A DNA stretch of 64,000 nt, taken from assembly GCA_038087875.1 (NCBI GenBank), contig JAXLNO010004395.1, positions 1 through 64,000 on the forward strand. The letters are read 5' to 3'. This stretch comes from Malacoraja senta. Lineage: Eukaryota. Of this stretch, positions 1 through 64,000 are shown one piece after another. A model generated the notes under the pieces. That model did no database searches. It saw nothing but the letters and a program-made list of their open reading frames with translations, and was not told the origin of the DNA. The position numbers and the translations under genes are program-made. Positions within the stretch are counted from its first letter, which is position 1, and the number at the start of each line of letters is the position of its first letter.

Positions 1-113
1 AACAGAGAAAGAGTTGAGTATAGGAGCAATGATGTCCTTCTGCAGTTGTACAGGGCCCTGGTGAGACCACACCGGCAGTATTGTGTGCAGTTTTGGCCTG
101 TTCGCCTTCATAA
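1..113 (+). repeat. Unit of a CR1-derived ~109-bp tandem array (continues off the window edge)
   Basis: Same sequence as the units at 1463-1874, slightly more diverged. Confidence 0.8.
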
Positions 114-1461
114 TCCACCATCATTCCTGTGCCCAAGTCTAACACAACATCCTGCCTCAATGACTACAGACCGATTGCCCTTACATCTGTGGCCATGAAG
201 TCATTTGAGCGCATTATTCTCGCTCACCTCAAAACCAGCACTTCATCCAACATGGACCCACATCAATTCGCATATAGAGCAAACAGGTCATTAGAAGACA
301 CAGTCAATCTGGCCATCCATCACACTCTGCAACACCTGGAAACTGCCAACACTTACGCCCGCACCCTGTTCATGGACTTCAGTTCGGCATTCAACTCCAT
401 CAACCCGGTTAAACTTTTCCATAAATTAACGGACATGAACATTGACCGCTGCGTCTGTCATTGGATCTATAGCTTCCTTTGGAACAGACAACAGAGGGTG
501 AAGATACATAACACCATATCTCACCCTCTGCACCTCAGTACAGGAGCCCCTCAGGGCTGCGTCTTGTCACCCTGGTTATTCTCACTCTACACAAATCAAC
601 TCACATCCCAGTATAGTTCAGTCAAAATATATAAATACGCAGATGACACAACCATCATAGGTCTCATCTCTAACAACAACGAAACAGAATACCGCACTCA
701 AACAAACAAAGCAGATAATAACCTCCTACTCAACACATCAAAAACACATGAACTTATCATTGATCTCAGATGGAAGGCACAACCCAAGACCCCCCTACTC
801 ATCTCTGGCAAACCCATATCCACCACTGACTCATTCAAATTTCTTGGCACTCACATAAGCAATAACCTCAAATGGAAAATCAATTCAGATCACATTTATA
901 AAAAAGCCAACCAAAGACTTTTCTTTCTCCGTCAGCTCAAGAAGTTCAGAGTGAGGAAACATCTCCTAATCCGATTTTACACAGCCATCATCCAAAGCAT
1001 GCTCACTTCATCAATAACAGTTTGGTACAGCAGTTTAGACACTCGCTCCCGTAATAAACTACAGCGCATTGTCAACAAAGCATCCAAAATCATCAGCACT
1101 TCCCTCCCATCAATAGAATCACTTAATCTCAAACGGTCTGTGTCAAGGGTGAAGAAAATAATTTCTGATCCCTCCCACCCAGCTCACCACATCTTCCACC
1201 TGCTGCCGTCAGGAAGGCGCTACAGCTCACTGCCCGCCAAAACATCACGACTTAAAAACAGTTTCTACCCATATGCAATTCGAAATCTGAACACTCTATG
1301 ACAACATCACATAGCCACCTCGTGCATGTACTGTATACTGTATGTTGTTGTGTTTTATGTTATGTTTGATGGGAATCAGCCTATTGTGTAACATCCTGTA
1401 CTGAACATGAATTCCACCAGCTTGACTGTGTGGTCATTAAATAATCTGAATCTGAATCTGA
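114..1461 (+). mobile_element. 5'-truncated Rex/Babar (L2-related) LINE; RT ORF 129-1301
   Basis: [36 protein letters not shown] and C-terminal [16 protein letters not shown]. (AATCTG)3 tail at 1443-1460; ATAA flanks both ends (110-113, 1462-1465). Confidence 0.9.
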
Positions 1462-1462
1462 A

Positions 1463-1874
1463 TAACAAGAGGAGTTGAGTACAGGAGCAAAGAGGTCCTC
1501 TGCAGTTGTACAGGGCCCTGGTGAGACCACACCTGGAGTATTGTGTGCAGTTTTGGCGTGTTGGCCTTTATAACAAGAGGAGTTGAGTATAGGAGCAAAG
1601 AGGTCCTTCAGCAGTTGTACAGGGCCCTGGTGAGACCACACCTGGAGTATTATGTGCAGTTTTGGACTGTTGGCCTTTATAACAAGAGAAGTTGAGTATA
1701 GGAGCAAAGAGGTCCTTCTGCAGTTGTACAGGGCCCCGGTGAGACCACACCTGGAGTATTGTGTGCAGTTTTGGCCTGTTGGCCTTTATAACAAGAGGAG
1801 TTGAGTATTGGAGCAAAGAGGTCCTTCTGCAGTTGTACAGGGCCCTGGTGGGACCACACCTGGAGTATTGTGTG
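1463..1874 (+). repeat. Tandem array of ~109-bp units derived from the CR1 RT C-terminal coding region
   Basis: Units start at 1463, 1571, 1680 and 1789. Each encodes [35 protein letters not shown]-like sequence, as found in the CR1 copy at 42826-44169. Confidence 0.9.
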
Positions 1875-1920
1875 CCCACACACACGCACGCCCTCCACCC
1901 GCGCGTGTGTGAACGGGCGA

Positions 1921-2298
1921 TTCATCCCCAACAACACTGCTCCGGATGGGTCAGTGTCAAGAGCCCTAGCAGGTCTCACCTCTCTGTCTATCGAATTGGC
2001 TGAGAACTCTGGAGTAGACAACTCCTGGACTGGGTTTCTAGACTCCTGGTTTGGGAAATGGAAGCACATCTTTACCTCAGCTCTAACAGCAGTGGTAGTC
2101 ATGGTGGGGTTACTGTGTTTGTTCGGATGTTGTATCATTCCCTGCGTACGGGGATTGGCTCAGCGATTGATAGAAACAGCCCTGACAAAGAACAGCGCTG
2201 CCACCATGATGGCCTTCAGAACACAGTATAACCAACGAGAGGGGGATAGGGAGGCGAAGAATCTGCTGCTAGCATTAGAAAAGGAGGATATAGTATAA
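1921..2298 (+). mobile_element. env: Endogenous retrovirus env, TM-subunit C-terminal part (gamma/epsilon-like)
   Basis: FIPNNTAPDGSVSRALAGLTSLSIELAENSGVDNSWTGFLDSWFGKW, then a hydrophobic anchor ending GCCIIPCVR and a tail. Followed by a polypurine tract and an LTR. Confidence 0.85.
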
Positions 2299-2334
2299 AT
2301 CAAAGGTTGCGTAGCAAAAAAGAAAAGGGTGGAT

Positions 2335-2888
2335 TGTGAGGAAAGAGTTAACAGACATAGTTGATTTACACTAGGGATAGAAAAATGGCTTGGGGTGTCA
2401 GCAGAAGCCAGACTGCTGGTAAAATAGAAAATAACGATATATAGAACAGAGAGAAATTCTAGATAAAAAGTAGCAAATTCAGCAGAAGATTTGAGAAGTA
2501 GAAAGAGAGAAAGTACATAAGGTCAAACAAATCTGTGCATGCCTAATGAACTTACATGAATATGTACACACACCCACTATGACAAGATGCCTAATTTAAA
2601 TGCACATGCGATGCATGATATGGGAGGTGTCTTTGACGTCGGGTGGACGTTCCAGGACATTCTCGTGCGAATGTGGGCTTTATGTTATGATTGGAAGAAG
2701 CTCAATGGGGATGGATGAGGGTGTGACAATGATACCCATGAAATGTATAAAGATAGAAGACATCCCGATCCTCGGTGTGCCTCTAGGGGACATCAGAGGA
2801 GAGGCACCTATTCTGCAGAATATGATTTAAATAAAAAGCTTCTTTGCCGACTTTGTCTCTAAAAGCGTTTGTGATTTTGCATCTCACA
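2335..2888 (+). mobile_element. ERV 3' LTR (554 bp), preceded by a polypurine tract at 2316-2333
   Basis: PPT AAAAAAGAAAAGGGTGGA; terminal inverted repeat TGTGAG...CTCACA; AATAAA at 2830-2835. Confidence 0.85.
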
Positions 2889-4429
2889 CTTATGTATGGC
2901 TTAATTGTATTCATGCATAGTATGATTTGGCTGAATACCATACAAAGGGGTTTTCACTGTATCTAGTTACCCGTGTCAATGATAAACCAACACGTTGTAT
3001 CTAGCGATTGCAACACCCAGTGTTTATTTTAAGCAGGTAGCAAGGTTGTATTAACATTTCCTTTTTGCCTTTGACTACGTGGTGAATGTAAAGATGGGTC
3101 ATAATGCACTGTATCTTTACTACTGTTTATTGCTGCCCTAGCTGTCCGTGGTCTGTCACTGGAACCAGAGAGAGAGAGAACTGGGTGGGAAGGTTGTAAT
3201 TATACCAGTGATGTGGGGAGTGGTTAGTAGTGGTGAGGTCACTATGTTAAAGGTACATGCACATTTCATCTACGTGGTGAAGAGCCATCCTTTTTTCCAC
3301 CGCTGAAGACCTCCTGGCGCCAGTACAATATTCTGTCGGCGTGGGGCGTTTCGGCATTTGCAATACTGAGGATCAGGACATATTTCCAAATCAGAATGGC
3401 GGTCAATTTGGATCTTGATCTGCAGGTGCTATTTTTACACGGTAGATTTCAAAGGGAGAACAGCACTAATTGCCCGCTTGGAAAGCGAAAGGGTGTTGAT
3501 TCCACCGTCGAGAGGAAAATGATTATAATCTTCCATTCAGTGGCCAAAAGTAACACCAGTCCAAATTAGTCATTTTCCCTGCAGCTTCCAAATTCACGCG
3601 AGTCCTACTGTCTGGTCAAAAAGACGGTGATTCAATTATTATTTGAACAGAGATTGATGGCGGAGGAGTTAGCTTGGTAATGTTATTGAATGTCAAGGCA
3701 GTTTACATCTTGCCTAATACTACACCTGCAAACAACTTTGCTGACATTCACACATTTCCTAAACATGGAACTCATATCTATACCAACATCTTTGATTTAA
3801 ATCAGAAAATACAAACAAAATTCGCAGCAGTCGAACGGATGCCTCGCAGCATCAGAGACTCGGGTTTGATCCTGACTACGGACGCTGTCTGTGTGAACGT
3901 CGTACGTGGGTTTTCTCCGGGCGCTGGTCTCCACCCACATTCCAAACTCGTGCAGGTTTATTGGTTAATTGCCCCCTGTAAATTGCCCCTAGTAACTGCG
4001 TCGAAACGGGCTTTTTGGCACAGCATGCCCCATCTACATTAGTCCCAACTCCCCACGCTTGGCTCATAACCCTCTCAACCTATCCTATGCATGTACCTGT
4101 CCAATTGTCTATTTATTGTTATGATAGTACCTGTCTCAACCTCCTCCTCTGGCAGCTCGTTCCATATACCCACCACTCTTTGTGTAAAAATGTTATCCCC
4201 AGGTTCCTATTAAATCTCCACACTCACCCACCTCTCACCGTAAATCTATATCCTCTGGTTCTCGAGTCCCCTATTGTGGGCAAAAAACTCAAGCGCATTT
4301 ACCTGATTGATTGCTCACATAATTTTGTAAACCTCTTTCAGATCACCCCATCCTTTTGCACTCTAAGGAATGAAATCCAGAACCAGGGGCCACATTTCCA
4401 GAACCAGGGACCACAGTTTAAGAATAAGG

Positions 4430-4685
4430 AGTAAGCCATTTAGAACGGAGACGAGGAAACACTTTTTCTCACAGAGAGTGGTGAGTCTGTGAAATTCTCT
4501 GCCTCAGAGGGCAGTGGATGCTTTCAAGAGAGAGCTAGATAGGGCTCTTAAAAATAGCGGAGTCAGGGGATATGGGGAGAAGGCAGGAACGGGATACTGA
4601 TTGGGGATGATCAGCCATGATCACATTGAATGGCGGTGCTGGCTCGAAGGATCGAATGGCCCACTCCTGCACCTATTTTCTATTG
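4430..4685 (+). mobile_element. CR1/HER1-like LINE 3' end fragment
   Basis: RKHFFSQRVV coding remnant plus the conserved 3' UTR (atcagccatgatcacattgaatggcgg...cctattttcta). Confidence 0.8.
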
Positions 4686-7600
4686 AAATCAGATCCTTCT
4701 CAACCTCACCCTCCCTGAACATAGACTCAGTGACTTGCAGAACAGTTCAGCATTGGAACAGGCCCTTGGGGCCACACCTTCTGTTCCAAACGTGATGCCA
4801 AGTTGAACTAATCTCCTCCACCAACACGTGTTCCATATCCCTCCTTTCCCTGCATATCTATGCCTTTCTAAAGACTTCAAATGCCACTATCAAGTCTCCT
4901 TGTAAATCTTCTCTGGACTCTTTCCAGCTGGTATGTTAAAAACAAAGTGCATGAAGAATTCAGTGGGTCAGGCAGCATCTGTGGTGGGAATCGACTGACA
5001 ACGTTTTGAAGTCACCAGTCTGAACAAGAGTTCCAGCCTGAAATGTCGTTGGTTCATTCCATCCCACAGATGTTGCCTGACCCACTGTGTTCCTCCAACA
5101 GTTTTGCTCAACGAACCAACATCTACAGTTTCTAGTATCCCCAGAGATCTGTTAACTGTCACCATTTAATTGCCCTATTTTATTACATTTTGTATTACAT
5201 TTCTGTTAAATTATGTTGCAGTCTTGGAAATGTTTTCACCTCAGCTGCGAACCTGCATTCCTAGTGTACATTGCTACTTTAATCATGCTAAATTATGATC
5301 ACTGCCATCAAAACACCTCATCACTACTCTACAATACTACTCCCATCTTGCAGCCAATACCCACCATTTTCTAAACAGTCGCCTTAATACTATTTCTTAA
5401 ATGAATTTGAGAACCTCTGCACTCTGCTTCAGTGACAGATAATATTAAGTGTAAATTCACAACTATTTATTGTTCTGGGGTGGGTTATTTTGCACCATAT
5501 AAACAGGCCAAAATATTTCTCCTTCCGTATCGCTAAGTTTATTTGATATACGATGATGAATACAAATCAATGGATCATTTAAATGTGCTGATGGGGACCA
5601 TTCATCCTATCAGGCCAATGCCACCTCTCTACTGGAGAAAATCACTTGTTCAACCCCATCCCTTAAACTGTAGTTTTGCGTGTTTTTGCTCACAATTAGT
5701 TTATCCAATTTTCTCTTTGTGATGAAACATAAATAGGATTCGGATCAATGAACGGAGAAAGAAAATTTCAAGGGTACAAATGACTATCTTTATTATGTCA
5801 AATTACAAGATAAAGCATTAAAAAAGCAATAAATCTCATGGCTTTCAGCTCAATGTGTTAAATGATAGAAGCCATGGCAAATACCATCAAGTCTCACAGT
5901 CTTCTGCCCATTGGACACTCCTATTTATGATGGCTGGTGTGGAGATCTTGCGGGCCCAGCCAATGTCCTTCAAAGATTCTGCATTAAATCAAGCACCGAG
6001 CTATTCTTCCATGTCTCGGAGAAAAGAAAGGTTTAACTTATCCTTTAGCTACACTAAATATCCTTGTAGGCTGCTCCATAATTTCCCAATTATTCTAAGT
6101 GAGCCCTCAATCATCTAATTGTTTCCCAAAGCCAGCCTACTTGCTTACCATAAAGTGCAGTTAGCAGAAAATGTAATCTTAGGTGAAAACCCCGTTTACC
6201 TTTTCCAATGCACTAAGGGCATAATGGAGCCAATTACACAACATCTACATGCCATACACTTGACATTCCAAACGCACGTTGCATAGAATTCCTTGTCCGC
6301 TCTCAAACCCTCCAGCAAAGTGATCAGCCTCCCTATCCATTCTTCCCATCAAAGATTCATAATTTTCCAGAGCTCCAAGAACTTAATATGTGATTCACCA
6401 TCCTCTGACTAGGGATTCCTCCTTATCCCTTTCTAAAGCGACTTTGAGTCCTGAAAAGCGCTATATAAATAAAATCTATTATTATTATTATTATCATGTT
6501 ATTCTGAGAAATGTGCTTGCCAATACCAGGGCATCTGCAGTTTAAGTCTCCTGATCTTAGGAAGAATGTTCTTGTTATGGAGGGAGTGCTGTGAAGATTC
6601 ATCAGATTTCAGGGATGGGAGGACGAATGTATGAAGGGCGATTTGGGCGATTAGTTTTACATTGTGATTAGGACCATTCAAAATCAACTACAACATTCTT
6701 ATGGGTCTGTACAGATTCAAGAGAGTCAAGAGTGTTTTATTGTCATATGTCCCAGATAGTACAATGAAATTCTTACTCACTGCAGCACAATGGAATATGT
6801 AAACATAGTACATGGTAAACAATATGAAAAACGAGAAAGAGAAAAACAAAATCAGTGTGCACATATATATATATACACACATACTCACAGGTACACACAC
6901 ACACACATATATGTGTATATATGTACGTATACATATATTCAAGAGGGAAATCCGGTCAGTTCAGGACCCAGTGGTCACAATCTGATGATAAGGCTTCAAG
7001 TTGAGATGAAGAGCGATTACTTCTCGCACAGAATGATGAACGTGTGGAATGTTACACCACTGGAAGCAGTTGAACACAGATCATTGAATTTATACAAGGA
7101 GTTATATGTTATTTGTATGGTCAAAGGATCAGAGAATTAAAAGGATCAAGGTATAAATTTTAGGTCACAATTGATCACATGGAATAATAGTTGAGGCTCA
7201 AATGCCTGAATTCCTATTACTTTTATATTCTGCATTTCAACATTTTTGTATTTATCGTGGCCACATTTCCTCTGCATCGAAGAACATGATAACTGGGATG
7301 CTTAAAAGGAACCTAGACCCTGCTGCCAATGCCTTTTTGCAGATAAGACAGATGCATACATTGGTTTGGTGTTCACAAAGCGAGGACAAATCAGAAATAA
7401 TTTTCTGAACACGCCATCCATTGCTATTTCAATGTGCTTACCCAAGATACAAAAAAATAATACTATATTAATTTATATTAAAAAATGTTTGGATAAAATA
7501 AACAAAACATGGTCATCGAATGTCCCTGGGTAAGTCGTTCACACCCTGCCCTCCACCCCTTTGAGAAGTGGCTGAAGGGTGATATTAAAATACATAAAGC

Positions 7601-9157
7601 TTTTAAATGAATCACTATTGTGAAAACATTTCCACCATAAAATCCAGCAGGGAATTCTACAGAGAATGCTCCCTCTCCTCCCCTCCCACCCAATACTGGT
7701 GAGAATGAGGATCCAGATCAATGAATTGCATTTAGGGGAAGGCTGGGCAAACACAAAAGAGAAAAGAACAGTCGGTTCTACATTGGAGAATCCAGCACAG
7801 ACTTGCCAACCATGTTGCAGATCGCATAAGGTGGGAAGAGGCTCATGTGGACTATATTCGCCAGTATTGGCAGGATCGGCAGAGTGGCCTGTTCCTACAC
7901 ACTTGTCTCCTCTACAACCTTGTATTACTTTGACTGCCAATTCATTTTTGATCATTTTGTTCCCATTCATTCTTTAAAAAATACAAAATCAACTTTGACG
8001 TAAGATAACTGTGATTGATGCTGTTGCAAATAAATGGAGGCCTTACATTTTCTTAACAACAATTTAATTTTGCACCTTGCATATTGTATCTTTCATATTA
8101 TATCTTGCACATTCCATATATCTTGCCTTTACTTTGCAACATGAAGCCACTATAAAACAGGGTGCAATCCAATGTGTTTACTTGGATTTCATGCCAATCT
8201 ATTTCCCAAAATCTTATACTCAATGATCTATTCATCAAGCACATTCTACAGGCAACTATTATTAGGTGAAATCTCAAGAGCAGAACTTGTACCAAATGAG
8301 CCACATAAAATGAACTTGATCTCTGTACCACCAGTCACCGTGGATAATTTTATATTCTTATGGATGATAAATTCTTTGCATTAGATTAGAAATGTACAAA
8401 GTACAAACAATCAAGACTTTTGACATCATCAAATAACCAAGCGTTATGTAACAACATTTATTGGTGCTGTGTCTCAGACTAAATGCAGTGTTAAAACAAC
8501 ATATATTCTATCCAATAATGACTGTAGCTAATGGAATCTGCAACTAAAAACAGAAGACTGAAAGCATTCAATGGCTCAAGCAAAATTATTGGGACAAATG
8601 GTTGATGTCACAAATAGGGTCAAGAACCTGCACCAGGCCTGTGAGGGAAGAGGATGGATTGCCAATATATAGCAATCAGGGAGGAATAGGACAGAGGCTG
8701 GTAGATCAAACGTAGAACCAGGTGGGGAGAGGATAATGGGTAGATGGAAACAGGTAGGAGAGGAGGAGGAAGAGGTGAACAACAGGAGAATAATCTGTTC
8801 AAATGAGACAGAGGTTCACTTGCACCTCTTTCAACATTCTATACTGCATTCATTGCTCACACTGTGGAGAAACTAGCTTAGATGTCAACCATTTTGTACA
8901 GCACATCCCTTTGAAGTAAAGATCATCCTGAGATCTGTTGTATGGTATTTTAATACCCCTTCCCACTCACACACTGACCCATCTGTCGTTAACCTTGGGC
9001 ACAGAAAGTTTTAAGTAAAATATCTGATAATCCACCTGGGTAACTTACAAGCCGATGGTATGAATATAAAGTTTTCACATTTCAGCTTATCCATACCACT
9101 GGTGTTCATTTGTTCTCCCACAACCACCCATACACCAACTTTACTCCATCTGCCCAT

Positions 9158-12100
9158 CATATAACCATAACAGCACGGAAACAGGCCATCTCGGCCCTTC
9201 AAGTCCGTGCCGGACATTTAAATTTTTTTTAAATTTTTTTTTTAATTAAAAATAAAATACTTCCCCCTAGTCCCATCTACCTGCACTCAGACCATAACCC
9301 TCCATTCCTTTCCCGTCCATATACCCATCCAATCTATTTTTAAAGGATAACATCGAACCTGCCTCCACCACTTCCACTGGAAGCTCATTCCACACAGCTA
9401 CCACTCTCTGAGTAAAGAAGTTCCCCCTAATGTTCCCCCTAAACTTCTGTCCCTTAATTCTCAAGTCATGTCCCCTTGTTTGAATCTTCCCTACTCTCAA
9501 TGGGAAAAGCTTATCCACGTCCACTCTGTCTAACCCGCTCATAATTTTAAAGACCTCTATCAAGTCCCCTCTTAACCTTCTGCGCTCCAAAGAATAAAGA
9601 CCTAACTTGTTCAACCTTTCTCTGTAACTTAGTTGCTGAAACCCAGGCAACATTCTAGTAAATCTCCTCTGTACTCTCTCTATTTTGTTGACATCCTTCC
9701 TATAATTAGGCGACCAAAATTGTACTCCATACTCCAGAATTGGCCTCACCAATGCCTTGTACAATTTTAACATTACATCCCAACTTCTATATTCAATGCT
9801 CTGATTTATAAAGGCCAGCACACCAAAAGCTTTCTTTACCACCCTATCTACATGAGATTCCACCTTCAGGGAACTATGCACAGTTATTCCTAGATCCCTC
9901 TGTTCAACTGCATTCCTCAATTCGCTACCATTTACCGTGTACGTCCTATTTTGATTTGTCCTGCCGAGATGTAGCACCTCACATTTGTCAGCATTAAACT
10001 CCATCTGCCATCTTTCAGCCCACTCTTCCAAATGGCCTAAATCTCTCTGTAGACTTTGAAAATCTACTTCATTATCCACAACACCACCTATCTTAGTATC
10101 ATCTGCATACTTACTAATCCAATTTTCCACACCTTCATCCAGATCATTGATGTACATGACAAACAACAGTGGACCCAACACAGACCCCCTGAGGCACCCC
10201 ACTAGTCACCGGCCTCCAACCTGACAAACAGCCATCCACCATTACTCTCTGGCATCTCCCATTCAGCCACTGTTGAATCCATCTTGCTACTCCACCATTA
10301 ATACCCAACAATTGAATCTTCTTAACCAACCTTCCATGAGGAACCTTGTCAAAGGCCTTACTGAAGTCCATATAGACAACATCCACTGCTTTACCCTCAT
10401 CAATTTCCCTAGTAACCTCTTCGAAAAATTCAAGATTAGTCAAGCATGACCTTCCAGGCACAAATCCATGTTGACTGTTCCTAATCAGACCCTGCTTATC
10501 CAGATGCTTATATATATTATCTTTAAGTATCCTTTCCATTAATTTGCCCACCACTGACGTCAAACTAACAGGTCTATAATTGCTAGGTTTACTCTTCGAA
10601 CCCTTTTTAAACAACGGAACAACATGCGCAGTACGCCAATCCTCCGGCACTATTCCCGTTTCTAATGACATTTGAAATATTTCTGTCATAGCCCCTGCTA
10701 TTTCTACACTAACTTCCCTCAATGTCCTAGGAAATATCCTGTCAGGACCTGGAGACTTATCCGTTTTCATATTTTTCAAAAGTGTCCGCACCTCCTCTTC
10801 TTTGAATCTCACAGTTTCCATTGCTACTCTGCTCGTTTCCCTTACCTCACATAATTCCATATCCTTCTCCTTCGTGAATACCGAAGAAAAGAAATTGTTC
10901 AATATCTCCCCCATCTCTTTTGGCTCTGCAGATAGCTGTCCACTCTGACTCTCTAATGGACCGATTTTATTCCTTGTTATCCTTTTGCTATTAATATAGC
11001 TGTAGAAACCCTTTGGATTTACTTTCACCTTACGTGCCAAAGCAACCTCATATCTTCTTTTAGCTTTTCTAATTTCTTTCTTAATATTCTTTTTACATTC
11101 TTTATACTCCTCAAGCACCTCATTTACTCCATGCTGCCTATAATTATTGTAGATCTCTCTCTTTTTCCGAACCAAGTGTCCAATTTCCCTTGAAAACCAT
11201 GGCTCTTTCCATTTTTTACTATTTCCTTTCAACCGAACAGGGACATAAAGATTCTGTACTCTTAAAATTTCACCCTTAAATGTCCTCCATTTTTCTTCTA
11301 CATCCTTCCCATAAAACAACATGTCCCAATTCACTCCTTTTAAATCCTTTCGCATCTCCTCAAAGTTAGCCTTTCTCCAAACAAAAATCTCAACCCTAGG
11401 TCCAGTTCTGACCCTCTCCATAATTATATTGAAACTAATGGTATTGTGATCACTGGACCCGAAGTGCTCCCTGACGCATACCTCCGCCACTTGCCCTGTC
11501 TCATTTCCTAACAGGAGGTCCAGCACTGCCCCTTCTCTAGTAGGTACCTCTATGTATTGCTGCAAAAAACTATCTTGCACACATTTTACAAACTCCAAAC
11601 CATCCAGCCCTTTTACAGAATGTGTTTCCCAGTCTATGTGTGGAAAATTGAAATCTCCCACAATCACTACCTTGTGCTTACTACTAATATCTGCTATCTC
11701 CTTACATATTTGCTCTTCCAATTCTCGCTCCCCATTTGGCGGTCTATAATACACCCCTATAAGTGTTGCTACACCTTTCCCATTTCTCAGTTCCACCCAA
11801 ATAGCCTCCCTAGACGAGCCCTCTAATCTATCCTGCCAAAGCACTGCTGTAATATCTTCCTTGACAAGCAATGCAACACCCCCACCTCTTGCCCCTCCAA
11901 TTCTATCACCCCTGAAGCAACGAAATCCTGGAATATTTATTTGCCAATCACAGCCCTCCTGCAACCATGTTTCACTGATCGCCACAACACCATACTTCCA
12001 GGTGTCAATCCAGGCTCTAAGCTCATCCACCTTTCTTACAATGCTCCTAGCATTAAAATATACACATTTAAGAAACCCACCACCACTTATTCTCTGTTTA

Positions 12101-12450
12101 TTATCTTTTTCTTCTTTCTCCCCTACATTTTGGGTCCGAGTGCTTCCCTTCTCTGCCTCCTGCCTCCCACATTTTCCACTAGCTTTCTCTATTTGAGTCC
12201 CTCCCCCCAACCGTTCTAGTTTAAGGTCTCCCCAGTAGCCTTTGCAAATCTCCCCGCCAGGATATTGGTGCCCCTCGGGTTCAAGTGCAACCCGTCCTTT
12301 CTGTACAGGTCACTCCTTCCCCAAAAGAAATCCCAATGATCCAGAAATTTGAATCCCTGCCCGCTGCACCAGTTCCTCAGCCACGCATTTATCCTCCACC
12401 TCACTCCATTCCTACTCTCACCGTCACGTGGCACAGGTAGTAATCCTGAG
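9158..12450 (-). mobile_element. Near-complete CR1 LINE: ORF1 C-terminus (SGNH-esterase-like) plus ORF2 (APE-RT) split by one frameshift
   Basis: ORFs 12216-12434 (LYRKDGLHLN), 10144-12210 (YFNARSI, SETW, GDFN, SDH, NYRPVSLTS, DFSKAFD, SGVPQG) and 9267-10202 (SVLGP, YADD, FFTQRVV). There is one extra G in the run at 10185-10189. Confidence 0.95.
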
Positions 12451-12798
12451 ATTCATCCCCTCCCCAGTTGATTCCACCTGCCACTTACCAGCCTCTGCCC
12501 CATTCCTCCTTCAAACTGTTAGAATCTTCCCATCCTCTCCTTCAATTCTAATGCAGTGCCTTGACTTGAAATGTTGGTATATGTCATTTGCCTCCACAGA
12601 TGCTGTTTGACCAAGTACTTCCACTGGCCTTTCTTTAGTCTAAAATTCTTGTTGGAAATAACCACAAAGTCTTACTCTATCTATAATTGAAACCATTTAA
12701 TTGGTGCTTAGAGAGCTTTTTAAAATCATGAGGGCGATTGATCAGGATTTATTTTACCCAGGGTAGGGTAATCAAGAACCAGCAAAAACAGGTTTAAG

Positions 12799-13431
12799 CA
12801 GTGTTCAATGCTAATTGTTTAGGTGTCGGAGCTGTCAAACAGGGGCATTTCAGATTTTGCTAGGGGGGGGGAGGCAAGCTAGTCTCCCTAGAGGGTCAAA
12901 CAAGATTATAGCCTATTACTACATCCCAGTGTATAGCTAGTACATTAAAACATATAATACTTAATTTAATTATGACAAAATATTGCACGGTTGCACTCAC
13001 TGATTATCATGAAATATAATTATGAAGCAAGTAAAGAAAAATACGGTTATCATGTATTTTTACAGAGGTGCCGGCAAGACACCGACTCGCCCTGGCTATC
13101 CTGCAGCTCTGGGCCTTCACACACACTCTCACCCTCACACCCATTCACCTACACACACACCCACCCACTCACCCACCCACCAGAGTTCCAGGCTCAGCTC
13201 CAGGCCCACAACCACAAACGATGCACACATCACATGGTCTGTCTCTGCTGCATCATAGTGTTCCCCCCTCCTACAGGGAACCTCAGTAGTGATGGGTCTT
13301 CCCCTTACCCCTCTTTTAATCAGGTTACCCCGACCACACATCCGCTAGTTAAAATTCCACGCTGTTTATTTTTTCTTTAACAGAGGTGCGGGATCGGTGC
13401 TCAGGTGAGCTCCGGCAGCACTGCACCCCTG
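12799..13431. mobile_element. Non-autonomous hAT-like DNA transposon (633 bp) inserted in a CR1 3' fragment
   Basis: CAG...CTG termini with a perfect 8-bp TSD GGTTTAAG (12791-12798, 13432-13439). The CR1 sequence resumes across the site. Confidence 0.7.
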
Positions 13432-15357
13432 GGTTTAAGGTGAGGAGGAAGATTTAGTAGGAACCTGAGAGGCAACCTTTTCTACTAAGAGGTTACTGGG
13501 TGTATGGAATGAGCTGCCAGCGAAGGTAGAATAACAACATTGAAAAGACACTTGGACAGGTACATGGATAGAACATGTTGAGAGGAAAGTGGGCCAAACG
13601 CTGGCAAATGTGACTAACCTAAATGTAGCATCTTGTTCAGCTAGGAGCATTAGGCTGAAGTACCTACTTCCATGCTATATGGCTCCATGACTCTTTGTTA
13701 GATGAACATAAACATGGCAAATGGAGTTTAATAATGGAAAATATGTGCTCACACACTCTGGTAAGATCAATTAAAAGAAGCTATTATCTAAATGGAGTGA
13801 GATTGCAAATGAGTGGAGTACAAGAGATTCAAGTGCTTAAAGTGCAAAACAAAAAGCCAGCAGGTAGATGCAGCACACAACGCAGAATGTGATTAGCATT
13901 CAAAGTAGGTTACTATTGTAATTATGGTACATGATGTTGCTAAGGACATATCAGGAGCACTGTGCACAGCTTGGTCCTCAAATTTAAGAAAGGATATATT
14001 AATATTGGATATCAGCTAGAAGAGATTTCTGGAATAAGCAAGTGTGAATGGCTGAAATCACTGGTTCTGTGTCCCTTGGAGATGACAAGAAACAGAGTTA
14101 ACCTTATGAATGTATTAAAGAGGCATGATGTGGTGGTGAATTGATGGATAATGCGTGGATATATTCTAAAAGAACAGGGAATTGTGTCTTATGTGGAATA
14201 AGCACAGTAAAGGAGTTGAGGCCTCAGTCATATCAGTTGTTATCAACATAAATTGCTAGATAGCTCTAATTTGTACAAATGCAGGGCAGTCTATTGAGAA
14301 TTTCTGTCATGTTTGATAAACTTAATTTAACCCTTTCCATTTATTTCAGTTCCTGCATTTTAATCACATCCATGAAATCTTCTACTCAGCGATTGGTTAG
14401 CAGTGCACGTTCTGCTTTGGTTGAATATTTTGATAATCTGAGGAGGGAAATTAAATATTAGACAACAAAGAAATGGCATAGCAGAGAACAGAACTCAGAA
14501 AGATGCAACTAGTTTATTCGCTTTAACTGTTGATTCATCCCACATAACATCTTCCTTCCAGATATAAAGGCACAGCGCCAGACACCTGGGTTTGATCCTG
14601 ACCACGGGTGATGTCTGTATGGAATTTGTACCTTCTCCCTGTGACTGCATAGGTTTTCTCCAGGTGCTCCAGTTTCCTCCCACATTCCAAAGACAGATGT
14701 GCAGGTTTGTAGGTTAATTGACTTGTGTCCCTAGCTTATGTGGGTGATCGTTGGTTGGTGCGGACTCATGTTCAGCACAAACGTTGTTGGACAAAGGACC
14801 TGTTCCTCTATTACAGGGGCATTCCCATTCACCGTAAAATTCAGCGAACTCAGCACCATTGGGTCACTGGAAATATTCCCTGCCTGACCATCAGATCCCT
14901 CCAGATCAGTCGGACAGACACCAGTTAGGCAGCATCTGCCTGCAAATGATTCATGTCCCTCAAACCCCTGCATCTCCATGCACCCACGAAGGTGCACCCC
15001 AGACGCCACCATCCCTGGCAGTGCTTTCCAGGCACACACCATAGTATGTAATAAAAACTTGCCCTTTTTAAAAAACTGCAGCTTCTACGCTGCACTGAAT
15101 ATAATGCAATAATTTAAATGCCATAGTAGGTATTTAGTTAATAGGGATAACTTTAGTCAATTGGGAGGTGTGATTGCAAATCTTGTACAATATCATAAAC
15201 CAAGTAAAATGTGACAAAGTCAAAATGGCCAGGCACAAAGAACAGAATAATCATGAACATCAATAACATGTCAATAACTAGACTCTCCTTGTGGCAGCAT
15301 GCTGTAAGGTTGCAAACTCGTTTGCTCCCTTAACTTTTAACTTCCACTGACCACTCT

Positions 15358-15358
<1 letters not shown>

Positions 15359-15390
<32 letters not shown>

Positions 15391-15930
15391 CCTTTATTGT
15401 CATCTTGCAAGCAACAGTTGTACAGTGCAAAATGAAAAGACGTTTCCCAGGGAATACCGGAGCATCGCACATGAAATTTAAAACATTTCACACAAAATAA
15501 CACTAAAAACAATCCAGTCACTGATGGAACAGTATAAATAGTTAAAAAGTAGGTAAAACTACAACGTTAAAATACAGTAAACCAATCATAAAGATGTCCG
15601 GGGCAGCTGATTTGAGTGGCCAGTGCCAGTTATTGAAGTGGCCAGTGCCAGTTATTAAAGTGTCCGTGCCAAGCCGCAGAATCAGGTGACTGTGAGTACA
15701 GAGTGGCTGTTTAGCAGCCTCACAGCATATGGCAGGAAGCTGTTTAGCAGTCTTGTAGTCCGGGCTTTGATGCTGCGATATCTCTTGCCTGATGGCAGGA
15801 GATCCAGGTGTATGTGGAGGGGGTGCAGTTTGTCCTTAGCAATTCTCTGAGCTTTTTTCAGGCAGCGGCTCTGGAACAGTTCTTGTTCCGAGGGTAGGGA
15901 GACGCCAATGATGCTCTCTGCTCCCCTCAC
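15359..15930 (-). mobile_element. Rex/Babar LINE 3' fragment with a (TTGA)n tail
   Basis: ORF 15682-15930 HPLHIHLDLLPSGKRYRSIKARTTRLLNSF; (TCAA)n at 15359-15390. Confidence 0.8.
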
Positions 15931-15989
15931 TACCCTTTCAATGTTACTGGTGACTATTTGACTTCAAGACACCGTCTAACTGTTCATAA

Positions 15990-18900
15990 AGTGTTGATAA
16001 CACTTTTACACGCCTTAATCGTGAAAAGGATGGAGACAAGAAGGAAAGGATGATCCCCAAAGAAGGAACTGGGGAAAGCCATAACCACAGCTGCAGCTTC
16101 TGATTCCAGCATCATAGAAGCAATATCGAAAATGAACGATGAATTGAAAAATGAGCTGAAAAATGAAATGAAAACAAGATTTGGCAGTTTGGAAGAAATG
16201 GTGAAAGGAGTTTCGACCAAATTGAAGGAAGTCCAAGGAGAACTGTCTTTGTTACAAGATGAACTTCGTGAACAAAAGGATCAAATTGATATCTTGCGCA
16301 CCCTGGGACAGGAGAGAGATTTGAAGATTGAAAAATTGGAACGGAGAACGAATGAAAACACTCGAGCACTTCAGCAATACAAGTCTAAATATATGGACTT
16401 AGAAAACAGAAGCCGTCGTTTGAATTGACGAATTGTTGGTTTGCCGGAAGGCCAAGAAGGAAATAACATTATAAAATATGCTTCTAAAATGATAAAGGAA
16501 ACATTCAACATTGAGCACAATGAAAACCTTCCGTTCCTGGATAAGGCACACAGGATTGGGAAGAAATCCGGTAATAAACCGAGACACTTGATCATTCGGT
16601 TTCATTTTTTTCAAATGAAGGAGAATATTCTCCAGGTTTTTCTTGTTTTTCATATTTTGACCTTGGATAATAATAAGCAGCATTCCATGCCAGTCTGCCA
16701 GTCTGTATTTTTTTTTTCTTCTCTCTCAAAGAGATAATAACGAATGTGTTATGACGTAGTGGTTAAATAATATTATTTTTATGCTGAGCACTGTTACTGG
16801 GAGAGATGGGATTGGGGAGGGGATTAGGTAGTTTGCTGACTGTCTTTTGGTCAGTTTGGGGTTCTACAGGGGTGGGAGGGGGGAAGGGGGAGGGGTCTTT
16901 TTTTCCCCATTTGTGCAAATTCTGAACTACAAAATTGGCTGAAATGTCGTCACTTCCGGCTCCGCCCTAGATTTTTCTTCTTCCAGTATTATGAACCTTT
17001 TAGGCTTCAAGAAATTAACCCATTACATCCCACATGATTTTTACAAGCAATATGGATAAAGTTACTAATTTCCTTTCATGGAATGTGAATGGCTTGAACC
17101 ATCCCATTAAGAGGATTTCTTTTTAAAGTTCTTCACAGACTAAATGCTCAGATTATCTTTGTTCAGGAAACTCATGTAAGGCAAGATGACAAGTCACGAT
17201 TTTTCAGGTTTTGGAGAGGACAGCAGTTCCATTCAAATTCACAGGCTAAGGTGAAAGGAGTCTCTATTTTTATTGACTCCTCAATTCCGTTTGTTCACCA
17301 TGAAACAATTTCTGATCCATATGGCAGATTCTTGGTGATTACCAGTGTCCTTTATAGGCAAAAAGTCATATGGTGAATGTCTATGCACCAAATATTGATC
17401 ACCCTGAGTTTTTTAAACAGTTAATTGCATCCTTTCCCAATTTAAATGAACACTTTTTAATAATGGGTGGAAACTTCAATTGCTGTTTGAATCCCTTGAT
17501 TGATAGGTCTACATCTGATCATGTGCTTCCAAATAAATCAGCTAATTTTATTAATTCTTTTTTACTTGACTCGGGAATGTTAGAAATTTTGAGATTCTTA
17601 CACGCAAACGACAAAGAATTTTCATTTTTCTCTCATGTATATCATAGTTATTCTAGGATCGACTATTTTATACTAGATTCTCGGCTAGTTCCATCGGTCA
17701 TTGCATGTGAGTATGATGCAATTGCTATTTCTGATCATGCACCAGTGAAACTATTGATCAAACTACCTGATTCCAAGTTTAGTGCTAAACAATGGCGATT
17801 TAATGCTACTTTGCTTCAAGACAAACTTTATTAAGTTTATGAAAGATCAGATTGCTTTTTACTTCTTGACAAACTCTAATGAAGAGATATCCAATGGTAT
17901 AGTTTGGGATGCTTTTAAGGCATATATTCGTGGACAAATTATTTCATACTCCGCGGGATTAAAAAAACAAACACAAAAAGAAATACGCACATTGGCTGAC
18001 GAGATTAAAGAAATTGATAAAAAATATTCAAAACTCCTAGTTTAGAGCTCTATAAGAATAGAGTTGAACTTCAATTGAGATATGATTTGTTATTAGTATC
18101 ACCGATTGAGAACCAGTTACTTAAAACCAAAAGTCAATTTTATATAAATGGCGAAAAATCTGGTAAATTACTTGCTAATCAATTGAGGCAGTGTCGGCCA
18201 AGCGTCAGATTACTAAAGTGAGTAAACGGGATGGTACAGTAACTGTAGACCATGACGAAATTAATAAATCCTTTCAGGAATTTTATACCTCCCTATCCCA
18301 ATCAGATTTTCCTACTGATTCCAATATAATGCATGAGTTTTTAAAGAAGCTGAACTTACCAAATTTACCATACAATAAGTCTCTGTTGTTAGATGAACCC
18401 ATCACGGAAGAAGAAATACAGAAAGCAATTTTTTCAATGAATTCTGGTAAAGCTCCCAGTTTAGATGGGTTTACAGTAGAATTTTTAAAGTATTTCTCAA
18501 ATTTATTGTCTCCATGGCTATGCAAGGTATTTAAAGATGCCTTTTTAAGGAATAGATTACCACAATCTTTTTATGAAGCTTCTATTTCTTTAATTTAAAA
18601 AAAGATAAAGCCCCTACTGAAGTGACATCATATAGACCTATATCAATGTGAAATGTAGATTTGAAAATTAGTTCCTAAATATTACCTATGAGATTGGAAA
18701 AGATTTTACCGCAAATTATCTCCGAAGATCAGACAGGTTTTATTAAAAATCGTTACTCATTCTTTAATGTTAGGAGATTAATAAATATTGTACATACAGC
18801 GTCTAATAAAACCCCAGAATGTGTCATCTCACTTGATACCGAGAAGGCTATTGATAGAGTAGAATGGAATACTTATTCAATATACTTGAAAAAGTTAAGA

Positions 18901-21235
18901 TTGGTCCAAAATTTATCTCTTGGATCAAACTGCTATATCTTATACCTCAGGCTTCTGTATTTACTAATAATCAGAGATCCCCTTTTTTCAGGCTCTTTCA
19001 AGGTACTAGACAGGGCTGTCCCTTAAGTCCTTTACTATTTCATATTGCTTTGGAAACTTTAGCCACTGCTATTAGGCAATCCCCTAATATTTTTGGTATT
19101 GTCCGCGGGAATAAGACACATAAGCTATCTCTTTATGCAGATGATCTGTTATTATTTATTTCTAACCCTGAGAAATCTATTCCGGCAATAGTAGCATTAC
19201 TTAATCAATTCAGTAGTTTTTCTGGTTATAAACTAAATCTTAGTAAGAGTGAGCTTTCCCATTAAATAATTTTGTTTCGAGTTATGGACAGTTTCCATTT
19301 AGATTGACTACCGAAAGTTTTACTTATTTAGGTATTAAGATCACCAAGAAACACAAGGATTTATTTAAAGTTAATTTTATTCCTTTAATTGACCATATTA
19401 AACATCAGTTCACTAAATGGTCACCAATGTCCTTATCCTTAATTGGCCGAATCAATGCTATTAAAATGTTCATTTAACCTAAATTTCTGTATTTATTTCA
19501 GACGATACCAATTTTTATTGCCAAATCTTTCTTTGATATTATAGACTCTAAAATTTCTTCATATATATGGCAGAATAAAAATCCCAGACTAGGTAAAAAA
19601 TACCTACAGAAATCAAAAAAAGTTGGTGGTTTGGCATTGCCGAACCTTAGACTCTACTATTGGGCAATCAATGTTCATTATTTAACATTTTGGACAAAAG
19701 ATTTAGAAGATACCCAATGCTATAATTGGCTTCTATTCTAGGGACCTCGTTACCTTTTACAATTACGAGATTGAATAAATATATGACAAACCCAATAATA
19801 AGACATACGTTCCGAATACGGTTTCAATTTCATAAGTTTTTTTGACTATCTGATTTTATCCAAATTTCTCTTCCAACCATCTAGTACTGATCAAGTTTTT
19901 TTGTTATGGAAGAGGAAGGGATTAGTAGCTTTTCGTGAGTTGTTTTTGGAGTGTTGTTTTATGTCTTTCGAACAACTCTCCAATAAATATAACTTACCTA
20001 ATTCACACTTTTTTAGATATTTACAAATTAGACAAAAGGAACTACCTCTTTTTCCGCTACCACATCAACCCGAAATTTTGGATTTTTTTTTACAGTTGAA
20101 CCCTTATCAGAAAGGATTAATAACGACTATTCATGAGTTGATTTTAAAATTACAAATAGATACATTTGATAAAATTAATAATGACTGGGAAAGAGAACTC
20201 CAAATGTCTATCTATAGAGAAATGGGAGAGGATCCTTCAATTAGTTAATACCTCTTCAATGTGTGCAAGACACACTTTAATACAATTCAAGGTGGTTCAC
20301 AGAGCTCATATGTCAAAAGATAAGTTAGCTCGTTTCTATGGTCATATAAATCCTACCTGTGACATATGTATCTCTGAAGTGGCATCACTGACCCATATGT
20401 TTTGGTCCTGCCCTCTTTTGGAAAAATATTGGGAAGACATTTTTGATACTATTTCGGTAGTCTTATGTATAGATTTACAACCTCATCCTATTACTGCAAT
20501 TTTGGGGTTACCAATGTTAGATTCTATTCATTTGTCCCTCTCCGCCCATCGGTTGATTGCTTTTACCACATTAATTGCCAGAAGATTTATTTTCATTAAA
20601 TGGAAAGATTCCAACCCTCCGACCACACTCCAGTGGTATTCTGAAACGATATAATGTATAAATTTAGAAAAAATCAGAAGTGACATTGTTGAACCCTTGG
20701 TTAAATTTGATAAGACTTGGGGAAAATTTATTGAACACTTTCATACAACATAAATTGTTCCCTCTTTAACCTTTATAAACATTATTTTACCTTCTTAGGG
20801 TGGAATGGACTTGACGACAAACAGACTTAAATTGTTGAATTTCTCAGTTCAGATTCGGTNNNNNNNNNNNNNNNNNNNNNNNNNNNNNNNNNNNNNNNNN
20901 NNNNNNNNNNNNNNNNNNNNNNNNNNNNNNNNNNNNNNNNNNNNNNNNNNNNNNNNNNNNNNNNNNNNNNNNNNNNNNNNNNNNNNNNNNNNNNTTACAT
21001 TCATGTTTCCTTTTAAAGATTTAACTATATTAACATAGAGACCGAGAGGTCTATATTCAATGTGTATTTTGACACTGGTCTCATATTAGTTTATACCTGT
21101 TATTAATGTGTTTAATCCTGATCCCTATGTATCAATACCATTGTTATGTTTATCATTATTCTTTTTGCTCTGTTTTTTATGTTTTATTTTTGTTTTTGTT
21201 TTTTGGAAAAAAAACAATAAAAAGATTTTAAAAGA
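15990..21235 (+). mobile_element. Degraded L1/Tx1-clade LINE (ORF1 partly deleted, ORF2 fragmented)
   Basis: ORF1 coiled coil plus DLENRSRRLN*RIVGLPE...AHRIG...PRHLIIRF (16132-16634). ORF2 starts at ATG 17052 (LSWNVNGL), followed by VNVYAPN, SRIDY, SDHAP, QGTRQGCPLSP, YADD and C-terminal CCHC-type HMFWSCP. A-rich 3' end near 21210-21235. Confidence 0.92.
20860..20994. other. Assembly gap (135 N)
   Basis: Run of N inside the L1 3' UTR. Confidence 1.
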
Positions 21236-23711
21236 AAGGTACTGAATAAAAAAGTTGGGATGTTCTGCTACAGTTGTACAAGATGTTGGTGAGGCCACAT
21301 TTGGAGTATTGTGTTAAGTTTTGGTCACTCCACTATCGGAAGGATGTCATTAACAGGGCCTGTGATTCAGGGAGAGGCAGAGAATGCTTGGACTTTAGTC
21401 CTTGGCACGCAAGAGGCTGAGGGGTGATCTTATAGAAGTTTATAAAATCAAGGAGCATAGATAGATTGAATGCACAGAATCTTTTAACCAGCCTTATGTA
21501 ATCAAGAACCAGAGGACTTAGGTTTAAGGTGAGAAGGAAACGAGTTACTCGGAACCAGAGGAAGTGGAAATATGGAAGAACATTCCAGGGGAAGTAGTTG
21601 AGGCAGGTATTAAAAAACATTTTAGAACACACTTGGACAGGTACATGCTGTAGATAGGAAAGGTTCAGTGAGATATGGGTCAATTGCAGGTAAATTGTAG
21701 TTTAAACATGGCATCTTGGTTGGCATGGCCAAGTTGAGGCAAAGGGCCCATTTCCATGCCATATGACTCTATGGCTCCGTGGGCTTGAAAAGGCAATTCT
21801 TTTCTGTTTCACTGCTAAATGATAGTTAATCACCCTCAGTAATAGTGACCACAATGGCAGTCCCATGACCACGACTGGTTTAGTGATAATAAGCTAACCA
21901 TTGCCTCAGTTCAAATGTGCACGTTGTTGATGTTCAATGACTAAATTGTTGCTGCATTCTTAGTTTTGGCAAGGTGAGAAATGGCTTGGTTCTGATCTGG
22001 GTGCTGGAGCTGTTAGACATCTTGATACCATGAAAGCAGAACCTCCGTTTCAGGAAATATACTTGCTGAATGGTGTCTCAGACCAGCAATGCCGGGGAAC
22101 ATTGTATTTTGAAGAGGAAATATTACACAACCAAGGCCAAGTGCTCGAGAAAGCTGCATGTCTGTTATTTCAATGAAAACTCTGCTCTTCATCCATCTTG
22201 TCATTTTGATCACCCAGTTTATTTTATAATATTGTACAACATTTGCAATCAATTCTCAGCTTGTGACATTTACAGCTGGCGTGAAGATGCATCAGTCAAT
22301 ACCTTCTGTCTTCCAATTTAGTTTATTTAATAGAAAGATTGAAACATAAAAAAACAGGTGCAGGAATAGGCTATTCGGCCCTTTGAGCCAGCACCGCCAT
22401 TCAATACAATCATGGCTGATCATCCAAAATTAATACTCCGATCTGGCTTTTTCCCCATATCCCTTGACTCCCTTAGCCCTAAGAGCTAAATCTAACTCTC
22501 TCTTGAAAACAGTGATACAGTGTGTAAACAGGCCATTTGTGCCACCAAATCCATACTGACCAGCAATCACCCTTTCATAATAGATTTCCCATCCACCCCT
22601 ACACTATCAGGGTGACTTACCGAGGATGATTACCTGCACACCTGCTCATCTTTGGGATATGGGAGGAAACCGGAGCTCCCTGAGGAAGCCCACATAGTCA
22701 CAAGAGAATGTGCAAACTCCACGTAGACAGTACCCGAGGTCCAGATGGAACCTGGGTCTCTGGTGTTGTGAGGCAGCAGTTCTACCAGCTGCACTACCAT
22801 GCTGCATTATGTACAAACTCTAAATCCTACACTGACTTTCCCTTCCACTTGTTATATTCAACACAATAACTCCTTTACACAGGAGGAAAGTGAACTGCAA
22901 TTCATCACCAGAATATATCTTACAACAGTGTGATCACAGGCAAGAAACCAGTGATATAGATGACTGAATTTACACTAAAACCCTGATCATCCAGCTCTCT
23001 TGGGATTTGGGAAATGGTAGATTTTAAGGACTGCTGCATGTTACTCCAAACATACTTTAATTCAACTAATTTAAGCACTTGTTGAGCAAGTCAGTGGTTG
23101 AGGTGCATCTGTACACTACTATCAGACTTAAGCGGAGGAATACCCATTGTAATTTGCCTGAAGAGTCTCGAACCAGATTGTCACCTATCCATGGTCTCCT
23201 GGGATGTTGCCTGACCTGCTGAGTTACTATAGCACTGTCCCTCACAGTCTTTCCCAATCTTATAAATCAAAAATAGTCAGCATCTTTCTACATCATAAAG
23301 AGTCATGGAAATATGCAGCATACAAACATGGCCTTTGTCCCACTGACCTGCACCAACCATTCATGTACACTAATCCTACATTTGTCGCACATTCTCATCA
23401 GCTCTCCACACATTGTATCATGTACAATCTAGGGGACAACTAACCTACCAAACCATGTTTTGGGGATGTGGGAGGAAACCAGAGCACCTGGGGAAACCCA
23501 CAGGAACAACATGCAAACTCTACAGATACAACAGCCGATGTCGGTATTTAATTCAGGTCTCTGGCTCTGTGCTGTCCTGTTTCACATTGTAGTCCACCTG
23601 TCATGTTGTTGCTCATTCATTCGGCTTTCCACCTTGAACCATTTCTCCCACTACTCACATTCCCACTTAATTTGGAGTTTTCCAGCAACAGCGGCCTTGG
23701 TGGCAGCTACT

Positions 23712-24005
23712 GTGTGCAGCGGTAGAGTTGCTGCCTTACAGTGCTTGCAGCACCGGAGACCCGGGTTCGATCCCGACTACTGATGCTGTCTGTATAGAGT
23801 TTGTACGTTCTCCCCATGACCGCGTGGGTTTTCTCCAAGATCTAAGGTTTCCTCCCACACTCCAAAGACGTACAGGTATGTAGGTTAATTGGCTTGGTGT
23901 GCGTGTATAGGATAGTGTTAATGTGCAGGGATCGCTGGTCAGCGCAAACTCGGTGGGCCGAAGGGCCTGTTTCGTTACTGTATCTCTAAATTAAACTAAA
24001 CAAAA
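23712..24005 (+). mobile_element. tRNA-derived SINE (HE1/V-SINE-like)
   Basis: A-box-like gcagcggtagag, B-box GGTTCGATCC, V-domain-like core (gggttttctcc...tttcctcccacactccaaagacg), CR1-like 3' end and (CTAAA)n tail. Many more copies occur in the window. Confidence 0.85.
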
Positions 24006-24645
24006 CTAGTAAACGATAAACTGCAACCAATCTGCCTCATAGCTGACTTGGATCATGAACAGTGCGAGCCCCCAACAGAGCAGCACAGTGTCACAACTCG
24101 TAGAGCTGCTGCCTCACAGCGACACAGACCCGGGTTCAATTTTGACCTTGAGTGCCATCTATGTGGAGTTTGCACGTTCTCCGTGTAACCGCATTGGATC
24201 CCTCCAGGGGCTCCGGTTTCCTCACACATCCTAAGATGTGTCAGTTTATAGTTTAATTGGCCACTGTAAATTGCCCCTAGTGGGTGGGTGACCGGATGAG
24301 AAGGTGCAATGAGATAGAATTCATGAGAACAGGTGAACAGGTGGTTGGCATGGACTCGGTGGGCCGAAAGGACTGCCCCCATGCTGTACTTTTTAATGAC
24401 TCAATGATATCTCTGGGATTTGGTGCAGTGAATCCATAATGTTTAACTTTTTTTTTTACACTGAATTCACAATTTTCAAATATCTGATCATCAGAAACAT
24501 TTAACAACAGCACAAAGGCTAGTTGACAGTGGTGACTGTCGAGGCATTTCATGTGTAGCTGCTGCCTTATCCTACTTGAGATCGATCATTTCTTCAAGCC
24601 CAATACCTTTACTAGCAACAGTGCATCACAATTTTTCCATCTTAC

Positions 24646-24753
24646 CTCTCCTCTTTTTTCTCCACCAAACAATTACTGCCAAGACAATAGCCAGCAATAT
24701 CAGCACACACGCGGCAATAAGGCCTATGTGCCTGTCTTTCTTGCTATTTCCTT
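24646..24753 (-). CDS. MHC class I exon 5 (connecting peptide, transmembrane helix, basic stop-transfer)
   Basis: 108 nt, acceptor ttcttatttttcag, donor G|gtaaga. EGNSKKDRHIGLIAACVLILLAIVLAVIVWWRKKRR; phase matches alpha3. Confidence 0.88.
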
Positions 24754-25332
24754 CTGAAAAATAAGAATGCATAATTTTACAAATCAATTGCTAAGCTGTG
24801 CAGCTAAATAGATGGGCACTGTCTGAAGACTTCAGGGTGAAGAAGGGTCTCGACCCAAAATGCCACCTATTCCTTTGCTCCAGAGATGTTACCTGACCGC
24901 TGAGTTACTCCAGCATTTTGTGTCTATCTTTGGCGCTTTTCAACATATATAAATATGTTGTTTTGAATCATGGAGTTCTGCAGCATGGCAAAGGGACAAT
25001 ATATGTTCTGTACAACTCTATGATCTATGGCACCATCACAGCCACAACTTAATTCATGAAAGAAGATGAATTGAAAGCAGAAAGATTTAACCCTATATAA
25101 ACTAACATCTGTTTTGGGAAAAATGCTGGATTCCTTTCAGTAATGGCAGAACATTTAAGTAATAACAAAACAATAAAGTGCATTAACAGGGCATTAACAG
25201 GAAAATTGTAGAAAGAAAGAGATGCAGATACTGATTTACACAAAAGCTTTAGTTTAGTTTATTGTCAAGAGTACTGAGGTACAGTGAAAAGCTTTTGTTT
25301 CATGCTAACCAGTCAGTGGAAAGAATATACAT

Positions 25333-25488
25333 GATAGACACAAAATGCTGGAGTAACTCAGCGGAATAGGCAACATCTCTGGCGAACATGGACTCAGTCA
25401 GAAGGATCGTGACCCGAAACATCACCTATTCTTTTTCTCCAGAAATGCTGCCTGACCAGCTGAGTTATTCCAGCAATTTGTGTCCATC
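25333..25488. mobile_element. Fold-back short element derived from the Penelope 3' end
   Basis: Arms GATAGACACAAAATGCTGGAGTAACTCAGC / GCTGAGTTATTCCAGCAATTTGTGTCCATC enclose a degenerate hammerhead motif. Confidence 0.75.
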
Positions 25489-25953
25489 TTCAGTGTAAAC
25501 CAGCATTTGCAGTTTCTCCCTACACATGGACAGGTGACATTTCGTTTACGGACCCTTCTTCAAACTTTGTTTGAGAAATTGATTAGAATTCTTTGAAAAT
25601 GCAACAGGAACCCGTAGACAATGTATATTTGAGCAGCAGTAGTTTGCAGGTGTGCACAGCCTAAAATTTAAAAACAAAATGATGGAAAAGCAGAATAGGT
25701 AACAAAATTGGAATGAGAAACAAAAGAAATACAATATATTGTAGAGATCCAAGCGTCGTGAACAAATCAATGTTTTTTTAAGAAATACAGTTTTGGCCCA
25801 CTCGCGTTTAGTAAGGACTTGAGCAAAGTTCCCACCGTTGTAATCGGGCGCACCAGTTGACTGGCGATTAACTCATCACCAACTCCCACCAAAACCCTGT
25901 CACTCACGTGATAGTCCCAGCTCCCCTGACGAGAGTTCTAGCAATAAGTGGCC

Positions 25954-25972
25954 TGACCACCAGATGTCGCCA
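25954..25972 (+). promoter_or_regulatory. Candidate CTCF site
   Basis: TGACCACCAGATGTCGCCA differs from the CCACCAGRKGGCGC core at one position; it lies in a CpG-richer non-repeat patch. Confidence 0.3.
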
Positions 25973-27427
25973 CAATATCTGGATTTTCATAAATTATCTG
26001 ATCAAGTGATGCAAAGGCACATGGCTTATGACATTGGGGGTAATAATTAGCATGAATGGAAAAACAATTAAGAGCAAGCAGAGTCTTAAAGGAGTGTTCT
26101 GGTTGGGAAACTGCAACTGCAGGATGGGAATCAATGCAAGAAAGTGAACTACTTATCGTTAGTATTAAGAGCAGATGAAGGGACTGGTGGTGCTGTAGCC
26201 TAGATTGCTGATGATACATAGATAGGTTGGAAATTAAGTTCTGGAGTATGTCAACAGTCTTCAGAGTGAAACATCAGATTCCTTAGTTGTGCATTGTTCG
26301 AGGGAATCTTCAAAAGTGAACATTTGTGTAGGTTAGTGCAGCATACCTGGAATCAAACTACTACGATCGCTGTTTGTCAGGCAGTTATATTTGTTGTTGC
26401 TGAAGCTGTAACTTGCGTCAGGGAACTTACTTCATTAGGTTTAGTTTTATTAATGTCAGATCTTTCAAGATACAGTGCAAAGGTTTGTTTTGTATGCTAT
26501 CCAAACAAATTAGATAATACTATAGATAAATAAAAAACTCAAAAACAATAGATAGAGCAAAGAGGAGGATACATAGTACAGAATATAGTTCTCAGCATTG
26601 TAACACATCAGTTCCATGGACAATGTTCAATGTTCAATGAGGTTGAGGTGAATCGCGCATTAAACCTACATTATGGAAGGACCCTTCCGAAGCCTGGTAA
26701 CAGGTGGAAACGGGGTGTTCCTGAGTCTGGCAGTGCTTATTTTCAACTTTCAGTACCTATTGCCTGATGGGAGCAGGAAGGAGGAATGTGAGAAAGGTGT
26801 GATAAGTCTCGTTTTCCAAGGCAACCTGGTGTAGATTGGGTCAACAGTGGGAACTCTGGCCTGTGTGATGATCTTTAACTCTTTGTATATTCTTGCAGTC
26901 TTGGGCAGTGCAGTTCCCAAATCAAGATGTGATGCAACCCAACAACATGCTTTCTCTAGCGGCATCTATAGATGTTTGCTGGAGTCACCAGAGACATGAT
27001 GAATATTCTCAGTCTCCTGAGGAAGTAGAGGTGTTGGTGTGCCTCCTTGGCTATGTGGTCAGTCCATGACCGAATATTGGATAAATTCATGCCAAGGAAC
27101 ACGAAGCTCTCAATCATTTCCACTTCAGACTATTGATTCAGATTGGGGCATGTACTCCCCCAGTGCCTTGCTGTTAATCACATCATGAGGAAAGATTCAT
27201 TTTATATTTAAACATACCTTTCATGGATATCAGTTCCACCACTGAGAATCCCAACTGCTCCTTCCTTGTATATTAGTTATTTATTTACTTACTTTTAATA
27301 AATTTTCTGTTGACAAAGTCTTCTGCTCATGTGGAGAGTGGGTGCTGATTACGTGATTACTTAGAGCAACACCACTAAACAAAGAAAGTTTAAGCATCTT
27401 GGAATATGGGATGTACTACATGCGATG

Positions 27428-28467
27428 TAGCAATGTCACAAAATTTTGAGATTTAAAAAATCAAGTCTGCAATTTATCCCATCAGATAAAGCATAAAAAG
27501 AAGTTTAATTTGACACCTAATCCACTTTCATATCTTCTGTATTAAAAAAGTTTGGCCATTTTCATACTCGGAAATTAGCATCTTGTTCCCTATTGCTTTT
27601 CCATTGACTTAACACAAAAGCTGTGATCAAGGACAGTCAAAAGCCCATAACTTTCTTAAAAATTAAGAGAACTTAATGACATTTTCAGTTATTATAGATT
27701 GAAGCATTCTGAAACAAATATGAAACAATCTTACTTGGATGACCTGAAATTAAAGCATATAATTAGTTAACCCAATTGTAGCTAATTACAAAATTCAATT
27801 ACTAGATCTAAATATCTATCCATTTCTTAAGAAAAAGTTAACATTTTTAAAAAGCCTAAGTGTCCAAATAACATTCACACAAGAATTCACAATATAACAT
27901 GATTTTTAAATCTCATTGTCATTAATTTATAGGCCAAATGGAAGGAATTTAGTGTTTAATTCCTGTAAATTAATGGCCATTTAAATCATCTTGCGAGTGG
28001 GATTTTGTGGAACGCGCTGGTTTGGAACGCTGCGGTTGCACTGAATTAAACCCCAATATCGGCAGGAAAAATACTGCCGGTTGGTATATTTAAATAATCA
28101 CATTTTCGCAACTTGACATTTTTATTAAAGGCATCCTAAGAAGCAAGTTTATATGAAAAAATAAATGGTGTACCTTGCCTTGTCCCGTGCGTGAAATCCG
28201 TCCCCGTTGTCGGCGTTTACGGCATTTGAAGATGATTTTAATTTTACTCCACCAATTAAATTATAAAGCGCTAATATTAATAAACTTAATAAAACGCAGT
28301 CAAAGCAATTTTTCTTCATCAACTATTTAGCCTGTTCAAGATCGTTTAGAACAGGCTGCCGAAATATCGCATTTTAAACCCGCCCCCCTCTCAAAGGCGC
28401 CAAAGTCGCGCACACGGGCAGTGACAGAACTGCAGCGCCGCTGAAGGTAAGTTTTGTAACATACCTA
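27428..28467 (-). mobile_element. Non-autonomous DNA transposon, ~1.04 kb, TAG..CTA termini (copy 1)
   Basis: TIRs TAGCAATGTCACAAAA / TTTTGTAACATACCTA with GATG on both sides. Homologous along its length to 48708-49747 in the opposite orientation. Confidence 0.8.
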
Positions 28468-28542
28468 GATGTAGTCACAATGATTAAAATGGAAACAACA
28501 GAAGATAATGATTATCTATGAAAGAATATTTAACGTTCTTAC

Positions 28543-28809
28543 CCCAGATGATGGTCTTCCCACCGGGCAGGCTGCTGTGATCGACATGACAGGAATACTG
28601 TTTCCCATCATACGGATCATACTCAAGGACAGACCTTAGATGATATGTTCCATCGTTGTTGGGTATGACCCCAGAAGATTTGGTCTCAGAGACATGTTGA
28701 CCATTCTGCAACCAGCTGACTTTGATGGCCGGTGGGTAAAATCCAAACACAGTGCAGTACAGGACTGAATGATCATCAGGGCGGGCAGCGAGAGTGACCT
28801 CAGGGGAAA
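28543..28809 (-). CDS. MHC class I exon 4 (alpha3 Ig C1-set domain)
   Basis: 267 nt, acceptor ctgtcttgtag, donor G|gtaaga. SPEVTL...LYCTVFGFYPPAIKVSW...PNNDGTY...YSCHVDHSSLP. Confidence 0.95.
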
Positions 28810-31800
28810 CTACAAGACAGTAAGTTGGTTATTTTCATCTTCAGTAAAACGTGCAGTCACCCATCACAAAATATTCTTCAATCTACTACAACCACCAAGT
28901 TACTGTCCGCATCTGCCCCATTTTGCCTCTTTCGTCCCATCATCCAAACACGTGGTTTAAAAGGGATCGCACGCTCCCTGTTAAGACAGTACACAAGAAA
29001 GTTTGGAAGTACGTACCATTAAATTCAGGAACAGCTTCTTCCCCGCTGTTATTGGACTACTGAATGGTTCTCATGTAAGATAAGATGTTGCCCTGATCTT
29101 CCAACCAATCTCATTGTGATCCTTGCTACTCTTTTTGATCTGCACTTTCTCTGCAACTGTAATGCTATGATATTGTAACCCGATATTCTGCACTCTGAAT
29201 ATTTTTGCTCTTTGCACTGATCTACTTGTGGATGGCTTGATTGCACATGTGAAGTATGATCTGATTGGATAACACACAGACAAACTTTTGACTATATCTC
29301 AGTTCACGTGACAATAATAAACTAATACCAACAGTAAATCTTTTCACTAGGGCACATTATTGACAATAATGAATAATTGACAAGTTATGAAATGAGGGCC
29401 AATTGGGGAGGGGACAAGCTTAAAATTGGCAGTATTTTCACTCCTCTTCAATAAGAGATAAAAGAGACCAGTCATTTGTTTACAAAATCTCTTTTTGCAG
29501 AGTGTGGTCATTCTCTGGCGCCAGAGATTTGTGAAGACAAAATCATTGGAAGCATTTAATATGGCGGTAGTTAAACTTTTGAAAGATTGGAGAATTGAGT
29601 GCAATGAGGAACTGGCACCGAACAGGAGTTGATGCCTGAGGAACGACAGCCATGGTCATATTGAATGGTGGGCAGGTTAGAGGACCAAATGGCTTACTTG
29701 ATAACTGAGGAGAAAATCAGGCTTCTGAATGATCGTTCCATAAGCTAGGGTACTGTCCAATTGACCACTACCCCATTACAGACAGTGGACTTTGTTTATG
29801 GAACTATGCAGGAAGGAACTGTAGATGCTGTTATAAACCGCAGATAGACACAAAATGCTAGAGTAACTCAACGGGTCAGGCAGCATCTCTGGAGAGAAGG
29901 AATGTGTCACGTCTTGTGTCAAAACCCTTATCTAATGGAACTGGTGTGCTACATTGCTGAGAACTATATGCCACACTCTGTACCTTCCCCTTTGCTCTAC
30001 CTTCAGTTCTTGAGTTGACTTGATCATATATATGTATGTTGTTATCTCATCCAATTGGATAGCATGCAACTACCTGGAAAGTTGCTGCCTTACAGTACCA
30101 CAGACCAAAGTTCAATCCTGACAATGGGTGCTGTCTATATAGAGTTCATATATTCTCTCTGTGACCATGTGAGTTATCTCCGGGTGCTACAGTTCCGTCA
30201 CATTCAAAGACGTGCAGGTTTGTAAGTTTTTTGGCTTCTGTAAATTGTCCCTAGTGTGTAGGATAGAACTAATATTTGGGTGGTCGTTAGTCAGCACAGG
30301 TTCAGTGGGCCAAAAGGCCTATTTCCATGCTGTACCTCGAAACTAAACGTGACAATAATAATCCGAAACTTATCCCTGTGCCTATCTGTAGATTAGTGTC
30401 ACTCATACTGTGGCTCCACCCACAGGCTTATTAGACAGCTCTCTCTCTCTCTCTCTCTCTGGTAGACTGGTAGTAAGCATGCTGAGAAGAAAGCACCTTG
30501 TGTTTCCTCTGCAATGTTACTAATAACCACTATGTGTGAGTTTGATCATTCTTCCAACACTATCTCTTGTGTTGTTACGTCTCTGGAACAAAGTGGTAGC
30601 TGCGCTTAACTTTGTTGTAGCATAACTGTTTATGCTGAACAATTCATGAAAAAAGTCTAAAAAGGATAAAGAACAAGTGATTCCAGCATGTTGAAAGATA
30701 ATTGGGACTGATACATAATGGGGTGGCACTGCGACACAGTTCAGTGATGAGGGTTTGATCACAATCTTGAAACAGAAAAACTTAAACTAAGGCAGGCGCC
30801 TCTACTTCATCAATCCAGTGCTGTTATGACACTGGGCCTTAACATGAGAAAATTACAAATTGCGTATTTCCTTAGGGCAAAATCAGACTTCTCAGAGACT
30901 TGAAAGCTGCAAGATAGTACTGGAATGTGGTGGATCTCTGCGTGCTGTTCCAGAAGAGGACGAATTGTACTTATGTACAGTATGACTTGACTGGGGAGAA
31001 TGCAGAACAACCATTTCACTGCAGATAGACACAAAAAGCTGGAGTAACTCAGCGGGACAGGCAGCATCTCTGGAGAGAAGGGACGGGGTGTCCAGCATCT
31101 GCTGTTCCATCCAAACCATTTCACTGCATCTCTGCATGCATGAAACTAAACAGAGTTATATAAAATGCAGCACATACTGCAGTACTCAAGTAGGTCAGGC
31201 TGTCATGATTTTGCTGGTGGATAACTTTACTGTAATTTAAAAAACACAAAAATGTGCAGGTGTAACTCAGTGGTTCAGGCAGCATCTGGAAGACATGGTT
31301 ATGTAATCTTTCAGCTTGGGATCCTGCTTCATACTTCTTGCATCTGTTCTTTCTGTCTTCAACTTAACAGTTGAAAGGACCAGTTTGTTTATCGACAGGG
31401 AATGCAACTCGTTGAATGTGGAATTGAGTTTGAAAGGCTGCAACATGTCCAGACAGAAGCTGAGTTGTTGGTCCTCAAGGTTACTTTCACCCTTGTTATC
31501 CTAGTGTAAGAGGTACAGATGGATGGATGATGGTGGGTATTGAATGGAGAATTAGAGTGGCAGGAATTAGGAATCTTAGAAAGTCCCATGGATTGAATGC
31601 AGGTTCTCCAGAAAGCAGCCATTCTATTTGTTTCATTGATGCAATGTGGAAGATTACGTCATGAAAACCAAATGCAGTAGATTTGACTGGAAGTCCAAGT
31701 GTTTCACGTTGTTTCACTTTGAAGAACTACCTGGGTCTATGGACAGTGGTAAATGGATAGATGTTGCATGCACCAAGACAGGAAAGTAGAGGAAAGTTGT

Positions 31801-32061
31801 GGGCATAGTAGACAGACCAGGGAGTGAAAAAGGGAATGACTACTTCAAAATATAGAATGGGGATCAGGGCAGGAGCGGAGGGAGAAATGGATTGACTAAT
31901 TGAATCAGATTTAAACTGGGAGGAAGTATTCAACATGGAGGCTGGAGGAGTGGAAAACATATCCCTGCCCTGTCCAATGAGAATATATAGAACATAGAAC
32001 AGTACAAGAACAGGACTTTCAGCCTGCAATGTCCATGTGGAACAGGATACCAAGTTAAACT

Positions 32062-32355
32062 GAGGCAACACAGAGGCACAGTGATAGAGTGGCTGTCTTA
32101 CAGCATTAGAGACCCGGGTTCGATCCTGACTAGAGTGCTGTCTGGACGGAGTTTGTACGTTCTCTCTGTCACCCTGTGGGTTTTCTCTGGGGGCTCCGGT
32201 TTCCTCCCAAATACAAAAGACATGCAGGTTAATTGGCTTCTGTAAATTGTCCCTAGCTTGTAGGACAGAAATAGTGAATGGGCAATTGCTGGTCAGTGCA
32301 GACTCAGTGGCCCAAAGGTGTTGTTTCCATACTCTATCTCTAAACTAAACCAAAA
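32062..32355 (+). mobile_element. HE1/V-SINE-like SINE
   Basis: GGGTTCGATCC B-box, same body as 23712-24005, (CTAAA)n tail. Confidence 0.8.
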
Positions 32356-32925
32356 CTAATCTCCACTGCCTGCATGTGATCCATATCCTTGTATTCCCTG
32401 CACATTCACAAGCCTGTCCAAAACTTTCTTAAGCACCATTATCATGTCATCCTCTACCACCACTCCTGGTAGCGCATTCTAGGTATCAAGCTCTCTCTGT
32501 GCAAAAAAACACTTGACCTGCACATCTCGTGTAAATTTTGCCCTTTCGAAGCTTAACGCTGTGCTCTTTTGAGATGTGTGATAGACATGCAATCCCATTA
32601 GGGGCTGTCAACTGTGGTCAAGAAAATCCATGGTTAACTAATATGAAAGACATCAATTACACTTTCTCCCTGTCAAACAGGGATGTAATGCTGAGGTTCT
32701 ATAAGGCACCAATCAAGCCACATTTGGAGCATTGTGAGCAATTTTGGGCACCATATTTGAGGAAGGATGTGCTGGCTCTGGAGAGGATCCAGAGGAGGTG
32801 TCCAAGAATGATCCCAGGAATGAATGGGTTAACATATGATGACCATTTGATGGCAGTGGGCCTGTACTCGCTGGAGTTTAGAAGAATAAGGGGGGACCTC
32901 ATTGAATCATACAAAATAGTGAAAG

Positions 32926-34242
32926 ACTGTTTGCCTTTTGATATTGGTTCAATTATGTTTGCTCCCACAAAATTGCATTAAAAAACCTATAGTGAAAATT
33001 CTATTATAGTGGTATACGAATTTGGAAACAATTAAAAAAGACTTTAAAATTGGATAATTTATCACTCTGTCTCCCCATTATAAACAACCCTTTATTCAAA
33101 CCTTCCATGTTGGATGAAGGCTTTACACAATGGAAAAATTATGGAATTAAAAAGATGGGACATCTTTATAGGAAAGGCACTTTTCTTTCATTTCAGGAGT
33201 TACAACAGATTTACGGACTCCACTCAAATAACGTTTTCAGATATTTACAACTTAAAGATTACATTAAATCAAATACATAAGATTACAGAACTAGGGAACC
33301 AGAAATCCTTGATGAATGTTTGAATAAACATCCTAATACAGAAAAATTAATATCTCATATTTATAATACCCTCTTAGATAGTGAGGTCCTGCCGACGGAT
33401 TTATATAGACACACATGGGAAAATGAATTAGGCCAACCCATAACGAAAGATATTTGGGACGAAAGTCTACAATATATACATCAATGCTCGTTAAATGCCA
33501 GACATGCCTTAATACAATTTAAAGTATTACATAGATTGCCAGCATTTAGAGGCTAACTTAACTCATACCTTTGTAAATTGTATAAAAATCAAAAATTTCT
33601 GGAAGGACATTTTCAGAATAATTTCTGAAGTAGTCAATACCAATTGGATCCCGACTCAAAACTAATAATATTAGGAATATCAGAACAAAGCCTAAGACTT
33701 ACAATAAACCAAAGAAACTTTCTTGATTATAGTATAATAATTGGGAAAAAATTAATATAAAAATTTTGGAAAGGTCCTATAAACCCCACAATTAAAATGT
33801 GGATTATGGAAATGTCAGAGACCTTACATTTGGAAAGAACTAGACTTGTCTTAATTGACAAACTTGAATTATTTAATAGAATATGGTCTCCATTTATTGA
33901 TTTTTTGAAAGGGTAAATTGGTTCAGCACAGGAATCTGACTGAAATCCAAGCTCAGGATTAGATGAATAGTTATGCTTTATAACCTACGGACCTATCTCC
34001 AAAGTTGTATTATTGGTAAATTATTCCATTCTTCTTTATCATGCCTTTTTTTAAATTTCTCACTTTCTATCTATAAAACAAAACTAAATAGAAGCAGATT
34101 TAATATACAATTGATAAAGGAGGACCACTATTATTTTGATAGCTGGATTCCCACCTATTAGCAAAGTAGGATTGATATATAAGAAATGTTTGTATTATGA
34201 TATGCACATGCTTCTAATAAAAATATATATTTTTTTTAAAAC
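32926..34242 (+). mobile_element. 5'-truncated L1 3' fragment inserted into a CR1 fragment (about 32640-34600)
   Basis: ORF2 C-terminal remnants (FRYLQLKDY, HALIQFKVLHRL). 12-bp TSD AAATAGTGAAAG at 32914-32925 and 34243-34254; CR1 continues on both sides. Confidence 0.85.
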
Positions 34243-34881
34243 AAATAGTGAAAGGCTTGGATAGATGTGGATGTGGAGAGGATGTCTCCAATGGTGGGAG
34301 AGTCTACGACGAGAGGTCATAGTCTCAATATTAAAGGACATTCCTTTAGGAAAGAGATGAGGAGGAATTTATTTTGTCAGAGGGTGGTGATTCTGTGGAA
34401 TTATTTGCCACAGAAGGCTGTGGAGTCCGTCAATGGATATTTTTAATTCTTGATTAGTATGCAGGTCAGGGGTTATGGGGAGAAGGCAGGAGAATGGGGT
34501 TAGGAGGGAGAGATAGATCAGCCATGATTGACTGGCGAAGTCGACTTGATGGGCCGAATGTTCTAATGCTGCAGCCATCACTTATGACCTTATGACTCAG
34601 TTGGCTTCCTCCATGTGCTCCAGTTTTGACCAATATACCAAAGACGTGCCAGTGAGTTAGTTGGACATTGCAAATTATCCGTCGTGGAGCTGAATGCAAG
34701 GAGAATCCAAGGGAGCTGAGTGCAAGTTGTGAGAGAGAGCTGTGGAAGTTTGTCGACATTGCGTAGAAAACTAGCATAGAATCAATGGGCCGAATGACCT
34801 TTCCCTCTGTCATGATTGGGTCAGAGATAATATTACTCATTGCCTACCATTGCAAAACAACATCCTTTGTTCTGAACTCAC

Positions 34882-35157
34882 CTTTTCTGGTCAGGAATGT
34901 CTTTCCAATTGCATAGTATGTAAGCCATAGATCCACACAGTCATGTTCTAACAAGCTCTTGAAATAACGGTTCATTTTTTCATTCTTGTCCCATTTCTCT
35001 TTGAAGGGCTCAGCTATTGGATCATGCACCGTCCACTTTAGCTTGTCCTTATCAAAACTAAATGCATAACTTCCATCAAAAGCCAACTTCAATATCCCTA
35101 CAGTGGGACTGTGATCGTTCACCTCACAACCAAACTGTCCTTGAACGTAGTGATAAT
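34882..35157 (-). CDS. MHC class I exon 3 (alpha2 domain)
   Basis: 276 nt, acceptor tttttatttcag, donor G|gtgagt. HYVQGQFGC...LAFDG...KEKWD...EHDCVDLWLTYY...G contains the C101-C164 pair. Confidence 0.95.
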
Positions 35158-35377
35158 CTGAAATAAAAATAAAAATAATTATTTGATTAATTGTTATGAC
35201 TGGGTAATTTCTGAACACCAGGGTCCAAGTCATTTATATATGTCACAACTAGCAAGGGTCACAGCACAGATCCCTGCAGAACTCTACTTGTCACTGAACT
35301 ACAGCCTGAATATTTGTCTTTCCGTGCAACTGTAGAGACCATATTATTGTATGGGTGTGAGGCATGGACTCTCACTC

Positions 35378-35844
35378 CAGCACTGTCCGCTGCTCTACAT
35401 CGGTGAGACCAAGCGCAGGCTTGGCAATCGTTTCGCCGAACACCTCCGCTCGGTTCGCAACAACGAACCTCATCTCCCGGTGGATCAGCACTTCAACTCC
35501 CCCCTCCCATTCCAAATCCGACCTTTCTGCCCTCGGTCTCCTCCATGGCCAGAGTGAGGACCACCGTAAATTGGAGGAGCAGCACCTCATATTTCGCTTG
35601 GGCAGTTTACACCCCAGCGGTATGAACATTGACTTCCCTAATTTCAGGTAGTCCTTACTTTCCCCTCCCCTTCTCAGCTCTCCCTCAGCCCACTGGCTCC
35701 ACCTTTTCCTTTCTTCTTCCTGCGCCCCCCACCCCCACCCCCACATCAGTCTGAAGAAGGGTTTCGGCCCGAAACGTTGCCCATTTCCTTCGCTCCATAG
35801 ATGCTGCCTCACCTGCTGAGTTTCTCCAGCACTTTTATCTACCT
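35378..35844 (+). mobile_element. Penelope-like element 3' part (GIY-YIG endonuclease) with a terminal hammerhead motif
   Basis: CPLLYIGETKRRLGNRFAEHLRSV...KLEEQHLIFRLGSLHPSGMNIDF, then a pyrimidine-rich spacer, CTGAAGA...GAAACGTT and the short terminal repeat. Confidence 0.9.
35751..35778 (+). ncRNA. Minimal type-I hammerhead ribozyme motif
   Basis: CUGAAGA-A-[GGGUU UC GGCCC]-GAAAC-GUU: catalytic core, stem II hairpin, and loop-less palindromic stem III (AACGUU), at the 3' end of a Penelope ORF. Confidence 0.7.
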
Positions 35845-37972
35845 ATGCATGTCCCTGTCCATGTGTCTTTTAAATATTGTTATTGTACCTGCCGCAACTC
35901 CATTCTCTGGCAGGTCATTCCATATGCTGACCACTCTCTGAGCACAAAGTTTGCCCCCAAGTTCCAATTAAATCTTCCCCCTCTCACATTAAACCCATGT
36001 CCTCTAGTTATTTTATTCCCCTTCTCTGGGTAAAAGGCTCTGGGCATACACTCTATCAATTCCCCTCATGATTTTAAGCACCCCTATATGATCACCCCTC
36101 AGCCTCCTGTGCTCCATGGAATAAAGCCCTGGCTTGCCCAATCTCTCCCTCTTGTTCACACCCTTGAGCCCCGACAATATGCTCATAAATCTCATAAACA
36201 TAACAATGTTGCAGATAATATGTGCACCATAAATAATGCAAATAAGAAAAAATATTTTTGAAGGCAATATGATTCAATAAACATGGTTCTATGAATCAGA
36301 TAATAATCTAATAAATGTCATTCACATGTATTCACATATAATTTGAAAATAATAATAAATATATTGCAAGATGTGGAAATTGATAGAAATTATGCCCAGT
36401 GCATAATATTTTGATGTATTGTTCCCTGTTTGTACCCTCACCCTGTTTTAGTCCAGTTAAAGATTAATAATATAATTTATTTAATGTGTAACCAAAGAGG
36501 TAACAAAAAGCAATCTTTTCAGCAATAATTAATCATGAATGAATGATACTTTATTGTGACATGTGACAAGTCACAGTGAAATTCTTTGTTTTGTAAACCC
36601 AACGTATGTCAAGATTCTTCACATAAAGGGCACCGACAAAGTTAGAAAGTCTCCCACACCAGGTCCTCCTTTGTCCCCCACCTCACGATTGTCCCCTCAT
36701 GCCTAGTCCTGCTTTGTTCAATGGTACACTACGAATGTCATTGAATTAACACAGTAATGGTGATAGGACTTATTGATTTACAATATAAAACGTGTCCAAT
36801 TGCAAATTATATGGATATACAAGTGTGGTGCAGACGGATTTGGACAGCCTACTTTACAATTGGTGCCCAAGATAATTTAGAGATATAGCACGAAAACAGC
36901 CCTTAGAGTCCACAGTGACCAGTGATCCCCTTTGGCATACAGGCTTGGAGTGTGGGAGGAAACCGGGGCACCCGGGGAAATCCCACGCAGGTCACGGGGA
37001 GTACGTACAAACTCTGTACAGACAGCACCTGAGGCCAGGATCAACCCTGGGTCTCTGGCACTACGGCAGCATCACTACGGCTGAACCACAATGACATTTA
37101 GGTTATCCTTTAAATATTTCACACAACCTTTCTTTCAACATTTGTCAATAAAAGTAAAAACAATTGCTGAGGTACGCAAGGGATTTTAACCATTCAAAAA
37201 GCCGCCAACATTTCAATGATTTGTAAAATGCTGGAAGCACAGCAAGTTCAACAGAACCTATGGAAAGATAAACAAAATTAATGCTTCAGAATTGTGAGAA
37301 TGTGTAAGTTACAGACAGGAGTGGGAGGCATGGTTGGACATAGGGAGTATCACTGATAAGGTAATTACAGGTTTCCATGGTGATAAACTGACTATGAAGC
37401 CATCAGACAATGGCATTTTTGGTTTTTATTTCACATATGCAGCATCTGCAGTTCTTAGGTTAGTGACTCAGCATGGAAACGGGCCATTCTGCCCACCAAT
37501 TCCATGCCAACCATCGATCATCTTTCACACTAGTTCTATGTTATCCCAAAATGGACACAAAATGCTGGAGTAAGTCAGGGAAAACACTCTGTCTGAGGAA
37601 GGTCTTGACCTGAAAAGTCATCCATTCCTTGTATCCAGAGATGCTGCCTGTCCCGCTGAGTTACTCCAGCACATTGTGCCTATCTTTGCTGTAAACCAGC
37701 ATCTTCAGTTCCTTCCTACACATCTATGTAATCCCACTTCCTCACCCATTCTCCGCACACAAGAGTAATTTACAGAGCCCAATTAACCTACAAACTCTCT
37801 CGTTTTCAAGATATGGGACGAAACCGGAGCACCTGGAGGAAATATCTGTGGTCACAGGGAGAACGTGTAGTCAGGATCAAACCTGGGTCTCTGGCACAGC
37901 GAGAAATTTCTTTGAGATGTTTTTTTATGAACATTGATCACACTCCAAATGTAGTGAAATGAATGAACTAAC

Positions 37973-38234
37973 TTGCTGTTTCGTTCTGCCTCCGCATCCA
38001 TTCATCGACTTGCCCTTTGATGATTCCATGGAAACCAGTTTCAAGAGACAGTATTTGTTACCCAGTAATTCCTGTCAAATGCAGCCGCCATCCATTTCTG
38101 TCTTGGAACTGTAATGACCATGTTTTTGTCATAATACTGTATCTCACAACCGTCCAGAACACCCACGACACTATATTCTGGTAGATGAGTACTCCCGTGG
38201 TTCAGGGTGTAGTAATAGATCAGTGTGTGAGGCC
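37973..38234 (-). CDS. MHC class I exon 2 (alpha1 domain), frameshifted near 38041-38050
   Basis: Acceptor ttttatttgtgtctag|GG CCT CAC. Reads GPHTLIYYYTLNHGSTHLPEYSVVGVLDGCEIQYYDKNMVITVPRQKWMAAAFDRNYWVTNTV, then TCT TGA. The shifted frame continues LETGFHGIIKGQVDEWMRRQNETA to the donor A|gttagt. Confidence 0.9.
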
Positions 38235-38602
38235 CTAGACACAAATAAAATAATACAATTATTCTCAAGTAATAGAAATTTCTATGGATAGGAAAGGTTT
38301 GGAGGGAAATCGGCAAAACACCAATTGGATTTACATTGCACTAAACATGATATCCTTTATCCTGTATCTATAGATTGTGAACGGCTTCATTGTAATGTAG
38401 TCTTTTCACTGACTGGATAGCACACAAGAAACATTGCCACTGTAAAACAGTACACGTGACATTAATAATAAATTAAACTAAGCTAAAATATAGATAGATG
38501 GGTCAAGGGTAGATGGGGCATCTTGGCTGGCATAGATAAGCTGGGCTGAAGGGCCTGTTTCTATGCTGTATATGATTCTAAATGTCAAGCTTACTTAGAT
38601 TA

Positions 38603-38898
38603 TTTTAGTTTAGTTTAGAGATACAGTGTGGAAACAGGCCCTTCAGCACAAGTCCGCACAGATCCCCGCACATTAACACTATCCTACACACGAAGGACAA
38701 TTTACATTTATATCAAGCCTATTAACCTACAAACCTGTACGTCTTTGGAGTGTGGGAGGAAACCGAAGATCTTGGCGAAAACCCACTGGTCATGGGGAGA
38801 ATGTACAAACTCCGTACAGACAGCAGCCATAGTCAGGATCGGACCCGGGGCTCTGGCACTTTAAGGCAGCAACTCTATCGCTGCCCCACCGTGTCGCC
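38603..38898 (-). mobile_element. HE1/V-SINE-like SINE
   Basis: Reverse complement of the SINE consensus, with a (TTTAG)n tail at the left end. Confidence 0.85.
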
Positions 38899-39969
38899 CT
38901 TACTGATCAACATTTGGAAATATGATATTCAGATATTCCACCCACAAAGGGAAGTCACGGCAGTTATTTGGTTCACAGGCCACCATTTATTGCTCCGTGT
39001 GTCGTTAAAGAATAAAACCTAGGGGTAGGTATTGGAAATATCAGGAAGATAAAAAGAGATCAAGTCCCAAAATAGTTAGTATGGACTTGATTGGTCAAAG
39101 GGCTTGTTTCTGTGCTGCACTCTCTATGCTGCACTCTCAATTTAGTTGCATCACATCATATTTATAAGTCGTAACCTTCAGTTGATTAGTCTAACAAGGG
39201 TTCATTCGCTCGTGTGTCAGACGAGGTGTAGCTCACTGTTGGCTTCTGTCGTCGTCCAACATGTTGACAGAATTGGTCGCCCGACGCGTCACAGAGAGCA
39301 TCGTGTCGTCGGTTCCGTGGATCGCCACGAGGAGGCTTCTGCATGATCCCCCACAAAAGGGTGACACGGTGGAACAGCGGTAGAGTTACTGCCTTACAGC
39401 TCAAGAGACCGCCAGGTTCAATCCTGACCATGGGTGCTGTCTGTATGGAGTTTTTACATTCTACCTGTGGGTTTTCCCTGGGTGCTCCAGCTTCCTCCCA
39501 CACTCCAAAGATGAGTTTGTAGTTTAATAGGGTTTGGTAAAGATTATAAATTGTTGCTAGTCTATAGGATATTGCTACTGTATGGGGATCGCTGTTCAGC
39601 GTGGACTTGGTGGGCTCAAGAGCCTGTTCCAATGCTATATATCTATACCATCTTCAGCTGCAATATACAGTAAGTTGTCCAAATCGGATTGCATCATGCC
39701 AGTACAACAAGAGCAGACAAAAAATATCAATGTAACATTTAACTTCTGCTTTGATATGACCTCCTGGTGACTTGTTCACCACATCCCCCTTTGTCAGGGA
39801 GTTCCCCAATGGTCTCACTGGAGAGGCCCCACATTCACACTTACTCAAATACCACACATTTCCTGCTAGACTAGTTTTTCAACTGTTTACTCTCACAGTC
39901 TGCCCTGTGAACATGCAGAAATTAACATCACAAAACATCAGGATTGAACAACTCATTATCAACCTTAAA

Positions 39970-40245
39970 CACAAAGTGCTCAAGTAACTCAGCGAGACCG
40001 GCAGCATCTCTGGAGAAAAAGGCTGGATGACACTTCGTGTCAGGACCCTACTTCAGTCTCAAGCAGGGTTAGTCTGAAGAAGGGTCCCAACCCGATACAT
40101 CAGTCTGAAGAAGGATCCCAACCTGAAGCTTCACCCAGCATTACCCATCCTGTATCTACAGAGATGCTGTAGAACACCTCTGACCCGTTGAGTTACTCCA
40201 GCACGTTGTGACTCTCTTTGGTACAAACAAGCATCTGCAGTTCGT
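39970..40245. mobile_element. Fold-back Penelope-derived element with tandem degenerate hammerhead motifs
   Basis: Inverted arms (agtaactca.../...tgagttactcc). Two CTGAAGAAG-hairpin-GAnAC units on + at 40074 and 40105, and one remnant on - near 40030-40057. Confidence 0.65.
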
Positions 40246-40334
40246 TGTTTCTACATCATTATCTATCTCTTTGAGAAAGCGTTCCCATATAATTTGCATC
40301 CTAACAAAATGAGATCACACAAAGTTACCAATAA

Positions 40335-40657
40335 GGGCGGCACAGTGGCACAGTGGTAGAGTTGCTGCCTTACAGTGTTTGCAGTGCCAGAGACCCGGTT
40401 TCAATCCTGACTATGGGTGCTGTCTGTACGGAGTTAGTACGTTCTCCCCGTGACCTGCGTGGATTTTCGCTGAGATCTTTGATTTCCTCCCACACTCCAA
40501 AGACGTGCAGGAATGTAGGTTAATTGGCTTGATGCATGTGTCAAATTGTCCCTCGTGTGCATAGGATAGTATTAGTGTGCGTGTTAGTCGCTGGCCGGTG
40601 CAGACTCGGTGGGCCGAAAGGCCTGTTTCCGCGCTGTGTATCTAAATTAAAAAACTA
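40335..40657 (+). mobile_element. HE1/V-SINE-like SINE
   Basis: Full-length copy from GGGCGGCACAGTGG to a (TAAA)-like tail. Confidence 0.85.
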
Positions 40658-41110
40658 AAGAACCTATTTTACACATCTCACTTCCTTTGGTTCACGCAGT
40701 GTTCTCTCTGGTGTAGACTGATTGAGCCATTTTCAGTGCTTATTCTGGCTAATAGAGATAGCAACATGAAAACCACAGAAAGAATCTTAAAATAAACTGA
40801 ATCCTGCAGCATATAAACAGGCCCTTTTGCCCAATCTTGTCTATGCTGACCGAGATGTTTATCTACAATTACATGAATTACGCCCTTATCCCTCCCTGAC
40901 TTTCCTACCAAAAGTCCAAATGCTTTATAGACATTGTGATTATGTCTGCTTCTACCATCTCCCCTGCAGCTCATTCCAGATAACTACTGCGGTGAGAAAC
41001 GTCTGCTCAGATCCCCTTGACATTTCTCTCCCATCACCTTAAACCTCCAGTTCTAGTCCCCACTGCCCTGGGAAAGAGACAGTTACTCTCTATCCTATCT
41101 ATACCCCAAC

Positions 41111-41552
41111 GATAGACACAAAATGCTGGAGTAACTCAGCAGGGCAGGCAGTATTTATGGAGAGAAGGAAAGGATGATGTTTAGAAACGTCACTCATTCC
41201 TTCCCTCCAAAGATGCTGCCTGTCCTGCTGAGTTCCTCCAGCATTTTATGTCTGTATTCGGTGTAAAACAGCATCTGTAGTTCCTTCCTGAATAAGGATG
41301 TCGACCCGAAATGTCACCCATTCCTTCTCTCCAGTGATGCTGCCTGTCCCACTGAGTTACTCCAGCATTTTATGTCTGTCTTCGGTGTAAACCAGCATCT
41401 GTTGATCCTTCCTGAAGAAGGGTCTCAACCCGAAAAGGTCTCGACCCGAAATATCACCCATTCCTTCTCTCCAATGATGCTGCCTGTCCCACTGAGTTAC
41501 TCCAGCTTTTTGTGTCTTTCTTCTGTTTAAACCAGCATCTGCAGTTCCTTCC
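41111..41552. repeat. Cluster of Penelope-derived short repeats (one fold-back plus two tandem units)
   Basis: Repeated ...gacccgaaatgtcacccattccttctctcca..gatgctgcctgtcccactgagttactccagc... units. Confidence 0.8.
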
Positions 41553-42430
41553 GACACAATCTATAGCCCTCATTATTTCACTCCTGCATTCTAGTGAGAA
41601 TAAATGCAGCCTATCCAATCTCTTCACATAACACCAGACCTCTATTCCAGGCAACAACCTGGCAAAACCCTTCTGCACTACTTTTGATGCCATCACATCC
41701 TTTTTGGTTTAGAGATACATTGCAGAAACAGGCCCTTTGGCCCACGCCGACCAGTGATCCCCGCACAGTAATGTTAGTAGTGGAGCGATCAGAACTCTAC
41801 ACAATACTCCAGGTGCAGCCTAACCAATGTTTTGTTTGATTTCTCAACTCTTATACTTGATGCCAGAGTCTATTCAGTTATACAGGGCCTTGGTGAGACT
41901 GCACCTGAAGTATTTTGTGCAGTCTTGGTCGCCTAGTTTGAAGAAGGACATTCTAGCTACTGAGGGAGTCCACCAAAGTTCACCAGGTTAATTACCGGGA
42001 TGGCAGAGCTGACATATGATACAAGAATGAATCGACTGGAATTCAGAAGGATGAGGTCTCTGAGGTCTCTTATAGAAACAGAAAACTAATAAGGGATTGG
42101 AGAGATGCAAGAAAAATATTCCCGATGTTGGGGAGTCCAGAATCAGGGGTCACAGTTTAAGAATAATGGGTAGGCCATTTATAATTGAGATGTAGAAAAA
42201 CCTTTTCACCCAGAGAGTTGTGAATCTGTTGAATTCTCTCCCACAGAAGGCAGTGGAGACCAATTCACTGAATGTATTCAAGAGAGAGTTAGCTCTTAGG
42301 GTTAATGAAATCAAGGGATATGGGGAGAAAGTAGGAACGGGGTACTGATTCTGGTTGATCACCAATGACCATATTGAATGGTGGTGGTGGCTTGAAGGGC
42401 CAAATGGCCTACTCCTGCACCAATTTTATA

Positions 42431-44580
42431 TAGAAACATAGAAAATAGGTGTAGGAGGAGGCCATTCGACCCTTCGAGCCAGCACCGCCATTCATTGTGA
42501 TCATGGCTAATCGTCCCCTATCAATAACCCGTGCCTGCCTTCTTCCCATATCCCTTGACTCCACTAGCCCCGAGAGCTCTATCTAACTCTCTCTTAAATC
42601 CATCCAGTGATTTGGCCTCCACTGCCCTCTGTGGCAGGGAATTCCATAAATTCACAACTCTCTGGGTGAAAATGTGTTTTCTCACCTCAGTCTTAAATGA
42701 CCTCCCCTTTATTCTAAGACTGTGGCCCCTGGTTCTGGACTCGCCCAAGCTTGCCCAGTCCTGTTATAGAAACATATAATATTATATGTTTCTATAAGAT
42801 CCCCCCTAGTCTTTTCAATCTTTCCTCATATGACATCTCCCGCCATCCCAGGGATCAATCTCTTGAACCTACGCTGCACTGCCTCAATCACAAGGATGTC
42901 CTTCCTCAAATTAGGAGACCAAAACTGTACACAATACTCCAGATGTGGTCTCACCAGAGCCCTATACAACTGTAGAAGAACCTCTTTACTCCTATACTGA
43001 AATCCTCTTGTTATGAAGGCCAACATTCCATTAGCTTTCTTCACTGCCTGCTGTACCTGCACGCCAACTTTCAGTGATCGGTGTACAAGGATGCCCAGGT
43101 CTCGTTGTACCTCCTCCTTACCTAACCTAACCCCATTGAGATCATAATCTGCCCCCTTGTTTTTGCCGCCACAGTGGATAACCTCACATTTATCTATATT
43201 ATACTGCATCTGCCACGCATCTGCCCACTCACTCAACCTGTCCAGGTCACACTGCAACCTCCTAACATCCTCTTCACAGTTCACACTGCCACCCAGCTTT
43301 ATGTCATCCGCAAACTTGCTAGTGTTGCGCCTAATTCCCTCTTCCAAATCATTAATATATATGGTAAACAGTTGCGGCCCCAACACCGAGCCTTGCGGCA
43401 CTCCACTCGCCACTGCCTGCCATTCTGAAAAGGACCCATTCACTCCTACTCTTTGCTTCTGGTCTGCCAACCAATTTTCTATCCATGTCAACACCCTACC
43501 CCCAATATCATGTGCTCTAATTTTAGTCACCAGTCTCCCGTGCGAGACCTTATCAAAGGCTTTCTGAAAGTCTAGATACACTACATCCACTGGCACCCCT
43601 TCATCCATTTTACTTGTCACATTCTCAAAAAATTCCAGAAGATTAGTCAAGCATGATTTCCCTTTCATAAATCCATGTTGACTTGGACTAATCCTTTTAC
43701 TGCTATCCAAATGCCCCATTATTGACTCCAGCATCTTTCCCACCACCGAAGTCAGGCTAACTGGTCTGTAATTCCCCGTTTTCTCTCTCGCTCCTTTCTT
43801 GAAAAGTGGGATAACATTAGCTATCCTCCAATCCACAGGAACTGATCCTGAATCTATTGAACATTGGAAAATGATCACCAATGCGTCCACTATTTCTAGA
43901 GCCACCTCCCCGAGGACCCTGGGATGCAGACCATCAGGCCCAGGGGATTTATCATCCTTCAGTCCCATTAGCCTACCCAGTATTATTTCTCGCCTAATGA
44001 ACATTTCTTTCAGTTCCTCTACCCCCTTAGATCTTCTGTCCTCCAGTACATCTGTGAGATTGTTTGTGTCTTCTTTAGTGAAGACAGATCCGAAGTACCT
44101 ATTCAAATCTTCTGCCATTTCCTTGTTGCCCATAATAATTTCACCCGTGTCTGCCTTCAAGGTACCCACATTTGGCTACTCTTTTTCCCTTCACATATAT
44201 AAATAAGCTTTTACTGTCCTTCTTTATATTCCTGGCGAGCTTCCCCTCGTACTTCATTTTTTCAGCCCGTATTGCCCGTTTTGTTTCCTTCTGTTGTCCT
44301 ATGAAAGTTTCCCAATCCTCTGGCTTCCGGCTACTCTTTGCTGTGTTATACATCTTTTCTTTTAGTTTTATTCTATCCCTAACTTCTCTTGTCAGCCACG
44401 GTTGCCTCCTACACCCCTTAGAATCTTTCTTTCTTTTTGGAATGAAATAATCCTGCATCTCCCGGATTATGCCCAGAAATTCCTGCCATTGCTGTTCCAC
44501 CGTCATTCCTGCTAGGATCCCTTTCCAGTCTACTTTGGCCAGCTCCTCTCTCATGCCTTCATAGTCCTCTTTGTTCAACT
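42431..44580 (-). mobile_element. CR1/HER1-like LINE, 5'-truncated, internally deleted near the 3' end
   Basis: ORFs 44141-44578, 42826-44169 (NYRPVSLTS, DFQKAFD, SGVPQGSVLGP, FADD) and 42521-42748; (CTATGTTT)-type tail at 42431. Confidence 0.92.
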
Positions 44581-45733
44581 GTTTCTATGTCTAGGTGGAC
44601 AAACATGCCAAAGTGCATTCTTTGCTTTCCTGTCTATCCTTGTCGTCGTTTTCAGGTAACTATGAACTTGCAACCCAAGGACTCTCTGTATATTAACACC
44701 CCTCAGGTTCTTACCTTTTATGTCCTACCAGAACATGACATGCCGTCACGCACAACTTCACACATGTCTGGATTACATTCCTTCTGTTATTGCTCCATCC
44801 AGCTCTCTAGCTAATCTGTATCCCACTGGATCCATAGACAACCTTCTTCAATGTACATGTCATCTGCAAACCTACTAATCAAACCACCAATATTCACATC
44901 CACATCATATATACTATCCACTGCAAAACACAAAGGGCTGCAGGGACTCAGCAGGTCAGGTAATATCTGGAGGGATTTTATCCCCGCCAAAAATAAACAT
45001 TATTCAGAATAATGAAATATATACAAAACAAGAACAGTGCAAAAGACTTTTCTGCCATTCTCAGTGTCCACACATGAATTAATTACGGTTATTTTTGGTT
45101 GTGTTCACAAACTATCCTTATATCAAGCACCCTTGCCACTCATATAGCCCTCCTGGGTTGATAGCCCTTCCCTTGTTTGAGGGGCGTCTTCACCAGTTGC
45201 AGCCCCCAATGTATTGCCACGAAGGACCCTAGACTGTAGACCTCCACTGAGCCTTGGTGTTGGCTGCACCAAGCTTCAGTGAATCCCTCAGCACATACTC
45301 CTGCAGTCTGGAATGGACAGATGATGTTTTGGGTCAGACGCTTCTTCAGACTGATTGTAATAGAAAGCTGAAAAAGAGAGGTGGGGCTGGGACAAATCCT
45401 GGCAAGTGATACAGGTGATAAGACATAAAATGCTGGAGTAACTCAGCGGGCCAGGCAACATCTCTGGAGAGAAGGAATGGGTGACTTTTCAGGTCGAGAT
45501 TCTTCTTCAGACTAGTTAGAGATCAGGGAAACAAGAGATATAGACAATGATGTAGAGAGATAAAGAACAATGAATGAAAGATATGCAAAAAAGTAATGAT
45601 GATAAAGGAAACAGGCCATTGTAAGTTATTTGTTGGGTGAAAACGAGGAGCTGGTGGGACTTGAGAACAGATTTTGATAAGTAGATGGGTGGAGTAAGTG
45701 GCAACGGCTAGAGGTGAAAAAGTGACAAAGGGT

Positions 45734-45761
45734 CTGAAGAAGGGTCTCGACCCGAAACATC
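45734..45761 (+). ncRNA. Hammerhead-like motif with a 7-bp stem I but an A at the G16.2 position
   Basis: AAAGGGU-CUGAAGA-A-GGGUC UC GACCC-GAAAC-AUC-ACCCUUU. Confidence 0.5.
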
Positions 45762-47037
45762 ACCCTTTCCTTCTCTCCAGAGATGCTGCCTGTCCCGCTG
45801 AGTTACTCCAGCTTTTTGTGTCTACCTTTGGTTTTAACCAGCATCAGCAGTTCCTTCCTGTACATCCTGCCTTGTGCAGCATTGTTCTGTGTTTACAAAT
45901 AGAGTGTAAATAAAACCTGGCATCCTGTGTGCCATTTAAATCAATTATGATTGATGTATATTTTTATTCCATGCAATCCTACAAAGTATCCCACAAATAC
46001 ACCACTCGGCAGCATTCAGTGGATGGTGCCTGAGGCAAGGCAGCTCTTTGAACTGGTTCATAGATCACATTTGTTTTCTTTTTACATTGTCTTTTACAAT
46101 TTAGTTGACCAATTATTTTAAATCTTTTTTCCCCCAAGTTACTGAACTTTTTCCACAGGAAGTACTTTTTTATGGCCCATTCTAGTGAGAACATTGATGA
46201 TTGAAAAACAAGAAAACTGTTCTACTGTACTCACTATATACGCATGACTGCGTAGCCGGACATAGTCCGAACTCCATCATCAAGTTCGCCGACGACACCA
46301 CTGTTGTGTGACGAATCACTGATGGTGATGAGTCAGAGTACATTAGTGAGATCGACCAATTGACCAAATGGTGCCAGCACAATAACCTGGCCCTCAACAC
46401 CAGTAAAACCAAGGAACTGATTGTGGACTTTGGAAGAGGTAGGATAGGAACCCACAACCCCGTTTATATCAACAATGGTGGAAAGGGTCAAGAACTTCAA
46501 ATTCCTGGGCGTGCATTTATCCGAAGATCTTTCCAGGTCCCAGCACACTGATGCAATTATAAAGGAGGCACATCAGTTCCTCTACTTCCTGAGAAGATTA
46601 TGGAGAGTTGGTATGTCAAGGAGGACTCTCTCGAACTTCTAACCATGCACAGTAGAGAGCAAACTGACTGGCTGCATCGTGGCTTGGTTCAGCAACTTGA
46701 ACGTCCAGGAGCGGAAAAGAATCCAGAAAGTTGTGACTACTGCCCAGTCCATCTTCGGCTCTGACCTCCCCACCATCGTAGGGATCCATCGCAGTCGCTG
46801 CCTCAAAATGACTGCCAACATCAAAGACCCGCACCATCCTGGCCACACACTCATCTCTCCGTTGCCATCGGGAAGAAGCTGCAGGAGCTTGAAATCTGGA
46901 ACATCCAGGTTCAAGAACAGCTTCTTCCCCACAGCCATCAGGCTATTAAACACGTCATCAAACAAACTCTGAACAATAACAGCCTATTGCACTTTATATG
47001 TTTATTTATTGTGTATATATATGGTCTGTGGTATATA

Positions 47038-48578
47038 CAGTGGCTTGCAAAAGTTTTCATACCGCTTGAACTTTTCCACATTTTGTCACGTTACAACCAC
47101 AAACGTAAATGTATTTTATTGGGATTTTATGTGATAGACCAACACAAAGTGGTGCATAATTGTGAAGTGGCCCCCCCTCCTGAGTCAATACTTTGTAGAA
47201 CCACCTTCCACTGCAATTACAGCTGCAAGTCTTTTGGGGTATGTCTCTACCAGCTTTGCACATCTAGAAACTGAAATATTTGCCCATTCTTCTTTGCAAA
47301 ATAGCTCAAGCTCAGTCAGATTGGATGGAGAGCGTCTGTGAACAGCAATTTTCAAGTCTTGCCAGAGATTCTCAATTGGATTTAGGTCTGGACTTTGACT
47401 GGGCCATTCTAACACATGAATATGCTTTGATCTAAACCATTCCATTGTAGCTCTGGCTTGTTTAGGGTCGTTGTCCTGCTGGAAGGTGAACCTCCGCCCC
47501 AGTCTCAAGTCTTTTGCAGACTCTAACAGGTTTTCTTCCAGGATTGCCCTGTATTTGGCTCCATCCATCTTCCCATCAACTCTGACCAGCTTCCCTGTCC
47601 CTGCTGAAGAAAAGCATCCCCACAGCATGATGCTGCCACCACCATGTTTCATAGTGGGGATGGTGTGTTCAGGGTGATGTGCAGTGTTAGGTTTCCGCCA
47701 CACATAGCGTTTTGCATTTAGGCCAAAAACTTCAATTTTGGTCTCATCTGACCAGAGCACCTTCCTCCACATGTTTGCTGTGTCCCCCACATGGCTTGTG
47801 GCAAACTGCAAACGGGACTTCTTATGGCTTTTTTTCAACAATGGCTTTCTTCTTGCCACTCTTCTATAAAGGCCCGATTTGTGGAGTGCACGACTAATAG
47901 TTGTCCTGTGGACAGATTCTCCCACCTGAGCTGTGGATCTCTGCAGCTCCTCCAGAGTTACCATGGGCCTCTTGGCTGCTTCTCTGATCAATGCTCTCCT
48001 TGCCCGGCCTGTCAGTTTAGGTGGACGGCCATGTCTTGGTAGGTTTGCAGTTGTGCCATACTCTTTCCATTTTCGGATGATGGATTGAACAGTGCTCCGT
48101 GAGATGTTCAAAGCTTGGGATTTTTTTTTATAACCTAACCCTGCTTTAAACTTCTCCACAACTTTATCCCTGACCTGTCTGGTATGTTCCTTGGGCTTCA
48201 TGATGCTGTTTGTTCACTAATGTTCTCTAACAAACCTCTGAGGCCTTCACAGAACAGCTGTATTTATACTGAGATTAGATTACACACAGGTGGACTCTAT
48301 TTACTAATTAGGTGACCTGAAGGCAATTGGTTGTACTGGATTTTATTTAGGGGTATCAGAGAAAAGGGGGCTGAATACTTTTGCCAGCGACACTTTTCCG
48401 TTTTTTATTTGTAAAAAAATTTGAAAACCATATATCATTTTCCTTCCACTTCACAATTATGCGCCACTTTGTGTTGGTCTATCACATAAAATCACAATAA
48501 AATACATTTACGTTTGTGGTTGTAACGTGACAAAATGTGGAAAAGTTCAAGGGGTATGAATACTTTTGCAAGCCACTG
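47038..48578 (-). mobile_element. Tc1-family DNA transposon
   Basis: TA target duplication (47036-47037, 48579-48580). 133-bp TIRs starting CAGTGGCTTGCAAAAGT (47038-47170 vs 48446-48578) with 4 mismatches. Confidence 0.97.
47185..48201 (-). CDS. Tc1 transposase (338 aa, uninterrupted)
   Basis: Paired-like HTH, GRPPK AT-hook, RKPLL linker, and catalytic WSDE / QDND / SPDLNPIE motifs. Confidence 0.95.
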   Translation of the reverse strand: MKPKEHTRQVRDKVVEKFKAGLGYKKKSQALNISRSTVQSIIRKWKEYGTTANLPRHGRPPKLTGRARRALIREAAKRPMVTLEELQRSTAQVGESVHRTTISRALHKSGLYRRVARRKPLLKKSHKKSRLQFATSHVGDTANMWRKVLWSDETKIEVFGLNAKRYVWRKPNTAHHPEHTIPTMKHGGGSIMLWGCFSSAGTGKLVRVDGKMDGAKYRAILEENLLESAKDLRLGRRFTFQQDNDPKQARATMEWFRSKHIHVLEWPSQSPDLNPIENLWQDLKIAVHRRSPSNLTELELFCKEEWANISVSRCAKLVETYPKRLAAVIAVEGGSTKY

Positions 48579-48707
48579 TAGACACACTGAACTTTTATCT
48601 CTGTATTATGTTTACATATTCTGTTGTGCTGCAGCAGGCAAGAATTCATTGTCCCATCTGGGACACATGACAATAAAACTCTCTTGACTTTTGGGCAGCA
48701 CTATTAT

Positions 48708-49747
48708 TAGGTATGTTACAATACTTACCTTCAGTCGCGCTGTAATTCTGCCACTGGCCGTGTGCGCGATTTTGGCGCCTTTAAGGGGGGGCGGGGTTAA
48801 AACGCGGGTTTCTCCTCCCTTGTCCTGGTTAATATTTTGTTGGAGTACAACCCTTGGCAGACAAATCGTTCCTAGTGGCGATTTGTGTATTTTTTATTTT
48901 TATTAAATCGTCAATGTCAGCGCTACAGTAATTTTAAAATCAGCTCCTGAAGCGTCAACGCCGATAACGGGGACGGATTTCACACTGGGACAGGTAAACG
49001 AAAGTGGTTTCTTTAAATGTATAAAAGTGCTTCTTAAGAAGCCTTTAATTCACATTTTTTCATGCGACACGGTGATTTTATTCCTCGAATTAACGGCAGT
49101 ATTTTTCATGCCAATACAGGGTTAAATTCACCGCAAATGAACGTTCCAAAAGATCGCGTTCCAGAAATCCTCACTCACAAGATGAATTAAATGCCCATTA
49201 ATTTACAGGTATTAAACACTCAATTCCTTCCATTTGGCCTGTAAATTCATGAAAATGAGATTTAAAAATTATGTTATATTGTGAATTATTGTGTGAATGT
49301 TATTTGGACACTTAGGCTATTTAAAAATGTTAATCTATTCTTAAGAAATTGATAGATGTTTAGATCTATTAATTGAATTTTGTAATTAGCTACAATTAGG
49401 TAACTAACTAATTATATGCTTTACTTTCATGTCTTCGAAGTAAGATTGTTTCATATTTGTTTCAAAATGCTTCAATCTATAATAACTGAAATTTTTTTTC
49501 AGTTATCATAATTTTTAAGAAAGTTATGGGCTTTTAACTGTCCTCGATCACAGCTTTTGTGTTAAGTCAATGGAAAAGCAATAGGGAACTAGATGCTAAT
49601 TTCTGAGTATGATAATGGCCATAACGTTTTTAATACTGAAGATATGAAAGTGAATTAAATGTCAAATTAAACTTCTTTTTATGCTTTATCTGATTGGATA
49701 AATTGCAGACTTTATTTTTAAAATCTCAAAATTTTGTAACATTGCTA
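48708..49747 (+). mobile_element. Non-autonomous DNA transposon, ~1.04 kb, TAG..CTA termini (copy 2)
   Basis: TAGGTATGTTACAA...TTTTGTAACATTGCTA flanked by CTATTAT on both sides (48701-48707, 49748-49754). Confidence 0.8.
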
Positions 49748-49754
49748 CTATTAT

Positions 49755-50045
49755 GGGTGGCCTGGTGCAGTAGAGGTAGAGCAACTGCCTCACAGTGCCA
49801 GAGACCCGGGTTCGATCCTGACTATAGGTGCTGTCTGTATGGAGTTTGTACGTTCTCCCTGTGACCATCATGGGATTTCTCCCACACTCCAAAGACGTAC
49901 ATGTTTATAGGTTAATGGGCTTGGTGTAAATATTAAATTGTCCCAAGTTTGTGTGTAGGGTAGCGTTAAGGTGCGTGAATCGCTGGCCGGTGCGGACTCG
50001 ATGGGCCAAAGGGCCTGTTTCTGCTCTATATCTCTAAACTAAACT
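49755..50045 (+). mobile_element. HE1/V-SINE-like SINE
   Basis: GGGTTCGATCC B-box and (CTAAA)n tail. Confidence 0.85.
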
Positions 50046-51518
50046 ATTAACATGTGTATCAAATCACTGACAAGAATAAAGTCATCGAACACAGAAACTT
50101 GTGTCATAGTTTAAGAATAAGGGTAGGCCATTTACGAGTGAGATAAGGAAAAACGTTTTCACCCAGAGAGTTGTATATCTGTGGTCTTCTCTGCCACAGC
50201 AGGCAGTGGAGGCCAATTCATTGGATGTTTTCAAGATAGAGTTAGATTTAGCTCTTAGGGCTAATGGAATCAAGGGATATGGGTAAAAAGCAGGAACGGG
50301 ATACTGATTTTGGATGATCAGCTATGATCATATTGAATGATCAGCTAGGGCCGAATGGCCTACTCCTGTACCTACAGTATTTTCTATGTTTCCATGTAAA
50401 TCTCACATTCCAATGAACTTCCCTCCTCTCTCAATTTTCCCACCACCCACATTCACTTGGGGAAAATTACCTTCCAGTCAAATAACCTGATCCTACCTCA
50501 CAAATGTTTATAAATACTTTAAGTGTAACCTTGTTAAATGTCTTCTGAACAGAAGTGATTCATCTTCCCATTTTCTCTATCATCTCAAAAATGTACATAC
50601 TTCAGCCGGCATAACTACACTTTTACACATCCTTACTCTTCTCTCTGATAAATTCACAGCAGGTCAAGAGCACAATTGCTCAAGCCCTGAGGAATGTATT
50701 GCTGGACTCGACACAATATTAATCAGCAAAAGACCCATGTTCTAGGCTATGATTACATTACAAAAACTACCAAACAACCTTTCCGTTTTCAGTGGAAAAT
50801 AAGGTAAAATAATGACGTGGTGCTATAAACTTGACAGAGAAATATAACATGTTGGAAATGATCCAACAGCATCTGTGGAGGTAAATAGAGTTGCGACATT
50901 TTAGTTGCCAAATTAAATGATGAAGGTCCAGAACGTGAATTCAGATTTCCTCTCCTTAAGCTTAAACATTACACCTAGAAGAGATAAGACTCCTCCTAGC
51001 AGGTAAACCAGATCACTTCCACCTGACGTGGTCTGCATTTATAGAATTATTACAAACATAGGGTGCAAAAGTACTTTAAAAAAAATAAAAAAATTGAGGT
51101 CAGGTAAGGGGGGATGATAGTTGAAGAGTTGGTATGTCCCATTTACGTAATGCTCATAAAAATATTTGTTTCTCATTTTTTCCTCTTTCTCTTTCTCTTT
51201 TTTTCCTAGGGCCTATTTCTTAACTCTTTTTCTTTTGTTTTTAATTTTGCTCTTATAGGGTCTTCGTCCTTTTTTGTTGTCACATTTTCTACACTTTTCT
51301 ACACTTTCACTTTTTCCTTCACTTTCTTCTTTCTTTCAATCTTTTCCTCGTCTAGTGTAAAAAATAAAGGGAGTTCATTAATTGTAAGAAGATATAAATG
51401 ACGAGTATTAATGTATGTGGTTGTAATGTAATGTACTTCTAATAAATAAAAATTAAAAAATAAGTAAATAAATAAATAAATTTAAAAAAGCTTGAACTTT
51501 TCCTTGCTTTCTGGGTAT

Positions 51519-51792
51519 TTAGTTTAATTTAGAGATACAGTGCAGAAACAGGCCACCAAAATCCTCGCCGACCAGCGATCCCCGCACACTATCACTATTC
51601 TATGCACACTTGGGACAATTTAGAATTTTACTAAGCCAATTGGTATGTCATTGGAATGTGGGAGGAATCCGGAGGAAACCTGCACCTGTCATGGGAAGTA
51701 TGTACAAACTCCATGCAGGCAGAAACCGTAGTCAGGATCAAACCCGGGTCCCTTGCGCTGTAAGGCTGCAGCTCTGCCGCTGCACCACCGTG
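51519..51792 (-). mobile_element. HE1/V-SINE-like SINE
   Basis: Reverse complement of the SINE consensus. Confidence 0.75.
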
Positions 51793-53054
51793 CTGAACCA
51801 TATTTTTAGCATTTCCTGCCAAATCCTAAACTGTATCACAAGATGACTTCTCATGCAGTCTTGGTCTTATGTCACTTCAAATATTGTTTTGAAAATATTA
51901 CTACATACTCCAGTAAATGGTTTATGAATAATAGAAGTAACTTACTGCATCAGTTAAAAAGCATTGTGAAAAATTTAATTCCCTCCAAATTACATTCCCT
52001 TCTGTTGTGCAGCAAGTAAGAATGTCATTGTCCTATCTGGGACATATGACAATAAAATACTCTTGACTCTTGAAGATGTGAGGAAGGGTCTCAAACTGAA
52101 ATATCACCTATTTCTTTTTGCCAGAAATGCTGCATGACCCACTGAGTTACTCCAGCATTTTGTGTCTATCTTCGGTGTAAACCAGCATCTGCAGTTCCTT
52201 CTTACAAAGATGTTACTCTACCACCTGAGTTCCTGCAGCAGTTGTTTTTATGATACTAGGTTGACATGCAATTGAGACATGCTGTGAGCTTCCTTTCAAA
52301 GGAGGACAATTAAGCCCATATGCTCAATCCATGCACATTTTTACCAATGACGTATTGTAAAGCCTTAACAGTACAATTTACATTCAGCTTTCAGATAATG
52401 CATTCGACCACAAACAGATGTCTCTCATTAAATTCTACCAGATAAGGGTTGGAAAGTCTGAAAAGGGGTCTCGACCCGAAACGTCACCCATTCCTTCTCT
52501 CCAGAGATGCTGCCTGTCCCACTGAGTTACTCCAGCTTTCTGTGTCTATCATTGAAAGACATTCTCCCTTCCCCACACTTCCTGCAGCTTAACATGTTTC
52601 TTTTTTTTCTCCTAGAAAAAGACACAAAGTGCTGGGACAACTCGACGGGTCAGGCAGTATCACTGGAAAACATGGATATGTGGTGTTGTGGAACAGGATC
52701 CTTCTTCAGACTCATTGTGGGAGGTTGGGGGGGGGGGGTGATATGGGCATTGTAGAGAGGGAGGGAGAGGGGGAGATGAAGGAAACTGGATGAAAGGAGG
52801 GGCAGGTAATAGGTGAACATAGGTGAGGAGGCGGTAATGGGGGGAGTTGATAGGCAGATTATTGGACAAGGGACAGAGATAAAAATACAGAAGGTGTGCA
52901 ACAAAGTAATTGAAAAGTTGCAAATGGCAAATTTAGAAGGAAGCGGGAGAGGAGGGAAATAGGTGCAAGTCCAGGTGGGCTACAGGGGAGGGGGGCAACG
53001 GTGGGGAGAAATATGGGTGTGGGGGAGAAAGCGGAGGAGGAGGAGAGTAGGGCT

Positions 53055-53330
53055 TAGGTTTCCTAAAATTGGCGAGTTCAATATTCACACCATCAGGTTG
53101 AAAGCCACCCAAGAAGAATATTAGGGGCTGTTTGCATGTGACCTCACACTGGCAATGGAGGAGACCCAAGACAGAAAGGTCAATATGGCAATGGGAAAGG
53201 AAGTTCAAATGGTTAGCAACCAGGAGATCCAGTGCAGAAGTCCATGGCAGATCCAGTGCATATTTTTGGCGAAATGGTCGTGGAGTCAATGCCTGGTCTC
53301 GTCGATATACAGGAGGCCACATTGGGAACA
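53055..53330 (-). mobile_element. Penelope GIY-YIG remnant
   Basis: PPVYRRDQA / LSVLGLLHCQ / LGGFQPDGVNIELANF fragments in shifted frames. Confidence 0.75.
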
Positions 53331-56300
53331 CCGGATGCAATAGAACAGTTTAGAGAAGGTGTACATGAACCTTTTTCCAGCATCTGCAGTTCCTTCTTTA
53401 ACACCTCTTGTCTCACCTAGAAGGGCTGCTATGGTCCCTCGAGGCAGACCACAGAGGAGGTACAGGAACAGATGTTACATCCGCAGTTGCAGGGGAGATT
53501 ACCTGGGATGCGATGGTTTGGTGTGGGAAGTGATGAGAATTTTAGGTAACCTAACCCCCCCATTTTTTCCCCTCCCCTGTGCCCCATCTGGACTGGCATC
53601 TATTTCTGCCCTCCCCCGTCACCTTCACATTCCTCTATTCTCACAATTCACCATTCTTTAATTCCTTTTGTCTTTTCATCTCTGGCCTTTGTCCAATCAT
53701 TTGCCTGTCGGAAAATCCTCTCTGCAACATTTTAGTTTAGTTTATTGTTACGTGTACAGAGGTACAGTGAAAAGCTTTTGTTGCCTGCTAACCAGTCAGC
53801 GTAAAGACAATACATGATTACAAACTAACCATTTACAATGTAGAGATACATGATGAGGAAATAACATTTAGTGCACGGTAAAGCCAGTAAAGTCCGATCA
53901 AAGAAAGTCCGAGGGTCACCAATGAGGCAGATAGTAGTTCAGGACTGCTCTCTCATTTTGGTATCTATCACCTATCATCTGCCATACTTTGTTCTGCCCC
54001 TCCTCTCTTCCAGCTTTATTTACCCCCACAATCAGTTTGATGAATGGTCCTGACCCAAAACCTTAGCATCCCACGCTCTCCAGTAATGCTGCCCGTCCCA
54101 CTGAGTTATTCCAACACTGTGTCTTTTTTTGTTAACCAGCATCTTCAGTTCCTCCTTTCTTCTTTCTCCTCCTTCCCAGTCCTGAAGGGTCTCTGGCCTG
54201 AAACATTAGCTCTGCTTTCCTGCCTACAGATGAGGCCTGACCTACTGCATATTGCCAGTGTGTTCGGTATTTTACTAAAGTCAATTTTAATAATACTATT
54301 CCTGCATGCATTAATGAATTACTATCCTTTTCAACTATGTTCAAGGTATGAACATTTCAGCATGCAATTCTACCGTAAAAATATCATAAAAATACCAAAC
54401 AACAGTGTTATTCAAACATGTAGTTAATATCGAGACATGTTGGAATCTTGAGCAATGAAATACTGGAGGAACTCAGTGAGTCAGGCAGCATCTGTGGCTG
54501 GAATGGACAGGTAATGTTTTGAGTCAGGACCCGTCTTCAGTAGTTTAAATAGTTTTGAATCTAGCTACTTGCAATAAATCAGTAATTTTAGTGGGTTTTA
54601 AGGTTAGTTTAGAGTTATAGCGGAAACAGGCCTTTCGGCCCACTGAGTCCATGCTGACCATTGATCTCCCATTCACTCTAGTTATTCCACTTTCTCGTCC
54701 ACTCGTTCCATACAACCTCGGTCTATCCTTGACCGGACTTTGCTGGCTTCACCTTGCACTAAACATTATTCCTTTATCATGTGTCTCTACATTGTAAATG
54801 CATTGATTGTAATCATGTATTGTCTTTCTACTGACTGGTTAGTAAGCAACAAAAAGCTTTTCACTGTACCTCGGTACATGTGACAATAAATTAAACTGAA
54901 CCTAGGCAGTACAAAAATGTCGTCATGTGTTGGCGCAGACAAAGTTACAAAGTACCGAACAGTCCTATCCACTGCCTGTTGCCGCACATGGCAGCAGACC
55001 CCATCCCCACCAGTTCCCCCTTCATTCTTGGTGGCGCCCCCATCCCCACAGTTCCCCCTTTGTTCTCGTCCCCCTCAATGGGACAGCCTCCCTGTGCTGA
55101 ATGCCCTACTTCTACAATGTTCTAAGTATAAGATTAGATTAAGCAATGCTCACTGTTGGACTTTGTACCTGCAAACCTTTATTACTTTGTTGGTCTCTTT
55201 GAATACAAACATTCTTGGGTGTTCTTGTCTGAACAAACTAAAATGTGTTGGTTTCTCTGTAACCTTTAAATTCAGGTATCATGCTCACCAATCTTTTTTA
55301 GCAGATGCAGCATGGAAACAGGCCTTTCTGCCCACTGAGTCTGCACTGACCATCAATCACCCATACACTAGTTCTATGTTTTCCCTGTTTCACATCCTAC
55401 ACACTCTGGGCAATTTACAGCGGCCAATAAACCTACAAACACACACGTCTTTGGAACGTGGGAGGAAACAATAGACAATAGAGAATAGACAATAGGTGCA
55501 GGAGGAGGCCATTTGGCCCTTCGAGCCAGCACCGCCATTCAATGTGATCATGGCTGATCATCCCCAATCAGTACCCCGTTCCTGCCTTCTTGTCATATCC
55601 CCTGACTCCGCTATCTTTAAGAGGCCCATCTAGCTCTCTCTTGAAAGTATCCAGAGAACCGGCCTCCACTGCCCTCTGAGCACCCAGAGGAAAGCCGAGC
55701 GGTCACAGGGAGAACGTATCAACTCCATACAAACAGAACTCATTGTTGGGATCCTTCTTGTGTCTGTGTAGGAAGGCACTGCAGATGCTGGCTTACACCA
55801 AAGATAGAGACAAAATACTGGAGTAACGCAGTGGAACAGGCAGCATCTATGGATAAAAGGAATGTATCTTCTGGTACCCCACTCGTTATATATTAATTTA
55901 TTGTAATTGGAGCAGTCTGCAAAACTCTCCATAGACGAGACAAGTGTTTATGTGGATTGGCTACCATTAAACTCTAGTCCCCTGCAATGAAATGCAGATT
56001 CAGCATTTTACAGATCAACACTTTAAGGGCCCCGTTTACAATGATATGTGCATCCCATCATTTAGAATGCCCCTTCACCTACTCTTTTGAAGCCTTCTCC
56101 ACACATATAGTCACAGAGACACACAAACAGAACCTTCAGCCAACAGTCCATTCTGACCATGAAGCACTCATTCCATACCATTCCATCCCACCATGGATCT
56201 ACAGGAGGTGCTGCCTCAGAAAGACAGCTAATATCATCAGAGACCCACACCACCCTGGCCATACTCTCAGGGCCAGCCACCCTGGACCAGGAATTCGCCC

Positions 56301-59300
56301 GGAAGATCTGGCCCATCCATCATGGACCGAGTTCTTGCTCGCTGTGGACCGTGGATGGAGGACCCACCTGGAAGGCCCAGCTCGCCCGCCCAGAGTGGAA
56401 GGAGTCAGATGGATGGCTTATAGGCAGACAGGCTGCGGGAGGGAATGGACTGCCTCAACAGTGGAGTGGGTGCTGGAGGCCCTACAGCAGCCTGGGGCTT
56501 GGCTGTTCCAGGCGCTGCTCCAAGAGGCCGGGCACATGGACCAGTTGCTCCCTGCAGCAGTAGAGGACACCACAGCTTCGCTTGGACAGGTCAACCCTGC
56601 AACAACACCAGGACAATGGGCCTCATGGTCAGGCCAAGAACCCTCACTTACAACAACTGGGATGTGAAAATGGCACCAAAAACTGGCGACACTGTATACT
56701 GTCTCAGCGTACTACTGCTATACACTTGTACTGTATCTGAGATGCTTATCTAAGACGTATCTAAGGGCTTATATATAGTGATACCTGTACTAAACTGTAT
56801 ACAAAAATGAATTTCACTGTACCTCAGTACATGCCACAAATAAAATACCGTTGAACCAATCTACTGCCTCTGAGGTTAGAGAGCCTGAGAACTGTTAGCT
56901 CCAGATTTAAGAGCAGCTTTTTTTCTCATGAGCAGCAGGCATTTAAACACTGCACAACACTAACCACAACCTTACCTCAACAACTCTGATCTGTGATGGA
57001 CTTTATTTTGGTTGCAGTAAGGACGTTTTGTTTTTCCACTGTTATGGTCTGGTTACCTAGTATAACTAATATTAATTTATTTTACCATTGATTGTTGTAT
57101 ATTTAATATGTGTATAAGAATTTCATTGTTCCATTGCCAGTACAGATGACAATTAAACTCTTGCTCTTGACCAACCCATTCTTATTCTCTGCAAATTCCC
57201 ATCATCTCTCTCCAGATTCTATCACTTACCTACAAATGACAGTCAATTTACATTGAAGAAACAAGGAACTACAAATGTTGGTTCACAAAGAGACGCAAAG
57301 TGCTGGAGCACCTTAGTGGGTCCGGCAGCATCCCTGGAGATCACGGATATGTGATGATGGATAGATGTTTCGGGTCAAGACCCCTTCTTCACTTTGGGGA
57401 AGGGTGTTTACCCTAAATGTCATCTAGCCACGTTCTCCGGAGATGCTGCCTGACCAGCTGAGTTACTCCAGCACTTAGCCATATACACAAAATGCTGGAA
57501 TAACTCAGTGGGACAGGCAGCATCTCTAGAGAGAAGGAATGGGTGATGTTTCAGATTGAGGCCCTTCTTCAGACTTTGTCATCATTGTGCTAACTTGCTC
57601 CATCCCATTCACCCATCATCTTTCTGATTGAATAATATTCAGATTTTAAACTCTGATCATTGTATTTAAATATGTAAGACCAACAGCTCTTTCATTCAAA
57701 GCAAATCTTTCAATCATTTGTTCTTATATCTCTCTATATCACCCCCTGTATCTCTCGTTTCCCTTTCCCCTGACTATCAGTCTGAAGAATGGTCTCGACC
57801 TGAAACGCTACCTATTCCTTTTCTCCAGAGTCGCTGTCGGACCCGCTGAGTTACTCCAGCTTTTTGTGTCTATCTTCGGTTTAAACCAGCATCTGCAGTT
57901 CCTTCCGACGCAGCTCCTCCCTCGGCATGCATACAGTCCATACAATTTCACAGTTGAGGTTAGCGTTGTGTAGCGTTCAAGTGCACGATAGTTGTTGGGA
58001 AGAAGCTATTTTTGAACCTGGAGGTCATGGTTTTCAAACACCTATACTTTCTTCCCCATGGTGGGAGGTAATGAAAGCGTGGCCAGGGGGATGATGTTGC
58101 CTTCCTTTTTGAGGCAGCGTCTCGTGTGGATCCCTTCGATGGTGGTGAGGTCAGAACCCACGATGAACCGGGCAGTATAACTTCCTGATTATTCACAAAT
58201 TTAAGTATTTCATCTAAAGAGCAGGCCTAAGTCATAGAATTGCTCTCTAAATATCCCTTCCTTTAAGATGCACCTTAAATGTTTATTTTGCTAATTGTCA
58301 TGTCATGCCATTATACTGCTCGAAGTAAAATGTTACAGAATAATATTCTTACGAATCTCATTGAAGCATTTTCCTACATTGGAACTGCTATAAATGTTAT
58401 TCTTTATATCTATGCCTGTTTCCCCTTTCACCAAATTAGATTATTACCATCAAAGGAGAATGTCATTGTTTTGTTTGGCTCTGGAGATGCGTCCTGGAAT
58501 GTGATCATTAAAATCTTCCCGTATATTGAACCCTGAACTACACTAAACTCAGCTATGATTAATGAACAAAATAAAGTGTTGGAGTAACTCAGCAGATCAG
58601 GCAGCATGGATAGGTAAAGTGTCGAGTCGGACCCTGTAGACCTATGGAGGACTGTCTTTGGTTAAACTAAGCATTTGCGGTGTATTTGCACATGTATTGG
58701 GATTATCAATTAACTGAATTTTTAGTGTTATCTATTTGTATTGTCTTACAGGTCTGCTACATGAATGTCATTGTTTTGTAGTCAGCACATATGACAATTG
58801 AACATTCTATACTCTCTTTCCTTCTGGACTCTCTTGTGGAGTGGGATCAAACCTAACATCAGCAAAATGGTGCCATTCATCCTTTGTTCCCAATCTCTGA
58901 TATTCTATAAGATCATAACCGATCCTCTAGCAGACCACCATTTTTCCGAATTCTGGATTCCTTTTGTATCCAAGCATCTTCCTATCCCTGCCTCAAGCAT
59001 TTGATTGACTGAATGCCCACAGCCTTCTTGGACAGAGAATTTGAAAGACTAATTACCCTCTGGGTGAAAACATTTCATCTCATTACTGCACTGAATTCAA
59101 TGATATTTTATTGTCACATGCACCTAGGTACAGTGAAATGCTTCGTTTCGCATACAACGGTAAAATCATATAGCAGACCTAACCTAGGCAATACACAAGT
59201 GTCACCATTGTTTTGGTGCCATAAGAATGTCTGAACCCTTATTTTTAAACTGTGAATGTTGGTTCCAGACACACCAGTCTGGGGAGAAATAAAAAGATCA

Positions 59301-59369
59301 TCCCTCATGTTCTGAACTTTGACTCACTTCATAAGTCAAAGGTGCAGAATTTGGTTGTTCAGCCCATCG

Positions 59370-60660
59370 AGCTTACTCCACAATTTAATCATGGCTGACC
59401 TATCGTTCCCTTTCAATGCCGTTCTCCTGTCATCTCCCTGTGACCTTTGACACTCTTACAAATCGGGCGGCATTTTCTGTTTTTGTATTCCAGTCCTCTT
59501 GATATAAATCACCTTCCTGACTACCGATTCAATTTGCAAATTAACCTTTTGGGAGTCCTGCACCAACACTCCCATGTCACTGTGTGCCTCCGATTTCTGG
59601 ATTCTCTCTCCATTTGTAAAATAATCTACGCCTTTATTCTTATTACCAAAATGCACGTCTCCACACTTTGCTATACTGGATTTCATCTGCCACGTCTCTG
59701 CCCACTCTCCTAACCTGTACACGTTCACATTACAGGAGTAGAATTAGGCCATTCGGCCCATCGAGTCTACACCACCATTCCATTATGGCTGATCTGTGCC
59801 TCCTAATCCCATTTTCCTGCCTTCTCCCCATGATAACCCGTTCTAATCAAGAATTTGTCGATCTCTGCCTTAAAAATATCCACCAACTTGGCCTCCACAG
59901 CCCTCTGTGGCAATGAGTTCCACAGATTAACTACCCTCTGACTAAAGAAATTCCTCCTCACCTCTTTTCTAAAAGAGCACCCTTTAATTCTGAGGCTATG
60001 ACCTCTGGTCCTAGACTCACCCACCAGTGGAAACATCCTTTCCACATCCACTCTATCTTTGCCTTTCATTATTCTGTAAGTTTCAATGAGGTTCCCCCTT
60101 CAACCTTCTCAACTCCAACGAGTAGAGGCCCAGTGCTGTCAAACTATCATCATATGCTAACCCACTCATTCATGGAATTATTCTTGTAAACAACCTCTGA
60201 ACCAGAGCCAGCACATCCTTCCTCAGATAGGGGGCCCAAATTTGCACACTGCAAACGTGGCCTGACCAGCGCTTTTGAAGCCTCAGAATGACATTTCTGT
60301 TTTTGTATTCCAGTCCTCTTGATATAAATCACCTTCCTGACTACCGATTCAATTTGCAAATTAACCTTTTTGGGAGTCCTGCACCAACACTCCCATGTCA
60401 CTGTGTGCCTCCGATTTCTGGATTCTCCCTCCATTTGTAAAATAATCTACGCCTTTATTCTTATTACCAAATGCATGTCTCCCACACTTTGCTATACTGA
60501 ATTTCATCTGCCACTTCTCTGCCCACTCTCCTAACCCGAACAAGTCCTTCTGCAAAGTCCTTGCTTCCTCTGCACTGCCTGCCCCTCCACCTATTTTAGC
60601 ATCATCTGCAAACTTGGCCACAAAACATTCAATCCTCTTATCCAAATCATTAATAAACCA
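59370..60660 (-). mobile_element. Patchwork of CR1 RT/3' fragments, including a local ~240-bp duplication
   Basis: FADDAKIGG and FFSQRVVNLWNSLP remnants; 59472-59715 is nearly identical to 60293-60516. Confidence 0.8.
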
Positions 60661-60819
60661 TGTAAACATGACGACCGCACGTTTGGAGCTAAGAGTTGTC
60701 ACTCAATAACAAAACCACAGTGTGTGCTAATCGTTTATTGATTTTGCATTGTACTAGTGCCTCACTCTCTTCCCACATTTGACCATAAACATGAACCTGT
60801 CAAACAATGCACTTTGTGT

Positions 60820-61745
60820 AAGAAAGAACTGCAGATGCTGGTTTAACTCAAAGGTAGACACAAAATGCTGGAGTAACTCAGCAGGCAGGCAGCATCTCTG
60901 GAGAGAAGGAATGCGTGACCTATCGGGTCGAGACCCTTCTTCAGACTGATTTCAGGGGAGTTGACGGGACAAAGATAGAATGTAGTTGAAGACACTAAGA
61001 CTAGTGGGAGAACTGGGAAGGGGAGGGGATAGAGAGGGAACGCAAGGGATATTTAAAGTTAGAGAAGTCAATGTTCATACCGCTGGGGTGTAAACTACCC
61101 AAGCAAAATATGAGGTGCTGTTCCTCCAATTTGCACTGGGCCTCACTCTGACCATGGAGGAGGCCCAGGACAGAAAGGTCAGATTGGAAATGGGAGGGGA
61201 AGTTGAAGTGCTGAGCAACCAGGAGATCAGGTAGGTTAAGATGGACAGAGCGGAGTAGTTCAGTGAAATGATTGCCGAGCCTGTGCTTGGCCTCACTGAT
61301 GTAGAGAAGTTGACACCTGCAACTGCGGATACAGTAGATGAGGTTGGAGGAGGTGCAAGTGAACCTCTGCCTCACCTGGAAAGACTGTTTGGGTCCTTGG
61401 ATGGAGTCGAGAGGGGAGGGAAAGGGACATGTGTTGCATCTCCTGCGGTTGCAGGGGAAAGTACCTGGGGAGGGGGTGGTTTGGGTGGAAAAGGACGAGT
61501 TGACCAGGGAATTTCGGAGGGAACGGTCTCCACGGAAAGCAGAAAGAGGTGGAGATGGGAAGATGTGGCCAGTATTGGGATCCTTTTGGAGGTGGCAAAA
61601 ATGAGGGAGGATCATATGCTGTGCGATGGCTGATGGGGTGGAAGGTGAGGACAAGGGGGACTCTGTCCTTGGTACGAATGTGGGGGAAGGGAGAGCAAGA
61701 GCGGAGCAGCGAGGAAACCCTAGTGAGTGCCTCGCTCCTGTTTGT
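60820..61745 (-). mobile_element. Penelope-like element (RT-to-GIY-YIG linker, GIY-YIG domain, 3' terminal repeat)
   Basis: HLQKDPNTGHIFPSPPLSAFR, CNRRRCNTC, SNLIYCI, YISEAKHRLG...MNIDFSNF. The 3' end carries CTGAAGAAGGGTCTCGACCCGATAGGTC and the short terminal repeat. Confidence 0.9.
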
Positions 61746-61815
61746 TTTACACGAGTTAAAATCAGTTTAAACCAATATCTGCAGTTCCTTCTTCCACAAA
61801 GGAAACGGGGCATTG

Positions 61816-61981
61816 TGCAAATCAAGGCAGAAATTCCAGTCTGGATTGTACTGAAACAGTGGAGATTAAACCCTTTTAACGTCCGCATGAACCATGAACC
61901 AGACTATCATGCGGACCTTAAAAGGGTTTAATCTCCACTGTTTCAGTACAATCCAGACTGGAATTTCTGCTTTGATTTGCA
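61816..61981. repeat. Near-perfect 166-bp palindrome (75-bp arms, 16-nt loop)
   Basis: TGCAAATCAAGGCAG...GTCCGCATGA / TCATGCGGAC...CTGCTTTGATTTGCA; only two mismatches, one of them a G:T. Confidence 0.95.
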
Positions 61982-61988
61982 GAATTTG

Positions 61989-62026
61989 ATACACATTCAG
62001 CGAGGGTTTCCTCGCTGAATGTGTAT
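61989..62026. repeat. Perfect 17-bp-stem hairpin
   Basis: ATACACATTCAGCGAGG-GTTT-CCTCGCTGAATGTGTAT. Confidence 0.9.
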
Positions 62027-62123
62027 TGCGCGCTTTTTTAAACTCAGTCGCCTCCGGTCAAGATTGAGATAAAGCCAAGACGCTTTTAGCCAGTAGCGAA
62101 TAAAATGAGAGTCATTAACTTAC

Positions 62124-62175
62124 CTGCTTGAGCCCCTTGTACGCGGAAGAAACTCAACAAGATGAACAGAATCAT
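62124..62175 (-). CDS. MHC class I exon 1 (signal peptide MILFILLSFFRVQGAQA-G)
   Basis: ATG at 62175-62173, a hydrophobic core and an A-x-A cleavage motif. It ends GCA G|gtaagt (perfect donor, phase 1), which completes Gly1 with the GG opening the alpha1 exon. An in-frame upstream ATG at 62196 would add MRDVVRE. An XY promoter module lies directly upstream. Confidence 0.85.
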
Positions 62176-62249
62176 TTCACGCACAACGTCTCGCATCAAC
62201 AGCAGCAACTGAGCCAAACTTCACCAACATCAAAGCAGGATCTCATCAT

Positions 62250-62292
62250 GCAATCAGAATAAAAATACCACGGGTCGTCACCAGTTGTCGAG
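62250..62292 (-). promoter_or_regulatory. MHC SXY-type promoter module (X1/RFX-like, X2/CRE-like, Y/inverted CCAAT-like)
   Basis: The minus strand reads CTCGACAACTGG-TGACGAC-16 bp-CTGATTGC, about 75-115 bp upstream of the leader ATG. Order and spacing are typical of MHC X1-X2-Y boxes. The Y box deviates from CTGATTGG at its last base. Confidence 0.65.
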
Positions 62293-62584
62293 CGATGTCA
62301 TTGAACCAGCAGGAAACAATTGACTGTAATGGAGACATGAGGAGGTGCTGATGCCGATTTACAACAACAATAGACCCAAAGTGCTGGTGTAACTCAGCAG
62401 GTCAGGTCGCAACTCCGGAGGGCATAGATAGGTGACGATGGACACAAAGCGCTGGAGTAACTCAACAGGTCGAGCAGCATCTTTGGAGAAAAGGGATAGG
62501 TGACTATTGTCAGTCTGAAGTAGGGTCCCAATCTGAAACAGCGCCTGTCAATGTCCTCCAGAGATGTTGCCTGACCTGCTGAGT

Positions 62585-64000
62585 TCAAGTCAAGTGAGTT
62601 TATTGTCATGTGTCCCTGGTAGGACAATGAAATTCTTGCTTTGCTTGAGCACAACAGAACATAGTAGGCATTTACTACAAGGCATTCTATAAATATATAC
62701 ACAATGGTCAATATACTGATAAAGTGCAAATAACATATTGGCTAGTAAAGTTCAGTGTTATGTCCGAGCCAGGTTTAATAGCCTGATGGCTGTGGGGAAG
62801 TAGCTGTTCCTGAACCTGGTCGTTGCAGTCTTCAGGCTCCTGTACCTTCTACCTGAAGGTAGTAGGGAGATGAGTGTGTGGCCAGGATGGTGTGGGTCCT
62901 TGATGATGGTGCCAGCCTTTTTGAGGCAGCGACTGTGGTAGATCCCCTCGATGGAAGGGAGGTCAGAGCCGATGATGGACTGGGCAGTGTTTACTACTTT
63001 TTGTAGTCTTTTCCTCTCCAGGGCACTCAAGTTGCCGAACCAAGCCACGATGCAACCGGTCAGCATGCTCTCTACTGTGCACCTGTAGAAGTTAGAGAGA
63101 GTCCTCCTTGACAAACCGACTCTCCGTAATCTTCTCAGGAAGTAGAGGCGCTGATGTGCTTTCTTAATAATGGCATCATTGTTCTCGGACCAGGAAAGAT
63201 CTTCAGAGATGTGCACGCCCAGGAATTTGAAGCTCTTGACCCTTTCAACCATCGACCCGTTGATATAAACGGGACTGTGGGTCCCCATCCTACTCCTTCC
63301 AAAGTCCACAATCAGTTCCTTGGTTTTGCTGGTGTTGAGGGCCAGGTTATTGTGCTGGCACCATATGGACAGTTGCTCGATCTCTCTTCTATACTCTGAC
63401 TCATCCCCATCAGTGATACGTCCCACAACAGTGGTGTCATCAGCGAACTTGATGATGGAGTTCGCACTATGTCCGGCTACGCAGTCATGAGTATAGAGTG
63501 AGTACAGCAGGGGACTGAGCACGCAGCCTTGAGGTGCTCCCGTGCTAATTGTTATCGAGTCTGACAGATTTCCACCAATACGAACAGACTGTGGTCTGAG
63601 AGTGAGGAAGTCAAGGATCCAATTGCAGAGGGATGCGCAGAGACCCAGTTCTGCGAGTTTGGTAACCAGCTTGGAGGGGATGATTGTGTTAAATGCCGAG
63701 CTGTAATCGATGAATAACAGCCTGACATATGAGTTTTTGTTGTCCAAGTGGTCCAGAGCGGAGTGGAGGGCCAGCGAGATCACATCCACCGTTGATCTGT
63801 TGTGGCGGTAAGCGAGCTGCAGTGGGTCCAGGTTTTTGTCGAGGTAGGAGTTGATCTGCGTCATGATCAACCTCTCAAAGCACTTCATCACCACAGGCGT
63901 TAGTGCCACAGGTCGATAGTCATTGAGGCACGTTACCTTACTCTTCTTGGGCACTGGTATAATTGATGCCCTTTTGAAGCAGGTGGGGACCTCAGACCTC
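62585..64000 (-). mobile_element. Rex/Babar LINE with an uninterrupted RT C-terminal ORF (62758-63954, continues off the window edge)
   Basis: [46 protein letters not shown]; (CTTGA)n tail at about 62585. Confidence 0.93.

What the first reader, a model, noticed from the sequence alone, without database searches (positions are those of the whole stretch)
24646..62196. Hidden 38-kb MHC class I gene of a divergent non-classical type, broken by one base in alpha1
Seen in sequence: five exons join in phase 1 with canonical splice sites to give leader-alpha1-alpha2-alpha3-TM. The ORF track shows only fragments and misses the leader and TM exons. The only lesion is in alpha1 (GTC TCT TGA AAC, 38050-38038). 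Removing 1 nt restores W60 to N86 at exactly 26 residues, the canonical spacing, giving ...YWVTNTVLETGFHGIIKGQVDEWMRRQNET. Adding 2 nt in the CT micro-repeat also restores the frame. All other exons, splice sites and the promoter look intact. Established: cartilaginous fish have classical UAA plus several non-classical lineages (UBA, UCA, UDA, UEA and others). Inference: this is a very young null allele or an assembly indel in a functional non-classical gene. I cannot assign the lineage without a search.
Basis: partly seen in the sequence, partly recalled or inferred. Interest (0 to 1): 0.8.

Follow-up and report, generated by a model that had tools for sequence, protein, structure and literature searches.

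The report
Skate UGA class I gene, frameshifted
This is a complete copy of UGA, an already described CD1-like non-classical MHC class I gene of sharks and rays, here in a skate; one extra T in the alpha1 exon breaks its reading frame, so it is either a very young dead copy or an assembly slip, not a new kind of gene.

Summary
The gene is larger than reported. A sixth coding exon (14437-14397, tail DYQNIQPKQNVHC with a YxxI motif) and a long 3'UTR lie 10 kb downstream. Coding therefore spans 62196-14397 (48 kb) and the transcript about 62273-8349.

The lineage is known. The protein is 89-92% identical to annotated skate genes (Amblyraja, Rhinoraja, Leucoraja). It nests with strong support in an elasmobranch-wide clade that holds PDB 9CH4, "shark nonclassical MHC class I, UGA".

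A spliced transcript contig from another skate matches all six exons exactly at the predicted junctions, including the leader exon 24 kb upstream.

The lesion is one extra T (TCTTGA against TCTGA, 38044/38043). It is absent from the Amblyraja and Rhinoraja genomic loci, from the transcript, and from contigs of three public runs of two related organisms.

No run of the source individual was available, so real mutation and assembly error remain unresolved.

Earlier notes of this scan report other UGA copies on other pieces of this genome, some broken.

Verdict: an ordinary new member of a known family. Interest is low.

The parts
62124..62273 (-). Exon 1. It holds the 5'UTR (at least to 62273) and the leader; the first ATG is at 62196-62194 and a second Met lies seven codons downstream. 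The donor is CAG|gtaagt.
   Evidence: Translation. The leader is 21/25 identical to Amblyraja XP_032898133. Transcript contig L001 nt 1-154 aligns to 62273-62123 at 92% and then jumps to exon 2.
62197..62375 (-). Conserved proximal upstream region (5'UTR and presumed core promoter).
   Evidence: blastn gives 92% to Amblyraja L002 (62197-62324) and 85% to Rhinoraja L003 (62202-62375) directly upstream of their exon 1. Function was not tested.
37973..38234 (-). Exon 2, the alpha1 domain. It is 262 nt, against 261 nt in the genomic orthologs.
   Evidence: Pfam MHC_I. 9CH4 matches both halves, in two different frames. The Amblyraja and Rhinoraja exons are 261 nt.
38041..38044 (-). The lesion. One extra T (TT at 38044/38043 where relatives have a single T) creates an in-frame TGA at 38043-38041. 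It would truncate the product after mature residue 63.
   Evidence: read laying reports 'left out 1' at 38043 in all contig depth of X1, X2 and X10. Nucleotide alignments to L001, L002 and L003 agree.
34882..35157 (-). Exon 3, the alpha2 domain (both Cys of the alpha2 disulphide pair kept). It is intact.
   Evidence: Pfam MHC_I E=4e-13. 92% identical to Leucoraja P0001. L001 block 417-690.
28543..28809 (-). Exon 4, the alpha3 Ig C1-set domain. It is intact.
   Evidence: Pfam C1-set E=4e-20. L001 block 689-957.
24646..24753 (-). Exon 5, the connecting peptide, transmembrane segment and RKKRR stop-transfer.
   Evidence: L001 block 957-1065.
14397..14437 (-). It encodes the cytoplasmic tail (D)YQNIQPKQNVHC plus the stop, and carries a YxxI sorting-type motif.
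   Evidence: tblastn with Amblyraja and Leucoraja proteins. Sequence with cag acceptor and TAA. L001 block from nt 1064. Y-x-x-[IV] is kept in all complete orthologous tails read.
8349..14396 (-). 3'UTR of exon 6, broken up in the window by insertions.
   Evidence: L001 nt 1064-3455 aligns in blocks 14439-14157, 14158-13432, 12798-12453 and 9112-8349 at 80-86%.

Best explanation
The window holds one complete six-exon copy of the skate UGA gene. UGA is a non-classical, CD1-like MHC class I lineage shared by sharks, rays and skates.

An intact UGA heavy chain has a leader, an alpha1/alpha2 groove, an Ig-like alpha3 domain, a TM segment and a short tail with a YxxI endosomal-sorting-type motif. 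The literature reports that such molecules bind lipids.

In this copy a single T has been inserted in the alpha1 exon (38044/38043). Translation would stop after 63 mature residues, and the mRNA would be expected to undergo nonsense-mediated decay. As assembled, the copy is therefore null.

I judge it somewhat more likely than not that the insertion is real, meaning a very young pseudogene or null allele within a low-copy, birth-and-death gene family.
- Shown: gene identity, exon structure, the nature and position of the lesion, and its absence from relatives.
- Inferred: that the extra base exists in the animal, and that an intact copy works like the crystallised shark UGA.
For: Identity:
- PDB 9CH4 matches every domain far above all other class I chains (E 2e-34 for alpha2, against 2e-12 for the next chain). 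Its title is 'shark nonclassical MHC CLASS I, UGA'.
- 9CH4 aligns along its full length to the zebra-shark member of the same clade (E 7e-170, about 88% identity by my count).
- The tree places the window in the skate clade (SH-aLRT 100), inside the batoid clade (100), inside the elasmobranch clade (99).
- Identity is 91.8% to Amblyraja, 90.1% to Rhinoraja and 89.1% to Leucoraja.

Structure:
- The spliced transcript contig L001 breaks exactly at all five predicted junctions.
- Amblyraja (78 kb) and Rhinoraja (31 kb) have the same six exons.

Lesion:
- One letter is absent at 38043 in X1, X2 and X10, in L001 and in L002/L003.

In favour of a real mutation:
- A close relative's contigs carry a different frame-breaking change, 2 nt left out at 35006 in alpha2. 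Broken UGA copies therefore exist in read-derived data.
- Earlier scan notes list further broken UGA copies on other pieces of this genome (unchecked).
- A T to TT change is not the long-homopolymer context I would expect for a long-read indel error. This rests on my own knowledge and was not tested.
Against: - No sequencing run holds the window's own sequence; the best share of words was 0.53-0.63. The extra T has therefore never been seen outside this assembly.
- Everything else about the gene looks functional. There are 0 departures at 72 invariant columns, all splice sites are canonical, the upstream region is conserved and the terminal branch is short (0.027).
- Private substitutions (3 synonymous, 9 non-synonymous) are too few to show relaxed constraint.
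- A single isolated indel in an otherwise perfect gene is also what an assembly error looks like.
Confidence: 0.55

Rival explanations
1. The extra T is an assembly or consensus error. In the animal this is an intact, functional UGA gene encoding a 341-aa heavy chain.
For: It is the only lesion in 1026 coding nucleotides. All 72 ortholog-invariant residues are kept. Splice sites and upstream sequence are conserved. Every relative examined lacks the base. The window also differs privately at 38050, 7 nt away, which might mark a locally poor consensus.
Against: The sequence context (T to TT after a short CT repeat) is not a long homopolymer. The 38050 difference is a synonymous ACG to ACT change, and a second difference that close is not unusual given the window's overall divergence from organism A (my rough estimate: 1-2%). 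Related sequences do carry genuine frame-breaking changes. No read evidence is available either way.
Confidence: 0.4
2. The gene represents a new, undescribed non-classical class I lineage of cartilaginous fish.
For: It is only about 35% identical to a classical-type shark class I sequence over alpha1-alpha2 (65 of 186 aligned columns). Public annotation gives it only generic names such as 'F10 alpha chain-like'.
Against: It nests inside a clade of 16 elasmobranch proteins that follows the species tree. That clade includes the crystallised shark UGA. UGA is named in a 2025 review as a CD1-like, single- or low-copy lineage of sharks and rays (PMC12562908).
Confidence: 0.02
3. The shift is bypassed in vivo, by programmed frameshifting or editing, so the assembled sequence still yields full-length protein.
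For: None beyond the fact that the downstream frame is fully open.
Against: No ortholog has the shift. I did not look for a slippery site or stimulatory structure. Such mechanisms are, to my knowledge, unknown for MHC genes.
Confidence: 0.01

Closest known systems
Shark UGA (PDB 9CH4, 'Crystal structure of shark nonclassical MHC CLASS I, UGA', released 2026-03-18)
   Same: Same lineage. All three extracellular domains match 9CH4 far better than any other solved class I chain. The W-to-N spacing in alpha1 is the same. The same motifs are present (DGCE, VPRQ.WMA, GFHGIIKGQ.DEW, DPYDGKQY.CH).
   Different: This is the skate member; its Amblyraja ortholog shows 54% identity to 9CH4 over 251 structurally aligned residues. 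It is broken by one extra T in alpha1. Ligand binding was not examined here.
Annotated skate orthologs: Amblyraja radiata XP_032898133.1, Leucoraja erinacea XP_055521885.1 and XP_055486429.1, Rhinoraja longicauda (P0164)
   Same: 89-92% protein identity. The length of 341 aa is shared with Amblyraja and Leucoraja. The six-exon layout with very large introns was checked in Amblyraja and Rhinoraja genomic DNA. The leader and the YQNI/YQTI tail are shared.
   Different: Those genes have a 261-nt alpha1 exon and an open frame. Intron lengths differ: intron 1 is 24 kb here, 32 kb in Amblyraja and 15 kb in Rhinoraja.
Mammalian and avian CD1
   Same: Both are non-classical class I molecules with a short tail bearing a YxxI/V sorting-type motif. 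UGA is reported as lipid-binding and CD1-like (PMC12562908; PMC10751288, says the same for UFA).
   Different: There is no sequence-level orthology. CD1 chains are not among the top sequence matches, and chicken CD1 appears only as one of many class I folds at Z about 15. Five of the peptide-terminus residues of classical class I are still present here.
Classical shark class I (UAA; PDB 6LUP)
   Same: Same domain architecture, disulphide cysteines and N86 glycosylation sequon. Y7, Y59, R84, K146, W147 and Y171 equivalents are kept.
   Different: Only about 35% identity over alpha1-alpha2. T143 becomes F and Y159 becomes L. 6LUP scores E 2e-8 on alpha2, against 2e-34 for 9CH4.

Membership tests
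UGA lineage of elasmobranch non-classical MHC class I | Groups phylogenetically with the named UGA reference (9CH4) and apart from other class I lineages. | tested here: met
   The tree gives a 17-row clade at SH-aLRT 99, with the window inside skates (100). 9CH4 aligns full-length to the clade's Stegostoma member at E 7e-170. The 9CH4 title names UGA. Named UDA, UEA and UFA references were not available for the tree.
UGA lineage of elasmobranch non-classical MHC class I | Conserved gene structure: leader, alpha1, alpha2, alpha3, TM and a separate short tail exon, all in phase 1. | tested here: met
   Six blocks of transcript L001 end at the predicted junctions. The same exons are found in Amblyraja and Rhinoraja genomic DNA.
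UGA lineage of elasmobranch non-classical MHC class I | Short cytoplasmic tail with a Y-x-x-[I/V] motif. | tested here: met
   The window has DYQNIQPKQNVHC. The motif is kept in all complete orthologous tails read.
UGA lineage of elasmobranch non-classical MHC class I | Open reading frame encoding a full heavy chain. | tested here: not met
   One extra T at 38044/38043 gives TGA at 38043-38041. The copy belongs to the lineage by descent but is not a functional gene as assembled.
UGA lineage of elasmobranch non-classical MHC class I | Lipid ligand in a hydrophobic groove (CD1-like). | not testable with these tools
   Reported only as a personal communication in PMC12562908. My AlphaFold model of the Amblyraja ortholog was too poor in alpha1 (pLDDT below 50 for residues 39-90) to judge the groove.
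UGA lineage of elasmobranch non-classical MHC class I | Linkage to the MHC class Ib cluster. | not testable with these tools
   The window holds no other recognisable gene. Earlier scan notes mention other class I-like modules 33-38 kb beyond the window end (unchecked).
Classical (peptide-presenting) MHC class I | Full set of conserved residues that bind the peptide termini (Y7, Y59, Y/R84, T143, K146, W147, Y159, Y171). | tested here: not met
   Pairwise alignment to a classical-type shark sequence (P0004) shows T143 replaced by F and Y159 replaced by L, with the others kept. P0004's classical status is my inference from its sequence motifs.

The most novel reading that the evidence does not exclude
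If the extra T is real, and the other UGA copies that the scan noted in this genome are also truly broken, this skate (individual or species) may lack any working UGA. That would be a natural knockout of the CD1-like lipid-presenting molecule in a cartilaginous fish, and could show whether the system is dispensable.
Probability: 0.07. Interest if true: 0.5.

Novelty: new member of a known kind. Interest (0 to 1): 0.2.

Why it matters
It matters little beyond annotation. The locus gives a full gene model (six exons, 48 kb of coding span, a long 3'UTR) for a skate UGA copy that gene predictors would probably miss because of the frameshift and the very long introns. It adds a data point on turnover in the UGA family. 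Only a finding that every UGA copy in this species is dead would be of wider interest, for the evolution of lipid antigen presentation.

Tried and rejected
- Searching papers for the PDB code '9CH4' returned only unrelated papers.
- The primary UGA/UFA paper and the two Almeida J Immunol papers are not held.
- Supplements of PMC10751288 held none of four sequence motifs searched, taken from the window's protein and its orthologs. Named UDA, UEA and UFA references could therefore not be put in the tree.
- No sequencing run holds the window's exact sequence, and no RNA run was on record.
- The AlphaFold model of the Amblyraja ortholog was mediocre (pLDDT 63). I used it only to retrieve PDB titles.
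- Pairwise dN/dS against the Leucoraja-type transcript (0.40) and private-change counts (3 synonymous, 9 non-synonymous) have no power to date the lesion.
- A GPR139-like gene is fused to UGA in some Leucoraja isoform models. It is absent from the window.
Full report
**Observation.** They give the leader (62196-62124), alpha1 (38234-37973), alpha2 (35157-34882), alpha3 (28809-28543) and the TM segment (24753-24646). All junctions are phase 1 with GT..AG borders. Pfam recognises MHC_I on alpha1 and alpha2 and C1-set on alpha3. The alpha1 exon is 262 nt. Its frame meets TGA at 38043-38041, and the remainder of the exon is open one frame over. Nothing else in the coding sequence is broken. The window holds no second class I gene.

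Skate orthologs end in a 13-residue tail after RKKRR. tblastn places that tail at 14438-14400. The sequence there shows a cag acceptor, phase 1, DYQNIQPKQNVHC and TAA. A 3455-nt spliced transcript contig from another skate (L001, run SRR11241640) aligns to the window in six blocks. The block ends coincide with every predicted junction:
- 62273-62123
- 38236-37973
- 35155-34882
- 28811-28543
- 24754-24646
- 14439 onward, with the 3'UTR traceable to about 8349

It also extends the gene to 48 kb of coding span and about 54 kb of transcript. The Amblyraja radiata gene (78 kb) and the Rhinoraja longicauda gene (31 kb) have the same six exons. The 130-180 bp upstream of the ATG are conserved with both.

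**Which lineage.**
- Each exon finds one PDB chain, 9ch4_A, far above every other class I molecule. For alpha2 the E-value is 2e-34, against 2e-12 for the next chain.
- The title of that entry is 'Crystal structure of shark nonclassical MHC CLASS I, UGA'.
- An exhaustive HMMER search with alpha2 and a full-length search with the Amblyraja ortholog recover one protein group. It is present in skates, sawfish, manta, stingray and seven shark genera.
- 9CH4 aligns full-length to the zebra-shark member at E 7e-170, about 88% identity by my count.
- In a maximum-likelihood tree of 53 class I proteins the window's product lies inside the skate clade (SH-aLRT 100), inside batoids (100), inside this elasmobranch clade (99). 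Its terminal branch is short, at 0.027.
- Identity is 91.8% to Amblyraja, 90.1% to Rhinoraja and 89.1% to Leucoraja.
[quoted passage not shown] It reports that crystal structure and mass spectrometry suggest lipid binding (PMC12562908; see also PMC10751288).

The gene is therefore a skate UGA copy, not a new lineage. I reached this before consulting the scan's earlier notes, which say the same of other UGA copies in this genome.

**The lesion.** The Amblyraja and Rhinoraja genomic alpha1 exons are 261 nt, and 9CH4 has exactly two residues between the T and the E flanking the break, where the window has 7 nt. Contigs of three public runs were laid on 34700-38400. Two runs are of organism A, which differs from the window at a scattering of sites (my rough estimate about 2%), and one is of organism G (38 other letters in an 804-nt contig). 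All three leave out one letter at 38043, in all of their depth. All three also read C instead of A at 38050. Nucleotide alignments with the transcript and with the Amblyraja and Rhinoraja genes agree: relatives have ...ACG/ACA xTx xCx GAA..., while the window has ACT GTC TCT T GAA. The lesion is thus a single inserted T (TT for T). The intact reading is NTVSETGFHG, not NTVLETGFHG.

**Real or artefact.** This could not be settled. No indexed run holds the window's own sequence. The best shares were 0.53-0.63, which fits the differences listed above.

For an artefact:
- The gene is otherwise flawless. There are 0 departures at 72 columns invariant among 15 orthologs, which is as good as the intact skate genes used as controls.
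- All signals are canonical.

For a real mutation:
- Organism A's contigs carry a different frame-breaking change in the alpha2 exon. Two letters are left out at 35006, in all depth of X1 and about a fifth of X2. Broken UGA sequences therefore occur in read-derived data of close relatives.
- Earlier notes of this scan describe other UGA copies on other pieces of this genome with a 2-base deletion, a dead splice site or a frameshift. I could not check these.

Rate tests have no power: dN/dS is 0.40 against the Leucoraja-type transcript, and there are 3 synonymous and 9 non-synonymous private changes. I put a real, very recent lesion at about 0.55 and an assembly error at about 0.4.

**Mechanism.** An intact copy would give a 341-aa type I membrane protein. 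It would have a class I groove that keeps the Y7, Y59, R84, K146, W147 and Y171 equivalents but replaces T143 with F and Y159 with L. It would also have the N86 sequon (NET), a C1-set alpha3 that presumably pairs with beta2-microglobulin, and a tail whose YQNI fits the YxxΦ endosomal sorting pattern. Y-x-x-[I/V] is conserved in all complete orthologous tails read. By analogy with the crystallised shark UGA and CD1, it would sample lipids in endosomes and display them. This is inference from the literature, not tested here. As assembled, translation ends after mature residue 63. The premature stop lies in exon 2 of 6 and should trigger nonsense-mediated decay.

**Verdict.** The gene belongs to a known, structurally solved lineage with annotated orthologs in related skates, and the scan has already met other copies of it in this genome. 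It is a new member of a known kind, of low interest unless all copies prove to be dead.

Noticed in passing
window 35005-35007 (alpha2 exon), in runs X1 and X2: Contigs of the closest related organism leave out 2 letters here. This holds for all depth in X1 and for 1321 of 5912 in X2. It would break the alpha2 frame of that copy, while the same runs lack the window's alpha1 insertion. It may correspond to the '2-base deletion' UGA copy that earlier notes report on another piece of this genome.
   Followed up: partly
window 62249-62194 (minus strand): An upstream ORF (MMRSCFDVGEVWLSCCC*) ends in a TGA that overlaps the first ATG of the gene (TGATG). A near-identical uORF is present in the other skate's transcript L001. 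Rhinoraja lacks that first ATG and must start at the second Met, so the real start may be MILF...
   Followed up: partly
window 35320-35940, 36932-37055, 37552-37923 (intron 2): Summed contig depth reaches 1e5-1e7 in all four runs, so these are high-copy transposon fragments. The first overlaps the Penelope-like element with a hammerhead noted by another finding (s1-141158).
   Followed up: no
window 20860-20994: A run of 135 N lies inside intron 5, between the TM exon and the tail exon. I left it untouched.
   Followed up: no
P0016 (Leucoraja erinacea XP_055486430.1): This protein is the sister lineage to the UGA clade (SH-aLRT 99). It is encoded on the same 127-kb contig as, and numbered consecutively with, a Leucoraja UGA copy. 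It is possibly UFA, the other CD1-like lineage. It has no counterpart in this window.
   Followed up: partly
Leucoraja erinacea LOC129716032 (P0152, P0153, P0155, P0169): NCBI isoform models fuse the UGA ectodomain to a GPR139-like 7TM receptor. This is probably read-through annotation of neighbouring genes. No GPR139-like sequence is in this window.
   Followed up: partly
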